IMG/VR virus record: IMGVR_UViG_3300028607_003725
Span: 12,011 to 76,010 of that record
Direction: 5' to 3' (one strand)
DNA: 64,000 nucleotides
Origin: a virus
Shown here: in pieces, positions 1-64,000 of the stretch
Layout of the letters: the number at the start of each line of letters is the position of its first letter
How positions within the stretch are numbered: position 1 is the stretch's first letter
Position numbers and translations under genes: made by a program
Notes under the pieces: model-generated
The model's input: the letters and a program-made list of their open reading frames with translations, nothing else
Databases searched by the model: none
Told to the model about the DNA's origin: nothing

Positions 1-18
1 TAATTAGGAGAAATTCAC

Positions 19-387
19 ATGACAGAAAAAATAGAAGATATGATACCAGATTCATATCCACTTGGAACAGACGGACCTTCTCAAACAGAAGTAGATTTGT
101 TAAAGAAGAAGTATGGTAAAGTTAGAGCATGCTTTACAGGAAGTAAGGTATATATAGTTAGAATGATGAGTAGATCAGAACACATGGTTCTTCAGAATGA
201 GATCTTTGAGAGAACCGAAGCTAATGATCCAGACTTAGATGTTGACTTTATGATTGCAAAAGATTTTACGATGTGGCCAAAGGATATTGATTGGGATAAA
301 GAACCAGGAGGAGCAGTACCTGTACTGTCTCAAGAAGTTTCAAAATTGTCAGGATTTGTTAAGGATAAGGAAAGTATAGAATTGTAA
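19..387 (+). CDS. Putative tail assembly chaperone, paralog 1 (122 aa)
   Basis: AGGAG Shine-Dalgarno upstream. Small acidic protein with LKKKYGKV..VYIVRMMSRSE and WP..PGGAVPVLSQEV..SGF. Lies just upstream of the tape-measure-like gene and resembles the next ORF. Confidence 0.6.
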   Translation: MTEKIEDMIPDSYPLGTDGPSQTEVDLLKKKYGKVRACFTGSKVYIVRMMSRSEHMVLQNEIFERTEANDPDLDVDFMIAKDFTMWPKDIDWDKEPGGAVPVLSQEVSKLSGFVKDKESIEL

Positions 388-420
388 ACATCACCCGTAT
401 AGTGTGTTTCTTCCTGGTAC

Positions 421-455
421 AAAAAAGGGTATGATTTTAATTCATACCCTTTTTT
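421..455 (+). terminator. Intrinsic terminator, symmetric and possibly bidirectional
   Basis: Perfect 14-bp inverted repeat AAAAAAGGGTATGA (421-434) / TCATACCCTTTTTT (442-455), 7-nt loop, T6 tail, in the intergenic gap. Confidence 0.82.
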
Positions 456-473
456 ATTAGACATACCTTTTAT

Positions 474-1082
474 ATGGATATATCAAAGAAAATAGCCGAA
501 TGGAAAGCCAAATATGGTTCAGTCTTTATAGTTTCTATTGAAGATAAGTCCATTTATTATAGAACATTAACTGCTTGGGAAATCCAAAGTATAATTGATC
601 TCACTAAACAAAACAAAGCTTCCTTAGATATAGAAGAGTCTACGTGTTTATTTGGAGTATTAGCTCCTAGTCCTTTACCTACCTTTAGTAAACCTGGCAG
701 TATTTCCAGTTTAAGCGAAGAGATTTGGAATAAATCAACTCTGTCAGCTGATATTATGGCAAAAACTATAAAGGATAGTAGAGAGTGGAGTGAAAGTAGC
801 GTAGACCAAAATTATAATTTAATTATAGCAAGTGTTATGTGTAAGCTAATGCCCTCGTTAGACTTAGCTCATCTCTTGGAGTTACCTACCACTAAACTTG
901 TAAGGCTGGGAGCAATAGTAGAAAAGATAACAGGAGAACAATTCTTAGAAGGAGAATTACTTAGTAAACAGGGAACTAAGAAAAGCATGGGTTCTGATAG
1001 AGTTACTAATGAAATGGCAGATAAAACAGCAAATCTGTTGGCGAATGCTCTTAAACAGCAAAGAACAAAGGCTAAGATATAA
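474..1082 (+). CDS. Putative tail assembly chaperone, paralog 2 (202 aa)
   Basis: WKAKYGSVF..IYYRTLTAWE and GVLAP..PGSISSLSEEI parallel the motifs of ORF 19..387. Stop overlaps the next start (TAATG). Confidence 0.55.
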   Translation: MDISKKIAEWKAKYGSVFIVSIEDKSIYYRTLTAWEIQSIIDLTKQNKASLDIEESTCLFGVLAPSPLPTFSKPGSISSLSEEIWNKSTLSADIMAKTIKDSREWSESSVDQNYNLIIASVMCKLMPSLDLAHLLELPTTKLVRLGAIVEKITGEQFLEGELLSKQGTKKSMGSDRVTNEMADKTANLLANALKQQRTKAKI

Positions 1083-4000
1083 TGGCAACTGACGATTATA
1101 TTGATGATTTAGTGAATCCCGAGGAACAGGGTGAAAGTACAATAGCAAAAGGCATAGGCCAAGCGGCTACTACTTTAGGTATGTTTATGGGGATCCATAT
1201 GGCAGCCATGTTCATAGTCACTAAAGGTAAAATGAGAGCTTTTTCTGCTCTACAAAAATCAACCATCCCACGTATAAGAGCTGCAGCAACCCGTGCTGCT
1301 ACAACAACTCATTCTTTAACTGATTTCATTGCAACAGTAGGTCAAGGAAAAGGAACTGTTTCCCGTTTAGCGCAAAGTGTTTATGCGTCAAGTACTTCTA
1401 AAACAGCAGAAACACTAAGGGCAGGATGGAAAGATATATCAGCCTATGAAAAAATTGGAAAATTTAGAGAGCTTTCGAGGGCAAATAAAACTACTATTGT
1501 TGAACGATCTGTTGGTAAATATTTGAGGGAAGCAGCGGTATTTATGCCGTCATTCTATATAGCTGAGCATAATATAGGTATATTACATGATGGCCCAGAG
1601 AAGGAAGCAAAACCAGCCTGGTATAATTTACCAGGGCATGCTATAGGATTTGCAAAGTTTGTACCTCATATGTTGGCAATAGACTTAGGATTTAGAGGAG
1701 TATTGCATGGTGCAAAAATAGCAGCATCGCCTCTTAGGGGAATGTTAGATCCTTTAGAACATTCTATAGCAAATTCCCCCATAGCTGACGCTGCTGTAGA
1801 TGCATACAAATGGGCTGAACGTGGAGCATACAGAGAAAAGCAGATAGCAGGAATGAAGATAGGAGATATTATTGATCACATGGGTGTTGCAAAAGATGCC
1901 TTTGTTAAGTCTTTAAAAAGTCCTACTCGTACAAAAATGTGGAGACGAGATAAAGAAGTATTTTCTGGATATGAGAGAACTACAAATTCATTGTATAAAG
2001 TATATACTCATCATAGACAGCACATAAAAGTTCTAAGAAGCCAGCTTTACACAAAGAAATTAGAGCGTTATGATAAACGTATACAAAAAGCAGGTCTGAC
2101 CACTGAAGAATCCTTTAGACATAATTTTTCTGATTTTGTTAAATTTATGGACGAGCCTGGGATTTCTGGAAGAACAGACTATCAAGAGGCACTTTATAAA
2201 AGTAATAGAGCTGCCAGTGGGAATGAATTACTCGGTAAACAATATTATAATGAGAATGCAAAGACTCCATTTATTGCTAGGATTCTTGGGTTAAAAAGAG
2301 CTAAAGCATCTGATTATAAAGCTGGTGAAAAAACACTTGGAAAAATTTACGATACTGCTAGTAAAGATAAATGGAATGAAGGCACAGATACTATTTTAGG
2401 AAAAAGGAAAAAAGATTTTGTTAGTAAACTTCTATCTAATAATACCTTTATTCAGGAAAGATCAGGACAATCTGTAAATTTAGACTATTTAGATCCTAGA
2501 TATTGGGCTACAAAAGGTCTAAATAGTTTTCCTACGATTCTGGGATACGGCGTAATTGATTTGTTTCCCTTTAAGGTTATGACAAGGAGACCTGGGGATA
2601 GAGTAATGCTTGCTTCAGGACAAGTTCCATTAACTCCTTCCCAGCAAACGGACGCTTTTGGACGAAAATTGTTCCAGAAAGAATCACGAGCAGGCGAACT
2701 ACACGTAACTTATAAAAATGTATATAATTTCTCTTCAGAATTCAATGATGGAAGTCGAGGTCTAATCATGAGAAGAGCTGGAGATAAACATTATAGTTTA
2801 TGGGACTTTCAAGGATCTCAAGGAGCGAATGTTGCTGATGGTTGGGTTCAGGTAGGTAAAAATATAAAATTAGCTTTAAGAAGTGATTCTCCTAAAGGAC
2901 AAAGAGTGCATTACGAAGGTTTAGTTTCTGCTACAGATAAGAATACTAGGATGCCGGGAGAATTTAGTTCTAATCCATTTATGAGATTTATGCAGGAGAA
3001 GCTTAGTCTTTTGGATAATAAAGGCTCTTTTCCTAGTATATTTAGAAACTTACAAATGGTAATGCCCGAAGGGATGCAAAATTTCTTTAATGTTAGTGAT
3101 GCAGTAAGGGGTTCTAGATCTAGAAAAATTTTAGAAGATCTAAAAAAATTATCACAGCATAAGGTTGACGATATTGTACAGTCTAGTCATAAGCAAATGC
3201 AAATGTTAGACATTGTTAATCGTACTAAGGCGTTATCAGAAAGAGTAAGGAGAAGAAGTTTTGACAGTACGTTGTCGGATGACTATTTTTTTAATGATAT
3301 TATTAAGTTCTTAGATACGAATATGCCTGGTGATTTTTTAAAGGGTAAGAAAATACGTAGCGTAGATGATATATTTGATCTAGCTTCACACATTAGAAGA
3401 AATGTTGGAGAGAGTAATCTTAATATGTCTGAACGAGAATTGCTAAGAGTGGATGCTTTACTTAACGAAGCTCGTTTATCCAAAGACGTACTGAGAAGAG
3501 AAGTACATCCTGAGTTACCCGTAGAAAAACTTAAAAGATTTATATATGATTATTCAGTAAACTTCTCACGTACTAATAACTTAGGAAAACACGGTATAGA
3601 GGAAAGGATGCTTAACAAGGCGATTAAGGCCTTTGAAAATCAGCGTATAACAAAACAACAATTAACAGATCTAGAAGTTAGTATATTTTCTACTGACTTT
3701 AGAGAGGTAATTAGAGATACAGATTTTTCTAAGGGTCGGCTACTCGAAAAAATAGGGAAAGATGATGTTTCAAAAGTAATAGATAGTATAAAAAAGGGTT
3801 TAGTAAATAAATTCTCAGGAGCAGCAGATGGTCGTTCTGTGATAGACACAGCTCTTGCTAACACTGGTATGTTTGAAACAGCTTACTCAAAAGCGATAGA
3901 TACCGGAATTCCTGATTTAATTGATACATTACAGCTCACCATGGATAGTAACCCGTGGGTTGCCTACCCTACTGGTTTTAAAGAAGTGCTTGGACTAGGA

Positions 4001-7000
4001 TTACGATGGGGTATATCTACGGTTGATAAACTTGTAAGTTCGTTTGGTTTAGGATGGGATAAAGGAAGATTTAGTACACCAGGAGAAGTGATTGGATTAC
4101 AAGGTAGAAGACTTGCCACATTTAGTGCAGCTTTATTGGGGTATAGTGCCGTAGACAGCGTTACAGATGCCTCTGGCGCATTTGATGGGACATTTTTAGA
4201 TGAAGGACTAACAGTTGGATTAGCCGATCAGGCAGTACGTTTACGAATGCTAGCTGCTAAAACTTATGACGTACTTGGAGTAGATAATGCGGCTAGGTAT
4301 ATGGAAGGTCTTATGCCTGGTTCTATGAATGTGTTACCAGGGCTTGCTATTGGCGGCCTGGCCGGAGGCATGGTGGGCTCCGGGATTCCAGGAGCTATTG
4401 TTGGAGCCATGGTTAATGCCTATTTAGGGCCTCAATTAAAAGAAGGTCCTTTAAGTTTTTTATCTATAGCGCCCCCACTTGCTCCATTTGTTTCAGATTT
4501 AACAAAAAGCTATGATGAAGTTCAAGATATATATGAAGGAAAAGAATTACTTGCTAGAAGAAAAGGAGCTGGATGGACATTAGGACAAACTCCTATAGAA
4601 GGTGGCCGCATAGAAGGATGGGAGCTTCATTGGTACCCAAAGCTAAAATCCCAATATAAAGCAACTCCAGTTCTTTATGGCTCTAAGGTAGAACAATTCT
4701 TAGCAAAAGATGTACCCTTATTAGATTTTTCTATAATGGATATAATCGATCCTCAATATTTAACATACAAGCATTATGAAAATAGACCATACTTAATACC
4801 GGATACCCCTTTTACAGAAGTTCCAATTATTGGACCAGTACTGGGTGCTACTCTAGGTAGGGCTTATAATTTAGTGCATCCTTTAGGTCAGGTGGATCCA
4901 ATGCATGTGCAAGAGGCTGCATCGGCCTTTATGAAAGGAAACAGTTATGATTGGAAAGGTGGTGCACAGGACACGTTTGGTCCTCAATACCGAGGACTAG
5001 GGCCTGCAGGTGTTGGTTTAGCGGACAGGCAACCAGGACAACCTAATATAGGTAATATAGTTCTTTCTCCTTATGATATTAAACCATTGTTGGCAGAATC
5101 AGTATATAAAGGATGGATAGAGTGGATGGGGTTACCTGGATTTATAACATCAGCAGTAGCCTGGGGAGGGGATGAACCTTTTACTAATGTTCCTATTGCC
5201 CCTGCTGCTACTGATATGGATTCTTTTGCTAGATCTTATTGGGATTCTAATGCTGGAGATATGGCGTTAACTAATGAATTGTTTAGAAGATTTGTTCCTA
5301 GACCTAGAACTAGTTATGAAACTGTAGATCTTATACATAATGCTATGCCTGGTTGGATACCTGAACATTTACGGACTGGAGATCCCTATTGTTTACTACC
5401 GGATACTTTAGTAGAAACTACTAATGGTTTAACTAGGTCTGAAGATATTACAGATGGTATGCTTGTTAAAACTATGTATGGAAGATTTTATCCAGTAAGT
5501 AATACTGTAAGTAGGCCTGTTGAGGAGGAAATATATTGTATAACTTTGCCTGGATTAAAAGATTTTGAACTAAAAGTAACAGGGGAGCATCCTTTTTATA
5601 TAAAGCAAGGCGATGAGTATAAGTGGGTTTTAGCTAAAAATCTTACAACAGAGCATAGAGTAACTTATCCTTTGTTACAAATACAATTAAATAATATAAT
5701 AGACACTAATATTGAAATAGATGTTGAAGCTAAAATGGCTAAGCTCCTAGGTTTATTAGCTAGATGGACTAAATGGGGAAGTACCTTAGAGTATAGAGAT
5801 GAAATCCCCGATAACATAACTAAAGAAATTGATAGTCTTGTAAAGCTATTGTCAATAGATTTAGAATTAATTAAGACAATAGTTTATGAACATCAGAGTG
5901 ATGGAATGGCTGTTCCTTTAGTAACTTCAGATTTAGCTATAGTTTTAAATTATCTAGAACCGTTTAGAGTAAAATCTAGTACTAATGAAATAAAATATAG
6001 ATTTCATTCTCAAAAAGCTGCTTATAATACGTGGACTGGTCTGTTACAAAATAAAATATTTTCGTTTATTAATAATGATACTTTGACTATACGGAATCAA
6101 TTTGCTGCAGAGATTGCATATTTATTGGATATAGATATTAAGGTTACTGAATTTGAAAAGCCCTATTGTTCATTTAGCTTAGTTGATAGTAAAGTAGGCC
6201 CATTAGCAATCTTGTCTATAGAGAATATACGTAAAGAATATTATGAAGGCAATGTACACACTATAGAAGTATCAGATGATGTTACCTATTGTCTTCCGGG
6301 AGCTATTGTTCATAATAGTAAAATTACCCATGGAGAATTATATTTACCAGGGGAAGGATATGAAGCAGCTTTTAATCCAGATCTAACATTCCCTGTAGGA
6401 ATGTCCCGACTCGGACGTTCGGCTTATGACCAAGCACTGGGCATGATAGGACTGTCTAATATCGCAGAAGACCAAGAGGAGATTTTAGAAAAGGGTACGG
6501 CTATTCACAAAATGGTACAGAATCAGCTAATGATGATGGGCGCTACTACTAGAATTGAAGCGTTAGTTACAGATCCTAGCGCTAATCTCAGATCTTATGT
6601 GGATGTAATGTTAAAAGATCCTAGAGGTAACGAAATGCCTCTTGAAATTAAGAGTATATCTGCCAAAGGCTTTGAAAGATTAGATAGACCAAAATATTCG
6701 CATAAAATTCAGTTAAATTCTTATCTAGCAGTTATGGGAGTTAACAGGGGTAAATTTTTATATGTATCTCGAGAAGATCCAACAAAAACAAAGCAATTTA
6801 GTTTACAATTTGATCCTGATATGTGGGAACAAACATTAGGTAAGTTACGTGAAGCCAGATATCTTGCTCAAGAGTTCTTATCTCAAGGTTACGGTAGGGC
6901 TGCTGAAGGATACTCATATCTGGATAGAGCTAGAGTTTTATTAAACTCAGCTCCTTATTCAAAAGAGTACCGTGAAACATTCTCATTGCTTGAAGAACAA

Positions 7001-8950
7001 AAAGTTAGTGGACATTTGTCAGAACAAGAATCAGCACAACTGAGTAATTTAGAAGGTTATCACAAGGCAATGATGAGAAAGTATGAGATGTATCCTAGAA
7101 GGTTTACATTAGATAAACTTTTAGATCCGGATGCGGAGTATCAAAATCTATCCTCCAATGAATATATAGAACCAGCAGATACTTATTCATTAGCTGAAAG
7201 AATAGCTGGTGCTTCATGGGAGTATGCTACCCATCTTAGATCTCCTATACATTCAAAATTATTTGGAAGATACTCTCCAGAGGAACAGTATGATAGATTT
7301 GTAATGTATGGTGTTCCTTTTCAATCATGGGCAAGACCTTATGATACTTTTTTGAAACCCTATGCTAGGGGACTAAGGTCCGTTACTGATCCATTGCAAG
7401 GAGCTATGTCTTTTGCAACGGGAGGATTAATATTTGGAGGAGGCCCTGGGGCCTTAGCTGGAGCAGCAATAGGTGCTGCTTATGGGTCGATGCACGGAAT
7501 GTATAGAGCAATTACTGGTGACACGTATCGCCCACAGAACTTTAAAGATAAGGTAGAGATGCAAGAGTACTTTGATACAATTGAGTATATGAAAGCTGAG
7601 CAAATGTATATGGCTACAGGAAATCCAGATTATAGACGACAAATGGTAGGGACAATGAGAGGTTGGATTGAAACAAGTGGTGGTCAGTTTATGACAGTAC
7701 CAAATAGTGGAGGTATACAGGGCCATTATGGATATGATCCTGGAAGTTTGTTTGGAACCTCATCAGGACCAGCAGCCAGAGCTGCAAGGTTAATGAATAA
7801 TCCATATGCCCAAGGAATTGGGACTGATCAAGGGTTCGGATCACCGTGGAAGGGATTGGCTAATGTTTATCGTCGATTATTTAAAAGTGAAAAAACAATA
7901 AAAATATTTAGAGGAGTTGATAAGTGGCATAGAGGACAAATGGTACAACAGGGTAACTTTGTCGGAGGAGGAAAATATACTCAAAGTAGTCGTGCCCCTG
8001 CATCTCCGATGTATATACCTAAATCTGAAACAGCACTATATACTTCCGGTAGTGCTAAAGATGCAATGTCTTACGGAAGACGAGGCAGACGACCTGGAGC
8101 TCCTGAACCAACGTTGCTTGAATTTGCTGTTCCAGAAACATATGTTAGCAAAGCTGCAGTACAAATTAAAGGTCGTGATTTTAGTCATTATGTTTTTGAC
8201 GAGGGCATACCTAAACGTTTTTTAAGGAGAGTCTATTCCCCAAAAACAAGCCCCCAGAGTAGAGCCTTAAAAAAAACACAGAATCCAGCAGCTAAGAGTA
8301 TAGGTGGAGACAAAGGTTTTGGATCTCCGTGGCAGGGAACAGATGACCAAGAAGCTCTTAACTATGATGCAAATATTAATGTATTCAGCGGCTTCTCTGC
8401 TTTAGCTGCTTGGGATAGACCTTTTTGGACAGCATTCTTAGAGACTCCTGAAGATAAAAGAGATAGAATATTAGATCAGGTAGATACACGAATGGGTGAT
8501 ATGCTAAAAATTGCATGGGGCAGAGGTGAAGAAGTTGCAATGCCTTCAATGGATGTGTTTTTTAGTAATTATAAAAAACCGTCAGCATTAGAACCAATAA
8601 TGGGACCTGATACTGATATATCTGATTATATTACCGTTACTGCCAACTCAAGCGGACTAGATGCTCATGATTTTGGTTTTGGATGGAGAGATCAATTAAG
8701 ACGAATTCAAGATTCTGCTAATGCGATTTTACCGATTAATATTCATGGAAAAGACACTCCTGCCTTTGAAGCATCGGCAGTGTCACAGGGGGACATAAGT
8801 ACCGCTTTAACAAAAGTACTAACAAGGATGGGATATGAAGGAGCTAGAATACAAGTAAACTCTATGATGTCCGAAAGAGATGATACCATTCTTAAACTTA
8901 ATATAAGACGAGATTCAAGTATAGATATTATAAAGGCGTTATATGGCTAG
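1082..8950 (+). CDS. Tape-measure-like virion polyprotein 1 (2622 aa) with intein, PD-(D/E)XK nuclease and ART-like cassette
   Basis: Follows chaperone-like genes. Long helical K/R/A-rich body with Gly/Ala-rich hydrophobic segments (GLAIGGLAGGMVGSGIPGAIVGAMV; GGLIFGGGPGALAGAAIGAAYG). Embedded enzyme motifs listed separately. Confidence 0.72.
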   Translation: MATDDYIDDLVNPEEQGESTIAKGIGQAATTLGMFMGIHMAAMFIVTKGKMRAFSALQKSTIPRIRAAATRAATTTHSLTDFIATVGQGKGTVSRLAQSVYASSTSKTAETLRAGWKDISAYEKIGKFRELSRANKTTIVERSVGKYLREAAVFMPSFYIAEHNIGILHDGPEKEAKPAWYNLPGHAIGFAKFVPHMLAIDLGFRGVLHGAKIAASPLRGMLDPLEHSIANSPIADAAVDAYKWAERGAYREKQIAGMKIGDIIDHMGVAKDAFVKSLKSPTRTKMWRRDKEVFSGYERTTNSLYKVYTHHRQHIKVLRSQLYTKKLERYDKRIQKAGLTTEESFRHNFSDFVKFMDEPGISGRTDYQEALYKSNRAASGNELLGKQYYNENAKTPFIARILGLKRAKASDYKAGEKTLGKIYDTASKDKWNEGTDTILGKRKKDFVSKLLSNNTFIQERSGQSVNLDYLDPRYWATKGLNSFPTILGYGVIDLFPFKVMTRRPGDRVMLASGQVPLTPSQQTDAFGRKLFQKESRAGELHVTYKNVYNFSSEFNDGSRGLIMRRAGDKHYSLWDFQGSQGANVADGWVQVGKNIKLALRSDSPKGQRVHYEGLVSATDKNTRMPGEFSSNPFMRFMQEKLSLLDNKGSFPSIFRNLQMVMPEGMQNFFNVSDAVRGSRSRKILEDLKKLSQHKVDDIVQSSHKQMQMLDIVNRTKALSERVRRRSFDSTLSDDYFFNDIIKFLDTNMPGDFLKGKKIRSVDDIFDLASHIRRNVGESNLNMSERELLRVDALLNEARLSKDVLRREVHPELPVEKLKRFIYDYSVNFSRTNNLGKHGIEERMLNKAIKAFENQRITKQQLTDLEVSIFSTDFREVIRDTDFSKGRLLEKIGKDDVSKVIDSIKKGLVNKFSGAADGRSVIDTALANTGMFETAYSKAIDTGIPDLIDTLQLTMDSNPWVAYPTGFKEVLGLGLRWGISTVDKLVSSFGLGWDKGRFSTPGEVIGLQGRRLATFSAALLGYSAVDSVTDASGAFDGTFLDEGLTVGLADQAVRLRMLAAKTYDVLGVDNAARYMEGLMPGSMNVLPGLAIGGLAGGMVGSGIPGAIVGAMVNAYLGPQLKEGPLSFLSIAPPLAPFVSDLTKSYDEVQDIYEGKELLARRKGAGWTLGQTPIEGGRIEGWELHWYPKLKSQYKATPVLYGSKVEQFLAKDVPLLDFSIMDIIDPQYLTYKHYENRPYLIPDTPFTEVPIIGPVLGATLGRAYNLVHPLGQVDPMHVQEAASAFMKGNSYDWKGGAQDTFGPQYRGLGPAGVGLADRQPGQPNIGNIVLSPYDIKPLLAESVYKGWIEWMGLPGFITSAVAWGGDEPFTNVPIAPAATDMDSFARSYWDSNAGDMALTNELFRRFVPRPRTSYETVDLIHNAMPGWIPEHLRTGDPYCLLPDTLVETTNGLTRSEDITDGMLVKTMYGRFYPVSNTVSRPVEEEIYCITLPGLKDFELKVTGEHPFYIKQGDEYKWVLAKNLTTEHRVTYPLLQIQLNNIIDTNIEIDVEAKMAKLLGLLARWTKWGSTLEYRDEIPDNITKEIDSLVKLLSIDLELIKTIVYEHQSDGMAVPLVTSDLAIVLNYLEPFRVKSSTNEIKYRFHSQKAAYNTWTGLLQNKIFSFINNDTLTIRNQFAAEIAYLLDIDIKVTEFEKPYCSFSLVDSKVGPLAILSIENIRKEYYEGNVHTIEVSDDVTYCLPGAIVHNSKITHGELYLPGEGYEAAFNPDLTFPVGMSRLGRSAYDQALGMIGLSNIAEDQEEILEKGTAIHKMVQNQLMMMGATTRIEALVTDPSANLRSYVDVMLKDPRGNEMPLEIKSISAKGFERLDRPKYSHKIQLNSYLAVMGVNRGKFLYVSREDPTKTKQFSLQFDPDMWEQTLGKLREARYLAQEFLSQGYGRAAEGYSYLDRARVLLNSAPYSKEYRETFSLLEEQKVSGHLSEQESAQLSNLEGYHKAMMRKYEMYPRRFTLDKLLDPDAEYQNLSSNEYIEPADTYSLAERIAGASWEYATHLRSPIHSKLFGRYSPEEQYDRFVMYGVPFQSWARPYDTFLKPYARGLRSVTDPLQGAMSFATGGLIFGGGPGALAGAAIGAAYGSMHGMYRAITGDTYRPQNFKDKVEMQEYFDTIEYMKAEQMYMATGNPDYRRQMVGTMRGWIETSGGQFMTVPNSGGIQGHYGYDPGSLFGTSSGPAARAARLMNNPYAQGIGTDQGFGSPWKGLANVYRRLFKSEKTIKIFRGVDKWHRGQMVQQGNFVGGGKYTQSSRAPASPMYIPKSETALYTSGSAKDAMSYGRRGRRPGAPEPTLLEFAVPETYVSKAAVQIKGRDFSHYVFDEGIPKRFLRRVYSPKTSPQSRALKKTQNPAAKSIGGDKGFGSPWQGTDDQEALNYDANINVFSGFSALAAWDRPFWTAFLETPEDKRDRILDQVDTRMGDMLKIAWGRGEEVAMPSMDVFFSNYKKPSALEPIMGPDTDISDYITVTANSSGLDAHDFGFGWRDQLRRIQDSANAILPINIHGKDTPAFEASAVSQGDISTALTKVLTRMGYEGARIQVNSMMSERDDTILKLNIRRDSSIDIIKALYG
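5390..6316 (+). mobile_element. Intein, 309 aa, with degenerate LAGLIDADG-type endonuclease region
   Basis: Block A CLLPDTLV (Cys1), block B VTGEHPF, block F VHTIEV, block G IVHN followed by Ser+1. Exteins join as TGDPY|SKITHGE. Central MAKLLGLLARW resembles a decayed block C. Confidence 0.92.
6479..6870 (+). other. PD-(D/E)XK (RecB/Cas4-like) nuclease domain in polyprotein 1
   Basis: KGTAIH (6491-6508), E (6557), YVD (D at 6602), EIKS (6644-6655), QLNSY (6710-6724), GKFLYVSRE: canonical order and spacing. Confidence 0.85.
7817..8338 (+). repeat. Duplicated peptide motif IGxDxGFGSPWxG (7817-7855 and 8300-8338) flanking a 148-aa cassette
   Basis: IGTDQGFGSPWKG and IGGDKGFGSPWQG. 28/39 nt identical, differences mostly at third codon positions. 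Confidence 0.9.
7856..8299 (+). other. ADP-ribosyltransferase-fold-like domain, catalytic status uncertain
   Basis: IFRG (7904-7915), LYTSGSAKDAMSYG, LLEFAVP and HYVFDEGIPKRFLRRV match the strand order of ART-fold domains. The usual catalytic Glu position appears to hold His. Confidence 0.55.
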
Positions 8951-11900
8951 AATAAATGATATAGAACAAGAACCAATATTTTCTCCTACCTATAAAGATC
9001 CGGAGAGAAGGGCATTAAGCTTAGGTATTCTTTTATCTCTTCCTACATTATTAGGAATAGTACAAAGTAGAGCTAAATTAATAAAAGGTGGTGTCTTTCA
9101 GAGTATGGCAGGTTTTGGTTCAGGAGCGAAGGCCAAGAGTGTACTACTTAAACGGATTGAGGCACTAGCTAATACTCGGCAAGCCGCTCTTGGTGAAATT
9201 GGTTCCTCAATCTCAGAACAACTTAAGGCAAATACTGATTTAATAAATAATCTTATTAGTGATCATAGTGCTGCAGAATTACATTTTGGAATTGCGGGTG
9301 GTCGTCCTTATAAAGTTACTGGACCGGGTAGCTTGTTACAACAGGAGCTATTCACAGGATCAGCCACCTGGGACACTGCGCAGCATAATCTATTAATAAA
9401 ATCGAAGGACGTAGCTCATGCTAAGTATAAAACTGCGCTAAGTGATTGGTGGTTTGGTAATATGCAATTTACAGATAAAAGAGGAGCTTATGGGCAGGTC
9501 CGGGACAGTATCCTCTCTTTTCAGGGAAACTATCTGAAGCATACTCCTCGTAAATTGGAGGAGTATCTTGTAAATGTTCACGATGTTGTGCATAGAATAT
9601 TATTACCGAGATGGCAGAATGGGTATGCTCCAGGAACATCGTATGATATAAATTTAAAAGGCGCATTAATTGAAAAAGATATTCCTATACATAAAGATTT
9701 AGTACAGGCAGCTAATGACTTGGCTGAAGCCCGAAGAAAGCTTGCTGACTTTCATGGCAATTATCAATGGTCAGGAGAACAAGTACATAAAAGATTAATA
9801 GAACTTGCTGCACAAGAAACTAAATCCCAAATAGGTGAGGGTTCTGGTTTTGGACCTTGGAGTAAACCTTCGAGATTTTCTGCATTCGATAAGGGCGCAT
9901 TAAATCCTGAGTTTATGTCTATGTTAAAAAATGATGAGTCGTATCGTCTAAATTTTTATAAAAACTTAGAAGCTCTTTATAATAGAGTAAAAGGGAATAC
10001 AATAAATCTTCCTCCTTGGGCAACAGGGGTTTCTAGTGAAAATCCATTTATTTTAAGTGATACGATGACTGCGGAATCTACTGACTTTAGAAATAAGTTA
10101 TTCCCAGGTAGAGAAAATTATAGTTTTACAAATGCCTCGGTAACAGAATTAACAGAAAAATTAGAAAGCAGAAATACTGGTTTAACTAAAGAACAAATGA
10201 AACATGTTTTGAGTCCGGAGAGATGGGGAGCTTATCATGACTTTCATAAAAAATCATTCGAGAGCATTGATCCTGTTTTTGCTGAACAGGTCCATGGACA
10301 ACGAGGAAAAGCCCAACATCTAATAGCAGTAAGAGATTCTTTTCAAGCAGAAGTTAATAAGATAAAACGGAATGTAGTTGACCTGCTCAGTATGGAAAGA
10401 ACATCAGGGAATCCAGCATACACTGCCCATATAGAGGCTTTAGCAGAGGCAGCAGGTATGGAGAGAAATCAGTATATTACTTTTATAGAGGGGTTAAAAA
10501 TAAAAGCTGAAATTGGAGCTGATCTTAGCGGAAGAATGCCCTTTAAACATGCTAAGATTATAATCATCAGACCAGGACATACACCCATTCCATTAAACAT
10601 TCCATTATCAGAATATGGAGCTTTTTTACCAAAAGCAAATTCTAAAATAAACACTTCTCCTTTGTTTTTAGATGCATTTGTACAGCCTACCATACAAAAT
10701 CTTACATCTATAGATGTAGCTATGATGAAAAAAATGCAAGTTAATGTTTCACATTATTTCAGAGATCTAGTACAGTCAGGGTATCAAAGTTCTGAAAAGG
10801 TACAGGGTCTTCATAAAAGTTATTGGGGATCATTTACGTCACTAGTACATACTGAAGTTGCTGGAATTAATCAGAACTTTTTTAGACGACAGAAAGTAGT
10901 TTCTTCAACTCTGGATATCCTAAGAGGTGCAGTAAAAGAAAGTGGAGTAGGATCAAGAAGATGGTACGCTAAGTTTACTGCAGGCTGGGAAGCATTACAA
11001 GAGATACAAAATATAAGTAAGAGACAATCCACAATTTTAGGTTTAGATTTTGAATTCAATGCTTCTAAAACCTTAGGCTTTGATGCAATTCAAGGACTAG
11101 TGGCAAAGGAAACTACTCGTCCTTATCAGGCTGCTTATCAAATAACTAGAGGGTCTAAAAAACAATTATTTAATCATTGGATTAGACCAGATAACTGGGA
11201 TAATATACGGAATAATGTAAAACGATTTATGATTCAACAAGAAGGTATGGGGGGAATGATTGAGTATTCTAAATTAGAGGCTATAATGCAAGGAGCACAG
11301 GATCCTCTTTCTAAAGGAGAGGCAGTTGTAGATTTTAGTATTGGATTTGATGAGCAGGAGAAAAATTGGAGATTTTTTACCGATGAACAAAAAATAGATA
11401 AATCTATATTTAAAAAAGGATCTATTCAATCTGTTAGAGTTCATACGGAAGCCGGTTCTTTTGTTGAAATAGCTAGAGAAATATTTAGATCACCTGATGG
11501 AGGTATCAAGTTTTTAACTCATGGAGGAGAAGAGGCAGATCTTATCTTATGGAATAAAAGAATAACTGGTATATTAGAAGAAATTAAACGAGGAAGAGAC
11601 TTTGGCATAAGTGAGGGTGAGATAGGGTTGCTAAAAAGATTACATAAGGAAACCTCATTAACTAGTTTGTTAGCAAGAGGAGCATCTTTTGATACCCACT
11701 CAATGGCAATGGTTGTTTTAGCAGAGGAGGCAGGCAGCACTAAGTTTGGATTAACTGATATTTTTCATAAGCTTCTTACCTTATCTGTAGATACTAAATT
11801 AGTTACTAGAGATGACGTAAGTAATGCTTTGAAAGCAATTGGAGGAGAAATAAAAGAGGGAAAATTGACAAAAGCAGGTAAAGCTGCATTAAAGGAATTT

Positions 11901-14900
11901 CCATTAACCGTACGTAATTCAATAAAACAACATATTCAAGCAAGTCCTCATGTTGTAAAAGAGCTATTATCTATGGGATTAGCAGGGCATCATAATCCGG
12001 CCTTTGATAATATGATTACAGATTTCAATTCTCTACTGTCAGTACAGCATTATCAAAGAACAAAAATTTACAATCCAGAACTGTTTACTCGATGGGTACA
12101 AGCATATGAGGTTGCTAAACGAATAACAACCGGAAGATCGTTATCTTCGTTCCAGGCTATAGACGTAGTCAGACAACATGAAATGTTTGATCCTGATAGA
12201 ATAAAAAGAGAGGGTGAATTTAAATTATCTTTATTTGGTGGAACTCCTGCATCAGCCGCACAAGCTCATGGCTATTTAACTGGACCAGAAACCTATTTGC
12301 CTTTTGGAAGATTAGCTAATTTACAGAAGCAGACTCAACAAGTTATGAGTGGAAGATTACTTCCTACTTTAGATTATACGGCAAGTAAAGATGTTATGAT
12401 TGAAACAGCTAAACCTATTTTAGGCCATAGACTGTTAAGTACATCTCAACAATTTTATGCTGAGGAAGATGCAAGGCTGGGAGTGTCTGCTAATAGATTT
12501 GGACTACAAGTAGCGCCCTCAGACCGAGGTGCACCTGGTCTTACTACTAGACGTACTTTATCCGTACTCTATTTATTAGGAGATAATAGAATTGTAGGAG
12601 AGGACTCTGGGCTTTGGGCTAGCAAAGAAGCTATGAAAAATGCTATTAATTTTCCTAGAAGCGCTTTTGAGGCAGTAAAGGTAGATATTCCAACAGGATT
12701 GCTTAGTAGTACAAATTTAGATAAAATGAATATGTCTCTTTATGATTTTATGCAGTCAATAGGTATTAGCGAAAGAGTTATAGAAATAACAAAGCGTAAA
12801 ATAGGAGAAGATATGTCGCTTAGGGCCTTTATAGAGGCCCATAGTCAGCAAGGTGGAGTTGCAAAAGAGCTATATAGTTCTGAAGAAGCTATAATTAGGG
12901 AAGCTACTGAACATTTTAATAAAACAGGAAAGGACTACATAAGACCTGGAGATCATATAGCGATAGGAAAAGGTCCAGTAAATTTACAAGTAGAACAGAC
13001 CGGTCAAAGATTAACTACTATTACTAGAAGTCCTATTAGTAATCCATTTAATTCAGATGCTCTTATAAAATCTATCACTTATGATACTGAAAAAAATCAA
13101 TTTATATTTAATCTTCTAGGAATAAGTAGACCTAGTATTTCTAAGTGGACATTTCAATTAAAGACAGCAAAGCCAATGCTAGTTGGGGTTGCTAACAATA
13201 CTTTAGTAGGAAAAGGAATTGATTTAATAGTTGCAATGAAAAAACCGGATGCTGCTCAGACGTTAAACATTCAAATACGTAGAGTATTACAGCATATGTA
13301 CAGAGAACGACTACCAATAGAGGTACAAGTAAAGAGAATGAAAGAAGTTCTGATGAAATCATTTAATTTGGATTCTGCAGAGCTAGATGCTATGTTTACT
13401 ATTCGCAAAAGTCCTATTTTGGATGCTAGTCAACGAGAATTATATAAGAGTTCGTTTTTAGCTACTGTTGAATTGAAAGATCCAACTGTTGCAAAGTTAG
13501 ATAGTACTAATATTTATCCTAAAGTAGCTGCTCTATTAAAAGAGCAAGGTTTAACTATTAGAAGTATGCAAAAGATTTTTGTTGAGCAACATGCCGATGT
13601 CTTACAAGAAATATTCACTGATCTTAAACTTCCTGAAATTAAATCAGAACTTAGTAGTTTATATAGAAAAGCTATAAATTTACATAAAGAAAGCTTAAAT
13701 AAATGGATAAAATCTAATCAACATATGAATATTGCAGGTCACGAGGGGTTTCATAGATTTATAGCTGCATCAAAAATGAGAGAAATATTAGGGAAGGGCT
13801 TGGCTTTTCACGACATGGCACTACTACCAAACAGAAGTGCTATGTTAGATGTATTAAATAAAAATAAGCAGCTAGGGCAAAGGCAAATACTTAAAGATGT
13901 TTTTACAAAAATAACAGAGCATGAAGTTGTAAATGAAATGTTCTTTGCTAATGCAGCATTTTTAGTTGTTGATGAAGGAGTTTTACTGGAAGATTTATCT
14001 GATGTATCTAAATATAAAGGTACACTTAAGAATTTTTACGATACCCCTACGCAGAAATCAGGAAGTTTTTCTTTATGGGAGATGTTAGTACGGATGGAGG
14101 CAGTTAAGGGCTCTAAGTTTGCTAATAAGTATATGATTCCTGAAATGATATCCTCCATGGGTTGGTATAATACTAATATCAGTTCATCATTAAGTGTTCA
14201 TAGTAAGTTTCTAGATATGTTAAAGGAGGGGTACAATGCTCCTTCTACTATAACTAGTGATCAGATTTATACCCCAGGAATGGCGGCCTTAGGACACGAT
14301 ATATCTATTTATAGATCTTCTATGCTAGGTGTATCGGAATTAGATGAATTAGTTAAAGAAGGTCTTTTTATTAAAAAAGATATAGAAGTTTTATTAAGTG
14401 ATTCTAAACTAATGCTTATTTTGAAGCAACAGTTAGGTGAGGCTTTTGTGGATAGTCATGAGTTTCAGACAAGAAGAGAATCATATATATCAGCGTTACG
14501 AGATCGTATTCAACGAGGTACAGGAAAGGGTTTTCTTTCTGGGGAAAACTTAGGTAAGATGAATATATTTAAAACAGATAAAGGTGTCAATTATATTAAA
14601 TTTGGTCTTCCTGATATAATGGCTGCTATTGAAAAAAGTGAATCTATCAGCCCTGAATTAAAAACACGCTTAAGAAAAACAGATTTATTTAGAAATGAGA
14701 AAAGTGTATTCTTTTCAAAACTAAGAGTTGCTCTGGAAGGAGTAGAAAGTAATCAAATGGAACGCTCTATGTTAGCCAAAATAGATTGGCTTAATGTTGA
14801 CAAAGGATTTCCTAATACTGCATTAGAAGATACATTAGCGAAACTAGAAGTTGCACTATCTGATCATGATAATCCTAAGAAACTTAGAGATCTTTTAGTT

Positions 14901-17780
14901 AATTTAGGAGAGCTTAAGGCGAGCTCAGCTTCAAAGCTGAAGGACAAGAACCTATGGGAACTTGCTAATAACTATAAACAAAGAGTAGTTTCTGGCCGAG
15001 AAGGACGACTAGCAGAAGTAATGTTTCCTCATTTAAAACATGAGTTTCCATTACCAGTAGGAGATCAGTATCTAATTACAGATGAAAGTGCTGCAAAATT
15101 AAAAGTAGCTAGTGCTATAGAAAGTTATCAAACACAAATAGATAAAATTGTAAAAGATCTTGAGCAAGAAGGAAGATCTCTTAAATCCTATGAAATTAAT
15201 GATAGGCTTTCTGAAATACAATCTTCCCACGAAGCATTTATGAGGAAGTTAGCTACAGGCCATATTAGTGCATTGAAAGGATTATCAAGTGCATCCTGGA
15301 AAAGTCAAAGAGCTTATGCTCCAATTATGTATGCCAAAGCAGTGGATGTTGGTATTTTATTAGAGCAAGGACTAGGTGGACTATTAGCTGACATCAAAGA
15401 TAAAAACATAAAAGGAATGGATATAAACTTCTTTGATAAGAAGATTGCATCCCCTAGCAATCCTATAATGGAAGCTATTAGAAGTAATAAATTTAGAACA
15501 CTCATTAAAGAAGCTCTTCTTTATCAGGGTAGTGATCCAACAACCGGTGAAGCTATTCTCAGCCTGGTAGGGGAAGAAGAAGCTAGAAATATACAAAGAT
15601 TGTCTTCTGAAATATTCAAACACTCTAAGGACAGCGTTACCTGGGGTGAATATTTAGGAAATATTTTAGGAATAGAACATAAACTAGGACTGAGTAATAA
15701 ACTTTTGAATAATTTATCATTATATAAGGAGATAGGTACAACAGGTTATAAGCATTACTTTGCTAAAGGTTTTGGTATAGGCGAAGGCATTATGTCCCAT
15801 AGTATGTTTGCATCCTTTCTTGAAAAAGGAAATCCAGGAGCTTTATCCATGGTACGGAAACCAGACTTGTTTAGAAGTGTACTAGCGGGTAAGTCTCCTA
15901 TTAGAGAGATGTTTGCACGAGCTCCTTTATTTGAGAACTGGTTTGGTGCACGGTTACGTAATGTTTACTTAATGCCTGATAAAATTTTTGAGCAGATGCA
16001 CCTTGATCCTAGAGATACTAAACGAATGGTGGCTGTGAGTGCACTGGATATCTTTCTACACGGTGGTGACTTTGATGGGGACTTGGCTAATTTTATGATA
16101 AATAACTCTAGTATGTATCGTAGAGAGTATTTTGGAAAAGATGCAGCATGGACCGGAGAAGTTAATGATGTGCAAAGAGTTAAGCAATGGTTGAATTTTA
16201 GAGTGCAACAAGCCGGTAGGGGTGCTCTTACAATCCAGGGACAGGACTATATTGGAATAGAAGAAACAGCAGATGGAAGACTACTTGTTCGGCACGATTC
16301 TAAGGAAAAGTTTGATTTTACTAAAAAAATGGAATTTTTAACCGAACAGATGGATGATCCTATGAAAAACATGTCTCATGCTGAAAAAAATAGAGTGTAT
16401 ATGGTACAACAAGTACTAACACCTGTCTTTGGACAAAAAGCAAAAATGTTTCATCATTCTTTTCTTCCTACAGGTGGGATTGATCCTGCAATGAAAAACG
16501 AAGTAGTGCAACGTATACAGGAAACTATACGGAAACATTATAAAGATCCTAAAATTTTGCAGGATTTGTTAACTGAATTAGGACATTTACAAGATATAAA
16601 ACCGTTGTCTCATGCTGAGTTAAAACTACAAGCTTCAAGGTACTTGGATAGTATAACTAATGCATGGGAAAGACTCCAACGAGAATCAACAATACCTTTA
16701 TATGAACAAGTTATAACACAAGATGGAACTAAGCAAAACCCTAAAATTTCAACTACAGTAAGACCAGGTACTATGAAGAAATCACGATTTGCTATGTTCT
16801 TTGATTGGCACAATAAGGCCATGATCCACGGTGTCCCAATAGAGAAAGCGAAAGCAGGACAACTTAATGATTGGTATAATATGACTGTTCAGTTTTCAAA
16901 GTTAATGTCTGGAGACAATCTTAGAGATACTAAGAATATTCATAGGTATTTCTGGGACACAAGTCCATTTACAGAGCTTAATCTGAGCACATGGTTTGTT
17001 AATCCAGGAGCGGATCATGGTATTCCGGAACATAAAGTATTGGAGATACAAGGCTTAGCGTTTATGGAAACACAAGAGACGTTTGAAGATATAATGAGAC
17101 TTAAGCAAGCGGAGCGAGCTGTGTCTAAATCTTCTCTTCTCGGAGGACTTAAGTCCGCAGCATACTGGACGCTTTCAAAAAATCCTAGAAATGCAATATA
17201 TGGAGCTCAGGTTGATCTATTAAGTGAGCAGAAAAATTGGATACACAGCGGACTGACTTCTTTGCTTGGAGTTGAACGAGCTGGTATGATTACAGATGCA
17301 GAAAGTGCGGCGTTTTTTACTATGCGATCATTTGAAGAAAGAATGGCCGGAAATAGGGCCGGTACAGAATCAATGATTAATTGGTTAAAACAGTATATGT
17401 CAGAAGGAAAAATAAATAAATGGGGAAAGAGAGCATCCGTAGGAGTTCTGGCAGCGATCTTATTTGATCCAAATGCAAATTCTTTATTGCTTCCTGATTT
17501 AGAAGTTAATGGGGAAAAATATGACATACCTTCATTTAGGGAGCTAAGTAAATCTTACAGGAATAGACTCATGAAGATCAGAAGTACCTCCCCTCCTGTA
17601 ATAGATAAACTTCTTAGAACATTTGGTTTACCGAATAGTGTTGGTGCTCGAGCTGTGCACGGACCCCCTTTACCTCCTAGACCTAATAGGGTCTCGTACT
17701 CTTATAGAGAACGTAGAGATAAAATATTAGGTATTAAAGAATATGCCAGAAAAGTTAATGGTATAATGTTAGGACAATAA
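8943..17780 (+). CDS. Giant virion protein 2 (2945 aa): putative single-chain two-barrel RNA polymerase fused to a DEDDh exonuclease
   Basis: GGDFDGD (D2376/D2378/D2380) preceded by VRKPDL. Beta-like GEDSGLW, IRPGDHIAIGK, SKWTFQLKTAK and GIDLIV occur in the order found in RpoB. DEDDh motifs upstream. Hydrophobic segments near both termini. Confidence 0.72.
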   Translation: MARINDIEQEPIFSPTYKDPERRALSLGILLSLPTLLGIVQSRAKLIKGGVFQSMAGFGSGAKAKSVLLKRIEALANTRQAALGEIGSSISEQLKANTDLINNLISDHSAAELHFGIAGGRPYKVTGPGSLLQQELFTGSATWDTAQHNLLIKSKDVAHAKYKTALSDWWFGNMQFTDKRGAYGQVRDSILSFQGNYLKHTPRKLEEYLVNVHDVVHRILLPRWQNGYAPGTSYDINLKGALIEKDIPIHKDLVQAANDLAEARRKLADFHGNYQWSGEQVHKRLIELAAQETKSQIGEGSGFGPWSKPSRFSAFDKGALNPEFMSMLKNDESYRLNFYKNLEALYNRVKGNTINLPPWATGVSSENPFILSDTMTAESTDFRNKLFPGRENYSFTNASVTELTEKLESRNTGLTKEQMKHVLSPERWGAYHDFHKKSFESIDPVFAEQVHGQRGKAQHLIAVRDSFQAEVNKIKRNVVDLLSMERTSGNPAYTAHIEALAEAAGMERNQYITFIEGLKIKAEIGADLSGRMPFKHAKIIIIRPGHTPIPLNIPLSEYGAFLPKANSKINTSPLFLDAFVQPTIQNLTSIDVAMMKKMQVNVSHYFRDLVQSGYQSSEKVQGLHKSYWGSFTSLVHTEVAGINQNFFRRQKVVSSTLDILRGAVKESGVGSRRWYAKFTAGWEALQEIQNISKRQSTILGLDFEFNASKTLGFDAIQGLVAKETTRPYQAAYQITRGSKKQLFNHWIRPDNWDNIRNNVKRFMIQQEGMGGMIEYSKLEAIMQGAQDPLSKGEAVVDFSIGFDEQEKNWRFFTDEQKIDKSIFKKGSIQSVRVHTEAGSFVEIAREIFRSPDGGIKFLTHGGEEADLILWNKRITGILEEIKRGRDFGISEGEIGLLKRLHKETSLTSLLARGASFDTHSMAMVVLAEEAGSTKFGLTDIFHKLLTLSVDTKLVTRDDVSNALKAIGGEIKEGKLTKAGKAALKEFPLTVRNSIKQHIQASPHVVKELLSMGLAGHHNPAFDNMITDFNSLLSVQHYQRTKIYNPELFTRWVQAYEVAKRITTGRSLSSFQAIDVVRQHEMFDPDRIKREGEFKLSLFGGTPASAAQAHGYLTGPETYLPFGRLANLQKQTQQVMSGRLLPTLDYTASKDVMIETAKPILGHRLLSTSQQFYAEEDARLGVSANRFGLQVAPSDRGAPGLTTRRTLSVLYLLGDNRIVGEDSGLWASKEAMKNAINFPRSAFEAVKVDIPTGLLSSTNLDKMNMSLYDFMQSIGISERVIEITKRKIGEDMSLRAFIEAHSQQGGVAKELYSSEEAIIREATEHFNKTGKDYIRPGDHIAIGKGPVNLQVEQTGQRLTTITRSPISNPFNSDALIKSITYDTEKNQFIFNLLGISRPSISKWTFQLKTAKPMLVGVANNTLVGKGIDLIVAMKKPDAAQTLNIQIRRVLQHMYRERLPIEVQVKRMKEVLMKSFNLDSAELDAMFTIRKSPILDASQRELYKSSFLATVELKDPTVAKLDSTNIYPKVAALLKEQGLTIRSMQKIFVEQHADVLQEIFTDLKLPEIKSELSSLYRKAINLHKESLNKWIKSNQHMNIAGHEGFHRFIAASKMREILGKGLAFHDMALLPNRSAMLDVLNKNKQLGQRQILKDVFTKITEHEVVNEMFFANAAFLVVDEGVLLEDLSDVSKYKGTLKNFYDTPTQKSGSFSLWEMLVRMEAVKGSKFANKYMIPEMISSMGWYNTNISSSLSVHSKFLDMLKEGYNAPSTITSDQIYTPGMAALGHDISIYRSSMLGVSELDELVKEGLFIKKDIEVLLSDSKLMLILKQQLGEAFVDSHEFQTRRESYISALRDRIQRGTGKGFLSGENLGKMNIFKTDKGVNYIKFGLPDIMAAIEKSESISPELKTRLRKTDLFRNEKSVFFSKLRVALEGVESNQMERSMLAKIDWLNVDKGFPNTALEDTLAKLEVALSDHDNPKKLRDLLVNLGELKASSASKLKDKNLWELANNYKQRVVSGREGRLAEVMFPHLKHEFPLPVGDQYLITDESAAKLKVASAIESYQTQIDKIVKDLEQEGRSLKSYEINDRLSEIQSSHEAFMRKLATGHISALKGLSSASWKSQRAYAPIMYAKAVDVGILLEQGLGGLLADIKDKNIKGMDINFFDKKIASPSNPIMEAIRSNKFRTLIKEALLYQGSDPTTGEAILSLVGEEEARNIQRLSSEIFKHSKDSVTWGEYLGNILGIEHKLGLSNKLLNNLSLYKEIGTTGYKHYFAKGFGIGEGIMSHSMFASFLEKGNPGALSMVRKPDLFRSVLAGKSPIREMFARAPLFENWFGARLRNVYLMPDKIFEQMHLDPRDTKRMVAVSALDIFLHGGDFDGDLANFMINNSSMYRREYFGKDAAWTGEVNDVQRVKQWLNFRVQQAGRGALTIQGQDYIGIEETADGRLLVRHDSKEKFDFTKKMEFLTEQMDDPMKNMSHAEKNRVYMVQQVLTPVFGQKAKMFHHSFLPTGGIDPAMKNEVVQRIQETIRKHYKDPKILQDLLTELGHLQDIKPLSHAELKLQASRYLDSITNAWERLQRESTIPLYEQVITQDGTKQNPKISTTVRPGTMKKSRFAMFFDWHNKAMIHGVPIEKAKAGQLNDWYNMTVQFSKLMSGDNLRDTKNIHRYFWDTSPFTELNLSTWFVNPGADHGIPEHKVLEIQGLAFMETQETFEDIMRLKQAERAVSKSSLLGGLKSAAYWTLSKNPRNAIYGAQVDLLSEQKNWIHSGLTSLLGVERAGMITDAESAAFFTMRSFEERMAGNRAGTESMINWLKQYMSEGKINKWGKRASVGVLAAILFDPNANSLLLPDLEVNGEKYDIPSFRELSKSYRNRLMKIRSTSPPVIDKLLRTFGLPNSVGARAVHGPPLPPRPNRVSYSYRERRDKILGIKEYARKVNGIMLGQ
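11034..12020 (+). other. DnaQ/DEDDh 3'-5' exonuclease-like domain with insertions
   Basis: ExoI LGLDFEF (D702,E704), ExoII-like FLTHGGEEADL (D866), FDTHSMA, ExoIII HNPAFD (H1017-x4-D1022). Confidence 0.65.
12560..13250 (+). other. RNA polymerase beta-like (RpoB-type double-psi barrel) region
   Basis: GEDSGLWAS (E/D at 12600-12605; cf. RpoB FEDSILVS), IRPGDHIAIGK (12939-12971; cf. GDILVGK), K1401..K1407/K1410 (cf. GDKMAGRHGNK), GIDLIV (cf. PVDIVL). Confidence 0.55.
15843..16100 (+). other. RNA polymerase beta'-like catalytic region
   Basis: MVRKPDL (R2305; cf. NRAPTL) and HGGDFDGDLANF (DFDGD at 16068-16082; cf. NADFDGDQM). Confidence 0.78.
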
Positions 17781-17781
17781 T

Positions 17782-17988
17782 ATGAGACGAGTAGTTGAAA
17801 TAACTCTGCCTACTATTCCCTACGATAAGGATATTTCTGATATAGTAGGTTATCTCCGAATGGTGCTGTCTGAATTAACAAAAACATCTGTAGAAATCCA
17901 AATAAATGATATAGATTTTACAAACAAAATTGGTGTTTTTAATAATAATCGACGTCGTTCATTCCCTAATAGACAAAATAATATATAA
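17782..17988 (+). CDS. Small hypothetical protein (68 aa) resembling the C-terminal end of polyprotein 1
   Basis: Starts 1 nt after the preceding stop and overlaps the next start (TAATG). Shares DIS..L-x2-VL-x9-IQ-[VI]-N with 8792-8860. Confidence 0.6.
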   Translation: MRRVVEITLPTIPYDKDISDIVGYLRMVLSELTKTSVEIQINDIDFTNKIGVFNNNRRRSFPNRQNNI

Positions 17989-20900
17989 TGGCTACTAATC
18001 CTACTGATGTTACATTTATAGACCCTGTAGACAAGTCTACTGTAAGACGTAAGTCGTCCGGTGAATTTAGTCAGATTGATCAACTAAAGGATATTTTTGA
18101 GAAACTACGAAAGATTATTTATGAAATAGAAGCAGGGCCAGATGGTTTCAATGCCATGGGTCCTTCTTTAGATAGTACGTTTACTACTACAAGTACAGCA
18201 ACAACCGGCTCTATGACTATGCAAGTAGATAGAGGTTTAGGGGCCCAGCAGTTAAGAGTTAGCATTATTTCTACTATGATAGATTCTTTGCTAATTCCAA
18301 ATAGTGTTCATTATACCCCTTTATTAGAATTTAAAGCCAAGATTCTTGATGAATCTTTGATTAAAAATAATGCAGATGTTACTTCATACTTTTCAGAAGA
18401 ATGGCAGGTACTATTGCATTATATTTATTTATTAGAAACAATATACTCAGCACATGCGGATAGTCTTTATCTTGAATTAATTCCTCTTAAGAATGTAGGA
18501 GGACCTGGAGCTTATGGTTTAGGAAGTATGAACATGAGCGCCATGGAGGTTCTTAAGTCTAATATTCTGCCTCCTTCTATAGTTTCTATAAAGGTAACTT
18601 CTACTAAAGACTATCTCAAGGATGGAACATACCAGAATATTTTAAAAAGTAGACATATTGAACCTTTTTATATGACACCTGAGTTAGCAGATAAACTGTT
18701 AACAGGTTATACTCTAGAAACTCCTCCCCATACCAGAGAAATGCCACCCATGTTTGCAGATCATCATATTAATGTATTTGATGGTACTGGTACAAAGAAG
18801 TATTACGCAGCACAGGGCGGTGTAGCGCATAATGCTATAATTTTTATGTTATCTTTTAGTAAAGCTCCTTCCAAGTGGCTGGAAAATGCTATGGATAATG
18901 AGGATGAATTTATAACTCTAGGGGAAGATATTGGAGCAGGGCCGGCTGATTCGCATTTAGATGTAATCTTATGGAAAGATGCAGCTTCCAGAGATGACCC
19001 AGTAAATAGACAGGCCATTCGAAAGATAATAACGACAATATTAGCTAACGGAAGAAAAAATATGTCTACTTTAGATGTGGATGATTATGTAATGTCAGTT
19101 GAGTCCCGGAAAGAATTCGAATTGTTTATTGACACTTACTTCGTTGAGTTAACTTTGGAGGAGGCCACAACACCTCCCCCTAATGGTAAATTTTTTATAA
19201 ATGGAACATGGTTTACGGATACACCTTTGTACCTACATACTTGGGCAAACGCTAATACTCCAGGAAGTCCAAATTCTGGCAAATTTTGGACAACTACAAA
19301 TTATGATTATTTACGTAAGACTTCATTGTTTGATAAGTTTTTTATAGGAACTAAATCGTTACGTCAATTAGCTAATGACGCTGGTAATTATCCTACAATA
19401 GGAGAACGCAGAGAAAAGTTTGTAGAATTTATAAACTCTTGGCACCTACTTGATAAACCAAACTCTATTAGAGCACTACAGAGCTTAATTGTGGATCATT
19501 TTAAAAACAATAGAAGTGCTTTTGCAGATTTAATAAGTTTTGGTGAGTTAAGAAATTTGGTTTTAGACTATTCGTTACATAATATCTCTCCGACTCATCC
19601 TTTGTACGTGCTTGACTCCTATTATAATATGCAGTCAATTACTTTAATAACCCCTACGGCTAAAATAGAAATAGCAACTCAAGATTCTATAGGACAAGAC
19701 TTATCCGGTCAAATACAATCTATAGAAAATTCAGAAGTAACTATTAATGTAACTGATAGCTTAACTGTTTCGAAAGTTCCAGGTTCAGAAAGCATTTCTC
19801 CTATAATAGACCAAAATGAAATAGAAACTTCAGACAAGGATATCTTACCATTTAAAGGTCTATTAGTGATGTCTACTATTTCAGCGGCTAATAGTGGAAT
19901 CGTGTATGAAGTATTAGACAGGTTTGGAACTATATGGAACCAAGGAGAAACTGCAATAACGTTTGCGATAAAAGATTCAAAAGGTAGTTTAGATCCTGGG
20001 AAATTGGGACTCAAAGGGCTGAAGTATGCCACTATCTTTCCGTTCTTTGATGAAAATGGTAATTCATTTCCTTATTCAAAAAATTATGCAACTATGACTT
20101 GGATAGAAGAAACTAAAAGTCTTTACTTCATTACTCATGATGAATATGGGTTAACACAATTTGATTATCATGCAGTAGCTTCAATTACTTTAGAGGATTC
20201 TAGTTTTACAGATGAACAGGTACCACAATGGAGAGTTGTTTTTGAGGCATATGAAGCAACAGGTGCCCATGTTTTTGATTTATATGGAGGACAGTTACTT
20301 GTATTTAATATTCCAAATATTCCGCAGGGGGCATTAATAACAGATAGAGTACAGCTCGGTATTACCTCTGTACCTAGTTATCCAGAAAAGGTTAAGAGTA
20401 AGTTATTTATTCAAGAGACCGAGCCTGTTACGCTAATGACTATTCCTGTTACTCAAAAGTTCGATGTTGAATACGATCTCTGGGGCGGCGACGGCTTTAA
20501 GAACCCCGATGGTAGTACACCGGTTGTTATGGACCCATCATGGTTTGAGGATAAGGATACTGAAGAAGAAGCATTAGATGATGGTGGTGGAACTATTTCT
20601 CCATCAATAACAACAACTTTCAGTATTGGCAGTAAGGAAGTACCAATTGATGAATATTTAAGAGTACTAGAAAAAATTCAATTTAATAAGCCCTCAGTTG
20701 CAACAGACATTTCAGATATAATACAATATAATACGGAAACGGGTGAATCATTAACCAGATCTACTTCACTACCAGCTAAAGCTTTACAAACGGATAGTCA
20801 ATTTAAATACGTAAGACCTGCTAATCCAGAGGACACTGGAGTAATGTATATTGGTGATATACTTTTTCATATACCTCCAGTTAATCTGAGGTTCAGCACT

Positions 20901-23900
20901 GTTAACCAAACAATGTCGATTCCTACTATGAGAACAAAAGGGGATCCTATTAATACAAGTAATAATAATATACCTAAGGTAGATATAACAGTATATTTTA
21001 AAGGAACAGAGCAAATAAATAACACTCTTAGACCTTTGCTTGCTCTTTCCCAAGTTATGCCAACTACCTCTGTTCAAAATACTACCATTTTTGATTCGTG
21101 GATAGGTAGGAGAGATAAACTTTCTGACAGTACCTTAGACGAAATAGATAGATTTTTACCATTACCGTGCTATTTAGAGAGCATAAACGTCGGTACTATT
21201 CCCGGTTTTCCGAATACACTGCAGGCACACATTACTTTGATTCAAATGGACATTTCACCAATGGTTCCAGTTTTAACCTATTGGAAATATACATCCGATG
21301 CTCTAAATCAAGCTATGATGAAAACAACAAGGCAATCTATAAGTAATACAATCTTAACTATAAAGGACAAAGAGACTCCAGGGCTTACCAAGAATCCTAA
21401 AAATGATAGTGAAATCAAAGTACTTAATTCAGTGGGTCAATTGTTAACAATAAAACTCCCGGATAAAATGGATCAAGTCGATGACGACAAAATTACCGTC
21501 TATCCCCAAGAATCATTTCCCTTTAGAAAACTATATAGAAATAGATTATTAGAGGAAGAGAATACTTTTAGTAGAGTAGTGAAAGATCCCTTCTTACATT
21601 GGAATAAATATCTTCCTGCAGAAAATTCTACTTTGTATTTGACATATAAATCCCCAAGATATTTTAATGATGAATGGTATAGTTTTAAAAGTAGATTTGA
21701 TCTATTAGCTCAAAATATGAATGGAGTCAGATTATTATTTCAAATAACAGGTGCAGGCCTGACAGAAGAAGCAAGTATATCAAATCTGTTTAGAAAAACT
21801 GAAGATTTTGGACTACGAGAGGCCATAGAATATATGGTAGGAGCATTATCTTGGGTAAAAGACTGGGACGCCACAATTAGTATTCTTAATAGAGAATGGA
21901 AAAAAACTGTTGTAGGTATGGCTCGAAGATTTGGATCTGAGCCATTAATGATAACATTCAATAATTTGGATGGTACAGAGGAAACAGTAAATTTAGCCGA
22001 CTGGGTAGATTCTACTAGTGTTGATTTAGAATATGTTGATGAAGACGGAAATATAAAACAACCAGTTAGAGATATTATAAACTCACTGGTTAAGAGATTT
22101 GCAGAAGACCTGCAGCCTGATAAACGAGCAAAAAATGGAAATGTTTTACCGGCGTCTCTTGATTTTGTTGAAACTATTATTCAAAATATCCTAATTAATC
22201 CTATATTTGATGAAGAAACTCCGACCAATCCTCTAAACTATGAAGATATACAAATAGGACTTGGATGGTCTGAGTCTCCGTCTGTAGAAAATATAGATCT
22301 TTTAGTTAAACAAGGTTTATTTCCGACTATGACTAAGGAAGGCAAAAAACAAAGAGGAAAAGTTGTTAGATATCATTTTCAATCCGTGATTCAATCAATA
22401 AGTTGGTCATATGCAAATAATTTATCTCCTATGTTTTTAGCCTCTTCTACGTTGCCGACTTATCAGCATATGGGAACAGCTAATGCTATGGTAACTATAT
22501 CTCTTAGAACACGAGATGAACGATTAATAAAAATATTAACAGATATGAAAGAAGCAGCTAATGCAATTGGTTCACAAATATTATCTGGAAATACAGAGTT
22601 GGTAGGTTTTGATGTTATTTCACTATCAGGGGCTATGGATAAAGTATACTCCGGCCATTTATTAAACTCCTTTGGCTTTAAACATTGCAGTATTGCAAGT
22701 ATGGAACATAGAAATATGGAAGGTTTTCCCGGGTGGTGGGAAGTAAATATTGATTTAATTGAAAATAATACTGTTCTAAGATCATGGGAAAACTTATCTC
22801 TTGTTCCATCAATAGGTTCAAATACTATCAATATACTTAAAAAAGCTTTATTTGCTATTCCTTTTGTTGTTGATTCAGGTGCGGAATTTGATCCTACACT
22901 AGCCGGTCTTCAAGGTACAGGAAAAGAAATCACAATAAAAAAAGATATTGGTGGTAAGAAGACGTATAATAATAGAACCCGCTCCGTCACGACAGCTAAG
23001 AACGTTGTAACAATAAAGACAACAATTCCAGAGAAACCTCCTTCAGAAAAATTAAATTTTGATGAAATAGCACTACAAGAACTTCCATTGGAAAGTATAA
23101 TAGATCACTTAGTAAGAAGGGTAGTTCATGTCAGGACAGGCAAGAACTATGCTAAAGTAACATTAAAAGAAGTTGAAAGATCTGGTACTATAAAAGCAAC
23201 TTATAAGGAGTGGACAATAAATTTTGATAAGGATGGAAATGAACTAAAAGGACGATATAGCAAAGATGAAATAGCTAGAGTAGAGGAAAAATGGGCATGG
23301 AAAGTATTCCAAAGTAAAAGAAAACCAAGCTATAAGGGTAATGTTGTTCTTGATCACTCGAAAGCTCTGGGTCCTTGGTTAGAAAAGTTGGCTGATATAA
23401 CTAAGTTGTTTTCAGAGTATGACAAATATCTTAAAGGTGCAGATGTTAATTATCCTCAGTATACTAACGAAGCACAAGGGTTACCCGATAGACAAATAGC
23501 ATTTGGTCTTCAAGCAGCCGTCGAAGATGCAATAGGTGCTTGTATTGAGATGACTTGTTATTTATTTGATTCAGCAGCATATAACTTAGTCGAGAGATCT
23601 TATAGAGAGGTTGAAGACAGAATTGCAAAGTTTATAAAGATGTATCCTGAGGCATTTTCATCTTCTGGAACTTTACCTTTAAGAGAGGCAATATTCAGTG
23701 CAGTGAAATATGGTCCATCTCTGGCCAAATATGATTATTCCGTCCAGCCTTCCACCACATTTTTTACAAAAGGACTCAGATATCATATTGTTAAAGGATT
23801 TTTTATAGACCCCATTAATGCCTCTATTAATTTAAATACTGATGCATTAACTATTGAAGCGGGTATGTTTAGTAATACTTTATCTAATAAATTAACACCA

Positions 23901-26900
23901 TTAATACGTAGGCAAGATTTCAGAGAACTGATAGATCAACAGGCGGAGGCATTTGGATTTTCATCTACTAATAAACCAGATTTAGCAGCATTGTATGCAG
24001 AGTTAAATAGATCTATTGCTCCAAATTATCCGGATCTAAATTTACCAGATATATATCTTACGTCAACCGGCACACAGTTAATGTCACCAACGTTTTGTTT
24101 TGTTGATATTGATCCAGATCTTGAAATAGTTGAAATGGAAAAATCACTTGTAATGCTAAGAACAGTATTCTCAACTCAAATTGCTGCTTTATGGGGAGTT
24201 ATTAATAAAAGAGCATACGATGACATACAAGCTTATATGGTTACTAATAATGGACAGAATACTCCTATGTTTGATACAGCGTTAAATACTATGAGTGCTC
24301 TTGAGATTGCGTTAGCAGGGAAGGGGGAAAGAAAACGAGGATTAGTAATTCCGGCTTGGTTATTAGATCAGACTGACCCCCTTGCTCCTAGAAAAGATAA
24401 GTTAGACATAAAGAACTTAAAAGCTGCCAATATTTTTAAGATAATGGGTGATCTTGTTAAAAAAATAGAACTTGAACAGACACAAAATAATGAGAATCCC
24501 GATCCATTGGCAAGAACACCATTAACAGTTCCATTGACAGAGGGGTATCAGGGTTTAGCTAAATCGGATCTTATGAAGATAATGAGTCTTACAGCATTAG
24601 TGGATTATGTTATTACTCTAATGGCAGTGGCTCCTTATGTAACTGATCAGGTAGAGGCGACTAAATGGCTAGGAGCCACTGATGGTCTTAATTTTGTAGA
24701 AGCATCAAAAGCATTATCAAAACATGTTGCAGGATTTCTAGAGGAGGACAAACCAAATGTCGAAAAGTTAGCAAGTATTTTTAAAAACACAGTACTTCTG
24801 ACAGGAATAGAGGACCTAAAGATAGACTCAGAAATTAGAATAAAACGAACTATAGATTTAATTCTTAAAAAGAAAAATAAAGCTTCATCTATGCTGACCA
24901 TAGCATCTACCGGAGATTGGAGTGCTTTTAATTCATTTATGGGTATTGGAAACGTAGATGGTGATTTTAAGAGAACTGAATTACTAACAAAATTTAATGA
25001 GTATATGCAGACAAAAAGAAAAGGTACAATGGATAGAGTGTATCCTGCTTTTAAGCTGTTTATCTTAGAGGAAGATTCCCCTGTATGGCATTCTTTTGAT
25101 GACTTCTATACATATGATGCTGCTAGTGAAATTTCAATCATAGAGAGTAAACATGCTGCTAGTAAAACTGCATTGTTAAAACTATCTAATGTTACTGGAA
25201 AATTAACTGGTAAAAAATATAATGATCTTATTAATGAAGGGTACATTCCTTTACCGGGCGCTAATGTAAATTTAAAAGTAGGCGCAGAAATAATGATATT
25301 ATTAGGATATGGTGCAGACTATCGACAGCTTAGAATGAAGTTTAAAGGGGCAATCACAGAAATTAATCCAGGTGCTATACTAGAACTAACGGCACAATCG
25401 TGGGGAGCAGGTTTACTTAATCAAGTTGGTTCTCTTGGTGGAATTGAGCATACAACACTAAATGGAGCTTCTACACTAGGTGGAGTTCTGTTGGATATAC
25501 TAACTCAAACACCTGGGTTAGGGAAACTAGGAAGATGGGGTCTCAGGGACTGGGATAAAAATGATCCCAAACATTTTACTTATACATCTTTAAAGAGAAT
25601 ATATTATGCCAGAGCAATGAATTCTGCTTTGGGTTGGATTCCTAGTAAGGATTTTGCAGTTGTTAGTAATATATCTGATATACTGGGGGGCTTTTTGGAA
25701 GATAGATCTGAGGGTTTACCTTTTACTGGAAAAGGGGTTCTAGAAAAATATAGACAAAATGATGTAATTGTCCGCTCTGTTGGTAATGCTATTTTTGATA
25801 ATATTATAATTAATAATAATAAATTAGACGGGTATGGTCTTTTTCAGTGGGTGTCCAGGGTTACAAAGATATCCAGTTGGGGATTCTCTTGGCATATTTA
25901 TGCTCAATCAGCATGGGATGCTTTACATGAAGTTACATTGTTTTTAGGCGATTATATAGTGACGACTCTACCATTCGATGAGGGAAATGATGTATTCAGT
26001 AATCCTCCGCGTGAAACTTTATATGTAGGCCCTAGAGAACATTTATATAATGCATCTTCTTTTAAACCAACATTTAATATCAGAGATATAATGGCTGAAA
26101 TAATTAAGGACTATAACAATAGTTCAACTATTGTTGCTAATGCTACTGAGCTGGCTAAAGACTTTTCAACGAATTTAGATAATGCGTTGGCTAAACTTAA
26201 GGAATTAGAGGATGGAGCAGAGTTTCCCGTTGGAGAGCCTCAAGTTGCCAATGTACCAATGTATTGTACAGAATGGTATGACGGGCATGAAGAAGATCCA
26301 GCAACTTCTCCAGGAGATGAATATACCGTACTTTATACTATTCCGACTCCTTATGATGTAGGCGCTTCTGGGGCAACTTTTACATTTTTTGTACCCGAAA
26401 AAGATAGTTTAGACAAGGATCAAGCCTCAAATCTAATAAATCCTGGATCCCCTTATCCGGCTGTGCACGTTCTTGGTGATTTTGTAAAAGATCATGGAAT
26501 TCCTGGTTGGGGAGGAATGATAGAAGTAACTCGAGTTAAAGCTACAGATAGAGTTACCGGTCAGCAGTTTAATGCGGAAGTAGAATATACTAATGTAGGA
26601 GATGGATCTACAGCAGGATGGTGGGTTACTGTCAAAGATTTACCTGAAGTAGGAGCTACCTTTAGTCAAACGGTTTCTGAGGAATATTCTGACATTGAAA
26701 TATTTGGAGCGTCAGGAAACTATTATGAATGGAATGCAGCTCCATTTTCTTCTGCCGGATCAACAGGTTCTAATGGGTTTAACCCAGAGCACTACATAGG
26801 AAGAGGCAAAGTTCTCTTATCAACTCCAGGAAATAAGCCAATACAAGATGGAAGTTTAGACGTATTTTTAATAACGTGTAATAGTGGGGGCCCTGAGTGT

Positions 26901-29900
26901 GAGGAACAAATCTTTGAAGTAGGAACGCTAGGGTATACAGGAAGCGGGGGCGCAACAGGATTTCAAGTAATAAGTACTGTAGATATTTTGGGCCCAACTT
27001 ATGCAGGGTCAACTCAGACTTTTCCTCACGGAACTAGGGAGTATATAGAAAGATCTTATATACTAGAAATATACGATACTCCAAGTATATTCTTATATGA
27101 TGAAAAATCAAGTGATGTTACTGGAGCTTCTTATGATTATGAACTTAGAGCTCCTATTAATTCAGATTCAACAAGCTTCTCTTATCAGACTAAGTATAAA
27201 GTAGCAACTAAATCTTTAGACTTAGGATGTAGTTATGCTAGGGAGTCTCATAACGAAGATGTAGGAGCAGGGACTTATTCTGGATGGGAGTATGATATTT
27301 ATCCTGAGGGAGATTTACTATTAGAGATTCCTAACTGTCGACCAGTGTCCGGAGACTGTCCATGGTTAGATGAAGCAGAACCACCAGGTATGGATCAATA
27401 TGGTCCACATATAGAAATTTCTGAGGAGGATTATGGATTAATTATTGAGGATAAAGCTTTTCTTAAGATACCACGTAGTCCGTGGTTTAATCAATATATC
27501 GCTGATGCTTTTCCGGCGCAATCATCTACCTATTCTTGGCATGTACCAAATTTAGATCCAGATCCAGACGAGAGAGTATGGTTATCCAGATGTGGGGTTG
27601 CTATTTCTAATGATTGGTTAGATTATAATGGAACATCAGAAAGTAATGCTGATCCTACATGGTGGGCTCCAGAAAAACGTTGGGACTGGATATTACCCAA
27701 TTCATTTCCGTCTCAAATAGCTGAATCCGACGCAGGGTATATTGCGCCATATAGTTCTAGTATTTTTTGGAACTGGATAGCTGCAAATAATGCAATGTGG
27801 ACCACATATTTTACAAGTGGATTTACTTCCCAATGGACAGGTAATGGTATTATTTTTCCAGATCCTCAAGACTTGTGGACATCTGTTTCTCAAATAAATA
27901 CAGGAGGAGTAGGTGCTTGTGATGCTAGTACTGTATGGCAGACAGTAAATGAATGTACAGAGCTTAGCTTTACTAAATTTCCACCAATAACTTGTTCTGA
28001 GCATACAACATATGGCGCAGGAGCGCCACCTCCTGATTGTGCTGGAAAATGTTCTGGTGAAATAGGATATGGTTCTTTATTAGATGAATGTGGGGTATGC
28101 ATGGATCCGGGCTGTACAAATACAGGTCCAGGCGCTACGTTTACTGAAAATCCATGTAATGGAGATGAATATCCTGGAAATGTAAATGAGGAAGGAACTG
28201 GATGGAATCAAATATGTGCAGATTGTGGAGGGTTAGCTAATGGTGATTGGTTTAATAATCAATGCGGGGATTGTGTAGCACCTGAGTCCTTTGGGGCAAC
28301 TGCCTGTATTAGACACTGTAATGGAAGATATTATTATACAGATGGAGCTGATTCTATTGATCAAGCTAGTTTGATATCAGGAACTACAGGTCCCCAGATT
28401 GATACTTGTGGAGTGTGCATGTATTCATATGGCGAAGGGGCACAGAATCCAAGTTTACAAACATGGTCTACTAATACAGATTGGCAATTCTGGGGAGGAA
28501 CAGGCATTAATCACGGAGCTGGCTTTGGGTGGAACAAACCCTGTGCTGATTGTGCACTTGAACCTGGGGGCACAGCGCTTCATGATAGATGTTATCAATG
28601 TGTCGGAGCAACTACTGGAGGTACCTATGCCGCAGATACGGTTGTTCCTTGTGTTACGGATTGTGCAGGTAACTGGGGCGGTACAGCTGAATTTGATGAT
28701 TGTGGTGTTTGTGTTTATGATACTGCTAGTGGTGACGGCACTGGATGGAATCAAACATGTGTAGACTGTGCTGGAGAACCAGGAGGTACTGCATACTATG
28801 ATAACTGTGGAGTTTGTGTTGGTCTAAGTACTACAGGTCCTTACCCGGCAGGGGCAACTGCTCCATGTATTGCAGATTGTGCAGGAAATTGGGGAGGGGC
28901 TCTGTTAGATACCTGTATTGGAAATAATGCTACTGAAGAAGAGGACTGTGTGAATAATGGGGGTTTTTGGTCACCTTTAGGATATGATATATGTGGTAAC
29001 TGTGGGAAATCTGTAACAGATGTAACTCCTCAGGCATTTTGTAATAATGGTACTCAGTATAACGATTGGTATACTGGATGCGGAGCAAATATTAATGACT
29101 ATTTATTTCCAGGAATAGGAGTTTATGAAGAAACTAATGGATGGGCATTTTACGCTGTGTATAATGAGGACGATCCGACTGGTTCTGATCCATTGGATAC
29201 AATTCACAATTCGTTCCATTCTTCCTACGGAGGAAATGGTGCAACTTTTTCAGGTGAAGATACAGCTAGAGCTGCTGCATATGACTGGTGGGAGAATTTA
29301 TCTAATCAATCTTATGGACTGCCTCAGAGTCCTTTTGGAGATTGTACTTGTTGGGGCGGTAATGAAGATAGTGACTGTGATGGAAATTGTCAGTATGATA
29401 GATCCTTTAGTTATAATAACTCTTATGACGATAGTGCTTCTCAGTTTGATGATTGTAATGTATGTGTACGTGCCTCTACTTATAACTCTGGGTCATGTGC
29501 TGATTGTTCTGGTGTAGATAATGGTAGTGCCTATACTGATGATTGTGGGAATTGTGTATCAACTCCTGATGCAGGGTGTGCAAAAGGATGTGACGGCATA
29601 TGGTATGATGATAGCTCTCAACCTGAATACGATGATTGTACTATTTGTACAGGTACATTTCCAGCAGGTGTTCCTACTTACAACGATGAATCATGCTATG
29701 ATTGTGGAGGAAATGTTAATGGAAATTTGCATATTAATAGATGTGGGCATTGTGGTGATCCATCTGATACAGGTGAGACAACTTATAATAGGTGTGAAAT
29801 GGCTTGTGACGGAACATGGCAAACTAGAGTTTATGAGGATGATAGTGGTATAGGGGAAGATAGAGTCTTTTATTATCAAACTGGTTATTATAATCCATCG

Positions 29901-32900
29901 TATCCAGCTAGATTGGATTGGTGTGATATTTGCCACTTTGAAGGTTCTGAAGAACCGGGTTGGGACTTCCCAGATCGGCCGGAGTGGAATGAAAATTGTA
30001 CAGATTGTGCGGGTGTTTTAAACAAACGACAACATTTACTTCATAATCAAGATAATGAATTTACTGCTACTGAGAATAAATGTGATGAATGTGTGTCTTT
30101 AGATACTTGGAGTATGACAAGTTGTGCTCCTGAAGGTACTGATAATTGCCAAAAACGGTGTGATGGAACTTGGTCTATAGCAAGTGGAACTGGAACTTGG
30201 CCACCATATGATACAAATGAATGTCCTAAACCGATATTCAATGATGGAGCAACTGCAGATAATATAGATAATTGTGGAGTATGTGGAGGAACAGGTGTTC
30301 CATTTGGAGATACCTTAGGTGCTGATATGACCTATTATGGATGTGGATGTGAGGAAGCCTGTCGAGGAGATGTACCTTGGCAACTAAGAACGGTATATGA
30401 AGCAAGGCATAAAGATCCGATTAAAGTTGTAGTCAGGTATTCCTATATAACTGATTTTATAGATGACGCATTAGAATTAGATATTGCAATCTCATATTAT
30501 GTTAAAAAAAAGTGTGCACAATTTGCATTTGAGCTTCCTCGAATTCCTACTAATATAGGAGTAAGTACAATAGAACAATTAGGATTTATTACAATGGATC
30601 CTCATAATATTCAAGCAAAAATCACTATAAATCCTGCAGATTATGGACAGGAAAGTCCTGATGGAGGATCATCTCCCTATGAGATAACTATGAATTCGTT
30701 TAGCCAATTTGGTCAATTAACTCCAGAGGGCGAGGTAACTGTTAATGAAATTGATCCAAATAATCCACCTGAGTTGTTAGATGCAAATCCAAATGTGATA
30801 GGAGCAAGTACAACATTAGCGCTTATTAATAAATATACAGTGGTACCAAAAGTTCATAGACAATTAAATCATGCTATTTCATATTTATCCTCTACTCCAG
30901 TCCCTGTGGATTACAACTTTTATTTTAAAACACTTGGTTCGTGGGTAGAGGTGACTTATAACTTAATTAATCATGTAGCAGCTAATCCTTTACAGATAGC
31001 AGGGGCCCAGCAAGCAGTGCAAGAAATACAAGCTAATATTAGCAACGTAGCCGAGTTAAAGGAGTTGGTTGCCAAAAATGAACAAGAAGTTTTAACATTA
31101 GCTAAACATAGTATTTCTAAAATAATAAAAGATATTTATAATCTTCAGGGGTATGGGCCTGGTTCATACTTAAATGGAGGATGGGAGTGGAGAGAGTTTG
31201 TTCCAATCTTTGTAAAACAGTTGATAGGGAATGGTTTTCACCGCTATGCAGCGATAGTATCAAAATGGGCAAGTGTAGGTTTCTGGAGTCCCTTCTTATC
31301 TAAAAAAATTCTGATATGGGGCATAGATATTAACGTATGGGGAAAGGTAATCCGAGAGATTGGCTGGTATGGGGATAGTCCTGTTCCTTTTACATATACT
31401 AAAGTTCATGAGATTTTAGTAGGTGATTATGAAAAAAACTTTATTGATAAAACTATGATGAGTAGTATTGAAATAGATGAATACTCTGTTGGGCTACTAG
31501 AGTATGTAAATAAGCTAAAAAAACTAAATTCAGAAGACTGTGAGTGGATGACTCCTGTTGTCGATCCTGCTACTAACGCTAACGTGTCTAAGTATAACAA
31601 GCAGATGTACAATTTTCGAATAAGTAAAGATAAAATGGTTTCTGAATCAGTAAAGGTTGATGAGAATGTGGATACTGGAGGTTATAGAAATACATCAGGC
31701 TTCTATCACAAGGACAAACCAGAAATGAAAAAGCTCGGAATGGAATTTAAATATCTTGGTGGTATTAAAGGAGATATTACGTTTGCGGGCATTGATCTTA
31801 CCCTAACAATCTCATCTGTCGGGGTTCTTCAGCATTTAACGGACATGTATCATAATATATTTTTACTGTCGAAGCAAGATCTGGCCATGAAAGAAGATAT
31901 AATTGACATAATGAAAAATCAAATAGAAGGCAGAGCAGCAGGTCTGGAGAGTTATAATATAGAAGAACCTGGTTATAGTGATATGTCTCTTGTTCTTATT
32001 GAACTAGAAGATAGAATAAGAGAAATTAGAGGATTAAATAATATATTTAGTTATAAGTCAGTAGTTCAACATCACTTCGTAGATAGTTATAATGATATTT
32101 TGCAGAATAATATTATTGCTACAGCTGATGAAATGTTTAATCATGTTTCTATACATTATTTAGCAGAACCCTCTAAGGCTAAAACAAATACGTCTGCTGA
32201 GTATTATAAAACAGAAGCTATGGTAAGCTATGACCAGGATGCTGATTATTTGAGAACTTATACCTCTTATATGAAAAATATGGATCCTAATATGTTTAAA
32301 GACTGGTCGAGTGCAAATGTTTACTTAGGAGACCATAGAGCTAATGATGAGTTTGCTCAGGAGCAAATATTGGATGCATTTACACCAGAAGCTTCAAACA
32401 TAGCACAAAATGTACTAAGAAATGTTATTAAACCTATGTATCAAGGAACGTTAAGTATGTTGGGTAACCCTAATATAAGACCATGGGATGTAGTATACAT
32501 CTATGATGATAATATAGCTATGTATGGTCCAGTAGAAGTAGAACAAGTAGTTAATACAATATCGGTAGATGGAGGATATATAACTACTATTATTCCTAAC
32601 CTCTTGATTTATGATAAAGATTCAATGAGAGCAATTGAGCAACAACTAATGAGTCATATCCAGCAGTTTGGATTTAAAAATATGGCAGCTTTGGGGGCGT
32701 ACTCCCTCATAAGACTAGGCGCCGCCAGAGTAGGATGGAAATGGGTCTATAATACGTTTTTGAAAGCATCTTCGGAAGGAGCAGGACTCTCTGTTTATAA
32801 CGCAACTGCAAAGCTATGGGAACTATCTGCTAAGCAGGTTGCAGATGGAGGCTCTCGGTCGGCATTTGCATCAGCTAAACTAGCTAATAAGGCTCAGACT

Positions 32901-33419
32901 AAAGTAATAGGAAGACTTAAGGCAAAGTTAAAATCGCAAATGGCACTAGGAAGTTCAGGCAAACTTTTAGATGACGCCGGTAACCTTGTAGTTGGTAAGG
33001 AAAAAGAGGTTTCGAAACTTGTTCAACAAATTTCAAAACTGAGAGCAAAAGCACTAATATCTAAAACTACAATAAAAACTACTATAGCTTCTTTTACTAA
33101 AAGAGGAGGTTTAGCTTCTTGGGGAATAAAGGCATTTAATTATGCAGGTTGGGCATATCTGGCCTGGGAAGTACTGAGTACAGTATGGAATATAATGGAC
33201 AAAACAGCCTATTATAAAATAAATGTTGCTCAATTATTAGCTGGTGAAAATCAGTTCACATGGGTTCCTTTAACTTATAAAGGCGAAGACTATGTTGCCG
33301 GGTTAGAGGGAATTATAGGCACTCCTAGAAGTACATCTACTATTATACACGGTGAGTTAAAAGGAAAAGAAGGAAGGAATAGAGCTATATATATACTAGG
33401 ACAAATGTGGGATGCATAG
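17988..33419 (+). CDS. Giant baseplate-hub-like protein (5143 aa) with a ~2000-aa insertion
   Basis: Hub-like N-half at ~25029-26070 (LKVGAEIMILLGYGAD..FKGAITEINPGAILELTAQSWG). Hub-like C-half at ~32067-32603 (YQGTLSMLGNPNIRPWDVVYIYD..YGPVEVEQVVNTISVDGGYITTIIP). Context fits, before spike/gp25/J-like genes. Confidence 0.7.
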   Translation: MATNPTDVTFIDPVDKSTVRRKSSGEFSQIDQLKDIFEKLRKIIYEIEAGPDGFNAMGPSLDSTFTTTSTATTGSMTMQVDRGLGAQQLRVSIISTMIDSLLIPNSVHYTPLLEFKAKILDESLIKNNADVTSYFSEEWQVLLHYIYLLETIYSAHADSLYLELIPLKNVGGPGAYGLGSMNMSAMEVLKSNILPPSIVSIKVTSTKDYLKDGTYQNILKSRHIEPFYMTPELADKLLTGYTLETPPHTREMPPMFADHHINVFDGTGTKKYYAAQGGVAHNAIIFMLSFSKAPSKWLENAMDNEDEFITLGEDIGAGPADSHLDVILWKDAASRDDPVNRQAIRKIITTILANGRKNMSTLDVDDYVMSVESRKEFELFIDTYFVELTLEEATTPPPNGKFFINGTWFTDTPLYLHTWANANTPGSPNSGKFWTTTNYDYLRKTSLFDKFFIGTKSLRQLANDAGNYPTIGERREKFVEFINSWHLLDKPNSIRALQSLIVDHFKNNRSAFADLISFGELRNLVLDYSLHNISPTHPLYVLDSYYNMQSITLITPTAKIEIATQDSIGQDLSGQIQSIENSEVTINVTDSLTVSKVPGSESISPIIDQNEIETSDKDILPFKGLLVMSTISAANSGIVYEVLDRFGTIWNQGETAITFAIKDSKGSLDPGKLGLKGLKYATIFPFFDENGNSFPYSKNYATMTWIEETKSLYFITHDEYGLTQFDYHAVASITLEDSSFTDEQVPQWRVVFEAYEATGAHVFDLYGGQLLVFNIPNIPQGALITDRVQLGITSVPSYPEKVKSKLFIQETEPVTLMTIPVTQKFDVEYDLWGGDGFKNPDGSTPVVMDPSWFEDKDTEEEALDDGGGTISPSITTTFSIGSKEVPIDEYLRVLEKIQFNKPSVATDISDIIQYNTETGESLTRSTSLPAKALQTDSQFKYVRPANPEDTGVMYIGDILFHIPPVNLRFSTVNQTMSIPTMRTKGDPINTSNNNIPKVDITVYFKGTEQINNTLRPLLALSQVMPTTSVQNTTIFDSWIGRRDKLSDSTLDEIDRFLPLPCYLESINVGTIPGFPNTLQAHITLIQMDISPMVPVLTYWKYTSDALNQAMMKTTRQSISNTILTIKDKETPGLTKNPKNDSEIKVLNSVGQLLTIKLPDKMDQVDDDKITVYPQESFPFRKLYRNRLLEEENTFSRVVKDPFLHWNKYLPAENSTLYLTYKSPRYFNDEWYSFKSRFDLLAQNMNGVRLLFQITGAGLTEEASISNLFRKTEDFGLREAIEYMVGALSWVKDWDATISILNREWKKTVVGMARRFGSEPLMITFNNLDGTEETVNLADWVDSTSVDLEYVDEDGNIKQPVRDIINSLVKRFAEDLQPDKRAKNGNVLPASLDFVETIIQNILINPIFDEETPTNPLNYEDIQIGLGWSESPSVENIDLLVKQGLFPTMTKEGKKQRGKVVRYHFQSVIQSISWSYANNLSPMFLASSTLPTYQHMGTANAMVTISLRTRDERLIKILTDMKEAANAIGSQILSGNTELVGFDVISLSGAMDKVYSGHLLNSFGFKHCSIASMEHRNMEGFPGWWEVNIDLIENNTVLRSWENLSLVPSIGSNTINILKKALFAIPFVVDSGAEFDPTLAGLQGTGKEITIKKDIGGKKTYNNRTRSVTTAKNVVTIKTTIPEKPPSEKLNFDEIALQELPLESIIDHLVRRVVHVRTGKNYAKVTLKEVERSGTIKATYKEWTINFDKDGNELKGRYSKDEIARVEEKWAWKVFQSKRKPSYKGNVVLDHSKALGPWLEKLADITKLFSEYDKYLKGADVNYPQYTNEAQGLPDRQIAFGLQAAVEDAIGACIEMTCYLFDSAAYNLVERSYREVEDRIAKFIKMYPEAFSSSGTLPLREAIFSAVKYGPSLAKYDYSVQPSTTFFTKGLRYHIVKGFFIDPINASINLNTDALTIEAGMFSNTLSNKLTPLIRRQDFRELIDQQAEAFGFSSTNKPDLAALYAELNRSIAPNYPDLNLPDIYLTSTGTQLMSPTFCFVDIDPDLEIVEMEKSLVMLRTVFSTQIAALWGVINKRAYDDIQAYMVTNNGQNTPMFDTALNTMSALEIALAGKGERKRGLVIPAWLLDQTDPLAPRKDKLDIKNLKAANIFKIMGDLVKKIELEQTQNNENPDPLARTPLTVPLTEGYQGLAKSDLMKIMSLTALVDYVITLMAVAPYVTDQVEATKWLGATDGLNFVEASKALSKHVAGFLEEDKPNVEKLASIFKNTVLLTGIEDLKIDSEIRIKRTIDLILKKKNKASSMLTIASTGDWSAFNSFMGIGNVDGDFKRTELLTKFNEYMQTKRKGTMDRVYPAFKLFILEEDSPVWHSFDDFYTYDAASEISIIESKHAASKTALLKLSNVTGKLTGKKYNDLINEGYIPLPGANVNLKVGAEIMILLGYGADYRQLRMKFKGAITEINPGAILELTAQSWGAGLLNQVGSLGGIEHTTLNGASTLGGVLLDILTQTPGLGKLGRWGLRDWDKNDPKHFTYTSLKRIYYARAMNSALGWIPSKDFAVVSNISDILGGFLEDRSEGLPFTGKGVLEKYRQNDVIVRSVGNAIFDNIIINNNKLDGYGLFQWVSRVTKISSWGFSWHIYAQSAWDALHEVTLFLGDYIVTTLPFDEGNDVFSNPPRETLYVGPREHLYNASSFKPTFNIRDIMAEIIKDYNNSSTIVANATELAKDFSTNLDNALAKLKELEDGAEFPVGEPQVANVPMYCTEWYDGHEEDPATSPGDEYTVLYTIPTPYDVGASGATFTFFVPEKDSLDKDQASNLINPGSPYPAVHVLGDFVKDHGIPGWGGMIEVTRVKATDRVTGQQFNAEVEYTNVGDGSTAGWWVTVKDLPEVGATFSQTVSEEYSDIEIFGASGNYYEWNAAPFSSAGSTGSNGFNPEHYIGRGKVLLSTPGNKPIQDGSLDVFLITCNSGGPECEEQIFEVGTLGYTGSGGATGFQVISTVDILGPTYAGSTQTFPHGTREYIERSYILEIYDTPSIFLYDEKSSDVTGASYDYELRAPINSDSTSFSYQTKYKVATKSLDLGCSYARESHNEDVGAGTYSGWEYDIYPEGDLLLEIPNCRPVSGDCPWLDEAEPPGMDQYGPHIEISEEDYGLIIEDKAFLKIPRSPWFNQYIADAFPAQSSTYSWHVPNLDPDPDERVWLSRCGVAISNDWLDYNGTSESNADPTWWAPEKRWDWILPNSFPSQIAESDAGYIAPYSSSIFWNWIAANNAMWTTYFTSGFTSQWTGNGIIFPDPQDLWTSVSQINTGGVGACDASTVWQTVNECTELSFTKFPPITCSEHTTYGAGAPPPDCAGKCSGEIGYGSLLDECGVCMDPGCTNTGPGATFTENPCNGDEYPGNVNEEGTGWNQICADCGGLANGDWFNNQCGDCVAPESFGATACIRHCNGRYYYTDGADSIDQASLISGTTGPQIDTCGVCMYSYGEGAQNPSLQTWSTNTDWQFWGGTGINHGAGFGWNKPCADCALEPGGTALHDRCYQCVGATTGGTYAADTVVPCVTDCAGNWGGTAEFDDCGVCVYDTASGDGTGWNQTCVDCAGEPGGTAYYDNCGVCVGLSTTGPYPAGATAPCIADCAGNWGGALLDTCIGNNATEEEDCVNNGGFWSPLGYDICGNCGKSVTDVTPQAFCNNGTQYNDWYTGCGANINDYLFPGIGVYEETNGWAFYAVYNEDDPTGSDPLDTIHNSFHSSYGGNGATFSGEDTARAAAYDWWENLSNQSYGLPQSPFGDCTCWGGNEDSDCDGNCQYDRSFSYNNSYDDSASQFDDCNVCVRASTYNSGSCADCSGVDNGSAYTDDCGNCVSTPDAGCAKGCDGIWYDDSSQPEYDDCTICTGTFPAGVPTYNDESCYDCGGNVNGNLHINRCGHCGDPSDTGETTYNRCEMACDGTWQTRVYEDDSGIGEDRVFYYQTGYYNPSYPARLDWCDICHFEGSEEPGWDFPDRPEWNENCTDCAGVLNKRQHLLHNQDNEFTATENKCDECVSLDTWSMTSCAPEGTDNCQKRCDGTWSIASGTGTWPPYDTNECPKPIFNDGATADNIDNCGVCGGTGVPFGDTLGADMTYYGCGCEEACRGDVPWQLRTVYEARHKDPIKVVVRYSYITDFIDDALELDIAISYYVKKKCAQFAFELPRIPTNIGVSTIEQLGFITMDPHNIQAKITINPADYGQESPDGGSSPYEITMNSFSQFGQLTPEGEVTVNEIDPNNPPELLDANPNVIGASTTLALINKYTVVPKVHRQLNHAISYLSSTPVPVDYNFYFKTLGSWVEVTYNLINHVAANPLQIAGAQQAVQEIQANISNVAELKELVAKNEQEVLTLAKHSISKIIKDIYNLQGYGPGSYLNGGWEWREFVPIFVKQLIGNGFHRYAAIVSKWASVGFWSPFLSKKILIWGIDINVWGKVIREIGWYGDSPVPFTYTKVHEILVGDYEKNFIDKTMMSSIEIDEYSVGLLEYVNKLKKLNSEDCEWMTPVVDPATNANVSKYNKQMYNFRISKDKMVSESVKVDENVDTGGYRNTSGFYHKDKPEMKKLGMEFKYLGGIKGDITFAGIDLTLTISSVGVLQHLTDMYHNIFLLSKQDLAMKEDIIDIMKNQIEGRAAGLESYNIEEPGYSDMSLVLIELEDRIREIRGLNNIFSYKSVVQHHFVDSYNDILQNNIIATADEMFNHVSIHYLAEPSKAKTNTSAEYYKTEAMVSYDQDADYLRTYTSYMKNMDPNMFKDWSSANVYLGDHRANDEFAQEQILDAFTPEASNIAQNVLRNVIKPMYQGTLSMLGNPNIRPWDVVYIYDDNIAMYGPVEVEQVVNTISVDGGYITTIIPNLLIYDKDSMRAIEQQLMSHIQQFGFKNMAALGAYSLIRLGAARVGWKWVYNTFLKASSEGAGLSVYNATAKLWELSAKQVADGGSRSAFASAKLANKAQTKVIGRLKAKLKSQMALGSSGKLLDDAGNLVVGKEKEVSKLVQQISKLRAKALISKTTIKTTIASFTKRGGLASWGIKAFNYAGWAYLAWEVLSTVWNIMDKTAYYKINVAQLLAGENQFTWVPLTYKGEDYVAGLEGIIGTPRSTSTIIHGELKGKEGRNRAIYILGQMWDA
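27918..30362 (+). repeat. Cys-rich repeat region (~815 aa; D-C-x-G...D-x-C-G-x-C units) inside the hub-like protein
   Basis: About a dozen units by eye, e.g. DCAGKC..DECGVC, DCAGNWGGTAEFDDCGVC, DCAGEPGGTAYYDNCGVC, DCSGVDNGSAYTDDCGNC, IDNCGVCGG. Confidence 0.92.
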
Positions 33420-33442
33420 ACAGAAGGTGACATATCTATAAC

Positions 33443-34216
33443 ATGGGAACAGCAAACGACCTTACTTCAAAATTTGACCATAAAGCAGCTAAGTCTGTTA
33501 CTATGCGATATCCAGTTAGAATTGCATCAAATAGAGCAGTATGGCATAATGAATCCAATGTAATTGTAGTGCAGGGAGATGATTTTGACAAAACTAAAGT
33601 GGTACATTTTTGTTTGCTTATGAATCCTCCACCAAATTCTCACTCTAAGGAGGAAGAAATAAATCCAGATGAAGTAGAAGTATTGGAGCTACTGTTTGCA
33701 ACGCATAAACCTAATGATGATCCAAAAAGAACGTTACCTACAAAAGGGGTTCCATTAGAGATAGATGGTTTTGCGTTTATATTAAATACCCATTCCAGAC
33801 AGACCCCCGCTAAACCGGCTACCATTAAAGCTTCACCTTCAGAAAAAGATCTATCGACAGATCGTGCTGATGGGACAGCATCTTATTTGAATGTTGCGGG
33901 ATACGGATTAAATATTACAGGAGGAGGAGATATATCAATAATAGGCAAAAATTCCTCTATGAACCTTGAGGATAGAATAACAATGACCGCACCTGTTTCA
34001 ACAAATGAATTGACAGGGAATATATTAACTACACAAAATTTTTTAACAGAATATTGCATGATACCACAGAATGTTTTACCTACCTGGATTGTAGGCATGG
34101 ACCCGATTATTAATGTATTAGAAATTTTAGATGCATACAACGAAGTTAACAAATATGTACAAATATGTGATGGGTTAATGGATATTTATGAAGCATTCGG
34201 GGATCAGCTTGCATAG
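33443..34216 (+). CDS. Putative baseplate central spike-like protein (257 aa)
   Basis: Directly follows the hub-like gene. Beta-rich N-part and short beta-repeat-like segment (GYGLNITGGGDISIIGKNSSMNLEDRITMT). Call is mostly positional. Confidence 0.4.
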   Translation: MGTANDLTSKFDHKAAKSVTMRYPVRIASNRAVWHNESNVIVVQGDDFDKTKVVHFCLLMNPPPNSHSKEEEINPDEVEVLELLFATHKPNDDPKRTLPTKGVPLEIDGFAFILNTHSRQTPAKPATIKASPSEKDLSTDRADGTASYLNVAGYGLNITGGGDISIIGKNSSMNLEDRITMTAPVSTNELTGNILTTQNFLTEYCMIPQNVLPTWIVGMDPIINVLEILDAYNEVNKYVQICDGLMDIYEAFGDQLA

Positions 34217-34247
34217 GATAAACAATTTAGCTGGGGGAAAAGAAGAG

Positions 34248-34400
34248 ATGAAATTTACAAAAGAATGGTTATCTTCATTATTAGAAGAGAATATGACTAA
34301 TTTAAAAACAGGAAAAAAAAGCGTAACGATAAATTATAAAAAACTTGAAGAAGAAATTGAGAAGTGGAGAAAGAAAACTAAACGTACTGAAGAAAGTTAA
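34248..34400 (+). CDS. Small charged hypothetical protein (50 aa)
   Basis: ATG at 34248 after GGGGG/AGAAGAG gives MKFTKEWLSSLLEE..; preferred over the 34188 start, which overlaps the upstream gene. Confidence 0.6.
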   Translation: MKFTKEWLSSLLEENMTNLKTGKKSVTINYKKLEEEIEKWRKKTKRTEES

Positions 34401-34580
34401 ATGAGTGTAAATAAAGAATATAGACTTTTAACTAAAGTACCAATAGGTACAAAGATGATTGTTAACAAAACAGGTAAGTCTGTAAAACTTGATGAAATAA
34501 GATACTTTCCTACTCGGTATAAATGTGATGATGGTAATTACTATTATACACATGATGTGGATATATTATGGCATATATAA
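34401..34580 (+). CDS. Small hypothetical protein (59 aa), not in the supplied ORF track
   Basis: ATG immediately after the previous TAA. MSVNKEYRLLTKVPIGTKMIVNKTGKSVKLDEIRYFPTRYKCDDGNYYYTHDVDILWHI. Fills the gap and overlaps the ferredoxin start by 13 nt. Confidence 0.62.
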   Translation: MSVNKEYRLLTKVPIGTKMIVNKTGKSVKLDEIRYFPTRYKCDDGNYYYTHDVDILWHI

Positions 34581-34867
34581 TAGTAGATCCATGTGTAAGT
34601 ACTTGCGATACAGCTTGTGTGGAAGTTTGTCCCGTGGATTGTATTCATGGTCCTGAAGACACAGAGGGTTTAGGTGCAGAAGCAAAAGAACCTGGATTTA
34701 ATCCAGAAGGTAAACAACTCTATATCAATCCAGAAGAATGTATTGATTGTGGAGCTTGTGAACCTGAGTGCCCAGTAGAAGCTATTTACGAAGAAGATTC
34801 TGTTCCAAAGGAATGGGAAAAATTTATAGATAAAAATTATGAGTTTTTTGGACAAGAAAGACCCTAA
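34568..34867 (+). CDS. fdxA: Dicluster ferredoxin, FdxA-like 7Fe/8Fe type (99 aa)
   Basis: CVSTCDTACVEVCPVDCIH and YINPEECIDCGACEPECPVEAIY; C-terminal VPKEWEKFIDKNYEFF typical of FdxA-type proteins. Confidence 0.93.
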   Translation: MAYIIVDPCVSTCDTACVEVCPVDCIHGPEDTEGLGAEAKEPGFNPEGKQLYINPEECIDCGACEPECPVEAIYEEDSVPKEWEKFIDKNYEFFGQERP

Positions 34868-34882
34868 ATTGGAGAAATAAAA

Positions 34883-35065
34883 ATGATTAAATATATAATA
34901 ATAGCAGGTTTGTTTTGTACTTTTTCAACTGCAGCTGAAGTAGATGTTGCACTACCTGAAGTAGTACAATCACAGACTGATGATGATAAATATGTAGTAG
35001 ATGCTAGAAGACGTGGTGGTAAAGGAAACAAAAAACGTAGACGTGGAGGCAATGGTTTAAGATAA
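34883..35065 (+). CDS. Small secreted-type peptide with Arg/Gly-rich C-terminus (60 aa)
   Basis: GGAG Shine-Dalgarno. Signal-peptide-like MIKYIIIAGLFCTFSTAA, acidic middle, basic tail ARRRGGKGNKKRRRGGNGLR. Confidence 0.72.
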   Translation: MIKYIIIAGLFCTFSTAAEVDVALPEVVQSQTDDDKYVVDARRRGGKGNKKRRRGGNGLR

Positions 35066-35808
35066 TGAAATTAGCTTTTAATGAGCATGGTCAAATTATA
35101 TCCAGTAGTGGAGCTCTTGCTAATATTGAAGGAGGAGCCCTGGCAGAAATGTACAGGCTTAATTCTTTTTTTGGTATAGTGCGAGGAGATTATATTTTTG
35201 ATGTTAAATTTGGCAACTCGGCAGCTCAATATACAGGTAAAGCCTTAAATTCTGAGGTACTTAATTCGTTTGCTAGTACTTTAAAAAAGGCTTTGGATAA
35301 TTCAGATTTGCTTAACGATAGAACTTATGAAATAACTACTTCTCAAACAGGAAGAGATTCTCTATCAGTAAATATTACAGATCAAACTACTGGACATAGC
35401 TATGCTTGGAGATATGATGTTAGAACTAATAGATTAACTAAAGTTGTAGAAGTAGATACTCCTTCTGTGGCAAAAACATATCAAGCATTTACAGAGACAT
35501 TTACAGTAGATGGTTTTACTAGGCTTTTGAACATAGAAGCCTTATATACGAAAACATTAGTTGATAATGGATTAGGAATATTTGATAATATTGAAATTTT
35601 ACATAACGTTTACATACAGGAGTCTAATTCTGCAGAAAGAAGGTTGGCATTCAGTAGTGAACTAGAAATTGACATGTTAAATTACACTGTTCAATTTTAT
35701 ACAGCCCCACCTGAAGGTTATAGAATAACTGTAGAATTGTGGCCTTCACTAATGGCTAATCTTTCAGGACTAGATAGCCCTTATTTAACAAGAAAATATG
35801 GAGTATAA
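35065..35808 (+). CDS. gp25-like baseplate wedge / sheath-initiator protein with C-terminal extension (247 aa)
   Basis: N-terminal GQIISSSGALANIEG..RGDYIFDVKFG..YTGK..LKKAL pattern of gp25-like proteins; immediately upstream of the J-like gene. Confidence 0.58.
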   Translation: MKLAFNEHGQIISSSGALANIEGGALAEMYRLNSFFGIVRGDYIFDVKFGNSAAQYTGKALNSEVLNSFASTLKKALDNSDLLNDRTYEITTSQTGRDSLSVNITDQTTGHSYAWRYDVRTNRLTKVVEVDTPSVAKTYQAFTETFTVDGFTRLLNIEALYTKTLVDNGLGIFDNIEILHNVYIQESNSAERRLAFSSELEIDMLNYTVQFYTAPPEGYRITVELWPSLMANLSGLDSPYLTRKYGV

Positions 35809-35810
35809 TT

Positions 35811-36995
35811 ATGTCATATATTTTACAAAATAAAGATGAAATAGACGAACGACTAGTAGAATTATTTAAAGTTGCAGGATTTTCTAACGCTAGTAGCCCA
35901 GGTACTCCGGAGCATGCCCTTTATAAAGTACTAGTAGAAGAACTGTATAATGCATATGGAGTGCTTGATTCTGCTTATAGAGGAGCGCTTCCTTTAAACG
36001 CATCAGGTGCTAATTTGGATTTATGGTCAACGTTCTTTGGAAGTACAAGACAATTAGCAACTTATGCTAAAGATTCAACTTTAACTAATGTTTATTTTTA
36101 TTTTCCTGAGGATTTTGATATTTCTGTAATCCAAGCGGATATAGATATATCAACAGGAACATTAATAAGTGCAAATGGAGTTAATAAATTTTATACTGTT
36201 ACCGAGGACGCTGTTTTGACTACACTTGCTACTGAAGCCCGAATTGTCTATGTTAAAGTACAGGCACAAGAGAGTGGGGAAAATAACAATGTAAATAGTG
36301 ACGAGTTAAATACACATACTTTGGATGTAAGTGGCTTATTAGTGTCTAATAAATTTCCTATTACTTCTGGATTGTTTCCACAAACAGATTCGGATTTAAG
36401 AGTATCTATGCAGAATATTTTTGGTAAATTACTTAGTACCAACCTTGCTTCCATGCAATTTCATGTACTAAATCTTCCAGGTATATCTAATGTTAATATT
36501 TTTCCATTAATACGAGGAACAGGTACATTCAGTTTATTTATAGATTCTGTAGCTCCTGTTGTATCTTTAGAGCTTTTAAATCAAGTTCAAGAAATTATAG
36601 ATCAAAATAAAGCTCTAGGGACTATAGGATATGTTGACTATCCAGAATATAGAAGTATTACCATTGAATTTGAAGTCCTTGCTAAAGAGGGGTTAGATTC
36701 AGAGGCACTAATTTCAGAGTTAGAGTCATCTGAATCTCAAGTTATTGTAGATTTGATAAATAATATTCCCCGCGGTGATTCGTTTAGACCAAGTGAAATG
36801 GTAAGAATTATTCTTGATAATAGTAAAGTATTAAATGCAACCGTAAAAACCTTAAAAATTGGAAATTATAGCGTTATAGACCAAACAATAAAAGATAATG
36901 AAACAGTAGCTCCAACACCAAAACATATTGATATCACTCAAAAATGGTTTTGCTCTACTGATCTTTGCTCATATTGCGCTGTTTCTTTTGGATAA
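35811..36995 (+). CDS. Baseplate J-like wedge protein (394 aa)
   Basis: PGTPEHAL, ASGANLDLWSTFFGSTR, VQAQESGENNNV, ITSGLFPQTDSDLR, LNLPGISNVNIFPLIRGTGTFSLFI: characteristic baseplate-J sequence path. Confidence 0.85.
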   Translation: MSYILQNKDEIDERLVELFKVAGFSNASSPGTPEHALYKVLVEELYNAYGVLDSAYRGALPLNASGANLDLWSTFFGSTRQLATYAKDSTLTNVYFYFPEDFDISVIQADIDISTGTLISANGVNKFYTVTEDAVLTTLATEARIVYVKVQAQESGENNNVNSDELNTHTLDVSGLLVSNKFPITSGLFPQTDSDLRVSMQNIFGKLLSTNLASMQFHVLNLPGISNVNIFPLIRGTGTFSLFIDSVAPVVSLELLNQVQEIIDQNKALGTIGYVDYPEYRSITIEFEVLAKEGLDSEALISELESSESQVIVDLINNIPRGDSFRPSEMVRIILDNSKVLNATVKTLKIGNYSVIDQTIKDNETVAPTPKHIDITQKWFCSTDLCSYCAVSFG

Positions 36996-39900
36996 ATGAG
37001 ACCTAATTCAAAAAAAGAGTACTATATTTCTCCACGAACTAACGTATCGTTGTCGCAGCTGCCTTCTTTTATGAAGAAGGGTACGGACAGTACTTTGTTT
37101 ACATTATCTAATCCTCAGAATATCGAGTTTGATAGATTTTATCATGATATAACAGAATCAGCACTAAATTTAAATCCAACGACATTAGACTTATCTTTGC
37201 CTGATTTTATATATACTTTTTCAGATCTAGCTATAGGGTCGGGGGTAACTGGAGCAAATTCTGAATTAGAGGAAGTATCCTTATATGATTTTAATTTTAA
37301 TTTACCTACCAGATCAGCTACAGCAGCTTCAGTTGTAGATGCTGTCATTGGAGTAACAGGGGCTAATTATATTGATATGCATCATGTGGCTCCAATTACT
37401 TATACGTTAGATGATTATAACTATACGGTAGCTAAAGGGTATATTGGGCTCCGAGAAGGATCTTGGCTTACCAATGATCTTATTTCAGTATTTGATGCTG
37501 AGTTAAATTTAATAGAATCTTTTGGATTGCCTGCTGTTGAACAAAATCTAAGCAGTGCTTCCGATGAATGGATAGAATTAGATGAAAACCTTAGTTATTC
37601 TTTAGACAATAAGTTTATTGTAAAAGACAGTCTTACTGTTGTAAATCCTCATACAGGTACTATTGTAGATGAAGCTGGTTATACTTTTAGTAACAGTACG
37701 TTAACTTTTTATGAAGCTCCTGAGTTTACATTAGTAGTGGAGTATTCTTATGTTCCTTCTCCAGTTTTGCATTCATTATATTATTCTACACATTTTCATG
37801 ATATTTCAGTTTCTCAGGCCTCATCAGCAGCTAATCCTACTGGATTCTTATTTTTAATAACTGACCAACCTGATCTTAGTGCAGGAGTTTCAGCAGGGGC
37901 AGATTATTCACATCCAACAGGCACTACTAGAAGTATAAATTCGTATGATAATACACTAAGTGAAGCCGATGACATTAAAATTAATTTTACTGCAACAGAC
38001 GTATCAGTTGACCAAGAAGTAAGTGTTACCTTTAAATACTATGCAACTTATTCTTATGATTTATTTGATGGCACCTTGGCATATTGGGGTTACGCCAACG
38101 ATCCTTATAATCATCTATTAGTTGTTAATGATTTTATAGATCCTGTTAAAGATACAATATTAATAAATGGAATAAAAGTAATAAATGTAATCACAGAAGA
38201 AGATATTACAGCTGGTTTTACTTTTACGAATGTGGAGGGCAGCACAGGAGCTTATCTTACTAGGGTAGATTTGACAATAACAGGTTCTCCAGATACTTTT
38301 GAAATACAGATTCCTTATATTCGAGAAATTACCCAAACAGAAGCAGCTACCATTTATTCTGAGCCCATGACAGATATATTTACTGTAACAGATGTATCAG
38401 CTTCTTCGACATTTTATTTGAATTTTTCATATGTATATGGAGGAACATCAGATTACCACTCTTATATAACTTTTCCTACAACGTTATCTAAGCAATTTAC
38501 TATGGATACAGCAGGAGCAACCTTAACCATAGGGTCAACATTTGATGTTTCATATGAGGGGTTGTCTAATTGGTCCGTTAAGCAAAAAAGATTATGGGCA
38601 GATAATGGTATTACTATTGATCATTCAGTATTTAAATCAGGAGCAGGGGCATCAACAACATCTACTTATACTTACCAGGACTCCGTTAACAATATAGAAA
38701 TTATTAGTTTAGAAACGGAAACAAATTATCACGCTTCAACTGTTTACTATCCAGAAAAAATACATAGTGTGGACAGTTACTTTGATTTAATTACTTATTC
38801 TTTAAATGATAAAGAAGGCAAAATAGAGCTCTACACAGCTTCACAGGATTTACATGATATTTATAATTTATATTTTATAGAATATGGAGTTACCGGTCTT
38901 GATGGAACTTCTACTTATTATGCTAGTGCAGTTCCCACCCATAGTTCTATTCGGAAACGACCAGTAGGTCTACAGTTATTTCACGACTCAATAGCGTTAT
39001 TAGAAGAAGATATATCATCCGGCGACTTTAATTTAGAGTTCAAAGATGTACATACCCTTAATTCTTTAGCTACCCTAAATACGTTCACTACAGGAGCTAC
39101 ATCAGATACAATTAACTCATTTACTTTTAATAGTGATAATGATTGTCAGTTGTTCAGCGGAGGAACTGGCTATACTATTCCATTATACTATGATTATCTT
39201 ACCAGAATTGTAGATGAAGACACATCAACAGAATCTTTATACTTTCGGGAAGAGTATGCAGGAGCTACCGTAACGGGGGGAACTGGTTTAGTTTACAGCT
39301 TTTCAGACCGAGAAACATCAGTAGTTGAACATAGTGTTGATCATTGGGGTAGAATTTTTGGAAGCGATAGATGGCCAAAAGAAACTTTAAAAGATTATTT
39401 GAATAGGTTAACTAATATAACTGAGGCTAAAGGAGCCTCATCGTTTCAAAAATCATTAGATGGAATATCAGCTACTTTAGGGTCTCCTTCTTACAATATT
39501 AGTACCAGAAATTCATTTGATTTAAGGTATCCTGCTGCAGTTAGTACGGAATCACAAACAGTATTTTTGCAAGGACCTACTGCTACAATATCCACCAATT
39601 ATCCCATTAATGAGTTTATATCAGCTACAATATATCATTCAGACGGAGAAAATTATTCGATTACATTAGCTGATTTAGTCTATACAGTTGGTTCTACAGG
39701 CACAGACCTTTCCTTAATTACTGGAGGAGCAACTACAGGAGACTCTGTTAATATAAAATATAAACCTTATGCTACTCTATCTATAAATGGCGAAGGGTCA
39801 ACAGGGCCATTTACATTAATCTATGAAAACGAGACACATGATAGTACGGCGGTATTAACCATAGATAAACAAGCAATTGATCGGGTATTAGCTTATGAGG

Positions 39901-41681
39901 ACTCTCTTATTACTACTTATAGTTGTTCAGACTTCGTACCAGGAGGTACATTTGCATCATCCTACGGATGTGCTGGGACATATGGAGGAACTACTGTTAG
40001 TGACTCATGCCAAATTTACTGCAATAATGGACAATATACGGCAGAAATAAGCTACTATGCAAACACTACAGATGATATTTTTGATCCAGTATTATATGAA
40101 GAAACTAATATTCATTATTTTACTGATGTGGTTTCAGGATTAGCTCCGTTAACCGAGAATTCATCTCATATTGTAATAAATGATCTTATAAATTCTTCTT
40201 ACATAGCAGAGAACTCTGTAAATAATATACCTGGAGCAACAGCTTCTGACCTTATTAATATGGGAAAAGGACCATTTTTATATAAATGGGGTGAGTTTTT
40301 CTGGGATAATTATAACTGGAAAGATGGTGAATCTTTAAAACTAGGCCTAAAGACCATATTTGATGCACATACAGCTACGCTATCTGTTACCGACCCAAAA
40401 TTCTCCAACGGAGTTGCTTCAGGGAACCATCTAAAATTTCTGGGATTTGATAAAGATAAAAAAGGAGTAGTACAGACTGGTCAATTTTATTATAAGGATA
40501 AACAATATTATTTAGGTTCTGCTATGCAAGTAACGGCGTTTCCGGTTGATAGTGGATATCAACCTATGGTATTGTGGGAGGAAGGCGCAACATTTTCTAT
40601 AGACCTTCCTATAACAGATACCCCTATTGTTGTTCAAAGGGATGAGCCGTCAATTTTATATTCGGCTCAAAATTCTGTAGATATAAACAGTATTAACAGT
40701 AATCCATACAAAGAAGATCTTGGAGATAAAAGTACCGTTGTTACCGCATTATCAGGAAATAACGACTTAAATGTAGTCGAAGTACCTTATGATTTTGGAG
40801 GAGGAACAACTGATAGGGGGTTTGAGGTATTTGTAACCGGAGCTACAGGAGGAACAGGGGCCTCTGCTGACTATGTTGAGTTTTTAGATGGTGTTATATT
40901 TTCGGAAAGTGGATCTAATCATATTGAGTTAACTGATGCACAGGTAATTTATATAACTAACGACATAGAATCAGATCAACATGTATGGTATATTTATAAT
41001 TCTGATAGATATGTTGCTACTCCAGGACCTGAGGATTCTCCCCCAAATTCTTCGATAATTGGGACAGATAAATCACTACGGCACTCTGTTGATGTATCAC
41101 TTTCTTCCCTTATTACACCACTTTCTGATGTATATCCTGAAGTGTCTGAAATTATACAAGATATATCAGGAGCTACTAACGAATACTTTATGATTGACGA
41201 TTTTACTGAAAAAAGAATAAAAATAGAAGATCAGGGTTGGTTGGCAGGCAGTTCTGCTAATCACCATATATTTTCATTTGATACAGAAGAGGGAAACGAG
41301 TACACAATAAAGAGTATTAATATGGATTTTCATACACAAGATTTAGGTAATAAGATTTTAGCTCTAGGAGATGAATTATTACCAGTTAAAGCAATAACAA
41401 CTAAACTTAGTTCGTCTATTATAGATTCGGTTCATCATACAATGAAGATTACTATTGAGGCTAAGGACGAAGAAAATGGATATGTACCTAATGCTTTATT
41501 TACGTTAACAGGAGCAACTTTTACAGAGAACTCTTGTATAACTAAAGCCGACGGTTTATGCATTATAAATACTGACATTCAGATGGGCGCTTCAGGCGCT
41601 ACTGGTGACATATCTATAACGGTGAGCTATAAAGATCTTCCATTTGATACATTTACAATTACTAACATAGGAGAGGTATAA
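36996..41681 (+). CDS. Large baseplate wedge-associated structural protein (1561 aa)
   Basis: Follows J-like gene. VDHWGRIFGSDRWPKETLKDYLNRL..GASSFQKSLDGISATLG resembles the wedge I/gp7-like segment. Acidic, Thr/Ser/Tyr-rich beta composition. Confidence 0.55.
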   Translation: MRPNSKKEYYISPRTNVSLSQLPSFMKKGTDSTLFTLSNPQNIEFDRFYHDITESALNLNPTTLDLSLPDFIYTFSDLAIGSGVTGANSELEEVSLYDFNFNLPTRSATAASVVDAVIGVTGANYIDMHHVAPITYTLDDYNYTVAKGYIGLREGSWLTNDLISVFDAELNLIESFGLPAVEQNLSSASDEWIELDENLSYSLDNKFIVKDSLTVVNPHTGTIVDEAGYTFSNSTLTFYEAPEFTLVVEYSYVPSPVLHSLYYSTHFHDISVSQASSAANPTGFLFLITDQPDLSAGVSAGADYSHPTGTTRSINSYDNTLSEADDIKINFTATDVSVDQEVSVTFKYYATYSYDLFDGTLAYWGYANDPYNHLLVVNDFIDPVKDTILINGIKVINVITEEDITAGFTFTNVEGSTGAYLTRVDLTITGSPDTFEIQIPYIREITQTEAATIYSEPMTDIFTVTDVSASSTFYLNFSYVYGGTSDYHSYITFPTTLSKQFTMDTAGATLTIGSTFDVSYEGLSNWSVKQKRLWADNGITIDHSVFKSGAGASTTSTYTYQDSVNNIEIISLETETNYHASTVYYPEKIHSVDSYFDLITYSLNDKEGKIELYTASQDLHDIYNLYFIEYGVTGLDGTSTYYASAVPTHSSIRKRPVGLQLFHDSIALLEEDISSGDFNLEFKDVHTLNSLATLNTFTTGATSDTINSFTFNSDNDCQLFSGGTGYTIPLYYDYLTRIVDEDTSTESLYFREEYAGATVTGGTGLVYSFSDRETSVVEHSVDHWGRIFGSDRWPKETLKDYLNRLTNITEAKGASSFQKSLDGISATLGSPSYNISTRNSFDLRYPAAVSTESQTVFLQGPTATISTNYPINEFISATIYHSDGENYSITLADLVYTVGSTGTDLSLITGGATTGDSVNIKYKPYATLSINGEGSTGPFTLIYENETHDSTAVLTIDKQAIDRVLAYEDSLITTYSCSDFVPGGTFASSYGCAGTYGGTTVSDSCQIYCNNGQYTAEISYYANTTDDIFDPVLYEETNIHYFTDVVSGLAPLTENSSHIVINDLINSSYIAENSVNNIPGATASDLINMGKGPFLYKWGEFFWDNYNWKDGESLKLGLKTIFDAHTATLSVTDPKFSNGVASGNHLKFLGFDKDKKGVVQTGQFYYKDKQYYLGSAMQVTAFPVDSGYQPMVLWEEGATFSIDLPITDTPIVVQRDEPSILYSAQNSVDINSINSNPYKEDLGDKSTVVTALSGNNDLNVVEVPYDFGGGTTDRGFEVFVTGATGGTGASADYVEFLDGVIFSESGSNHIELTDAQVIYITNDIESDQHVWYIYNSDRYVATPGPEDSPPNSSIIGTDKSLRHSVDVSLSSLITPLSDVYPEVSEIIQDISGATNEYFMIDDFTEKRIKIEDQGWLAGSSANHHIFSFDTEEGNEYTIKSINMDFHTQDLGNKILALGDELLPVKAITTKLSSSIIDSVHHTMKITIEAKDEENGYVPNALFTLTGATFTENSCITKADGLCIINTDIQMGASGATGDISITVSYKDLPFDTFTITNIGEV

Positions 41682-41683
41682 TA

Positions 41684-44122
41684 ATGTCTTATTTTATAAT
41701 TCCACCAGAACAATATTTCGATGATACGGCTGCAAATCTTGCCACACCGGAGAGATTTAATGCTATATTTAACATAATTAATCAAGAAGCAGTAAGTAGA
41801 CATGGGTTTATTTATCCAATTATGCTGAATGTATCTCATCCAACTATTTCTTTAGATAGTGAGGGGGTTCCAAGCCCCTTGGTAATATCTTTTCAAGAGG
41901 TTGGAAGTGCACTGGCTCCAGTAGATGGGGAAGGTGCTACTTTGTATAACATAACCTATGAATGGTCTCTAGCTACTGATAGTGTAGGGGGTTTCACGGG
42001 AGCAACTGGTGATAGTTCAGTTTCTATAGATTTACAAGGTTCAACTTATGATTCTGCTACCGATACGGTAGGTGTAGACTTAACACTAACATATCTAAAT
42101 ATAAATCAATCTGAATATAAAGTGTTTTCTACTAGCTACTCTGTTCCTTTTGTAGAAAAAGGATTAGATGGAGAAGCTGCAATAACTACTCCTATGCCTT
42201 TAATATATGCACCTTTTAATCATCAACCATTAAGTTGGTTGGAGCCTAATAGCGATCAAAATGCTATGGCTAAAATACTTGCATTCAATCAATCTTTTGT
42301 TCCACCTGGTTGGGGAGCGTATAATGTAACGTGGAGTTTAGTGGATTCAGGAGGTAATGATTATAGTAATTATATTTCATCTTTTGATAATACTAAAGTA
42401 GAACTGCAAATACCGGATGCAGACAAACATTTTATATTAACATTAACTATAACTAATAATGGGGGCATAAATGAGTACTCCACTACCGTTGATATATTTA
42501 CCTATGGACCAGGAGTGTTTTTCTTACAATGGGGTTCGTCTGATGATATTCCCCAAAATCCACATTTTGTAAGTTTAGAGGGAATTACAATTCCACATTC
42601 TGATTCCTTATTTCCTATAGAATCAGGCTCAATGAAAGTAAAATGGGGATATGATAATACCGATTTTGGAGAAGTAGGAATAGCTAATTATTCTGGTTAT
42701 TTAGGGGGACCTAACAGTCCTAATTCTGAAGCACTTTCAACAGCCTTTACAGCTGCTGGATTAACTCCGCCTACCTCCGAGGACGAGTGGAATTCATATG
42801 CTTTAATAAATATAGAACAAGCTGCTAATAATATAGTAGATAATCTAGCTACTTGGTTTATCTTTATTGGTGGTCAAGGAATGGTACAGCAGGCAAAAAT
42901 TGAAGCAGATGTAAGTAGTTCTAATGCTTATTTTTCAGCAATTATTCCAGAATTTGTTAAATCACATACTTATTTAATATCCGGTTTAGCGGTAGGGCAA
43001 GCTCCTAATGGATTTTTTGACCAAAATGTTTCCATAGGGTCTAAATTTGAAAGATCAATAATCCACCTTAAACACTATGAGGTAGGAAATGCAGGCAATT
43101 TAACATATGTAGGCAATCATGATCAAACTAGAATAGTTACCCCTAGTAAATCTATATTTCCTATATCTACTATATTTAAAGGTGTCCCAAATAACATTTA
43201 TTTTCATGCAAGTGTAGCATCAGCTATAGGCAGTTCCTATTCGGGATTAATGACTTCATATGGAGGATTAGTTCCTAGTACAGCTAATTCTGGGATAATC
43301 TCATTAACGTCGGCACGCACTATTTCAGGGGTTGTTGTTGCAGGAGAGCAGTTTGGAGTAGACGTTGATATAACTTTGAATAGTGGATCAGAAAATCCAA
43401 TAGGGTATTTAGTATCGTATCGGGAATTTGGTGCTGCTGACATTATAGATGAATCTTTAGTTCCAAGTTTTAGTGCAAATAGCGCAGATTACTCTGTATT
43501 GTTTATAAAAAGTAGACACTTCAGTCTTCCAGCAAAACTAGGAAGAAAGGTTAAGGTTTGGGTAAAGAGTGTCATGGGAGATGGTTCCATGTCAGTCTAT
43601 GTAGCCAGTTCAGAAGTAGTAGTTCAATTTCCATCTTCATTTGAGCAGTCCTTACTACGTGTACATTTAGGTAGAAGTAATGGAACGACTCCTGCAAGCT
43701 CAGGAGACTGGGAAAATACCTGGGAAGACGAAGGCGCAACTTATGATTTTAGTCAACATACTACTCATTTTGCTACTTTTGCCAAAAAGACAGAATTACA
43801 AGGTGTTAATGTATGGGTTCAAGGCTTAGAAAGCAGTAGCAGTCAATGGGATATAATTATATCTATTGGCGGATCTGGGGCCAGTGAGCACTATGATGTT
43901 GCCACGAATATAGATTCTTCTTCTCCTGGATTTTTTTCTAACACGACTCCTACTTTATATTATTTAGATGATTTATCTGTTACCAAGGAGGCAGGTACGC
44001 CAATTGGTATAAATTTGAGATTTAATGGAGCTACTGGAACAGAAATAGGAGACTTAGGAGACAAAGATTATGATATAACAGTTGAGCTAACATATTCATA
44101 CCCGTTTGAAGAGACTGCTTAA
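41684..44122 (+). CDS. Tail/baseplate structural protein with Ig/Fn3-like beta domains (812 aa)
   Basis: GAGG upstream. Beta-sandwich-like segments (YNITYEWSL, YNVTWSL..FILTLTITN, GYLVSYREFG..VKVWVKSV..GDGSMS). Confidence 0.45.
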   Translation: MSYFIIPPEQYFDDTAANLATPERFNAIFNIINQEAVSRHGFIYPIMLNVSHPTISLDSEGVPSPLVISFQEVGSALAPVDGEGATLYNITYEWSLATDSVGGFTGATGDSSVSIDLQGSTYDSATDTVGVDLTLTYLNINQSEYKVFSTSYSVPFVEKGLDGEAAITTPMPLIYAPFNHQPLSWLEPNSDQNAMAKILAFNQSFVPPGWGAYNVTWSLVDSGGNDYSNYISSFDNTKVELQIPDADKHFILTLTITNNGGINEYSTTVDIFTYGPGVFFLQWGSSDDIPQNPHFVSLEGITIPHSDSLFPIESGSMKVKWGYDNTDFGEVGIANYSGYLGGPNSPNSEALSTAFTAAGLTPPTSEDEWNSYALINIEQAANNIVDNLATWFIFIGGQGMVQQAKIEADVSSSNAYFSAIIPEFVKSHTYLISGLAVGQAPNGFFDQNVSIGSKFERSIIHLKHYEVGNAGNLTYVGNHDQTRIVTPSKSIFPISTIFKGVPNNIYFHASVASAIGSSYSGLMTSYGGLVPSTANSGIISLTSARTISGVVVAGEQFGVDVDITLNSGSENPIGYLVSYREFGAADIIDESLVPSFSANSADYSVLFIKSRHFSLPAKLGRKVKVWVKSVMGDGSMSVYVASSEVVVQFPSSFEQSLLRVHLGRSNGTTPASSGDWENTWEDEGATYDFSQHTTHFATFAKKTELQGVNVWVQGLESSSSQWDIIISIGGSGASEHYDVATNIDSSSPGFFSNTTPTLYYLDDLSVTKEAGTPIGINLRFNGATGTEIGDLGDKDYDITVELTYSYPFEETA

Positions 44123-45720
44123 TGAATTTTAAATTCATAGATAAAATGACATTAGATGACTCTGGTTTCAATGTTGGTCCTGTTCCGATAACAGCTTTTT
44201 TGGGAGGAGATACAGAATCCCATCAGGTTAATATAACAAAAGGTATAGACTACAATAGTATGTTTGGTTTTGATAAAACTACTAAACAAATTTTGCCTAT
44301 GGGTTCAACAGGTGCATTTATAATTCCAGGACAAAAGTTAGCAATCGGAGCAGCTGTAGACATTCTGTTAGGACCAGTAGATGCCAATTTAACGTCTACT
44401 TTAACTGACGCAACCGCAGATGAATTTATTATTTATGATTTATTAACTAATAAACCGTTTACCTCTTTTGCAAAAGTTAATTCTAATACAGTACATTTAG
44501 GCGCTTATGATTACCAAAACAATGTTTTAGTGTATAGAACTAGTACTGATGAGGAAAGATTTTTAAAGGTCTCTCCTCGTTATACAGTTGGAAGTGATTG
44601 GAGTATTGTTGATAATACTATTGAGTTAACACATTCCGATTTTGTAGTAGACAACCAACTTACCTTTATGAATAATCCTTTATCTCAAGTTGAACTATTA
44701 TGGTGTGATAAAGAAGATTACAAAAATTGGACACTATATTTACCTAGAAAAATAGAATTAGGTCCAAATTCTACTATACTTATTACTCCTACAGGAGCTG
44801 GACCATCTTCTAAACGACATAAATATATAGAAAAAGAACATATTAATAAAGTAAGATCTAGATTGTTACAAACCAACCATAGAGGCCTAGATATAACAGG
44901 AGACGGAAGTTTTAGTAATAATACAGAGTCAATTAATTATGAGTATGGTTATATAAAACTATATGATAAAAAAGAAAAGCATTATAACAAAGTGGTGTGG
45001 GATATAGATCCTAAACGAGGCTATCTTCTTTTAGAAGATCCGGCAAAAGATGGACTTCTAATAGATTATAAAGTTGATGATTCTTGGTTCCCCTTTGATT
45101 CAGAGGTAATTAATATGAATCCTTTACGTAATAACGTATTGACATATTATGTATGGATTCATAACACTACACATAGATTGTATTATAGTAATTCTAATAA
45201 TAAATCACTTTTGTTTGAGAATAATACTTTTAGTAATACAGTTGTTTTAACAAATAAATACAGTCATTTATTTACTGTATCCACTGTCTATAAAGATTCC
45301 CAGGCTATAGATATAAGACAACACGGAGGAGTTTTAAAAAATCAAGACGGTGCAGCTTTTGATATAAAATCACATACAACTCTCGGCTATTGGGGTTACG
45401 AACCAACACCATTAAATATAGTTTTGGTAGATTTGCCAGACAATATACTAGAAAATATGATAGATCAATTTAACGAAAAAGGAGCAACAGCATATGACTT
45501 AGCTATTCCCGCTAGTATGCAGGAGGATAGACAGACGGCAGTAGTTTATTTAAATGAATTTGAAGATGAAAATGGAGTTAATTTAATACAAAATGAGATT
45601 TTTGAAGCAGTAGGTAAGTATATGCCATTAGGGATTGCGGTTATTGTCCGAGACCAATACACAAATGTATTGTTTGGAACAGAGGACTCAGCGTTACTTA
45701 CTACTAGTCATGGTTTATAG
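44122..45720 (+). CDS. Putative virion structural protein (532 aa)
   Basis: Long ORF coupled by TAATG overlap within the structural operon; function not recognised. Confidence 0.45.
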   Translation: MNFKFIDKMTLDDSGFNVGPVPITAFLGGDTESHQVNITKGIDYNSMFGFDKTTKQILPMGSTGAFIIPGQKLAIGAAVDILLGPVDANLTSTLTDATADEFIIYDLLTNKPFTSFAKVNSNTVHLGAYDYQNNVLVYRTSTDEERFLKVSPRYTVGSDWSIVDNTIELTHSDFVVDNQLTFMNNPLSQVELLWCDKEDYKNWTLYLPRKIELGPNSTILITPTGAGPSSKRHKYIEKEHINKVRSRLLQTNHRGLDITGDGSFSNNTESINYEYGYIKLYDKKEKHYNKVVWDIDPKRGYLLLEDPAKDGLLIDYKVDDSWFPFDSEVINMNPLRNNVLTYYVWIHNTTHRLYYSNSNNKSLLFENNTFSNTVVLTNKYSHLFTVSTVYKDSQAIDIRQHGGVLKNQDGAAFDIKSHTTLGYWGYEPTPLNIVLVDLPDNILENMIDQFNEKGATAYDLAIPASMQEDRQTAVVYLNEFEDENGVNLIQNEIFEAVGKYMPLGIAVIVRDQYTNVLFGTEDSALLTTSHGL

Positions 45721-45785
45721 GAGTATATATTATCGCAACACTACAATCATATAGAATAAAGGAAATACAAGAGCTTATTATATCA

Positions 45786-47804
45786 GTGTTTGGTCAAATG
45801 AATATAACTGATCCTGACGAAAGAAATAATATTGCATTAGATATAGCTACGAGACTTAATACAGGTAATCCGTTGTCTTCCTCATATTCTAAAAGCGATA
45901 CAGCTAATTCTGCGAAATACAGAGCAGATATTAGAGCAATTTTAATTGATGTTATAACGGAATTATTATATATTAGGAATTTGCAAACAGAAGTAAATGA
46001 CCTTGAAGCAGACTCCCGTGATTCAATAAGGTACGCTTCCAATAGAGTAGATAGAATACTTAGCAAACTTCATGCACTGGGAAGTAATGTATTAGAAACA
46101 TTTGAAGAGGGGTTAGTTTCAGGTAAATTTAGTGGGACTTTAATTAAGGATGGTAAACTAAGACTCGACGAAGCTCAGATTACGGCTGCCTTAAAATCTA
46201 TTGATATACTAAAGGTTATTCCAGCTGAGTCTATTACTAATAACACCAAAGTTATTATAACTGGAGATCCCAATGTGCTAGGAGTTAGAGGGACAGGATC
46301 AGATACCTTATGGATAGAATGCATCACTCCCAGAAGAATTGAGCTTAATTGGATAGATAGACCATACTGGGAGTCAACGCAAGATTCTGGATCCTCTATT
46401 AGAATACAAGGACTATTGATTGCTATAGATATAGAATTACAGGACGCTATAACCCCTGCTGCTATTACGGTTAAAGGTACTGATGATATAAGACTATTCA
46501 GGGTTTATGCTGGAGATTCTTTTGGGGGTACAAGACTTTTATCAGCTAATGGAAATCCAGTAGAAGATGTAACGGCGAGTAATACCTCTTATGTGGATGA
46601 TATTGTTTTATCATCTGACTCTGTATATAGTAAATTTAAATTACTATTAAATGTACCATATCCATTTAAAGAAATTGACGGAAAACAAGTTTATAAAATA
46701 GGATTACACAATATAAAAATATCTTCAGAAATAACTAGTGATTTAATTTCAGGAAGTTTTAGTACATTTCCATTTATTGCTAACAATTTATCATTATTCA
46801 AAGCTAAACTGTACGCAAAACAAAAATTATACCCAGCATCTTTTACAGAATATAGTCTATGTTTTTATACAGGCAAACTTAAACAAGAGATAGCTGTTTT
46901 ACCAAAACGTACTCAAAAAGTTTATTCTCAATTAACATCTGATTCAGAAGGTAAGTTTACCTTACCTTTTCCTATTATTTCTGGGCCCAGTGCTGATGAG
47001 ATGACCATTTGGACAAGTGATAATGTAGAAATAACGGATACTTTAGTGCTCGACAACAATGGATACGAAATACAATTAGAGAGCTATCCAAATACAACTG
47101 CTTTATTTGATTATTGGACATTCCCTTATACGTCTTATACAGGGGACAACACTACAGCCGAACACTGGACATCTCAAGATGACGTTCCTATAATTCAAAG
47201 AACTCCACCTTCATCAAATCCTGATAGAATGCTAGGAGTAGATGAAGGAATATTTGCAGGAACATATCTAAATAAAGTTTATCATGATAAAGCTGACGGA
47301 AGGATATTTCCGTTAGATCGAGTTCCTCATATAAATGTTCGTTATATGGATGGTCACGATACATTTGCATTTGAGGTTAATGGTGATGGAATCGGGATAG
47401 ACGATATTACACCTTATCTTAATCCTCTTAATACTATTATATTCGACGAAGATGAGACCAAATTACAATTTTATTATAAAGATAGAAAAATATATACAAG
47501 TTTTAATATGTTAGATCCGGTAGCTTATTCTACTGCTAATGCTAATAATACTTTTCCTTCTATAAACTCTGTTGTAGTAAAGTATGCTACAAAAGCAGAT
47601 TCTGTATCTTTAACAATCAAGTTATACGGAGAAGGTCCTTTAGTTGATATGTATAATCTAGAGCTTATAGGACTAGACTTAGGACTTGAATCCACATCAA
47701 CATTGAGTGTTGGAGCAGACCCAGGTACTGCTGAAAGTTCTACTACGTCTGGATCGTACCAAGGGACATCTAGTGGAGGTTCTAATATGGCTGGATCCTA
47801 TTAA
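45786..47804 (+). CDS. Putative virion structural protein (672 aa; GTG start, alternative ATG at 45798)
   Basis: Helical N-terminus followed by acidic beta-rich body; operon context. Confidence 0.45.
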   Translation: MFGQMNITDPDERNNIALDIATRLNTGNPLSSSYSKSDTANSAKYRADIRAILIDVITELLYIRNLQTEVNDLEADSRDSIRYASNRVDRILSKLHALGSNVLETFEEGLVSGKFSGTLIKDGKLRLDEAQITAALKSIDILKVIPAESITNNTKVIITGDPNVLGVRGTGSDTLWIECITPRRIELNWIDRPYWESTQDSGSSIRIQGLLIAIDIELQDAITPAAITVKGTDDIRLFRVYAGDSFGGTRLLSANGNPVEDVTASNTSYVDDIVLSSDSVYSKFKLLLNVPYPFKEIDGKQVYKIGLHNIKISSEITSDLISGSFSTFPFIANNLSLFKAKLYAKQKLYPASFTEYSLCFYTGKLKQEIAVLPKRTQKVYSQLTSDSEGKFTLPFPIISGPSADEMTIWTSDNVEITDTLVLDNNGYEIQLESYPNTTALFDYWTFPYTSYTGDNTTAEHWTSQDDVPIIQRTPPSSNPDRMLGVDEGIFAGTYLNKVYHDKADGRIFPLDRVPHINVRYMDGHDTFAFEVNGDGIGIDDITPYLNPLNTIIFDEDETKLQFYYKDRKIYTSFNMLDPVAYSTANANNTFPSINSVVVKYATKADSVSLTIKLYGEGPLVDMYNLELIGLDLGLESTSTLSVGADPGTAESSTTSGSYQGTSSGGSNMAGSY

Positions 47805-49321
47805 TGTATCACAATTCTAATACTAGTAATGTTGTAACTCCTGTAAATGGTGATCCTAAAGATTCACTTCAAGAAATAATTTTTATTTTGCCAAATGGCT
47901 CTATATGGACAGGTCCTGTACATAAGATGAATAAGAATGAGTGGATGACTGGCTCCTTTCATACTAATGTTTCTGTACCTTTGTTTGCTTATCAAACTAC
48001 GCTAGATTTTCCAAAACAGGGTTCAGTCGCAACAAGCACTCCGTTAAACAAAGTTTTGGAAACCCTCGGTATACGAACAGAAGTAACAGAGAGTAACTTG
48101 CTAAGAATTGGTAACGTTATTACAACAGCTAGGTTATTATTAGAACAAGAAAATCAAGTTGTACATATTCTAGCTGATAAATTAGAACAATTTATATCAA
48201 AGAGCATTATACAAGAAGAAACAAATGGAAGTGGAAGTTTAACTGATAGTTTTTCTACGCCTTTTCAATTAGAATCCGATTCTCCTCAAAATTTAACCGA
48301 ACAGATTAAATCTATTGAATATATTCCAAATAATGATGAGGATCACTTAGTATATTTTGGCAATGCAGAAACACTAGGGTTATCTGAAACATGGACTAGT
48401 TTAAAGACCAATTCGATTGCTGTTGATATGGTTTCTAGACGAAATCTATCCATAGAAACAATAGCTCAAACAAGCAGTGGCAATGGTGTGGATATTCCTT
48501 CCGAGGAGTTTAGAACTGTGCCTGATGGAGTCCAAAAAGGATTCAACGGACACTTAAAAATTTCAATGAATGGTTCCCCTTTTGTCAATAAAATTAAATT
48601 AAATACTCAGAGTGATGTTACCATAAGAAATATAAGATTTAATAGTGTAGAGTCCGACGATGAATTATCAGGTTCAGCATTTTCTGGAGAACTTAGTTTA
48701 GTTCCAACTGCCGCTGATATTATATATATGGATATAGATTTTGTTTCTCCAGTACCTTTTACAACTTATGGAATATACGATCAAGAGGAGAATGCAGTAA
48801 CAGATTTAATTTTTATGCCAAATTCAGACTACAATATGGAGTTCTCTCCATCAGGATTAAATGCTATTTATGAAAGGTCAAGATTAATATTGGACCCAAT
48901 ATATTTATTATCAGAAACTTATAGGGATACAACTGAATATACTTTAGGAGACTATTACTGTAAAGGCGGGAGTTTAAAAAGTATTTATATGATTACCCAA
49001 GAAACTATTCCAGATGAATTTGAACCTGGAACGTTCATTAAATATTTTCTTATACTTAATGAAAAGGAATATCCTATCACTCCTCAAAATAAAATTGGGG
49101 ATAATCCTTCTACATATGTACTTAATAGTACTCTGGGTAGTGAAATAAAAAACACACTGGTTCAAAAGGGGGATATGGCTTTCATAGAGGGAGATAATAC
49201 AATAACATGGCAAATAAAGGTAATTTTAACCAGACCAAGTACTCAGACTAATATGACTCCCAGTTTATCTGCGATTAATTTTACATATACAACAACTAGT
49301 TATGATAATCTGGTAGAATAA
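47804..49321 (+). CDS. Putative virion structural protein (505 aa) with N-terminal His/Met motif
   Basis: TAATG-coupled. N-terminal LPNGSIWTGPVHKMNKNEWMTGSFHT; beta-rich C-terminus ending NMTPSLSAINF. Confidence 0.45.
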   Translation: MYHNSNTSNVVTPVNGDPKDSLQEIIFILPNGSIWTGPVHKMNKNEWMTGSFHTNVSVPLFAYQTTLDFPKQGSVATSTPLNKVLETLGIRTEVTESNLLRIGNVITTARLLLEQENQVVHILADKLEQFISKSIIQEETNGSGSLTDSFSTPFQLESDSPQNLTEQIKSIEYIPNNDEDHLVYFGNAETLGLSETWTSLKTNSIAVDMVSRRNLSIETIAQTSSGNGVDIPSEEFRTVPDGVQKGFNGHLKISMNGSPFVNKIKLNTQSDVTIRNIRFNSVESDDELSGSAFSGELSLVPTAADIIYMDIDFVSPVPFTTYGIYDQEENAVTDLIFMPNSDYNMEFSPSGLNAIYERSRLILDPIYLLSETYRDTTEYTLGDYYCKGGSLKSIYMITQETIPDEFEPGTFIKYFLILNEKEYPITPQNKIGDNPSTYVLNSTLGSEIKNTLVQKGDMAFIEGDNTITWQIKVILTRPSTQTNMTPSLSAINFTYTTTSYDNLVE

Positions 49322-52279
49322 ATGTATAGCTCTAGACAACTACAGATTATTGAAAATTTAACTAGAGAGTTCCTGTCAGACAAAGGCAGATTACCCACTA
49401 AACAAGAATTAGAAAAACATCTTAATAGAACTAAAGAGTATGCTCCTTTTGTTTCTCCAAAAGTACCTTTGAAGAATGCCCTTAGTAATGCTTCATATAT
49501 AACGAAAACTTTAAGAGACCTTTTGCTAGATAGTAATTCAATACAAGAATTAATCAAAAAATTAATAGGTAAAATTGAAAGAATATTAACAACTAGTAAA
49601 GCTGAATTAGAATCTATACAGAAAAGAGCAGCTAGATTACTAGAATTATATGAAAGTACTGATTTTAAAACTTCTATATATAATGATTTTCCGGGGGTAC
49701 CCGATGAAGAATCTTATAATGTTCATTATGATGCGTCCGGTATAAAAATATTACCATCTACTAGCGAAGAATTAACTTATACTCATGGTATAAATAGCTA
49801 TAGTGCTGATGGAACTAATGTAACTTTACAAATAATAAGTACTTCAAATCCATTAGCTGTTTTAGCAAATGGTGTATCTGAAGGGGCAAAAGGTATATCT
49901 ATTGCTGTTTCTCTTAGTAATGCTCCAGTATATGTATCATCCATTTATATACAATGTGCTCCTATTACTATAGAAATATTAGTAAATAATATTTCTATAG
50001 TTACAAAAGATGTTATTGGAAGTGAAACGTTTATAATAGGAGATGAAGTAACTTCTTTAGAAATTCGAGCATATGATACAACCCCACAAGTAATGGTAAC
50101 AATAGATACTTTTCAAATATTTAAATCTGTTTATGGAACAGACGAGGGTTTTGATACTGGAGTTTATATTTCTCCAAAACTAGATTTGGGAAAAGAGAAT
50201 GGAAGAACTATTTTTTCTCCAAGTGTTTATATACCAGCAAATGCAGGTATAGTGTGGTATTATTCAACAGATTATGGGGTTTCTGGACCAAGTGCAGATT
50301 GGACTATTGTTGAAAAAGATGAAAATGAAGTAATGCATTTGTGGTGGAATTCTTTGGGACAAACAGGATCAATAATTAACACTACAAGTACCTCAGGTAA
50401 TCTAGCAAATATAGCAAGCTTAGCTCAGTTAGCTTCGCCTGGAGCAAGTGGAGCAAGTGGAGCAAGTGGAGCAAGTGGAGCAAGTGTACCTTTTTCTATT
50501 TTAGAATATCAGGACTTAAAAGTACAAGCAGGACTTGGTAATATTATTTTTATAGCTGATGTGGATCTTAAATTGTATAGGTTTACTACACATATGGAGA
50601 TAGACGAGGCAGGGTATCTATTTGAATTTACTAACCCAACTACAGATGAAGGAAAACTTATTACAAATGTAAGTATAGTGTCTTCAACATTTACACATAA
50701 CGAAATAACAGGAAGTACTGATGTAGTATCAATTGAAGTTCCAGCAGGCAAACATAAGGTTAATATAGAACTACTTGAAGATGATAGATTTCTAGAAATG
50801 GTGAATAATGATGGTAATTTAGATTTTTCAAATATAGTAGATAAAATATCAAATAAATTTGGAGTTGAATTTAATCCTAGAAATATATTTAACAAAGATT
50901 ATTTAGGAAGAACTCCTACTGTAAGTATACAGCCTAATACATTAACCGACGTGGATTATACAACTATTCACTACATGAGACCTCTGGATAGATTTAATTC
51001 AATGTGTATTTTACCTTCTACAATAGTGCAGGTAGAAAATTGGTCAAGTTCCCCCGAATTATATTCTATTGTTCCCATTTCTGATGTATATACAAAGAAT
51101 GCCGAATATAGTGCCATAAAAGAAACTCACACATATGGAGGATCAGGCGGTAATTGGTATTATCTAAACGAGTTATACCATAGTCCAACCGGAGCTACAG
51201 GTATTGACGTCACTACATATGTTGGTTCTACTGGAGGTATTTGTTATGGATATGATAGTAATCCTATTCTTGATCCTACTACAGATCTATGTGCTAGTCA
51301 TGATTACGATTTTCTAATAGTGCCAGATACTACTGCCTCCCGTCAAGATGAATTCTATTACAGAGGACTAGACCCAGTAGCTGTATTTGAATTAGAATGG
51401 TCTGCTAAACCTGGAGCTACTGCTAGTATTGCAGCGTCTAGTTATAATACAACAGACTATTGGACCTGTAATTCATGTGTAACAGGAGCTACGTTTTTAC
51501 TAAGTAGAGAGCCTGATGAGGCTCCTACAGCAATAGAATCAGCTGGAATTACTTATGGAGTCACATATTCTGGTCCGACCGGACCTGGGGAAAATGGTGG
51601 AACAATACATTTAGCAGAAGCCCCTCTTTCTTCATCGATGACCTTTATCGTAGACTATGATGCTACTGCAAGTATTAGAGACCATGTTGCAGGTACGTCT
51701 CTTGTTATGGTACAAAATTTACCAGCATTTCCTGATGGAGCTACTGCCGTAGAGGGTCTAGAGTTAGGTATAAGTTTAACTGAATTTAGTGGAACTGAGG
51801 CTGCACCAGAAGATTTTACATTACATCATGATGTTTTTTCCGTTATATCTTTAGAATATTTGAGTGGGGAAGGGGTTACAGCTACTCTAACTGGCTGGAC
51901 TAGTGGAGCAGAAGGAGCCATAGGTGGAGCTTTATTGGCTATAAATGGTCAGACTATAACAGTTAATACTCAAAATTTAACACTAGATCAAACTCTATTC
52001 ATAACCTATGATACTATGGACTTATCACAAGGCTATCCTTTTGGTTTAAGTTACAATTATTTTAATCCAGTGTCTTATCATTTTTCGTATGATTACGTTG
52101 AAAAAGAGTATCTAACTGCTACTGAAATTTATGGTAGTACTGGAATGTTAGCGCATTTTTATGACATATCTTATTATATACCGGAAACGGATGATGATGG
52201 GATTTATTTAAAAGCAGTTATGCAGGGCACTGACTCAGAAACCCCTATAATAAGAAGGATTAGATTTAATAATGAATAG
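49322..52279 (+). CDS. Putative virion structural protein (985 aa)
   Basis: Coiled-coil N-terminus, beta-rich body, (GAS)5 tract, C-terminal ETPIIRRIRF similar to the ends of 47804..49321 and 52550..53674. Confidence 0.45.
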   Translation: MYSSRQLQIIENLTREFLSDKGRLPTKQELEKHLNRTKEYAPFVSPKVPLKNALSNASYITKTLRDLLLDSNSIQELIKKLIGKIERILTTSKAELESIQKRAARLLELYESTDFKTSIYNDFPGVPDEESYNVHYDASGIKILPSTSEELTYTHGINSYSADGTNVTLQIISTSNPLAVLANGVSEGAKGISIAVSLSNAPVYVSSIYIQCAPITIEILVNNISIVTKDVIGSETFIIGDEVTSLEIRAYDTTPQVMVTIDTFQIFKSVYGTDEGFDTGVYISPKLDLGKENGRTIFSPSVYIPANAGIVWYYSTDYGVSGPSADWTIVEKDENEVMHLWWNSLGQTGSIINTTSTSGNLANIASLAQLASPGASGASGASGASGASVPFSILEYQDLKVQAGLGNIIFIADVDLKLYRFTTHMEIDEAGYLFEFTNPTTDEGKLITNVSIVSSTFTHNEITGSTDVVSIEVPAGKHKVNIELLEDDRFLEMVNNDGNLDFSNIVDKISNKFGVEFNPRNIFNKDYLGRTPTVSIQPNTLTDVDYTTIHYMRPLDRFNSMCILPSTIVQVENWSSSPELYSIVPISDVYTKNAEYSAIKETHTYGGSGGNWYYLNELYHSPTGATGIDVTTYVGSTGGICYGYDSNPILDPTTDLCASHDYDFLIVPDTTASRQDEFYYRGLDPVAVFELEWSAKPGATASIAASSYNTTDYWTCNSCVTGATFLLSREPDEAPTAIESAGITYGVTYSGPTGPGENGGTIHLAEAPLSSSMTFIVDYDATASIRDHVAGTSLVMVQNLPAFPDGATAVEGLELGISLTEFSGTEAAPEDFTLHHDVFSVISLEYLSGEGVTATLTGWTSGAEGAIGGALLAINGQTITVNTQNLTLDQTLFITYDTMDLSQGYPFGLSYNYFNPVSYHFSYDYVEKEYLTATEIYGSTGMLAHFYDISYYIPETDDDGIYLKAVMQGTDSETPIIRRIRFNNE
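50441..50485 (+). repeat. Perfect 9-bp tandem repeat (GGAGCAAGT)x5 encoding (Gly-Ala-Ser)5
   Basis: Five identical in-frame units read directly from the sequence. Confidence 0.97.
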
Positions 52280-52550
52280 TAATAAGACAAGTAAAACTAC
52301 AATAAGAAGTGGGTATCCTCTTGAGAGCGATAAGATGAATCAGACTATAGAACATTTTCTTTATGATATAGCAGTTATCTTATCAACCCCGATGCCTGGA
52401 CTAATTAATAACGAGAGTATGGATTTGTATTTTGGTGCAACAGGTTATGTAAATGAATACGTAGAAAACCTAAATCAAAGTCAACTGGGTATCCAAAAGA
52501 TAGGAGACCTCATAGAAAAAGACCATACATCTAATTGGAGACAAGTCTAA
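52272..52550 (+). CDS. Small putative structural protein (92 aa)
   Basis: Coupled to both neighbours. N-terminus IRSGYPLESDKMNQTIEHF resembles that of the next gene. Confidence 0.55.
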   Translation: MNSNKTSKTTIRSGYPLESDKMNQTIEHFLYDIAVILSTPMPGLINNESMDLYFGATGYVNEYVENLNQSQLGIQKIGDLIEKDHTSNWRQV

Positions 52551-53674
52551 TGAGTTATGATCCATTTGACTATGGCGATCAACTAAACCCTGAAAAGCTA
52601 AATAATAAATTAGAGCAAATAAATAAATTATTGTCTCGTGCCTATGTACACAATAATGAACTACGTAAACGAGTTGAAACTTTAAATATAGCTTTTTCTT
52701 TAGCCAATGAGGATTTAGCAGGGGCTACTATAGGAACCTCTACAGGTTATACTGAAGCTTCAGTAGGAGCGAGTGGTCATGAGGTAATTATAGGAGGCAA
52801 GCATTTTTCTGCTGATTATACCAGTACTAGTGTCACTGTTATAGACACCAACAACACACAAGACGATAACTATAGTCTTATTCTTTCTAATACCGATACT
52901 GTAAGTAGAATACCACTTACTCTTAATTTATTCAATGAGTTAGAGCCAAGCTTAGGAACTATATTAACGTCTTCTTTAGATGATTTTGATCAAACTAAAC
53001 TCTGGACAATGTTAAGCCCATCTGCTGTTTGGGCAGATACTAGTGCTTCTGCAACGGGTACTATTTATATTGAAGTACCTGCTACTTTAACACCTTTACT
53101 AAATAGAATCACTATTAAACCTATCACAGGTACAGGATATAAACTACAGTATGAAGATTTTGGAGGAGTTTATCATTTTGTTGACCCAACCATGAGTAAT
53201 GGCTATCATACTGGAATGAATACTTATCATATAGATGGAAGTAAATTTTCCGGTGTACTAGAGGTTATATTAAATGGTACTAATATATCTTCGTCTTACC
53301 ATTATGGTCTCTCTACTATTAACATGGACTATAGAAAGTATGTAAGCACAGGGGATGCAACCATTGATCTTGCTCTAACTTCTAGTGTTGCTAAAAATTT
53401 AACATATGTAAATGCAAATTTTGAAGATAGTAATGATGTAGCTGCAGAGAATGCAATTATACGGATATCAGCAGGAGCAACGGGTGTAGCGTTTGACGAT
53501 AATATTATATATGACTCTACTTATCATCAATATCCATTACTAACATCATCGTATCCTCTAGAGGATCATTCAAATACTATAGTAAATACAGTTTATATAA
53601 AAGTTACGTTAAAGCAGAAGACAGAGAATACGCCTGCACTTAAAGATTTAACTATAAGATATGAGGAGGTATAA
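52550..53674 (+). CDS. Putative virion structural protein (374 aa)
   Basis: ATG at 52550 overlaps the previous stop (TAATG), preferred over TTG at 52535. Helical N-terminus, beta-rich body, ends ENTPALKDLTIRY. Confidence 0.5.
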   Translation: MSYDPFDYGDQLNPEKLNNKLEQINKLLSRAYVHNNELRKRVETLNIAFSLANEDLAGATIGTSTGYTEASVGASGHEVIIGGKHFSADYTSTSVTVIDTNNTQDDNYSLILSNTDTVSRIPLTLNLFNELEPSLGTILTSSLDDFDQTKLWTMLSPSAVWADTSASATGTIYIEVPATLTPLLNRITIKPITGTGYKLQYEDFGGVYHFVDPTMSNGYHTGMNTYHIDGSKFSGVLEVILNGTNISSSYHYGLSTINMDYRKYVSTGDATIDLALTSSVAKNLTYVNANFEDSNDVAAENAIIRISAGATGVAFDDNIIYDSTYHQYPLLTSSYPLEDHSNTIVNTVYIKVTLKQKTENTPALKDLTIRYEEV

Positions 53675-53678
53675 ATAA

Positions 53679-54086
53679 ATGGCAAATGGTCCAGATAATA
53701 ATGACCTATATCTGTTAGCTCTACTACTAAGAGAGGCATTAGAACAATCTTCTGCCATATCATCTGTTGATAGAGATTTAATAGCAGATGCTATCAATAT
53801 AATAAAGAACTTAGAAAGTAAATTAAATAATTTAGCAACTAAATCATACGTGGATCTAAAAATAGGCAACGTAGAAGATATGTTAGGGCCTTTGATAGCG
53901 CAAATAGCTTCTATAACTACAAAAGTATCTAAAATAATGCTACCCGATACTCCGAGGTACTATTTAGAACAAAATGAAATTGATTTTATTAAAAAAAGTA
54001 TGCCTCAAATTTCAAAAATGATGGTAGAATTAGAAAAGCTAAAAAATGATTTAATTATAAGTGCTTCACAGCAAAAGATAATCTAA
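53679..54086 (+). CDS. Coiled-coil hypothetical protein (135 aa)
   Basis: Strong GAGGAGG Shine-Dalgarno; heptad-like helices. Confidence 0.6.
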   Translation: MANGPDNNDLYLLALLLREALEQSSAISSVDRDLIADAINIIKNLESKLNNLATKSYVDLKIGNVEDMLGPLIAQIASITTKVSKIMLPDTPRYYLEQNEIDFIKKSMPQISKMMVELEKLKNDLIISASQQKII

Positions 54087-54093
54087 AATAATC

Positions 54094-57000
54094 ATGCAGG
54101 TTACGCTGAGAGGACATCATCGGGATACTTTCAAGCTTGCTCCCATAAATACACTAGAGGATGCTAGTACATTTATATACGGGGCAGTGGACGAAGATGG
54201 AACCCTTACACTAGAGCTAGAACTTATTGCTTGGAAGGTATGGATACGTCCAAGATTAAGTACTGTATTCAAGTTAGCCAGCGTAGATGTACCAGAAGTT
54301 CTTTACTATATACGAACTGCAAATCCCTTTATAGACTCACAAGGTGTAATTGACCTTGTACCTACAGCAGACCAAACTCTAATATCTATATTAGTGACAG
54401 ATGCGTTCAATACTTTTCCTCATGTTCGTTTATATGATACCCTAAGAATAACTTTAATTCAAGATAACTTATATTTTGGAGGCCCTTCAGGGCCAAGTGG
54501 GCCCCCTGATCTTAGTGTTTTTACGTTTGATGGAACTGAAACCTCTATACCTATTATACACAGTGGTTCGACTCAAGACTTTAATTATACCATTGATTTA
54601 TCAGGGCAATCATTTGAGTCTAATGGTACGTATGAATCTACTGAACTGTTAGATTATTATATAAGTTTAAGTCAAGTATCTGACAATCTGTTAGTTTTTC
54701 CGTCTGACCCCTTTACTATTGATAGCACAGATCCTACTATTACTCCAGGAAGTATTGCATTAACCAGTTCCTTTAGTACGGTTGCAACTAGCACTTCTAC
54801 TCCTAGTGTACTTTTAATCACTGCTGGTGGTGCCATGGCAGATACACTTTCCGGAATGGCAAAAGTAAAAGCACAACCTTTTATAGGAGGTAGTGCTAAT
54901 TATCAAGGAGCTTCTGCTGCGAACGTAGGATATGATCAATTACAAATATCATCACTTTCTTCTTGGGACGGACAGGCTTTATCTGAGTTAGAGGGATTTT
55001 CTGTTGTTGTTCATTCTTCTTTTTATAATACTACAGGTACCTGTACAATATCAACATCCCCTACCCCTATTGTAGTTGATGGAAATCTTGATATTACATG
55101 TGATGAAGCAGATATTTTAGGGACAGGTGTTACATTTAGTAACCATACTGTAGATTTTTATTTACTTCCACACGGTACCGTTGACGAACAAATAGATTAT
55201 TGGGAGTATGATTTACAGTATGGAACAGGTCAATCCTATAATATACAACTTGATCTAGGAGTTCCATCTTATTGGATGACTATATATGGCGCTAAATATG
55301 GAGTTGCTATAGCTGCACAAGATAAAGCTGGTAATTATTCAAATGGAGCAGATGTTGACTTCTATCCCTCCTTAACCTTTGATCCTTATGGTCTTTTTCC
55401 TCCAGGCTTGGCTTGGAATTTTTTAGATGGGCAGACTGGGTCTAATGTTTATCCTAATGAAAATGGATGGTTTACTAGTAATCAACTGTGGATAGATATA
55501 TTTCTTGTAGAGGTAATAGACAATGCCCCTGCAGCATGGATAGAGATTAATGAAGGGGACCCTACTGATGATGATGACTGGAATGTTGCAAATGTAGCTC
55601 CTGGACAGGGTGCAAAATATCAGTTTCAAACACAAGGTACCTACTCTTTTTATGTAAGATCTGTGAACACAGAAGGATTAGCAACAACGCCTTATAAAAT
55701 TGAATATCAGTGGGATAGTATTAAACCTACTATAACAGGTGTTGCTTGTGTTAGTTCTGAATATGTAGATTGCGTTCCTCCAGGTAGTAATGCTCCTATA
55801 TCTGGTTTTAATAGGATATATTTCACGTGGAGTAATAGTGGCCTAAGTTTAAATGATGGGGACCCTGCTTTACAAGGGTACACAGGCTCATCTTCGGGAA
55901 TTGAATCATTTATAATACATAAAAGTTCTAGTTTACCAGTGGTTGATTCTAATTCTAATCCTGTTAAGAGTTTCCCTGCTGAGTCCAGTACAATTTTAGA
56001 AGATGGAAACTTGGTACTAATAGACGCGGGTGTGCCTTATGCTTTATGGAATTTCGGTCTAGAATATCAGTGGTATCTTGGATGGGAGAATGATTTCCTT
56101 ACTGGACCTACTTTTCTGACAGAAACTGAGAGTATGACCCAGATAGATTTATCAATATATCCGGGGCACCCTAAACCAGATGGTACTTACTATGTATATG
56201 GTACTTGGGTTAACCTAGAACCTGATGATATTACTGAAATTGCAACTGTTCCTACGACTTCTGAGGAATATACTGATACAAGTTTTTCTTTAACGGGTAC
56301 CAATACAACTGATTACTATTATTGGCTTTCTGTTAAAGACAGAGCAGGCCATATAAGTGCTGGTACATCTTTAAAACCTCTTCCATTTTTATTAGTCAAT
56401 AGTGAGGCTTTACATACGGTTCCTCTGGTACCGGCAGACGTAGATGGACAGTTACAATTAGTAAAAACGATCCTACAAAAGGATACAATTGGTGCGCATG
56501 GATGGGAAACCTATGCTGCAACATCCCTTTATGGGGTTAGTGTGCCCATTGGAGCTGTTTCAGTAATAACAGATCTAATTTATAACAGAGTAAGTCTTTA
56601 TCATTCCAAAGTAACAGCTATCACAGCTATTGAATATTATAATCCAAATACAAGTGGGTGGGCTTCAGTTTCTTCACCAACAATAAATGGAAATGATGTA
56701 TCACTAGGGTATGCTGTTAATGGTGCCGGCGTTAACAGCAACAGTATCACAGTAGATTTACAGGTCAGTAGCTTAGCTCAAATAGATTTTGGAGGAGGGT
56801 GGGCCCCGGAAAACTATAACTTTACAACAGGGCAAACAGTTATAGAATATGGAATGACTGGAGACGGAGTATGTACGCCAGTAGGAGCAGCTTCCTTATC
56901 AGGTTGTACAGGAGATTGGACTTTAAATAAGCATTTTCATGATACCTTTATAATTAGTGTAGATAATAATAATCCTACTATAACATTTGATCCACCTTTA

Positions 57001-60000
57001 CCTACTTTTAATACATCCGTATTTGTACTTAATAGAATTGGAACTTTACTACCTAGTCATAAAACAACAACGGTATCCTTTACACCAGTTGACGAAATGT
57101 ATTCATGGAGATTTATTGTAGCCGGTAATCCTGCAGCCGATTGTAGTGGAGGTACATTTACAGATGAATTTGGTTGTACCAGTGATGGTGAAACTTGGCT
57201 TAATAAAGAATTTGAAACAAGTGATTTTAACTTTGATTCTTTTCTAGCTGCTGATTTAATAGTAGGAGGTACCCTAAGGTTAGAAACAGGATTAAGTATC
57301 TGGAGTGGTGGATATACAGGAGGACAACCTCAAGGATCTGGTATAATTTTAGATCAACTAGGAATGCAGATGTTTGACTCTTCTGGGAATTTAGTTGTTA
57401 GGTTGGATGCTGGTGCTGAAGTAGGGACAGGAGGTTCTTTTAAATTTGGTAGTCAGCATTCTAATTTATCTTTTGATACCACTTCAGGTAATTTACTATT
57501 AGTAGGAACCCTTACCCAAATAATGCCAGACCCGGATATACCTTTTCCTATGGTACAACGCGGTATATGGGTCTATGATTATAATACACCAGATGGATAT
57601 TCCCCTGGTTCAATAGTATTATGGAATGGAGGATGTCAGAATTCTGACCAAACAGACGAAGCAGGATGTACGGTGGCTGGAGGGAATTGGCTAGGAGAAG
57701 GAGATGGTAATTATTATATAAACTCCGTAGGCGGAGGACAAACTGCAAATAACTCATTATATCCACCTAATGCTCCATGGGACTTATTTGCAGTAAATGC
57801 ACCACAATCAGCAAAAGTAATATCTATTCATGCATCTTCTCAAGTATTTGTAGTTCCAAGTGGTGTGACTACTTGGGCCTTACCTCTTTATTCACAGATA
57901 GATGTGGACAGTCAAGGTATATTTCCCGAGAGTGGTGATTGGGAAATAGAAGCCATAGGTTATATTGGGTCAACCCCTTACTCTATACCTTTATTTGCTG
58001 GAACCATAGGTCCTAATTTCTCTTGTAATGGTGCTACCTGTAGTATGACAGATGGGCTCCAATATACTAATGGAACGACTGCTAGATTATGGTCCGCTGC
58101 ATTAGTTAGAGGTATTAGTATAGATCAAGCAGGTCAATATATTGATCATTCCCCAGAGAGATTTGACTATGCAGAATGTTCTATTACAGTTGTTAACACA
58201 GTTGATGGTGCAACTTATGATGACACAGTAACAGTCATACTAGCAGACGATGGTAGTGATTCATTCAACGTAATTCTCTCCAACGAAAGCCACTTAGTTC
58301 AAACATTTTCAGATGGATACTCATATGGAGATTGGACTAATAGTTTTACGGTTGTTACTTTATTACAAGGTACTCAAGTACAACAAGAGACATGGGTAGC
58401 TGTTGTAGATTATGGACCAACTTTTGATGTAAACAGTATGGACTATATTGAGGTGGGCTCTAGCAAAGAAATAGAAATATCGTATAATGGTTCTGCAACA
58501 CCTACTGTTTCTGTAGATTTAACAGGGCCAAATTTTGCTAGTACACAATCCATTTATGTGGATATAGGAGTTTGGCAAACGGAAGATGATTTTACTGCTG
58601 ATCCAAATAATCCTCCAGTAACTAAAACATTTAATATATCTAAAGCAATACAAGGGCAAACAGGAAGTGGAGCACAATCACTTAGCTTAGCAGCCTCTTC
58701 TCAATTCTTTTTATTTGATGGTTCATTTGGTGTACCTCAAAACGGCGCAGCTATAATAGATTTCACAGCAGGGTATTTAAATATAGATCAACATACCACA
58801 GGCTGGCGAGTAAAGGTACTAGACAATGCAACAGGTGGTTATATTTATCTCCCATACAATGATGCCGTGTGGGGAGGTAATAATCCACAGTCAACATCTG
58901 CCTCTATCAGTGTTACTGATTTTGTAACAGAAATAGAAGGTCCCTATACAGTAAGTGAGGCAACGATACAAGTATGGGATACGGGACCAACTAGCTTTAG
59001 CTATGATACTGCCTTGTACAAAGACGAACTAACAATTCATCAACTTTTCTCTGGAGCAGATTCTTATAATATTATATTATCTAATGAGACTTACATAGAG
59101 AGCTCGGGGTCGGTTATTACTGATATTACAACAGATATAGAAGTGAATACCTATCATGGTACCAGTTTAATAAATTCAGAGGCTATAATAAGTTTCAGTG
59201 GAGGACCGGGGGTAACTGCTTTAGGAACAACTGGATCTAGCTATATACCTTTACCAGGAAATATAGCTCCAACTGGTACATTTGAATTTAGAGTTACCTT
59301 AAATGTAGAGGTTAACAATAGCTATGCTGAGTTTGCAGTAGAGCATAATGGACAGGCAATAACAACTAAACAATTTAATATTACAAGAGTAATAGATGGA
59401 GAAGTAGCACATGTATTTTTCCTTAATCCAGAAAGTCAGGTAATTGTTTTTGATGAAACAGGAACTGCTATCACTCCATTTGTAAATATAGATGCTCAAA
59501 CTTCTTTAGTAACTGATTCAAATGATGATATTGATTGGTTTATTCTAGATGCAGCAGGTGCTACAATAGATTCTGCTACAGGAGGCTCTTCTGGATCCTA
59601 TATAGAATTTGTACAACCAGATATAATATCAGTTAATGCAAGCGGAATCTTTCAAGATAATTTTGGAATTTTCAGTGATAAGAAATTTAAAGTGTTTGCA
59701 GAACATCAAGGAGTAACTGGATTTTCCGGTTCTTCCTCTTCAGATACAACTACATTACATTTAGTACAAGAACCTGCATCTGTTCAATCTTTTGAATTAA
59801 CGCAGACCTCTGAATCATTCTTATATGGTCAAGACGTTAGTGAAGACGGCCCAACTGCCATTATAGCAACGGTTGTAAAAACATCAAATCTTCCAGGGTT
59901 ATCAAATTTTACTTGCAGCCTTCCTTTATGTAGGGAAAACCCGGGAGGTAGTCTAATAGGAGGAGGTGGAACTGCAGGTACAGCATTAGCTTCAGTAAAA

Positions 60001-63000
60001 GTTCTTCAGTCAGAGTTTACAGCTTCAGGTGCCCAGACTATGTCTATAACAGCTACTTATCCAGGGGCAACATTTGCCGATGAGAGATCTGATACAATAA
60101 CTATACATAAATTACAATCGGGTTCAGATGTTTTAACTGTATATGGTACTCAACAAGATGCCACTATAACCATGGGACCTGAAGGATTTCCTAATTCTGC
60201 AGAGCTAGTTCCCACTCGTTCTTTCATAAAAGTTTTTAGAGGATCAGAGGAAATGCCTTATCAATGGAATGGGCCTAGTGGTGGAAATCTGGGCTGTAAT
60301 CAACCAGGAAGTTGGGAAGCTATAAACACTTACTGTATTTGGGCAGGGCCATCTGGTGACTGGTCTGGTCCAGGAGGAGCAGGATCTACAGGATCTGCTT
60401 TTAGTATAGGAGCTACAGGATTAGTAGAAAATTTGTTATCAGATGAGTATCCTTCTAGCATGCTGCAGGCCAATGACATTGAAGCTGATCAATTATCCTA
60501 TTATCTATGGATAAGATATACAGATAATAATAGTAGTCAAGTTGATGTTCCAATACAACATACTGTAAGTATAGTTAGAGCTGGTCAAGATGGTTCTCAT
60601 GCAAAATCAATTAATGTTTATACAGATTCTGACTTCTTTACACAATCGGCAAGTGGAACCGTTTCTCCAGAGTATATTATTGTTAGAGCTGGACTACAGA
60701 ATATTACTAACGATGGAGTCTGGAATATATCTGCAGGATCATCGTCAGCTAGCTGTCCAGAGATTTCATGTGCTACAGGAGGAATTACAGCACCATATAT
60801 AGCTATAGGAGCTTCTGGAGATTTTTCTGACGGCATGACGGTATCTTACCAAAGTGAGGGTGTAGTAGATATAGTAACCTTGCACAAACTTATAGACGGA
60901 GCTAATAGTGTATCAGGCTTCTTAACTAATGAAGCATACACTGCTCCAGCGGACTCAGATGGAGGAAATACAGATCTCTCTGGGGCAATAGGACAATTTA
61001 AAGTATATGATGGTATTATAGAAAAAACACAATCTATGTCTGTAAATTATAACTACACCGGTAGTGTAGATGGAATATTTTTTACAAGTGGAGTAAGTGT
61101 ACTTTATGGAAATGCGGAATGTGACATAGGATCTACTGGTTTATACACTTGTATTGCTACTGTTTCTGGTGCAACGTTTGAGGATTCTGGAATAGAATTT
61201 TTAGCACAATATAATAATGTAAATTTAAGAAAAACTTTTAATATAAATAAGAGTTCAGCAGGTCAATCAGCTTTTACGATCTTTCTAACTAATGAAAATC
61301 ATACTTACTCTGGATTATCGGGGGTTCCTCTGACATCTCAACAGATGTTGGCTGGTACTTTTAATGTTAATGTTAAACTAGGAACAACTGCCTATACATA
61401 TTCTGAATCGTCAGGTACTCCTGGTACTTATACTATTGATAATTTAGGAGTTACAGGGGATGCTGGAGCAACAAGTATAGCTGGAGTAACGGGTCTTACA
61501 GACGACGGTAATGATAATTTTCTATTTAAGCCTACACCTGCTGCCGGATCAATTTCCAGTGAAGATGCTATTAAAAATGCAAAGGTTACTTTTAGAATAA
61601 GAGACGGGCATAACACGGCTTTACAATGGAATATGACAGTTTCTTATTCTAAAACTTTAGATGGTATAGATGGAGGGATAGGTCCATCTGGACCTACTGG
61701 ATATACATCACCGACTGTAGCTGCTGTTACACCTGTAACTGATATTATATTATACGATTATGTTGCTCCGGGTACTGGATTAATCCATGGATATGTTGAT
61801 AATACTTATCAAAAATTTAAAATAAGTGATGCATCTTTTAGACCAAGTAATGTCTATATCCCTGGTATATCTAGAGACTGGGAGATTGTATCTATTCCCG
61901 GACATACCCCTGCTCCTAGCGGATCATGGTTGTGTAATGATTCGGACCCCACTAATATTAATACAGTGTGTTGTGGAGGAACAGCTCTTGGTTATAGTTG
62001 TGTAGATGATTTAGAAGATATATGGCTATATCCACAATCATTTATTGTGGATTCATTTCCTATAGGTTTTGGAATTAAATTAACAACAGACGATAGCTCT
62101 ATTAATAGTCCTGCCACTGTTACTACAGAAATACAAGGAATATTAGGACCTGCTGGAGGAGTCACAGATGCTATTATTAATGTAGTAGGTTCAGCAAACA
62201 CATTAGTGTTTGATGAAAGTGGACCTACGTTTTCTGTGACCTTAACAGATGCATCATTTTATTCAGAAGGAGCTACTGCATTTAGATATTGGGAAATTCC
62301 TGATGCATTTACTGGAGCTTCCTTTGGATTTTCTGGAACGTCAGGTACTACTGCTGATGGGGCCGGCTCTGCATCTATTGAGCTGTGGCCAACAGATACT
62401 TCTTCTGTGGGTACCCATGAATTTTCACTGACAGCTAGAAATTGGTCAGGATTTACAGGAGAAGGTACTGATACCTGGAATGTACAAATTATAGATGTAA
62501 CTGCTATAATAGGGCCTACTGGAATTCCTCCTTATGAAGACTATGCTTATACTATTGCATCAGTAGGAGCAACTCCTGCAGGACCTACAGGTTATATTTA
62601 TATAAGTGGGGCTACTCCTGCAGGCTTTACAGCAGATGCAATATGGTCAGCAGAACCCCTAAGTGTGCCTTACCCTGCTCTTCAAAACGAAGCACTTTGG
62701 ATATCTCAAATTACTATTTCAGGAGATACAGGTTATCCTATTACTGGATGGACTGAAGCAATAATAATAGGATATGGAGGTATTGATGGAGTTGATGTAA
62801 GACTTCCCCAGCTTACTTCAAGTGGAAATACATTTCAAACCACAGGAATTAATACAGTTACAGTTACTACTGGATCTAGTCCAGGTAGTTGGAAAATAAA
62901 CTATGATAATTATGATAAGAATAAATCCTTAAGTAGTACATGGAGATGGGGACATGGTCATTTCTTTGCCGCAGGAGGAACTACTGACGGAGCTACACCG

Positions 63001-64000
63001 GGAGCCGGAAATGGTACTAATTTGGCAGTCTTAGGACCGTTTAACTCCAGTTCATTTGGTGCAAGTGGTGACGGAGGAGTTATAAGTAAATTTTATCTAC
63101 CAGGACATAAAAAAATAAGAGTTCATGCAAAATTAAAATTACTAAATGCTTATTGGGATGAAAGCTTCTATGACCTACGTAGTAATTTAAAACTAAAGGT
63201 ATGGAATGCTGAACCAACAGATACTAATGATATAGGACTCTGGGAGTATAATTTAAACCAAGGAGGAACTGCACTTAATTATTGTAAGAATAGTTCCAAT
63301 GAAGAGTTTGGAAAAGGAGGATACTCACACTATCTACGTGCAGGTGGTCCTTTTGAAGAAGCATGGTTCTATTGGTTCGTAGATGGAGATGGAGCAATAG
63401 GACAACCTGGATGGCAAGTTGGTCCTATAGATGGTCCTATAGCAACACGGGACTGGTTTACTATAAACTACAAAAAGGAACATGATCCTACTCCAAACGC
63501 TTCAAATAGTGGAGATGAATATCCATCTGTATGTGATATTGAGATTTCCACAGGATGGTTAGATGGAACAGACTGGGAGTGGTCTCCAACAGGAACTGAT
63601 GAGTCCATTGCTTATTATGTAGCTATAGAGCAAACTGGACCTACTGCTGCATGGTCTAGTAATAGCTATAGTAATGCAGGAGCTTGTTGGGTAATCAGTG
63701 AATTAACTGTTGATTTTATAGATATATTACCAGAATATATCGATATTACTGCCCAGCTATATATCGGAGGAGATCCTTACAATATATATAATATAGTATG
63801 GGATGGCTGGGGAGCTACTTCAACCTACGCTGCCACAGCAACGGCTAGGGTTTTTCATTCAGATATATATTTAGATCAAGAAATATCTGCAGAATTTAAC
63901 GATGCTCCAACAGGAGGAGCATTCTATGAACCTAGTTTAGAGTTAATAGATTTATCAGATACTACTCCTAGTATGGGAGTTGTTACATCTATAAATTATG
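54094..64000 (+). CDS. Giant tail-fibre / host-specificity-like protein, 3'-truncated by window end (>3300 aa); absent from the ORF track
   Basis: ATG at 54094; frame read to the window end with no stop. Fn3/Ig-like motifs (AAQDKAGNYS, YSFYVRSVNTEG, YYYWLSVKDRAGHIS), J-like FLAADLIVGGTL..GMQMFDSSGNLVVRL, CBM5/12-like segment and tandem L[ST]NE / SSQ domains. Confidence 0.85.
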   Translation, partial: MQVTLRGHHRDTFKLAPINTLEDASTFIYGAVDEDGTLTLELELIAWKVWIRPRLSTVFKLASVDVPEVLYYIRTANPFIDSQGVIDLVPTADQTLISILVTDAFNTFPHVRLYDTLRITLIQDNLYFGGPSGPSGPPDLSVFTFDGTETSIPIIHSGSTQDFNYTIDLSGQSFESNGTYESTELLDYYISLSQVSDNLLVFPSDPFTIDSTDPTITPGSIALTSSFSTVATSTSTPSVLLITAGGAMADTLSGMAKVKAQPFIGGSANYQGASAANVGYDQLQISSLSSWDGQALSELEGFSVVVHSSFYNTTGTCTISTSPTPIVVDGNLDITCDEADILGTGVTFSNHTVDFYLLPHGTVDEQIDYWEYDLQYGTGQSYNIQLDLGVPSYWMTIYGAKYGVAIAAQDKAGNYSNGADVDFYPSLTFDPYGLFPPGLAWNFLDGQTGSNVYPNENGWFTSNQLWIDIFLVEVIDNAPAAWIEINEGDPTDDDDWNVANVAPGQGAKYQFQTQGTYSFYVRSVNTEGLATTPYKIEYQWDSIKPTITGVACVSSEYVDCVPPGSNAPISGFNRIYFTWSNSGLSLNDGDPALQGYTGSSSGIESFIIHKSSSLPVVDSNSNPVKSFPAESSTILEDGNLVLIDAGVPYALWNFGLEYQWYLGWENDFLTGPTFLTETESMTQIDLSIYPGHPKPDGTYYVYGTWVNLEPDDITEIATVPTTSEEYTDTSFSLTGTNTTDYYYWLSVKDRAGHISAGTSLKPLPFLLVNSEALHTVPLVPADVDGQLQLVKTILQKDTIGAHGWETYAATSLYGVSVPIGAVSVITDLIYNRVSLYHSKVTAITAIEYYNPNTSGWASVSSPTINGNDVSLGYAVNGAGVNSNSITVDLQVSSLAQIDFGGGWAPENYNFTTGQTVIEYGMTGDGVCTPVGAASLSGCTGDWTLNKHFHDTFIISVDNNNPTITFDPPLPTFNTSVFVLNRIGTLLPSHKTTTVSFTPVDEMYSWRFIVAGNPAADCSGGTFTDEFGCTSDGETWLNKEFETSDFNFDSFLAADLIVGGTLRLETGLSIWSGGYTGGQPQGSGIILDQLGMQMFDSSGNLVVRLDAGAEVGTGGSFKFGSQHSNLSFDTTSGNLLLVGTLTQIMPDPDIPFPMVQRGIWVYDYNTPDGYSPGSIVLWNGGCQNSDQTDEAGCTVAGGNWLGEGDGNYYINSVGGGQTANNSLYPPNAPWDLFAVNAPQSAKVISIHASSQVFVVPSGVTTWALPLYSQIDVDSQGIFPESGDWEIEAIGYIGSTPYSIPLFAGTIGPNFSCNGATCSMTDGLQYTNGTTARLWSAALVRGISIDQAGQYIDHSPERFDYAECSITVVNTVDGATYDDTVTVILADDGSDSFNVILSNESHLVQTFSDGYSYGDWTNSFTVVTLLQGTQVQQETWVAVVDYGPTFDVNSMDYIEVGSSKEIEISYNGSATPTVSVDLTGPNFASTQSIYVDIGVWQTEDDFTADPNNPPVTKTFNISKAIQGQTGSGAQSLSLAASSQFFLFDGSFGVPQNGAAIIDFTAGYLNIDQHTTGWRVKVLDNATGGYIYLPYNDAVWGGNNPQSTSASISVTDFVTEIEGPYTVSEATIQVWDTGPTSFSYDTALYKDELTIHQLFSGADSYNIILSNETYIESSGSVITDITTDIEVNTYHGTSLINSEAIISFSGGPGVTALGTTGSSYIPLPGNIAPTGTFEFRVTLNVEVNNSYAEFAVEHNGQAITTKQFNITRVIDGEVAHVFFLNPESQVIVFDETGTAITPFVNIDAQTSLVTDSNDDIDWFILDAAGATIDSATGGSSGSYIEFVQPDIISVNASGIFQDNFGIFSDKKFKVFAEHQGVTGFSGSSSSDTTTLHLVQEPASVQSFELTQTSESFLYGQDVSEDGPTAIIATVVKTSNLPGLSNFTCSLPLCRENPGGSLIGGGGTAGTALASVKVLQSEFTASGAQTMSITATYPGATFADERSDTITIHKLQSGSDVLTVYGTQQDATITMGPEGFPNSAELVPTRSFIKVFRGSEEMPYQWNGPSGGNLGCNQPGSWEAINTYCIWAGPSGDWSGPGGAGSTGSAFSIGATGLVENLLSDEYPSSMLQANDIEADQLSYYLWIRYTDNNSSQVDVPIQHTVSIVRAGQDGSHAKSINVYTDSDFFTQSASGTVSPEYIIVRAGLQNITNDGVWNISAGSSSASCPEISCATGGITAPYIAIGASGDFSDGMTVSYQSEGVVDIVTLHKLIDGANSVSGFLTNEAYTAPADSDGGNTDLSGAIGQFKVYDGIIEKTQSMSVNYNYTGSVDGIFFTSGVSVLYGNAECDIGSTGLYTCIATVSGATFEDSGIEFLAQYNNVNLRKTFNINKSSAGQSAFTIFLTNENHTYSGLSGVPLTSQQMLAGTFNVNVKLGTTAYTYSESSGTPGTYTIDNLGVTGDAGATSIAGVTGLTDDGNDNFLFKPTPAAGSISSEDAIKNAKVTFRIRDGHNTALQWNMTVSYSKTLDGIDGGIGPSGPTGYTSPTVAAVTPVTDIILYDYVAPGTGLIHGYVDNTYQKFKISDASFRPSNVYIPGISRDWEIVSIPGHTPAPSGSWLCNDSDPTNINTVCCGGTALGYSCVDDLEDIWLYPQSFIVDSFPIGFGIKLTTDDSSINSPATVTTEIQGILGPAGGVTDAIINVVGSANTLVFDESGPTFSVTLTDASFYSEGATAFRYWEIPDAFTGASFGFSGTSGTTADGAGSASIELWPTDTSSVGTHEFSLTARNWSGFTGEGTDTWNVQIIDVTAIIGPTGIPPYEDYAYTIASVGATPAGPTGYIYISGATPAGFTADAIWSAEPLSVPYPALQNEALWISQITISGDTGYPITGWTEAIIIGYGGIDGVDVRLPQLTSSGNTFQTTGINTVTVTTGSSPGSWKINYDNYDKNKSLSSTWRWGHGHFFAAGGTTDGATPGAGNGTNLAVLGPFNSSSFGASGDGGVISKFYLPGHKKIRVHAKLKLLNAYWDESFYDLRSNLKLKVWNAEPTDTNDIGLWEYNLNQGGTALNYCKNSSNEEFGKGGYSHYLRAGGPFEEAWFYWFVDGDGAIGQPGWQVGPIDGPIATRDWFTINYKKEHDPTPNASNSGDEYPSVCDIEISTGWLDGTDWEWSPTGTDESIAYYVAIEQTGPTAAWSSNSYSNAGACWVISELTVDFIDILPEYIDITAQLYIGGDPYNIYNIVWDGWGATSTYAATATARVFHSDIYLDQEISAEFNDAPTGGAFYEPSLELIDLSDTTPSMGVVTSINY

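What the first reader, a model, noticed from the sequence alone, without database searches (positions are those of the whole stretch)
7817..8338. ART-like cassette bracketed by a duplicated IGxDxGFGSPWxG motif: possible swappable effector slot
Seen: a basic 148-aa segment with FRG / YTS / LLEF / GIP..FL strands sits exactly between two 13-aa repeats whose DNA differs mainly at synonymous sites, implying protein-level selection. Established: T4 injects the ADP-ribosyltransferase Alt, and polymorphic toxins exchange tips at conserved junction motifs. Inference: the motif is a cleavage or docking signal and/or recombination joint for modular cargo. The apparent Glu-to-His change may mean altered chemistry or an inactive NAD- or nucleic-acid-binding domain.
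Basis: partly seen in the sequence, partly recalled or inferred. Interest (0 to 1): 0.78.

Follow-up and report, generated by a model that had tools for sequence, protein, structure and literature searches.

The report
Swappable enzyme slot in phage tail protein
A giant protein carried inside the tail of an uncultured marine phage has a built-in slot, marked on each side by the same short conserved motif, that holds an ADP-ribosyltransferase-like domain here and unrelated enzyme-like domains, or nothing, in related phages. It looks like a plug-in site for proteins injected into the host.

Summary
Two copies of IGxDxGFGSPWxG (window 7817-7855 and 8300-8338) bracket a basic 148-residue segment in a 2622-residue ORF (1082-8950). 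The copies differ mostly at synonymous sites.

The segment models as an ADP-ribosyltransferase (ART) fold, and every structural match with Z of 5 or more is an ART-superfamily protein. It belongs to an unnamed family that also occurs as stand-alone proteins of about 180-390 residues; one looked up lies in marine phage contigs. The strand-1 Arg is invariant. The position expected for the catalytic Glu is His here and varies across the family, so catalysis is open.

By gene order and C-terminal similarity, the host protein corresponds to gp145 of Bacillus phage 0305phi8-36. That is a virion protein encoded between the tail chaperones and the tape-measure and hub genes.

Among relatives, the motif is absent, single, double or triple. 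In 20 proteins the motif count equals the number of inserts plus one. Inserts are of at least four unrelated kinds: ART-like, HExxH...E, Pol-beta-nucleotidyltransferase-like and basic low-complexity. Close relatives differ in slot content.

The "swappable cargo slot" reading is supported. Cleavage at the motif is inferred only.

It is closest to "polyvalent proteins" and enzyme-bearing tape-measure proteins, so I rate it a new variant of a known kind. The scan had noted the motif on this same window, not on other DNA.

The parts
1082..8950 (+). Giant 2622-aa ORF (P0001). It is the counterpart of gp145 of Bacillus phage 0305phi8-36, a virion protein encoded between the tail chaperone genes and the tape-measure and hub genes.
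   Evidence: ORF. The C-terminal 190 aa hit 0305phi8-36 ORF145 (tblastn E 8e-7). Gene order matches: sheath, tube paralogues, small ORFs, this ORF, second giant ORF, hub-sized ORF, gpJ/gp6-like wedge.
7379..7681 (+). Conserved module upstream of the slot (aa 2100-2200): a Gly-rich hydrophobic segment followed by a helical YFD..EY..A..Y..TG segment. It was used as the left anchor of the slot.
   Evidence: It matches 142 of the collected homologues by phmmer. In most distant relatives it abuts the C-terminal domain directly (gap about -5).
7799..7855 (+). Junction motif copy 1 (extended N2240-G2258; core IGTDQGFGSPWKG at 7817-7855). It is followed by G-L-x-x-V, as in other upstream copies.
   Evidence: Predicted disordered, pLDDT about 50.
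7856..8299 (+). 148-aa basic cassette between the motif cores.
7889..8242 (+). ART-fold core of the cassette (aa 2270-2387). It contains the invariant Arg2277 (FRG, nt 7910-7912) and Thr2321/Ser2322 (YTS, nt 8042-8047). His2369 (nt 8186-8188) sits at the position expected for the catalytic Glu.
   Evidence: AF2 model. VIA-align: KptA Z 9.4, TreX Z 8.1, LT Z 6.3 and others. Foldseek. Profile hit to C3-type ART 4xsg_B, E 0.016, with YRG and STS aligned. Family alignment A1.
8282..8338 (+). Junction motif copy 2 (extended N2401-G2419; core IGGDKGFGSPWQG at 8300-8338). It is followed by T-D-D-Q-E-A, as in terminal and single copies (x-D-P-x-x-A).
   Evidence: Disordered in the second model, pLDDT below 50.
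8339..8947 (+). Conserved, mostly helical C-terminal domain of about 200 aa (WDRPFW..., AHDFGxGW...). It is the right anchor of the slot and is inferred to be the hub-proximal end of the tail-lumen protein.
   Evidence: Alignment A2 of 70 homologues. Model pLDDT 73.9. No informative fold match. Similar to the C-terminus of 0305phi8-36 gp145.

Best explanation
Window 7817-8338 is a modular cargo slot near the C-terminus of a giant tail-internal virion protein. The phage is an uncultured marine contractile-tailed phage, and the protein is the counterpart of gp145 of phage 0305phi8-36.

The slot lies between a conserved glycine-rich/helical module and a conserved 200-residue C-terminal domain. 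It is delimited by a linear motif of about 20 residues, (R/K)xxxNPxAxGxGxDxGFGSPWxG, in a disordered linker. Relatives without cargo have one copy. Each inserted module adds one copy, so every module has the motif on both sides.

In this phage the module is a basic ART-fold domain of about 120 residues from an unnamed family. The same family also exists as small stand-alone proteins; the one looked up lies in marine phage contigs.

Proposed mechanism (inferred): the giant protein is built into the tail lumen and leaves the tail first when the sheath contracts. This carries the cassette into the host envelope or cytoplasm, where it binds NAD+ and modifies or depletes a host target to favour infection or counter defence. 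The motif acts as a junction signal. Most likely it is a processing site that frees each module from the carrier, about 35-40%. Otherwise it is a hinge or docking element.

Shown here: the motif duplication, the fold, the modularity across homologues, and the tail-module context. Inferred: ejection, cleavage, enzymatic activity and target.

The confidence given (0.6) is for the core claim: a motif-delimited modular cargo slot holding an ART-fold domain in a tail-internal protein. My sub-claim estimates are: ART fold about 0.85, modular slot about 0.9, cleavage at the motif about 0.35-0.4, active NAD-using enzyme about 0.4.
For: Observation.

Fold:
- AF2 model with a confident core.
- All 34 VIA-align matches with Z of 5 or more are ART-superfamily proteins: KptA 9.4, TreX 8.1, VPA0770 7.3, TccC3, ParT, diphtheria toxin, PltA, LT, scabin, RES, DarT, pertussis toxin.
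- Foldseek PDB and AFDB top hits are also ART proteins.
- The A1 profile hits a C3-type ART with YRG and STS aligned.
- Language-model neighbours are Tox-ART-HYD1, exotoxin A and TreTu, as leads only.

Family: 17 stand-alone homologues of 184-543 aa. One is encoded beside the portal and major capsid genes, just upstream of an unannotated 517-aa ORF, in marine contigs.

Modularity:
- 21 homologues have one motif, 18 have two and 2 have three. Motif count equals inserts plus one.
- Inserts fall into unrelated classes by BLAST and HMM: ART-like (P0001, P0005, P0006); HExxH...E (P0022, L017, P0021 insert 2); a GG..x13..DxD nucleotidyltransferase-like class (P0021 insert 1, P0023 insert 2); and basic low-complexity.
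- Motif-bearing proteins form one clade on the C-terminal-domain tree. P0001 is sister to the cassette-less P0003/P0004. The ART-bearing P0005 is sister to P0007, which has a different insert.

Both copies are under selection:
- Their differences are mainly synonymous.
- Copy-specific signatures (upstream GFSSPW/Y-G-L-K-x-V; terminal GFGSPY/W-x-G-x-D-P) are kept across a whole subclade.

Context:
- Synteny with 0305phi8-36, where gp145 was found in virions by mass spectrometry according to the record.
- Sheath and tube genes lie upstream and a baseplate wedge gene downstream.
- The same gene order is seen in homologous loci.

The cargo classes match those listed for polyvalent proteins: ARTs, metallopeptidases and Pol-beta NTases (PMC5512222).
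Against: - There are no proteomic or biochemical data, so cleavage at the motif is untested. No protease was identified, and the C-terminal domain has no protease-like fold match.
- No acidic residue is invariant in the family. The position expected for the catalytic Glu is His in this protein, and is D/E in only 8 of 21 members. The conserved Glu of LLEF aligns to a non-catalytic strand. So classical ART activity is doubtful.
- The residue mapping is indirect, because no residue-level structural superposition was available.
- Fold-search E-values are individually weak (Foldseek 0.025 and above). The case rests on consistency and on Z-scores up to 9.4.
- The three in-slot ART cassettes form one group on the domain tree (91/85 support). 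Their patchy distribution could therefore reflect one gain plus losses rather than repeated swapping.
- Ejection of gp145-type proteins has not been shown experimentally for any phage that I could find.
Confidence: 0.6

Rival explanations
1. The motif is not cleaved. It is a flexible hinge, or a docking peptide for the tube lumen, the hub or a tail chaperone. The inserted domains stay covalently tethered to the ejected tail-lumen protein and act in cis, as the phage N4 virion RNA polymerase is packaged unprocessed.
For: Both motif copies are predicted disordered. No protease was found in the protein, and the C-terminal domain shows no protease fold. Polyvalent proteins such as N4 vRNAP, ArdC and TraC1 are transferred full-length (PMC5512222). 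Enzyme domains fused to a tape-measure protein work as fusions in P23-45 gp96 (PMC10770324).
Against: A docking function does not explain why each added module brings one more motif copy, so that every module is flanked on both sides. The motif does not pack onto the C-terminal domain in the model.
Confidence: 0.35
2. The ART-fold cassette in this phage is catalytically inactive. It would be a decayed or repurposed module that serves as a spacer, or as a binding domain for NAD, nucleotides or nucleic acids, rather than as a transferase.
For: His2369 occupies the position expected for the catalytic Glu, and no acidic residue is invariant in the family. The domain is strongly basic. In other relatives the slot holds only basic low-complexity sequence.
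Against: The strand-1 Arg, the following Gly, Trp2282 and the S/T pair are conserved across 21 diverged sequences. The fold is confidently predicted, which indicates selection on a pocket. The top structural match, KptA/Tpt1, works without a catalytic Glu (the chemistry is from my own knowledge). The cassette is identical in independent marine samples.
Confidence: 0.35
3. The second motif copy is a neutral scar. A domain plus part of the linker was inserted by illegitimate recombination, duplicating the linker, and the copies have no function of their own.
For: Domain insertions often duplicate flanking sequence. Most of the wider family lacks both motif and linker yet keeps the flanking domains.
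Against: The copies have diverged at synonymous sites while keeping the residues. Both copies are conserved, with copy-specific signatures, across many diverged proteins. Three copies flank two inserts in P0021 and P0023. Neutral scars would have decayed.
Confidence: 0.07

Closest known systems
Polyvalent proteins of phages and conjugative elements (Iyer, Burroughs, Anand, de Souza, Aravind 2017, PMC5512222)
   Same: It is a giant phage protein that joins unrelated effector-type domains: a PD-(D/E)xK nuclease and an ART here, and HExxH and Pol-beta-NTase-like modules in relatives. It is encoded among virion genes and presumably delivered at infection. Processing into separate domains was proposed for that class too.
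   Different: The ARTs described there are of the H-Y-D clade, and R-S-E ARTs were said not to occur in genuine polyvalent proteins; this cassette has Arg on strand 1. The carrier here is a tail-lumen protein adjacent to the tape-measure gene, whereas the carriers cited in that paper are mainly head-packaged or conjugation-delivered proteins, and the term 'tape measure' does not occur in it. A repeated junction motif bracketing each module is not described there ('linker' occurs 0 times).
Enzyme-bearing tape-measure proteins, e.g. Thermus phage P23-45 gp96 (PMC10770324)
   Same: A giant tail-internal protein carries transmembrane segments and enzymatic domains that enter the host with the DNA.
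   Different: Those domains are fixed parts of the protein. No interchangeable slot or bracketing motif is reported, and no ART.
Phage T4 Alt (virion-packaged ADP-ribosyltransferase)
   Same: It is an ART-fold protein carried in the virion and injected to modify host proteins. It has an Arg-type strand 1.
   Different: Alt is a separate head protein with a full R-S-E site. Profile comparison of the cassette family with Alt is not significant (hhalign probability 0.13%).
Junction motifs of polymorphic toxins (Rhs DPxGL, CdiA VENN)
   Same: A short conserved motif marks the border between a conserved carrier and variable toxin or effector domains. In Rhs it is also a self-cleavage site (my own knowledge, not tested here).
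   Different: Those motifs precede a variable C-terminal tip. Here the slot is internal, the motif recurs on both sides of each module, and the conserved C-terminal domain is retained. No Rhs or CdiA repeats were found by Pfam.
Ejection proteins of podophages (cyanophage A4 pre-ejectosome, PDB 9k3a; PMC12002296)
   Same: Large internal virion proteins with embedded enzymatic domains. Residues 1419-1606 of chain B match the cassette model at Z 5.0.
   Different: The match is marginal, and the paper does not mention an ART domain. These are head-packaged core proteins, not tail-lumen proteins.

Membership tests
ADP-ribosyltransferase (ART) superfamily | Split beta-sheet ART fold | tested here: met
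   The AF2 model core has pLDDT above 85. All 34 PDB representatives with Z of 5 or more are ART-fold proteins, top Z 9.4 (rmsd 3.2, 88 aligned) and 8.1 (rmsd 2.9, 95 aligned). Foldseek probabilities are 0.9-0.99.
ADP-ribosyltransferase (ART) superfamily | NAD-contacting Arg or His at the end of strand 1 | tested here: met
   Arg2277 in FRG is invariant in 21 family members. It aligns with the YRG Arg of a C3-type ART. The LT alignment range (model 39..155 to chain 4..138) is consistent with Arg7.
R-S-E clade ARTs (cholera toxin, C3, Alt/VIP2) | S-T-S motif on strand 2 | tested here: inconclusive
   Y-T-S-G-S here. The family shows mostly T-T or T-S but not invariantly. It aligns with the STS of C3.
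R-S-E clade ARTs (cholera toxin, C3, Alt/VIP2) | Catalytic Glu ([QE]xE) at the start of strand 5 | tested here: inconclusive
   By strand order and the C3 profile alignment, LLEF is the strand after STS. The catalytic position would then be His2369. That column is D/E in 8 of 21 members, H in 3 and T in 4. No residue-level superposition was available.
R-S-E clade ARTs (cholera toxin, C3, Alt/VIP2) | Detectable sequence homology to T4 Alt | tested here: not met
   hhalign of A1 against T4 Alt gave probability 0.13%, E 0.45.
Polyvalent proteins (Iyer et al. 2017) | One large phage or plasmid polypeptide combining two or more unrelated effector-type domains | tested here: met
   The protein has a Cas4/PD-(D/E)xK nuclease at aa 1797-1930 (PHROGs E 8e-17) and the ART-fold cassette. 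Relatives add HExxH and NTase-like modules.
Polyvalent proteins (Iyer et al. 2017) | Packaged in the virion and delivered into the host with the DNA | not testable with these tools
   There is only indirect support. The gene lies in the tail module. The distant homologue gp145 of 0305phi8-36 is annotated as found in virions by mass spectrometry.
Tail tape-measure protein | Gene between the tail chaperone genes and the baseplate hub gene | tested here: met
   The gene order matches 0305phi8-36. However, in that phage the ruler role is assigned to the next gene, gp146 (PMC2147016).
Tail tape-measure protein | Determines tail length | not testable with these tools
   No virion morphology is available for this uncultured phage.
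Rhs / CdiA polymorphic toxins | Rhs/YD or filamentous haemagglutinin repeats with a DPxGL or VENN junction | tested here: not met
   Pfam finds only intein domains in the 2622-aa protein. The junction motif is different.

The most novel reading that the evidence does not exclude
The NPxAxGxGxDxGFGSPWxG element is a previously undescribed processing or junction signal. It would let a lineage of contractile-tailed phages load interchangeable enzymes (ART-like, zincin-like, nucleotidyltransferase-like) into a tail-lumen carrier protein and release each one by cleavage at the flanking motifs during assembly or injection. That would make the carrier a polyprotein-like, plug-and-play delivery system for early-acting or anti-defence effectors. 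A further possibility is that the Glu-less, strongly basic ART-fold family acts on nucleic-acid phosphates, as KptA/Tpt1 does, rather than on proteins.
Probability: 0.3. Interest if true: 0.8.

Novelty: new variant of a known kind. Interest (0 to 1): 0.62.

Why it matters
Phages are known to inject a few enzymes with their DNA (T4 Alt, N4 and crAss-type RNA polymerases, polyvalent proteins). How new cargo is recruited into the virion is poorly understood.

Here a single defined site in a tail-lumen protein accepts different enzyme modules, each bracketed by the same conserved motif. That gives a testable rule for cargo recruitment and possibly for release. It also points to an unnamed ART-fold family that may be widespread in marine phages, and to a natural design that could guide engineering of phage or contractile-injection-system payloads. 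If the motif proves to be a cleavage site, it would be a new processing signal.

Tried and rejected
- Pfam and PHROGs on the cassette: no family. Pfam on stand-alone homologues and on other inserts: nothing above threshold.
- hhalign of the cassette family against T4 Alt: not significant.
- P0105, with 14 'motif' matches, is an unrelated TPR-like repeat protein and a false positive.
- The GSGFGPWSKP sequence in the next ORF (nt 9846). That region has no homologues other than itself, and the motif is absent from the equivalent gene in L006. I treat it as unsupported.
- C-terminal domain as a possible protease or docking fold: no PDB match with Z of 5 or more. The motif does not pack on it in the model.
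- P0035 as a natural gene split at the motif: it is a contig-edge fragment.
- P0007 insert as a decayed ART: no HMM signal, E 1.4.
- Atlas leads for other cargo (Gad2 at 0.83 for the NTase-like insert; LPD23/LPD1 at 0.90-0.95 for the HExxH insert) were not confirmed by Pfam, by PDB profile search or by tblastn against phage records. They remain leads only.
- Base composition: the cassette (GC about 0.41) does not stand out from its flanks.
- Metagenome contigs of four runs: no joints, indels or variants across the slot. No RNA holder is listed.
- Nucleotide search against phage records: no match.
- Literature search for GFGSPW: nothing relevant.


Full report
**1. What is in the sequence**

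The finding lies in a single 2622-residue ORF, 1082..8950 on the + strand.
- IGTDQGFGSPWKG occupies aa 2246-2258 (nt 7817-7855).
- IGGDKGFGSPWQG occupies aa 2407-2419 (nt 8300-8338).
- Exactly 148 residues lie between them.

Ten of the 13 residues are identical. Of those ten codons, four are identical and six differ only synonymously. The similarity extends upstream to N-P-x-A-x-x, giving a unit of about 20 residues. In 30 shuffles of the protein, the best 13-residue window pair reached 7-9 identities, against 10 observed. The intervening segment is basic (K+R 18%, D+E 7%) and contains FRG, YTS, LLEF and GIPKRFL.

**2. What the cassette is**

Pfam and PHROGs do not recognise it. An exhaustive phmmer search with aa 2100-2622 found 350 relatives. 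Among them are 17 proteins of 184-543 aa that match only the cassette; one has two copies.

The alignment of 21 domain copies (A1) has these invariant residues: Arg2277 (FRG), the next Gly, Trp2282, Pro2351 and Phe2372.

The AlphaFold2 model built on this alignment has mean pLDDT 75.8, with the core at 85-96.
- A Foldseek-independent comparison with 48,161 PDB representatives gave 34 chains with Z of 5 or more, and all are ART-superfamily proteins. They include KptA/Tpt1 (Z 9.4), TreX (8.1), the RES-type toxin VPA0770 (7.3), TccC3, ParT, diphtheria toxin, PltA, heat-labile enterotoxin, scabin, DarT and pertussis toxin.
- Foldseek against PDB and against AlphaFold clusters gives the same picture, with weak E-values but probabilities of 0.9-0.99.
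- A profile of A1 hits a C3-type ART (4xsg_B, E 0.016). The family's YRG aligns to the enzyme's YRGDD, and its T-T-S aligns to STS.
- Language-model neighbours include Tox-ART-HYD1, exotoxin A and TreTu. These are leads only.

I conclude that the cassette has an ART fold.

**3. Is it an active transferase?**

The strand-1 Arg is invariant and the strand-2 S/T pair is mostly kept. The C3 alignment places LLEF on the strand that follows STS, not at the ExE position.

The model's strand order is LLEFAVP, helix, AVQIK, SHYVF, then GIPKRFLRRVY. By this order, the catalytic Glu of R-S-E enzymes would correspond to His2369. That column is D/E in only 8 of 21 family members, H in 3 and T in 4. No acidic residue is invariant anywhere in the family.

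The best structural match, KptA/Tpt1, uses Arg/His chemistry on nucleic-acid phosphates rather than a catalytic Glu (my own knowledge). Together with the strong positive charge, this keeps a non-protein target possible. Comparison with T4 Alt is not significant.

**4. What carries it**

The record is a 77.7-kb viral contig, estimated 41% complete. It is present in marine metagenomes from several studies.
- Upstream of the ORF lie a major head protein, a tail sheath, tube-like paralogues and small ORFs.
- Downstream lie a 2945-aa ORF, a 5143-aa ORF and a gp6/gpJ-type baseplate wedge gene.
- The last 190 residues of the ORF resemble ORF145 of Bacillus phage 0305phi8-36.

That phage has the same order: sheath, tube, tube paralogue, two tail chaperonins, ORF145 (a virion protein by mass spectrometry), ORF146 (assigned as tape measure), hub, gpV, gpJ (PMC2147016). 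Homologous loci elsewhere show the same arrangement.

The ORF also carries an intein (aa 1437-1745), a Cas4/PD-(D/E)xK nuclease (aa 1797-1930) and glycine-rich hydrophobic segments. It is best described as a gp145-type tail-internal protein that resembles a polyvalent protein.

**5. The slot across homologues**

I anchored the slot on the conserved module before it (aa 2100-2200) and on the C-terminal domain after it (aa 2425-2622). I then measured the distance between anchors in about 140 homologues.
- About 85 homologues have the two modules abutting, with no motif.
- About 17 have a 40-55-residue linker with one motif.
- About 20 have inserts of 80-1000 residues.

With a slightly relaxed pattern, 21 proteins have one motif, 18 have two and 2 have three. 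In every multi-motif case the inserts lie between motif copies, so the motif count equals inserts plus one.

The inserts fall into unrelated classes by BLAST and HMM:
- ART-like: P0001, P0005, P0006.
- A class with invariant HExxH and downstream Glu residues: P0022, L017, second insert of P0021.
- A class of about 430-500 residues with GG-x13-DxD, typical of Pol-beta nucleotidyltransferases: first insert of P0021, second insert of P0023.
- Basic low-complexity inserts in a subclade of about 11 proteins.
- Several singletons.

0305phi8-36 gp145 has a K/E-rich linker of about 100 residues at the same place and no motif. An IMG/VR scan gave the same spectrum.

**6. Evolutionary pattern**

On a tree of the C-terminal domain, with motif columns removed, all motif-bearing proteins form one clade (support 98).
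- P0001 is sister to P0003/P0004, which have a single degenerate motif and no cassette (support 95).
- P0005, which carries an ART cassette, is sister to P0007, which carries a different insert (support 100).
- Starred branches force at least two changes for the ART label.

On the cassette tree, the three in-slot ART domains group together (91/85). One capture followed by losses or replacement is therefore as possible as repeated capture. In either case the slot content changes between close relatives.

Upstream motif copies are followed by G-[LI]-x-x-[VIL]. Terminal and single copies are followed by x-D-P-x-x-A. Copy-specific variants (GFSSPW/Y upstream, GFGSPY/W terminal) are kept through a whole subclade. 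Both copies are therefore old and under purifying selection, which argues against a neutral scar.

**7. What the motif does**

Both models place the motif in disordered segments, pLDDT about 45-50. It does not pack on the C-terminal domain. That domain has no informative fold match and no protease-like features.

The rule that each module is flanked on both sides is what one expects of a polyprotein-type processing site. Polyvalent proteins were proposed to be processed by embedded zincin peptidases (PMC5512222), and an HExxH module occupies this very slot in some relatives. However, I have no direct evidence of cleavage.
- The apparent split gene, P0035, is a contig-edge artefact.
- Contigs from four runs show no deletion or joint forms.
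- The similar GFGPW in the neighbouring ORF has no comparative support.

I put cleavage at about 35-40%, a non-cleaved hinge or docking role at about 35%, and a neutral scar below 10%.

**8. Comparison with what is known**

The closest concept is the polyvalent protein (PMC5512222). It covers the same cargo classes and the same presumed delivery. Three things differ:
- The ARTs reported there are of the H-Y-D clade, and R-S-E ARTs were stated not to occur in genuine polyvalent proteins.
- The carrier here is a tail-lumen protein.
- No bracketing motif is described there.

Enzyme-bearing tape-measure proteins such as P23-45 gp96 (PMC10770324) are a precedent for enzymatic payloads in tail-internal proteins, but not for an exchangeable slot. 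Polymorphic-toxin junction motifs work similarly at C-terminal tips, but this protein has none of their defining repeats. A literature search for the motif found nothing relevant. Earlier notes of this scan on the same window had already flagged the motif and the tape-measure position.

**9. Verdict**

The ART-fold and swappable-slot interpretations are supported. Cleavage, docking and catalysis remain untested. I rate it a new variant of a known kind, with interest 0.62.

Noticed in passing
window 5390-6316: A 309-aa intein (weak Pfam Intein_splicing/Hint_2 hits) interrupts the giant ORF about 50 residues upstream of the nuclease domain. Relatives carry inteins with LAGLIDADG domains. In P0098 and L033 an intein sits inside the C-terminal domain instead.
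   Followed up: partly
window 6470-6871: A Cas4/PD-(D/E)xK-type nuclease domain lies within the same giant tail protein (PHROGs phrog_1706 E 8e-17, phrog_2506 E 3e-11).
   Followed up: partly
L001 10001-10681 (TARA marine contig) and L002: A stand-alone 226-aa homologue of the cassette (P0084) is encoded just upstream of an unannotated 517-aa ORF, a P22-type portal and an SU10-type major capsid protein in a phage contig with podovirus-type head genes. The stand-alone proteins share an N-terminal segment, ..GNIADAxDAxLYAxEGEFG.., that could be a packaging signal.
   Followed up: partly
P0157 (391 aa) and P0155 (543 aa): P0157 fuses the ART-like domain to a region with a near-threshold NT5C 5'-nucleotidase match (Pfam E 5e-5, 23.6 bits against a cutoff of 24.8). 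P0155 carries two tandem copies of the ART-like domain.
   Followed up: no
PDB 9k3a chain B residues 1419-1606 (cyanophage A4 pre-ejectosome): This region matches the cassette model at Z 5.0, among ART-fold hits. The A4 paper (PMC12002296) does not mention an ART-like domain in its ejection proteins. The match is marginal and is only a lead.
   Followed up: partly
window 9846-9875: The next giant ORF contains IGEGSGFGPWSKP, which resembles the junction motif. That region has no homologues in the protein search, and the motif is absent from the equivalent gene of L006.
   Followed up: yes
L005 14062-15561 (0305phi8-36 ORF145 C-terminus): The cultured-phage homologue has a Lys/Glu-rich linker of about 100 residues exactly where the slot lies, without the GFGSPW motif. 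The site therefore tolerates insertions well beyond the motif-bearing clade.
   Followed up: partly
L008 8726-10740 (upstream of the window in the same contig): Two adjacent ORFs (201 and 459 aa) hit phrog_9206, which is labelled 'major head protein'. They sit where 0305phi8-36 has its tail tube and tube paralogue, right after the sheath gene, so the PHROG label is probably misleading here.
   Followed up: no

Follow-up and report, generated by a model that had tools for sequence, protein, structure and literature searches.

RNA polymerases delivered in the virion allow a phage to start transcription without the host enzyme and are known from N4, from phiKZ-like and crAss-like phages, and from P23-45. 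Every two-barrel polymerase requires a second, beta-like barrel that bears lysines, and in the multisubunit enzymes beta and beta' are separate chains. Across the two-barrel superfamily, barrel B contributes a pair of conserved basic residues at the active site (PMC7824862). In the siphophage P23-45, gp96 (5002 aa) is a tape-measure-fused virion RNA polymerase, so a polymerase at the tape-measure position already has a published precedent (PMC10770324). The crAss-like virion RNA polymerase is phi14:2 gp66 (PDB 6VR4; 10.1101/2020.03.07.982082). Coliphage N4 carries a giant virion RNA polymerase (~3500 aa) that is packaged, is ejected, and starts early transcription (PMC13434306).

We analyzed a 64,000-nucleotide stretch of a viral contig (the window). 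The contig is ~41% complete, which leaves early genes and promoters out of view, and the genome is ~190 kb, according to the CheckV completeness estimate. The gene of interest, g2, occupies the position of a tail tape measure gene, a position shared by three giant genes. The features of this part of the window are as follows.

1082..8950, + strand: g1, the upstream giant gene, 2622 aa, with a Cas4-like PD-(D/E)XK nuclease and an intein-like insert; its stop overlaps the start of g2
8943..17780, + strand: g2, a 2945-aa ORF (P0001, from the ORF call) with a polymerase-like module
9012..9068, + strand: N-terminal hydrophobic segment of g2, aa 24-42, from a Kyte-Doolittle scan
17415..17777, + strand: conserved C-terminal module of g2, aa 2825-2945, with the conserved motifs KRAxIGALA, DPNTNS, GEKYDIPS, LPPxP, and ARQVNGILL
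17988..33419, + strand: g3, the downstream giant gene, 5143 aa, with endolysin-like stretches
35811..36995, + strand: Baseplate J-like wedge protein, a contractile-tail marker (Pfam PF04865, E value of 4e-19; PHROG 6, E value of 4e-32)

Genes for the major head, sheath, and tube proteins lie upstream of g2 on the same contig. With sheath and tube genes on one side and Baseplate_J on the other, g2 belongs to a contractile-tail module, as the original prediction had it. The order g1-g2-g3 is kept in all relatives examined, including the distant ones (L004, L008, L011, L012, L014, and L023). No tape measure match to g2 was obtained in Pfam or PHROG. A folded protein of ~330 kDa cannot fit inside the tail tube; therefore, "tape measure" describes only the position of the gene. 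The N-terminal hydrophobic segment is the single one found in g2 by the Kyte-Doolittle scan. g1 also has a hydrophobic segment at the matching N-terminal place. The C-terminal module, which may dock the protein in the virion, was used as bait and recovered 18 further loci. The g2 family is small, numbering no more than 21 clusters in a set of 1.84 billion representatives, and conservation was assessed on 16 non-redundant full or long relatives that are 16 to 46% identical.

Pfam, PHROG, and PDB sequence searches with g2 and its family profiles revealed no RNA polymerase match. PF00623, PF00562, and PF05183 did not match the contig, and g2 fell below the curated Pfam cutoffs of the RNA polymerase beta'/Rpb1 families (PF00623, PF04997, and related families). 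No match to the whole of g2 was obtained by tblastn in 50,697 GenBank phages, even at an E value of 0.05. HMMs of proteobacterial RpoB and RpoC scored at noise level against the g2 family, equal to reversed controls; because they also missed the structurally validated beta' half, this test was without power. Queried with aa 2050-2750, a language-model atlas offered no more than a weak lead, to an RdRP (rank 64, score 0.84); aa 1195-1760 retrieved nothing. g2 is a structural homologue of RNA polymerase beta'/Rpb1 and not a family member by sequence. The features of the beta'-like module are the following.

15081..15275, + strand: long hairpin of alpha helices preceding the barrel, aa 2047-2111 (helices 28-60 and 63-92 of the model; Foldseek alignment to actinobacterial RpoC from beta' residue ~152)
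15297..16112, + strand: beta'-type double-psi beta-barrel with a helical insert, aa 2119-2390
15918..15926, + strand: conserved R-x-P, R2326-A-P2328, the counterpart of beta' NRAPTLH (16 relatives; model strand 301-308)
16068..16082, + strand: DFDGD, aa 2376-2380, the predicted Mg2+-binding loop, with three invariant Asp residues
16113..17132, + strand: stretch that follows the barrel, aa 2391-2730, with matches to Rpb1 domains 3-5 (ESM Atlas, VIA)
16377-16463, + strand: conserved helix YMxQQxLT, aa 2479-2507, a candidate bridge helix or trigger loop
within 16113..17132, + strand: PIEKxK block, aa 2632-2637, with I2633 and K2635 invariant in 16 relatives

An AlphaFold (AF2) model of aa 2020-2730 was obtained with a mean pLDDT of 75.9 and a pTM of 0.67. 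The topology at DFDGD is strand-strand-strand-helix-DFDGD loop-strand, which is that of a double-psi barrel with a metal-binding loop (barrel A of the two-barrel superfamily). Foldseek matched the model to beta' or plastid RpoC1 in all of the best 50 PDB entries (top E value of 3.7e-3) and to beta' in all of the best 30 entries of AFDB Swiss-Prot, and the AFDB clusters retrieved were mostly annotated "DNA-directed RNA polymerase subunit." The best ESM Atlas rows were beta'/Rpb1 clusters with PF04983, PF05000, and PF04998; rows 1, 2, and 4 aligned 337 to 347 residues (model residues 99 to 711). VIA aligned 286 residues to Pol IV and E. coli beta' (model residues 105 to 711). In BFVD, the matches were crAss-like giant proteins, these at low probability, together with the RPB1 proteins of ASFV, pox, and Marseillevirus. 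The E values of these structure searches are modest (1e-3 to 1e-2), and the global TM scores are low. The Foldseek alignment to actinobacterial beta' stops at residue 549, thereby covering the NADFDGD loop, and hhalign places DFDGD of g2 on residues 460-464 of E. coli beta'. The model holds a double-psi barrel, and the matches from the five structure libraries are almost all to beta'/Rpb1; there is thus good support for a homologue, though a very diverged one, of the RNA polymerase beta'/Rpb1 catalytic module in the last third of g2 (aa ~2040-2730). No second barrel was seen in the stretch of ~450 residues that precedes barrel A, where the model is of low confidence. A first AF2 model (aa 1660-2859) was discarded at a pLDDT of 57, Foldseek and VIA having returned helical-hairpin noise with it; a "wide" VIA run on the good model was also set aside, as the N-terminal hairpin dominated its matches.

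The motifs named in the original prediction are present in the translation: ED (1220-1221), GDHIAIGK (1336-1343), K1401/K1407/K1410, IDLIV (1426-1430), RKP (2305-2307), and DFDGD (2376-2380). Its view of DFDGD as a strong beta' motif was borne out both by the model, in which the motif sits in the double-psi barrel (pLDDT of 76) that matches beta'/Rpb1, and by conservation: none of D2376, D2378, and D2380 varies among 16 non-redundant relatives and G2379 has one exception, the variants of the site being DFDGD, DYDGD, DLDGD, and DFDRD. A lone pentapeptide could arise by chance; judged from the alignment, its invariance at 16 to 46% identity is selected, beyond chance. The RxP proposed at 2305 did not survive, as conservation of it is lacking even among the closest homologues. 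Its place is taken by R2326-x-P2328, a conserved R-x-P of which P2328 is invariant and R2326 has one exception among the 16 relatives. K2120 also is invariant.

The best structural neighbor of g2 is multisubunit beta' (RpoC and the split beta' of AR9 and phiKZ). Both run from a helical hairpin through a barrel bearing a helical insert, then R-x-P and DFDGD, to Rpb1 domains 3-5. By eye, K2120..R2123..AK2132-A-V-D2135 also resembles beta' KQGRFRQNLLGKRVD. Unlike beta', g2 fails the Pfam beta' models and embeds the module in a 2945-aa tail-module protein. The comparison with crAss-type polymerases made in the original prediction needs correcting, since multisubunit beta' is a closer match to the fold than gp66 or QDE-1: 6VR4 and 2J7N are absent from the best PDB matches, and g2 has no match to a PHROG or to PF05183 that would place it in the crAss-like/QDE-1 clade. 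gp66 is, as g2 probably is, a single giant virion protein among giant genes; it too has a DxDxD barrel and is mostly without recognizable homologues. gp66 has a bridge helix and a trigger loop, for which the conserved helix at aa 2479-2507 is the candidate in g2. gp66 differs in having DFDID rather than DFDGD, a ~140-residue connector between the barrels, QDE-1 as its closest relative, and a podovirus-like particle. The resemblance to gp96 lies in a polymerase of the two-barrel type, with DFDGD letter for letter, in a giant protein at the tape-measure position, the lack of detectable sequence similarity to other RNA polymerases outside the motif, and a proposed role in pre-early transcription after ejection. 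P23-45, however, has a long noncontractile tail, whereas sheath and Baseplate_J genes are found here. The gp96 polymerase is N-terminal (aa 327-1124), flat, clamp-less, and of the single-subunit clade, whereas the g2 module occupies the last third of the protein, its barrel follows a helical hairpin, and its matches are to multisubunit beta'. hhalign gave no signal between the g2 family and gp96 (probability of 0.1), and tblastn with gp96 matched Thermus phages alone. N4 virion RNA polymerase is a functional analogue, with an unrelated T7-like single-subunit fold in a podovirus (PMC13434306).

The region in which a partner barrel would most probably lie is upstream in the same chain.

12555..13322, + strand: candidate beta-like region, aa 1205-1460, with YLPxxNxIVGED, LxPG(D/E), KxxxxxKxxKG, GKGIxLI, KKPxxAQ, and RR (conservation, hhalign)

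Of the beta-like motifs proposed earlier, the lysines fared well, K1410 being invariant (as is R1447) and K1401 nearly so in 16 relatives. GDHIAIGK is not conserved beyond a P-G-(D/E) core, and ED is lost in two relatives and has E1220 changed to Q in three; the match of ED is not robust, and K1424 of GKG is not conserved among the relatives. Aligned with the RpoB profile by hhalign, g2 had its top matches within aa 1205-1460, with a P value of 0.06 at full length and 0.0074 when restricted (reversed control, 0.65). The restricted value is better than the 0.032 of the validated beta' half, the controls ranging from 0.14 to 0.65. These RpoB matches are weak (P values of 0.0074 to 0.07) and fall in two registers, g2 aa 1405-1456 and 1433-1540 versus beta 1100-1207. 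K1401 and K1410 are candidates for the basic residues of barrel B. A docking prediction of aa 1195-1660 with aa 2105-2520 gave a median of 0.18 against a mark of 0.32, a value that counts neither for nor against a contact. A beta-like barrel around aa 1205-1460 is an unproven proposal from conservation and profile matches. The explanation that we consider probable on balance is that g2 is a virion-associated giant protein containing a diverged two-barrel RNA polymerase of the fused beta-beta' type, which would serve early transcription in an uncultured contractile-tailed phage.

If g2 instead holds only the beta'-like half, g1 or some other subunit, of phage or host origin, could provide the partner barrel in trans, making the enzyme multisubunit. 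The structural resemblance of the module to multisubunit beta' is consistent with this, as are the weakness of the beta-like motifs within g2 and the overlap of the g1 stop with the g2 start, which is reminiscent of rpoB-rpoC. No separate beta, alpha, or omega gene was seen on the contig (~41% complete). The best g1-RpoB match from hhalign is to the beta C-terminal motif (P values of 0.015 to 0.06); however, the g1 profile there comprises two sequences, its other matches are noncollinear, and next comes a Gly-rich hydrophobic segment. We rejected a beta-like barrel in g1 as unsupported, as it amounts to one local match (P value of 0.015), not collinear, with a two-sequence profile. Neither g1 nor g3 showed a K..KG or PSRM-like motif, whereas g2 has the invariant basic residues and the better hhalign match, at aa 1405-1456. 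We regard a partner in trans as unlikely.

g2 also contains a second set of catalytic-type motifs.

11025..12032, + strand: DEDDh-exonuclease-like motif set, aa 695-1030, with LDFEF, H..EADL, DT, and GHHxxxFD (invariant residues)

All of 11 full-length relatives keep D702, E704, D866, D917, H1016, and D1022, and Exo I DxE, Exo II D, and Exo III H-x4-D (H1016/H1017) occur in the order of DEDDh (DnaQ-like) enzymes. No Pfam match was found in 17 family members. Membership of g2 in the DEDDh 3'-5' exonucleases is provisional, and the motif set may add a 3'-5' nuclease activity. These invariant motifs allow a second alternative, in which the module acts with the DEDDh-like domain as a primase or proofreading nucleic acid polymerase on the entering genome, comparable to archaeal PolD, whose two-barrel catalytic core makes DNA (PMC10770324). 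We think this very unlikely: the structural neighbors of g2 are all RNA polymerases, PolD DP2 appears in none of the lists, equivalents of Rpb1 domains 3-5 are present, and the exonuclease fold is based on motifs, with no Pfam match. A long shot of similar kind is that a fused beta-beta' polymerase and a DEDDh exonuclease in one ejected protein form, with the nuclease-bearing g1, an injected nucleic acid-processing machine for proofreading or primer making and not merely an early transcriptase; if true, a two-barrel polymerase coupled to an exonuclease would be seen for the first time outside archaeal PolD.

That the module is an inactive relic with a structural role in a tape measure or ejection protein, as gene position, huge size, the hydrophobic N terminus, and the conserved C-terminal module might suggest, is highly improbable, because the Asp triad, R-x-P, K2120, I2633, and K2635 are kept while the rest of g2 drifts to 16 to 25% identity, a pattern pointing to an active site under selection.

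Under the fused beta-beta' explanation, g2 would be assembled into the virion along with g1 and g3 and, upon infection, expelled through the tail. A lysine-bearing beta-like barrel upstream in the chain, most probably at aa ~1205-1460, would complete the active site, and g2 would transcribe the first phage genes to enter, independently of the host RNA polymerase. We infer a catalytically active enzyme, and it is probable that the phage brings a polymerase of its own to the host. The g2 family would thereby add a contractile-tailed lineage to the virion-delivered polymerases, with a polymerase inside a ~3000-residue tail-module protein, invisible to sequence profiles, whose catalytic half is like multisubunit beta' and not like the single-subunit phage/QDE-1 type. 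This bears on how often viruses captured and fused two-barrel polymerases and suggests that "giant tail proteins of unknown function" elsewhere may hide enzymes. The conserved trio, in which g1 has a nuclease, g2 the polymerase and the exonuclease-like motifs, and g3 a lysin, suggests an ejected payload of several enzymes. The best viral structural neighbor of g2 is an uncharacterized protein of a jumbo phage group that has been reported to be without an RNA polymerase. A search for a second, paralogous polymerase found no more than one copy of the polymerase in each of two related viral records (28% and 37% complete).

Three giant ORFs (g1, g2 and g3) jointly occupy the tape-measure position of this contig. 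The IMG/VR viral contig is 77,674 bp long and ~41% complete (CheckV), the window corresponds to its bases 12011-76010, and all long ORFs of the window are on the plus strand. Genes for a major head protein, tail sheath and tube-like proteins lie upstream of the window on the same contig. Within the window, two small ORFs are followed by g1, g2 and g3, small genes, a Baseplate_J wedge gene and more large structural ORFs. As originally predicted, g2 (P0001), the protein under study, is therefore encoded in a contractile-tail phage's tail module, where the tape measure gene is expected. The features referred to are as follows.

1082-8950, plus strand: g1, 2622 aa
g1 aa ~1431-1745, plus strand: intein-like insert (weak Pfam Intein_splicing match, E 8.6e-4, below the cut-off; PHROG matches to intein-bearing families)
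~6470-6871, plus strand: Cas4-like / PD-(D/E)XK exonuclease domain, g1 aa 1797-1930 (PHROG 1706, E 8e-17; PHROG 2506, E 3e-11)
8943-17780, plus strand: g2, 2945 aa
11025-12032, plus strand: DEDDh-type motif set (DxE, D, H-x4-D), g2 aa 695-1030, invariant in 11/11 full-length relatives
17988-33419, plus strand: g3, 5143 aa
34568-34867: 4Fe-4S dicluster ferredoxin gene, 99 aa (Fer4, E 6e-10)
35811-36995, plus strand: Baseplate_J wedge protein gene

The g1-g2-g3 order is kept in close and distant relatives (loci L004, L008, L011, L012, L014 and L023), and in L008 Baseplate_J follows the three genes. A folded protein of the size of g2 does not fit inside a tail tube, so the label "tape measure" refers to gene order only. 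A single hydrophobic membrane-like segment opens both g1 (aa 28-46, ~1163-1219) and g2 (9012-9068), at an equal distance from the N terminus.

The g2 family is rare. A word-indexed search returned two homologues (~45% identity), and an exhaustive HMM search of 1.84 billion representatives, with g2 aa 1210-2409 as the query, gave only 21 clusters, with no known polymerase among them. A further search added two relatives; tblastn against 50,697 deposited phage genomes (GenBank phages) found none. The C terminus of g2 is a strongly conserved module of ~120 residues, and its use as bait (DPNTNS / GEKYDIPS) yielded 18 loci on viral and metagenome contigs. After removal of duplicates, 16 long relatives with 16-46% identity formed the conservation set. 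One member of the alignment of relatives of g2 aa 2020-2730 (A11) contains a Peptidase_S26 (signal peptidase) domain (E 2e-20), presumably an insertion.

The original prediction was that g2 is a single-chain two-barrel RNA polymerase, and all of the motifs that it named are present at the residues given. Across the 16 relatives, D2376, D2378 and D2380 of the DFDGD motif are invariant, the motif reading DFDGD, DYDGD, DLDGD or, once, DFDRD. The proposed RxP at 2305 lacks conservation even among the nearest homologues; the genuine RxP is R2326-A-P2328, within the block FARAPLFENxFGARLRNVYLMPD, where P2328 is invariant and R2326 has one exception. K2120, G2276, I2633 and K2635 are invariant or almost so.

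The DFDGD region was not recognized as an RNA polymerase by sequence in Pfam, PHROGs or PDB sequences (single and profile), and Pfam RNA polymerase models searched against the contig did not match it. A first AlphaFold model (aa 1660-2859) was poor (pLDDT 57) and of no use for structure searches. A second, made with an enlarged alignment and covering aa 2020-2730, had a mean pLDDT of 75.9 and a pTM of 0.67. In this model, a long helical hairpin (aa 2047-2111) precedes a barrel at aa ~2119-2390 with a helical insert at aa ~2136-2260; cellular beta' barrels likewise contain a helical insert (PMC7824862). Strands REMFARAP, RLRNVYLM and MVAV are followed by a short helix (LDIFLH), DFDGD in the next loop and then strand LANFMI, which is the order found around NADFDGD in beta'. 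By eye, WKSQRAYAPIMYAKAVDV of g2 appears to resemble beta' KQGRFRQNLLGKRVDYS, and KGFGIGEGIMSHSMF may likewise correspond to CGLPKKMALELF of beta'.

Foldseek analysis against the PDB returned beta' chains (bacterial chain D and plastid RpoC1) in 50/50 top rows (best E 3.7e-3, probability 0.77). Beta' also filled 30/30 top rows among Swiss-Prot models, with alignments running from the helical hairpin to just beyond the catalytic loop (e.g., model residues 29-371 with actinobacterial beta' 152-549). The AFDB cluster matches were mostly annotated "DNA-directed RNA polymerase subunit," and an ESM Atlas shape search gave beta'/Rpb1 clusters with Rpb1 domains 2-5, rows 1, 2 and 4 aligning 337-347 residues across model residues 99-711. 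In a viral structure library, the model matched a protein of Acinetobacter jumbo phage ME3 and crAss-like giant proteins, along with RPB1 from ASFV, poxviruses and Marseillevirus. Each score is modest, but jointly they leave little room for any fold other than the beta' type; the searches agree with one another and with the predicted beta'-type double-psi barrel at DFDGD. The module looks nearer to multisubunit beta' than to the single-chain enzymes crAss gp66 and QDE-1, whose solved structures were missing from the top rows. The best viral neighbour, uncharacterised A0A172Q021_2 of phage vB_AbaM_ME3 (BFVD, E 4e-3, probability 0.82), belongs to a jumbo myophage group reported to lack an RNA polymerase (PMC7824862). 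A0A172Q021_2 could be a further example of a hidden polymerase.

All known two-barrel polymerases depend on a partner barrel as the source of basic residues. The region at aa 1660-2119 has too few strands for a barrel in either AlphaFold model (part of it is of low confidence), which places a partner barrel, if on the same chain, further upstream, where the original prediction put it (aa ~1220-1430). Of the beta-like motifs proposed there, K1410 is invariant, K1401 nearly so, and ED is retained in most relatives but not every one; GDHIAIGK (of which just P-G-D/E stays) and the GKG lysine did not hold up. R1447 in this region is also invariant.

Plain HMM searches were powerless for this question, and RpoB and RpoC profiles (57-58 proteobacterial loci) were compared by hhalign. 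The top match of the whole family alignment to whole RpoB paired aa 1433-1540 with beta 1105-1207 (P 0.06); that of aa 1150-1700 to beta 780-1342 paired aa 1405-1456 with beta 1100-1152 (P 0.0074). These two best matches differ in register. A third, very weak but collinear, paired YLPxxNxIVGED with beta MPWNGYNFEDS. Controls (reversed profile, wrong subunit) gave P values of 0.14-0.65, and the structure-validated beta' half reached only 0.032. Some of the signal comes from a beta stretch specific to proteobacteria; with universal segments only, the ED match vanished and the PSRMNIGQ match weakened to P 0.07. On this evidence, we give roughly even odds to the presence of a beta-like barrel within aa ~1205-1460, which puts it somewhat ahead of the alternatives. 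The main one is that the partner barrel is supplied in trans, e.g., by g1, whose aa 1039-1086 (~4196-4339, LDEGLTVG...YMEGLMPGSMNVLP) gave its top match to the RpoB C terminus (1287-1327, P 0.015-0.06). This match is single, not collinear and adjoins a Gly-rich hydrophobic stretch, and it is probably due to chance, since the profile comprised two sequences.

The best-supported reading is that g2 is an ejected virion polymerase: it would be packaged, carry the polymerase into the cell and there conduct the first round of phage transcription. Polymerases brought into the cell for first-round transcription have been shown for P23-45 gp96, phi14:2 gp66 and N4 vRNAP (PMC10770324; 10.1101/2020.03.07.982082; PMC13434306). 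Since gp96 has an exact DFDGD inside a 5002-residue tape measure protein, like the DFDGD of g2 at the tape-measure position, a polymerase in such a gene already has a precedent. New with g2 are its occurrence in a contractile-tail lineage, an architecture of the multisubunit, beta'-like type that includes the hairpin and Rpb1-like domains downstream, the placement of the module deep within the protein, its membership in a conserved module of three giant genes, the complete escape from detection by sequence profiles, and the exonuclease-like motifs on the same chain. Pfam gave no support for a DEDDh-type exonuclease in 17 family members.

Among the neighbouring genes, the ORF at 54094-63999 (>3302 aa, extending past the window end) had zero matches in family searches, and g3 has two stretches resembling PHROG 20474 "endolysin." Pfam Intein_splicing was also recorded for the g1 homologue adjoining P0002, another protein record. 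The ferredoxin gene lies within the tail/baseplate module, an odd location for a redox protein.

What the first reader, a model, noticed from the sequence alone, without database searches (positions are those of the whole stretch)
26365..64000. Gly-Ala-Thr (and G-x-T/S-G) strongly enriched only in predicted outward-facing virion proteins
Seen, by-eye counts: about 43 GAT tripeptides from the hub insert onward (about 9 in the insert, 10 in the 1561-aa protein, 12 in the fibre) versus about 3 in the preceding ~8300 aa. GST, GPT, GVT and GAS are also common. Codons vary, so the signal is at protein level, and onset coincides with the hub insertion. Established: Thr in GPT repeats of Bacillus BclA is O-glycosylated, and some actinobacteriophage virions are glycosylated. 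Inference: a dispersed O-glycosylation or other modification sequon coating the tail, for shielding or host mimicry.
Basis: partly seen in the sequence, partly recalled or inferred. Interest (0 to 1): 0.72.

Follow-up and report, generated by a model that had tools for sequence, protein, structure and literature searches.

The report
Gly-Ala-Thr tag on phage tail proteins
The outer tail proteins of this uncultured marine phage and its closest relatives carry the ordered tripeptide Gly-Ala-Thr about seven times more often than chance, at positions that shift between relatives. This looks like a selected short tag, possibly a site where a sugar or other group is attached to threonine, but no enzyme and no chemistry support that yet.

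Summary
Downstream of nt 26365 there are 42 GAT tripeptides in 12,132 aa, against 6.0 expected from composition (P about 1e-21). GAT is the top of all 8,000 tripeptides, and the next best has P about 1e-4. The 8,683 aa upstream hold 3, against 2.6 expected.

The signal is at protein level. It is not due to repeats or a shared domain, and it survives shuffles within 10-aa blocks. It belongs to a wider motif, [S/T/A]-G-[A>G,P,V,S]-T-[G/A/F/Y]: G-x-T-[GAFY] occurs 97 times against 21.5.

The enrichment recurs in three to four relatives at about 40-50% identity, but mostly at different positions. It is absent from a syntenic sister clade, from this phage's head and internal proteins, and from T4 fibres. 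The sites lie near indels and in loops or turns.

My best reading, at about 0.4, is an acceptor motif on Thr for a protein modification, with O-glycosylation the leading guess. A structural turn or strand-start motif is the main rival, at about 0.33.

No glycosyltransferase was found, but only about 41% of the genome is available. This scan has earlier noted similar lineage-specific motif excesses (DGY, LS[AGS], S/T-G-S) on the tails of other phages.

The parts
26214..30995 (+). Lineage-specific insertion of about 1,594 aa (aa 2743-4336) in the 5143-aa hub-like protein. It holds 9 GAT (aa 2795-4087).
   Evidence: BLASTP against the relative's hub aligns aa 1064-2742 and 4337-5140 and skips this block. 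There are 9 GAT against 0.98 expected inside it, and 1 against 1.05 in the other 3,549 aa.
36996..41681 (+). 1561-aa protein directly after baseplate J. It holds 10 GAT, all beyond aa 507.
   Evidence: 10 against 0.68 expected. The orthologue P0002 (38% identity) has 7 against 0.44, with none at an aligned position.
41684..44122 (+). 812-aa distal baseplate or fibre protein with 4 GAT.
   Evidence: 4 against 0.37 expected. The orthologue has 2, at other positions.
44122..45720 (+). 532-aa protein with one GAT (aa 454). This is one of only two sites in the set that are conserved in position.
   Evidence: NEKGATAY is identical in the 51%-identical orthologue.
49322..52279 (+). 985-aa protein with 4 GAT at aa 624-806. 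The N-terminal half is a long helix followed by two jelly-roll (carbohydrate-binding-module-like) sandwiches.
   Evidence: 4 against 0.47 expected. Relatives: P0003 has 5 against 0.28, P0004 has 3 against 0.17, P0015 has 5 against 0.21, and the L008 orthologue has 7 against 0.37.
52535..53674 (+). 379-aa protein with 2 GAT.
   Evidence: 2 against 0.17 expected.
54094..64000 (+). Giant fibre protein of at least 3,857 aa that runs off the contig. It holds 12 GAT in the window, all beyond aa 1313, and a 13th just outside.
   Evidence: 12 against 2.43 expected. The reading frame is still open at the contig end. The first 1,788 aa of the relative's fibre have 10 against 1.29. The homologous fibre of the far relative L005 has 3 against 1.9.
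1082..26213 (+). Negative control: two internal giant proteins and the hub core. They show no GAT excess and a mild deficit of G-x-T-[GAFY].
   Evidence: GAT 3 against 2.7. G.T[GAFY] 3 against 8.6, P = 0.018 (these counts also include the hub C-terminal core, aa 4337-5143, nt 30996-33419).
35811..36995 (+). Baseplate J, the only recognisable family in the module. It anchors the reading of the genes downstream as distal baseplate and fibres. It has no GAT.
   Evidence: PF04865 at 4e-19 and phrog_6 at 4e-32.
45786..49321 (+). 672-aa and 505-aa proteins with no GAT and no G-x-T-[GAFY] in this phage, and no GAT in the L001 relative. They are probably buried wedge parts.

Best explanation
Shown: the ordered motif [S/T/A]-G-A-T-[G/A/F/Y] (core G-x-T-[G/A/F/Y], with x mostly Ala) is a short linear motif acting at protein level. 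It stands free of any shared domain. It sits at 5- to 10-fold excess in the distal tail proteins, in a lineage-specific hub insertion and in the middle of the sheath. This holds for one clade of marine contractile-tailed phages.

Inferred: the density is maintained by selection while single sites come and go. The sites lie in surface loops and turns. The most likely reason is that the Thr is the acceptor for a modifying enzyme that works on tail proteins in the cytoplasm during assembly. O-glycosylation is the leading guess, by analogy with G-x-Thr acceptor triplets. The enzyme would be encoded in the unsequenced ~59% of the genome or by the host. The result would be a coat on the outer tail.

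The purpose of such a coat (protection, solubility or adhesion) is not addressed by any data here.
For: 1. Strength and order-specificity. GAT occurs 42 times against 6.0 expected (P about 1e-21), the other orderings 6-14 times. G.T[GAFY] occurs 97 times against 21.5, z = 17.
2. Protein level. The signal is frame-specific, with ordinary and mixed codons.
3. No shared context. There are no internal repeats, and GAT-flanking windows are no more alike than random windows.
4. Independent replication with turnover. The L001/L008 relative has 17 against 1.6, again the top tripeptide, and its fibre has 10 against 1.3. P0003, P0004 and P0015 together have 13 against 0.66. Only 2 positions are shared among the 36 aligned GAT sites, and flank identity equals background.
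5. Clade-specific. The GAT-rich proteins form a 100/100 clade. It is sister to seven GAT-poor homologues. The syntenic far relative L005 has 5 against 3.0, with no outlier tripeptide.
6. The newly acquired hub insertion is enriched as well, 9 against 0.98.
7. Location. 47% of sites lie within 4 columns of an indel, against 26% background, P = 0.005. In the AF2 model, two motif sites fall in two of the three short low-pLDDT loops of the confident part, and a third sits at a hairpin turn.
8. Thr exceeds Ser about 2:1. Position +1 avoids charged and aliphatic residues but favours G, A, F and Y.
9. Precedent. The soluble GT-A/TPR enzyme SgtA puts O-GlcNAc on Thr (Ser is also accepted) in peptides from the Gly-Pro-Thr collagen-like region of C. 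difficile BclA3 (PMC7157674). Mycobacteriophage virions are glycosylated (Freeman 2023, as cited in PMC12619734). A host enzyme methylates a phage tail protein (PMC13445384).
Against: - No glycosyltransferase or other transferase was found. PF00535, PF00534 and PF13844 give no six-frame match in the 77.7-kb record. Pfam finds none in any ORF of the ~88-kb terminase-to-fibre block, nor in the gene tables of relatives.
- No gene of the tail block is unique to the GAT-rich clade.
- Capsid and head-decoration proteins carry no motif. This is unlike the mycobacteriophage case, where the capsid and tail tube are the targets.
- Single sites are not more conserved than their surroundings.
- Gly in a turn followed by Thr at a strand start is also what a purely structural motif would look like.
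- Most sites lie in regions that cannot be aligned with the GAT-poor clade: 7 of 42 lie in alignable parts. A different fold content in those regions is therefore not excluded.
- There is no chemical evidence of any kind.
Confidence: 0.4

Rival explanations
1. Structural motif. G-A-T is the preferred way, in the fast-evolving beta-rich distal domains of this clade, to close a tight turn (Gly), place a small residue (Ala) and open the next strand with a beta-branched exposed Thr. Nothing is attached to it.
For: - In alignments the motif often precedes an alternating strand pattern (GATFTLARV, GATYTVYYN), and the middle residue swaps among A, V, I, M, G and T.
- AF2 puts G722 in coil with ATFL as a strand. 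It puts DGYTI at a hairpin turn followed by a strand.
- Gly at i and i+3 is 1.5-fold enriched, with short G-X-Y runs.
- T4 fibres show that a structural tripeptide can top such a list: HSH, part of the known HxH boxes, 4 against 0.06.
- An earlier scan note found a tail-fibre Asp-Ser excess to be structural (e1-5375366).
Against: - Structural turn motifs are normally conserved in position. Here only 2 positions are shared among the 36 aligned sites, and conservation equals background.
- Homologous, syntenic proteins of the sister clade have the same G/A/T content but no excess.
- T4 fibres have none.
- There is no common fold context.
- Position +1 favours G, A, F and Y but not V, I or L, which a plain strand start would accept.
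Confidence: 0.33
2. Historical by-product. The distal domains of this clade are drawn from a shared, exchangeable pool, or grow by short slippage-born G/A/T/S-rich loop insertions. The word GAT happens to be common there and is not itself selected.
For: - Sites cluster in the variable, indel-rich parts.
- A GAS x5 run and a duplicated GATPAG segment show that slippage occurs.
- Fibres end the contigs in two assemblies, which suggests high variability.
Against: - The 9-mers are as heterogeneous as independent codon choice predicts, so there is no DNA copying.
- Flanks are unrelated.
- The same excess is kept in lineages only 40-50% identical, and in an independently acquired hub insertion.
- Local-composition shuffles do not reproduce it.
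Confidence: 0.12
3. Recognition motif for something other than a modifying enzyme. Examples are an assembly chaperone, many weak contacts with a host or particle surface glycan, or a tail-decoration protein.
For: The motif shows the same selected, exposed, clade-specific pattern as above. The N-terminal half of the 985-aa family looks like tandem carbohydrate-binding jelly rolls (weak TM-scores).
Against: A tripeptide gives little binding energy. About 100 dispersed copies in seven different proteins is unlike known chaperone or decoration sites. No candidate partner gene is specific to the clade.
Confidence: 0.1

Closest known systems
Gly-X-Thr acceptor triplets of collagen-like spore glycoproteins (C. 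difficile BclA3 with SgtA, PMC7157674; B. anthracis BclA, from my own knowledge)
   Same: A Gly-x-Thr unit has Thr as the O-glycan acceptor, and Ser is tolerated. The enzyme is a soluble glycosyltransferase, active in vitro on peptide substrates (PMC7157674). The product is an exposed fibrous surface structure.
   Different: In those proteins the triplets form long uninterrupted G-X-Y collagen helices, with Pro in the middle. Here the motif is isolated (the longest G-X-Y run is 5 triplets), the middle residue is Ala, and the next residue matters. No adjacent glycosyltransferase was found.
Virion glycosylation of mycobacteriophages (Freeman et al. 2023, as described in PMC12619734)
   Same: Phage structural proteins are modified before release, giving a coat on the outside of the particle.
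   Different: There the glycans sit at the C-termini of capsid and tail-tube subunits and the phage encodes glycosyltransferases. Here the capsid has no motif, the sites are dispersed in distal tail proteins, and no enzyme is known.
HxH iron-binding boxes of the T4 gp37 fibre tip
   Same: A short word is strongly over-represented in a fibre protein. It was recovered here by the same statistic (HSH, 4 against 0.06).
   Different: The HxH boxes are regularly spaced in one repeating fold and are conserved in position. GAT has no periodicity, no shared fold and no positional conservation.
Shifting N-glycan sequons of enveloped-virus glycoproteins (the 'glycan shield'; from my own knowledge)
   Same: Motif density is maintained while individual positions move between lineages.
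   Different: That is a eukaryotic secretory-pathway N-x-S/T sequon with proven chemistry. Here N-x-[ST] is exactly at chance and the modification is hypothetical.

Membership tests
Phage virion glycosylation, mycobacteriophage type | Phage-encoded glycosyltransferase genes | tested here: inconclusive
   PF00535, PF00534 and PF13844 have no six-frame match in the 77.7-kb record. No Pfam glycosyltransferase appears in any tested ORF or in relatives' gene tables. However, CheckV estimates the record at 41% complete, and giant genes longer than the 10-kb flank blocked walking into the rest of the genome.
Phage virion glycosylation, mycobacteriophage type | Acceptor sites on capsid and tail-tube subunits | tested here: not met
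   Head-module proteins have 0 GAT in 4,155 aa. Tube-region proteins have 1 against 0.4. The motif is on distal tail proteins instead.
Phage virion glycosylation, mycobacteriophage type | Glycan demonstrated on virion proteins | not testable with these tools
   The phage is uncultured and no proteomic data exist.
Collagen-like G-X-Thr glycoproteins (BclA / BclA3 type) | Long uninterrupted Gly-X-Y repeat region | tested here: not met
   The longest period-3 Gly runs are 5 triplets, seen 3 times. Most motifs are isolated.
Collagen-like G-X-Thr glycoproteins (BclA / BclA3 type) | Thr in the third position of a Gly-x-Thr unit, with Ser tolerated | tested here: met
   G.T occurs 155 times against 87.7. 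GAT occurs 42 times and GAS 18 times, against about 6 each. G.TG occurs 45 times against 7.9.
Bacteroidetes general O-glycosylation sequon D-(S/T)-(A/I/L/V/M/T) | Excess of that sequon in the target proteins | tested here: not met
   51 observed against 52.0 +/- 6.9 in shuffles.
Cytoplasmic N-glycosylation (HMW1C type), N-x-S/T | Excess of N-x-[ST] | tested here: not met
   112 observed against 112.0 +/- 9.6.
Repeat-domain signature (Ig-like, PKD, Big and similar) | Motif at a fixed place in a recurring homologous domain | tested here: not met
   There are no Pfam domains and no internal BLAST repeats. Flank similarity equals that of random windows, in register or not.
DNA-level motif (uptake, Chi-like, restriction or methylation site) | Excess independent of reading frame and strand, with fixed bases | tested here: not met
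   Counts are 42, 1 and 0 by codon phase and 6 on the other strand. Third codon positions follow codon usage.

The most novel reading that the evidence does not exclude
A previously undescribed protein-modification system of marine contractile-tailed phages. A dedicated enzyme, not yet seen, reads the pentapeptide-like sequon [S/T/A]-G-A-T-[G/A/F/Y] and decorates about a hundred threonines on the baseplate periphery, fibres, outer sheath domain and a hub insertion. The sequon was gained once on the stem of this clade and has since been kept at high density by selection while sites turn over. Together with the other lineage-specific motif excesses noted by this scan (DGY, LS[AGS], S/T-G-S), it would point to a general and so far overlooked habit of tailed phages: tagging their outer tails.
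Probability: 0.3. Interest if true: 0.85.

Novelty: new variant of a known kind. Interest (0 to 1): 0.62.

Why it matters
If the Thr is modified, this would be the first dispersed sequon defined for a phage tail. It would extend virion modification from actinobacteriophage capsids to the host-recognition apparatus of abundant marine phages. That has consequences for adsorption, stability and decay of phages in seawater, and for the prediction of receptor-binding surfaces.

The purely computational result is useful in itself. An ordered tripeptide kept at 7-fold excess across lineages only 40-50% identical, with almost no positional conservation, is a clean signature of selection on motif density. 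It offers a simple statistic for finding such tags in other uncultured phages. The GAT-rich and GAT-poor sister clades give a ready-made contrast for finding the responsible gene once complete genomes are in hand.

Tried and rejected
- **Relatives in public collections.** tblastn against 50,697 phage records with baseplate J, the fibre end and the 985-aa protein gave only one weak Fusobacterium phage hit, for baseplate J. IMG/VR scans with the 1561-aa protein and with a baseplate-J alignment found nothing. JGI metagenome contigs and GTDB genome contigs also gave nothing. Two alignments were too diverged to scan with.
- **Homologue searches.** The search for homologous proteins found nothing for the fibre or the portal. 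I therefore could not anchor in the non-structural part of any related genome. Walking with the look-up of encoding contigs is blocked because the hub (10.6-15.4 kb) and the fibre (11.6-14.3 kb) are longer than the 10-kb flank.
- **Structure.** The first AF2 model, of the C-terminal 396 aa of the 985-aa protein with 8 sequences, failed (pLDDT 35). Solvent exposure of most sites therefore could not be read. The Atlas has no model and no look-alikes.
- **Explanations rejected.**
  - A DNA-level motif.
  - Recent repeats or a domain signature.
  - Local composition.
  - A general property of fibres (T4).
  - The known sequons D[ST][AILVMT] and N-x-[ST].
  - A gene unique to the GAT-rich clade within the tail block: the 532-aa protein turned out to have a homologue in L005.
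- **Expression.** No RNA holder is listed among the sequencing runs.
- **Literature.** Searches for a G-x-T bacterial or phage O-glycosylation motif, or for glycoproteomics of phage tails, found nothing beyond BclA3/SgtA and the mycobacteriophage work. The Freeman 2023 paper is not held.
Full report
**What the region is.** The window lies in a 77.7-kb IMG/VR virus record that CheckV estimates at 41% complete. The phage recurs in seawater and marine metagenomes; five studies hold at least half of the sampled words. The genes run in this order:
- terminase, a likely portal, capsid, sheath and tube;
- two internal giant proteins of 2622 and 2945 aa;
- a 5143-aa hub-like protein, small proteins and baseplate J (PF04865);
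- proteins of 1561, 812, 532, 672, 505, 985, 379 and 135 aa;
- a fibre of at least 3,857 aa that runs off the contig.

Apart from baseplate J, nothing downstream matches Pfam or PHROGs.

**Check of the observation.**
- There are 42 GAT downstream of nt 26365 in 12,132 aa, against 6.0 expected from per-protein composition. There are 3 against 2.6 in the 8,683 aa upstream.
- Among all 8,000 tripeptides GAT stands alone, with P about 1e-21. The next best is about 6e-5.
- The other five orderings of G, A and T occur 6-14 times.
- Shuffling within 10-aa blocks, which keeps local composition, gives 8.6 +/- 2.4 with a maximum of 14.
- The DNA pattern GGNGCNAC is found 42 times in codon phase 0, once in another phase and 6 times on the opposite strand. 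Codons inside GAT follow general usage. The 42 sites use 20 different 9-mers, as expected for independent codon draws (P = 0.17).

The signal is therefore in the protein, not the DNA.

**Not repeats and not a domain.**
- BLASTP of all these proteins against each other finds no internal or mutual repeats at E < 1e-3.
- With GAT masked, 83-aa windows centred on GAT are hardly more alike than random windows, aligned freely or in register.
- Only the neighbouring positions carry information.
  - Position -1 is enriched for S, T and A and is rarely hydrophobic.
  - Position +1 is G, A or F in 25 of 42 sites.
  - Charged, Asn and aliphatic residues are avoided.

**A wider motif.** Four-residue patterns show G-x-T-G (45 against 7.9), G-x-T-A (26 against 5.7) and G-x-T-F (19 against 3.7).
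- In G-x-T the middle residue is Ala at 7.5-fold. Gly, Pro and Val are at 2-3-fold, and Leu, Ile, Asn, Asp, Glu and Lys are depleted.
- G-x-T-[GAFY] occurs 97 times against 21.5 +/- 4.3, z = 17.
- Gly at i and i+3 is 1.5-fold enriched. There are a few short G-X-Y runs of up to 5 triplets, far too short for collagen.
- The known bacterial sequons D-[ST]-[AILVMT] and N-x-[ST] are exactly at chance.

**Where it is and is not.**
- Enriched:
  - a hub insertion (9 against 0.98);
  - the 1561-, 812-, 985- and 379-aa proteins;
  - the fibre beyond aa 1313;
  - more weakly, the middle of the sheath (3 against 0.7, at aa 307-397; the recognisable sheath core matches only at aa 768-881).
- Not enriched:
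  - head module (0 in 4,155 aa);
  - internal giants and hub core (3 against 2.7);
  - tube region;
  - baseplate J;
  - the 672- and 505-aa proteins.
- The wider motif is mildly depleted in the internal proteins (3 against 8.6, P = 0.018). Their probably helical nature could explain this.
- The hub insertion is real. The relative's hub aligns to aa 1064-2742 and 4337-5140 and lacks the 1,594 aa in between.

**Relatives.**
- The 1561-aa protein has a single detectable homologue (P0002, 38% identity). It lies on contigs of 100 and 116 kb with the same gene order (L001, L008).
- In that phage GAT is again the top tripeptide, at 17 against 1.6 (P = 1.6e-12). The first 1,788 aa of its fibre add 10 against 1.3.
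- Further relatives of the 985-aa protein are also enriched: P0003 (5 against 0.28), P0004 (3 against 0.17) and P0015 (5 against 0.21).
- In pairwise alignments only 2 positions are shared among the 36 aligned GAT sites. The partner has any G-x-T at about 28% of sites, which is what about 41% overall identity predicts. Flank identity equals background.
- In a five-sequence alignment single columns flip among GAT, GVT, GMT, GAI, GGT and GTT. This happens even between proteins that are 87% identical.

**The sister clade lacks it.**
- L005 is a syntenic contig with homologues of the proteins from the 812-aa protein through the fibre. It has the same G, A and T content. It has 5 GAT against 3.0 in 6,485 aa and no outlier tripeptide.
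- Seven further homologues of about 1,000-1,250 aa hold one GAT in total.
- A maximum-likelihood tree of the N-terminal domain puts the window, L008 and P0003 in a 100/100 clade. That clade is sister to these seven. The excess therefore maps to one branch and has persisted through divergence to 40-50% identity.
- One caveat applies. Only 7 of the 42 sites lie in parts alignable with L005, where L005 has 1. Most sites are in fast-evolving regions whose folds cannot be compared.
- T4 long fibres have 4 against 2.2. The same statistic picks out their known HxH box as HSH.

**Structural context.**
- GAT sites lie within 4 alignment columns of an indel in 47% of cases, against 26% background (P = 0.005).
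- The first AF2 model failed (pLDDT 35). Its only moderately confident stretch puts G722 in coil and ATFL in a strand.
- The second model covered aa 1-720 of the relative's 943-aa orthologue, with 24 sequences and a mean pLDDT of 69.
  - It is confident to about aa 555.
  - SGGTG (319-323) and KGATL (345-349) fall in two of its three short low-confidence loops.
  - DGYTI (404-408) is a hairpin turn leading into a strand.
- Foldseek gives only weak matches of that half to tandem carbohydrate-binding jelly rolls.
- In every readable case Gly is in a loop or turn, and Thr is in the loop or at the first strand position. Solvent exposure itself could not be measured.

**Search for an enzyme.**
- GT2, GT1 and OGT-type families have no six-frame match in the record.
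- No Pfam transferase appears in the ~88-kb terminase-to-fibre block or in the gene tables of three relatives.
- No tail-block gene is specific to the GAT-rich clade.
- About 59% of the genome is unseen, and it could not be reached.

**Interpretation.** The following are shown:
- an ordered, protein-level, context-free motif;
- restriction to distal tail parts;
- gain on one branch;
- maintenance at high density while sites turn over.

The cause is inferred. Maintained density without positional conservation is what is expected of a short motif read by another molecule. Examples are the shifting sequons of viral glycan shields and short linear motifs in general.
- A G-x-Thr acceptor has a direct precedent in BclA3/SgtA (PMC7157674).
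- Phage virion glycosylation exists (Freeman 2023, via PMC12619734).
- A host enzyme is known to modify a phage tail protein (PMC13445384).

I therefore rank a Thr modification sequon first (0.4), with O-glycosylation as the leading guess. The structural turn or strand-start reading (0.33) fits the local geometry. It does not easily explain the lack of positional conservation, the absence from the sister clade, or the +1 preference for G, A, F and Y over V, I and L. A neutral by-product (0.12) is hard to reconcile with the mixed codons, the unrelated flanks and the enrichment of an independently acquired insertion. Other recognition roles get 0.1.

**Relation to earlier notes of this scan.** Other agents reported lineage-specific excesses of different short motifs (DGY, LS[AGS], S/T-G-S, SG) on the outer tail proteins of unrelated phages. 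They judged one Asp-Ser case to be structural. I did not test those. They are not evidence here, but they suggest the phenomenon may be general.

**Verdict.** If it is a sequon, it is a new variant of phage virion modification.

Noticed in passing
window 26214-30995: The hub-like 5143-aa protein carries a clean 1,594-aa insertion relative to the 3543-aa hub of the L001 phage, where only about 7 aa stand in its place. The flanks align at 45% and 37% identity.
   Followed up: partly
window 28131-28160 and 41511-41540: Two different proteins share the nearly identical 10-mer GATFTEN-x-C: hub insertion aa 3382 and the 1561-aa protein aa 1506. This is the only GAT pair with clearly similar flanks and may be a small shared module.
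   Followed up: no
window 50441-50485 (985-aa protein, aa 374-388): A perfect (Gly-Ala-Ser)x5 run. It looks like a slippage-born linker between the two jelly-roll-like domains and the distal part.
   Followed up: no
window 54094-64000 and L003: The fibre gene is still open at the contig end (at least 3,857 aa). Orthologues are called at 3,930 and 4,773 aa. Both this contig and the 100-kb relative contig end inside the fibre gene, suggesting assembly breaks caused by strain variation there.
   Followed up: partly
L008:11464-13623 (orthologue of window 49322-51520): AF2 (pLDDT 69) models the N-terminal half of the 985-aa family as a roughly 55-residue helix followed by two beta-sandwiches. Their best, weak PDB matches are tandem carbohydrate-binding modules (CBM51, CBM22, CBM32), which hints at a glycan-binding baseplate protein.
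   Followed up: partly
L006:1-1710: The terminase large subunit of this phage carries an intein (Hint / Intein_splicing hits in the gene table). This is a second intein besides the one already noted in the 2622-aa protein.
   Followed up: no
genome 5924-8587 (L002), sheath aa 307-397: The three GAT of the 887-aa sheath all lie in its middle third, outside the recognisable sheath core (PHROG match at aa 768-881). This fits an exposed insertion domain, but the count is small (3 against 0.7).
   Followed up: partly
L004 (T4 genes 34-37): The tripeptide-excess statistic recovers the known His-box of the T4 fibre (HSH, 4 against 0.06, P = 4e-7). This serves as a positive control for the method.
   Followed up: yes
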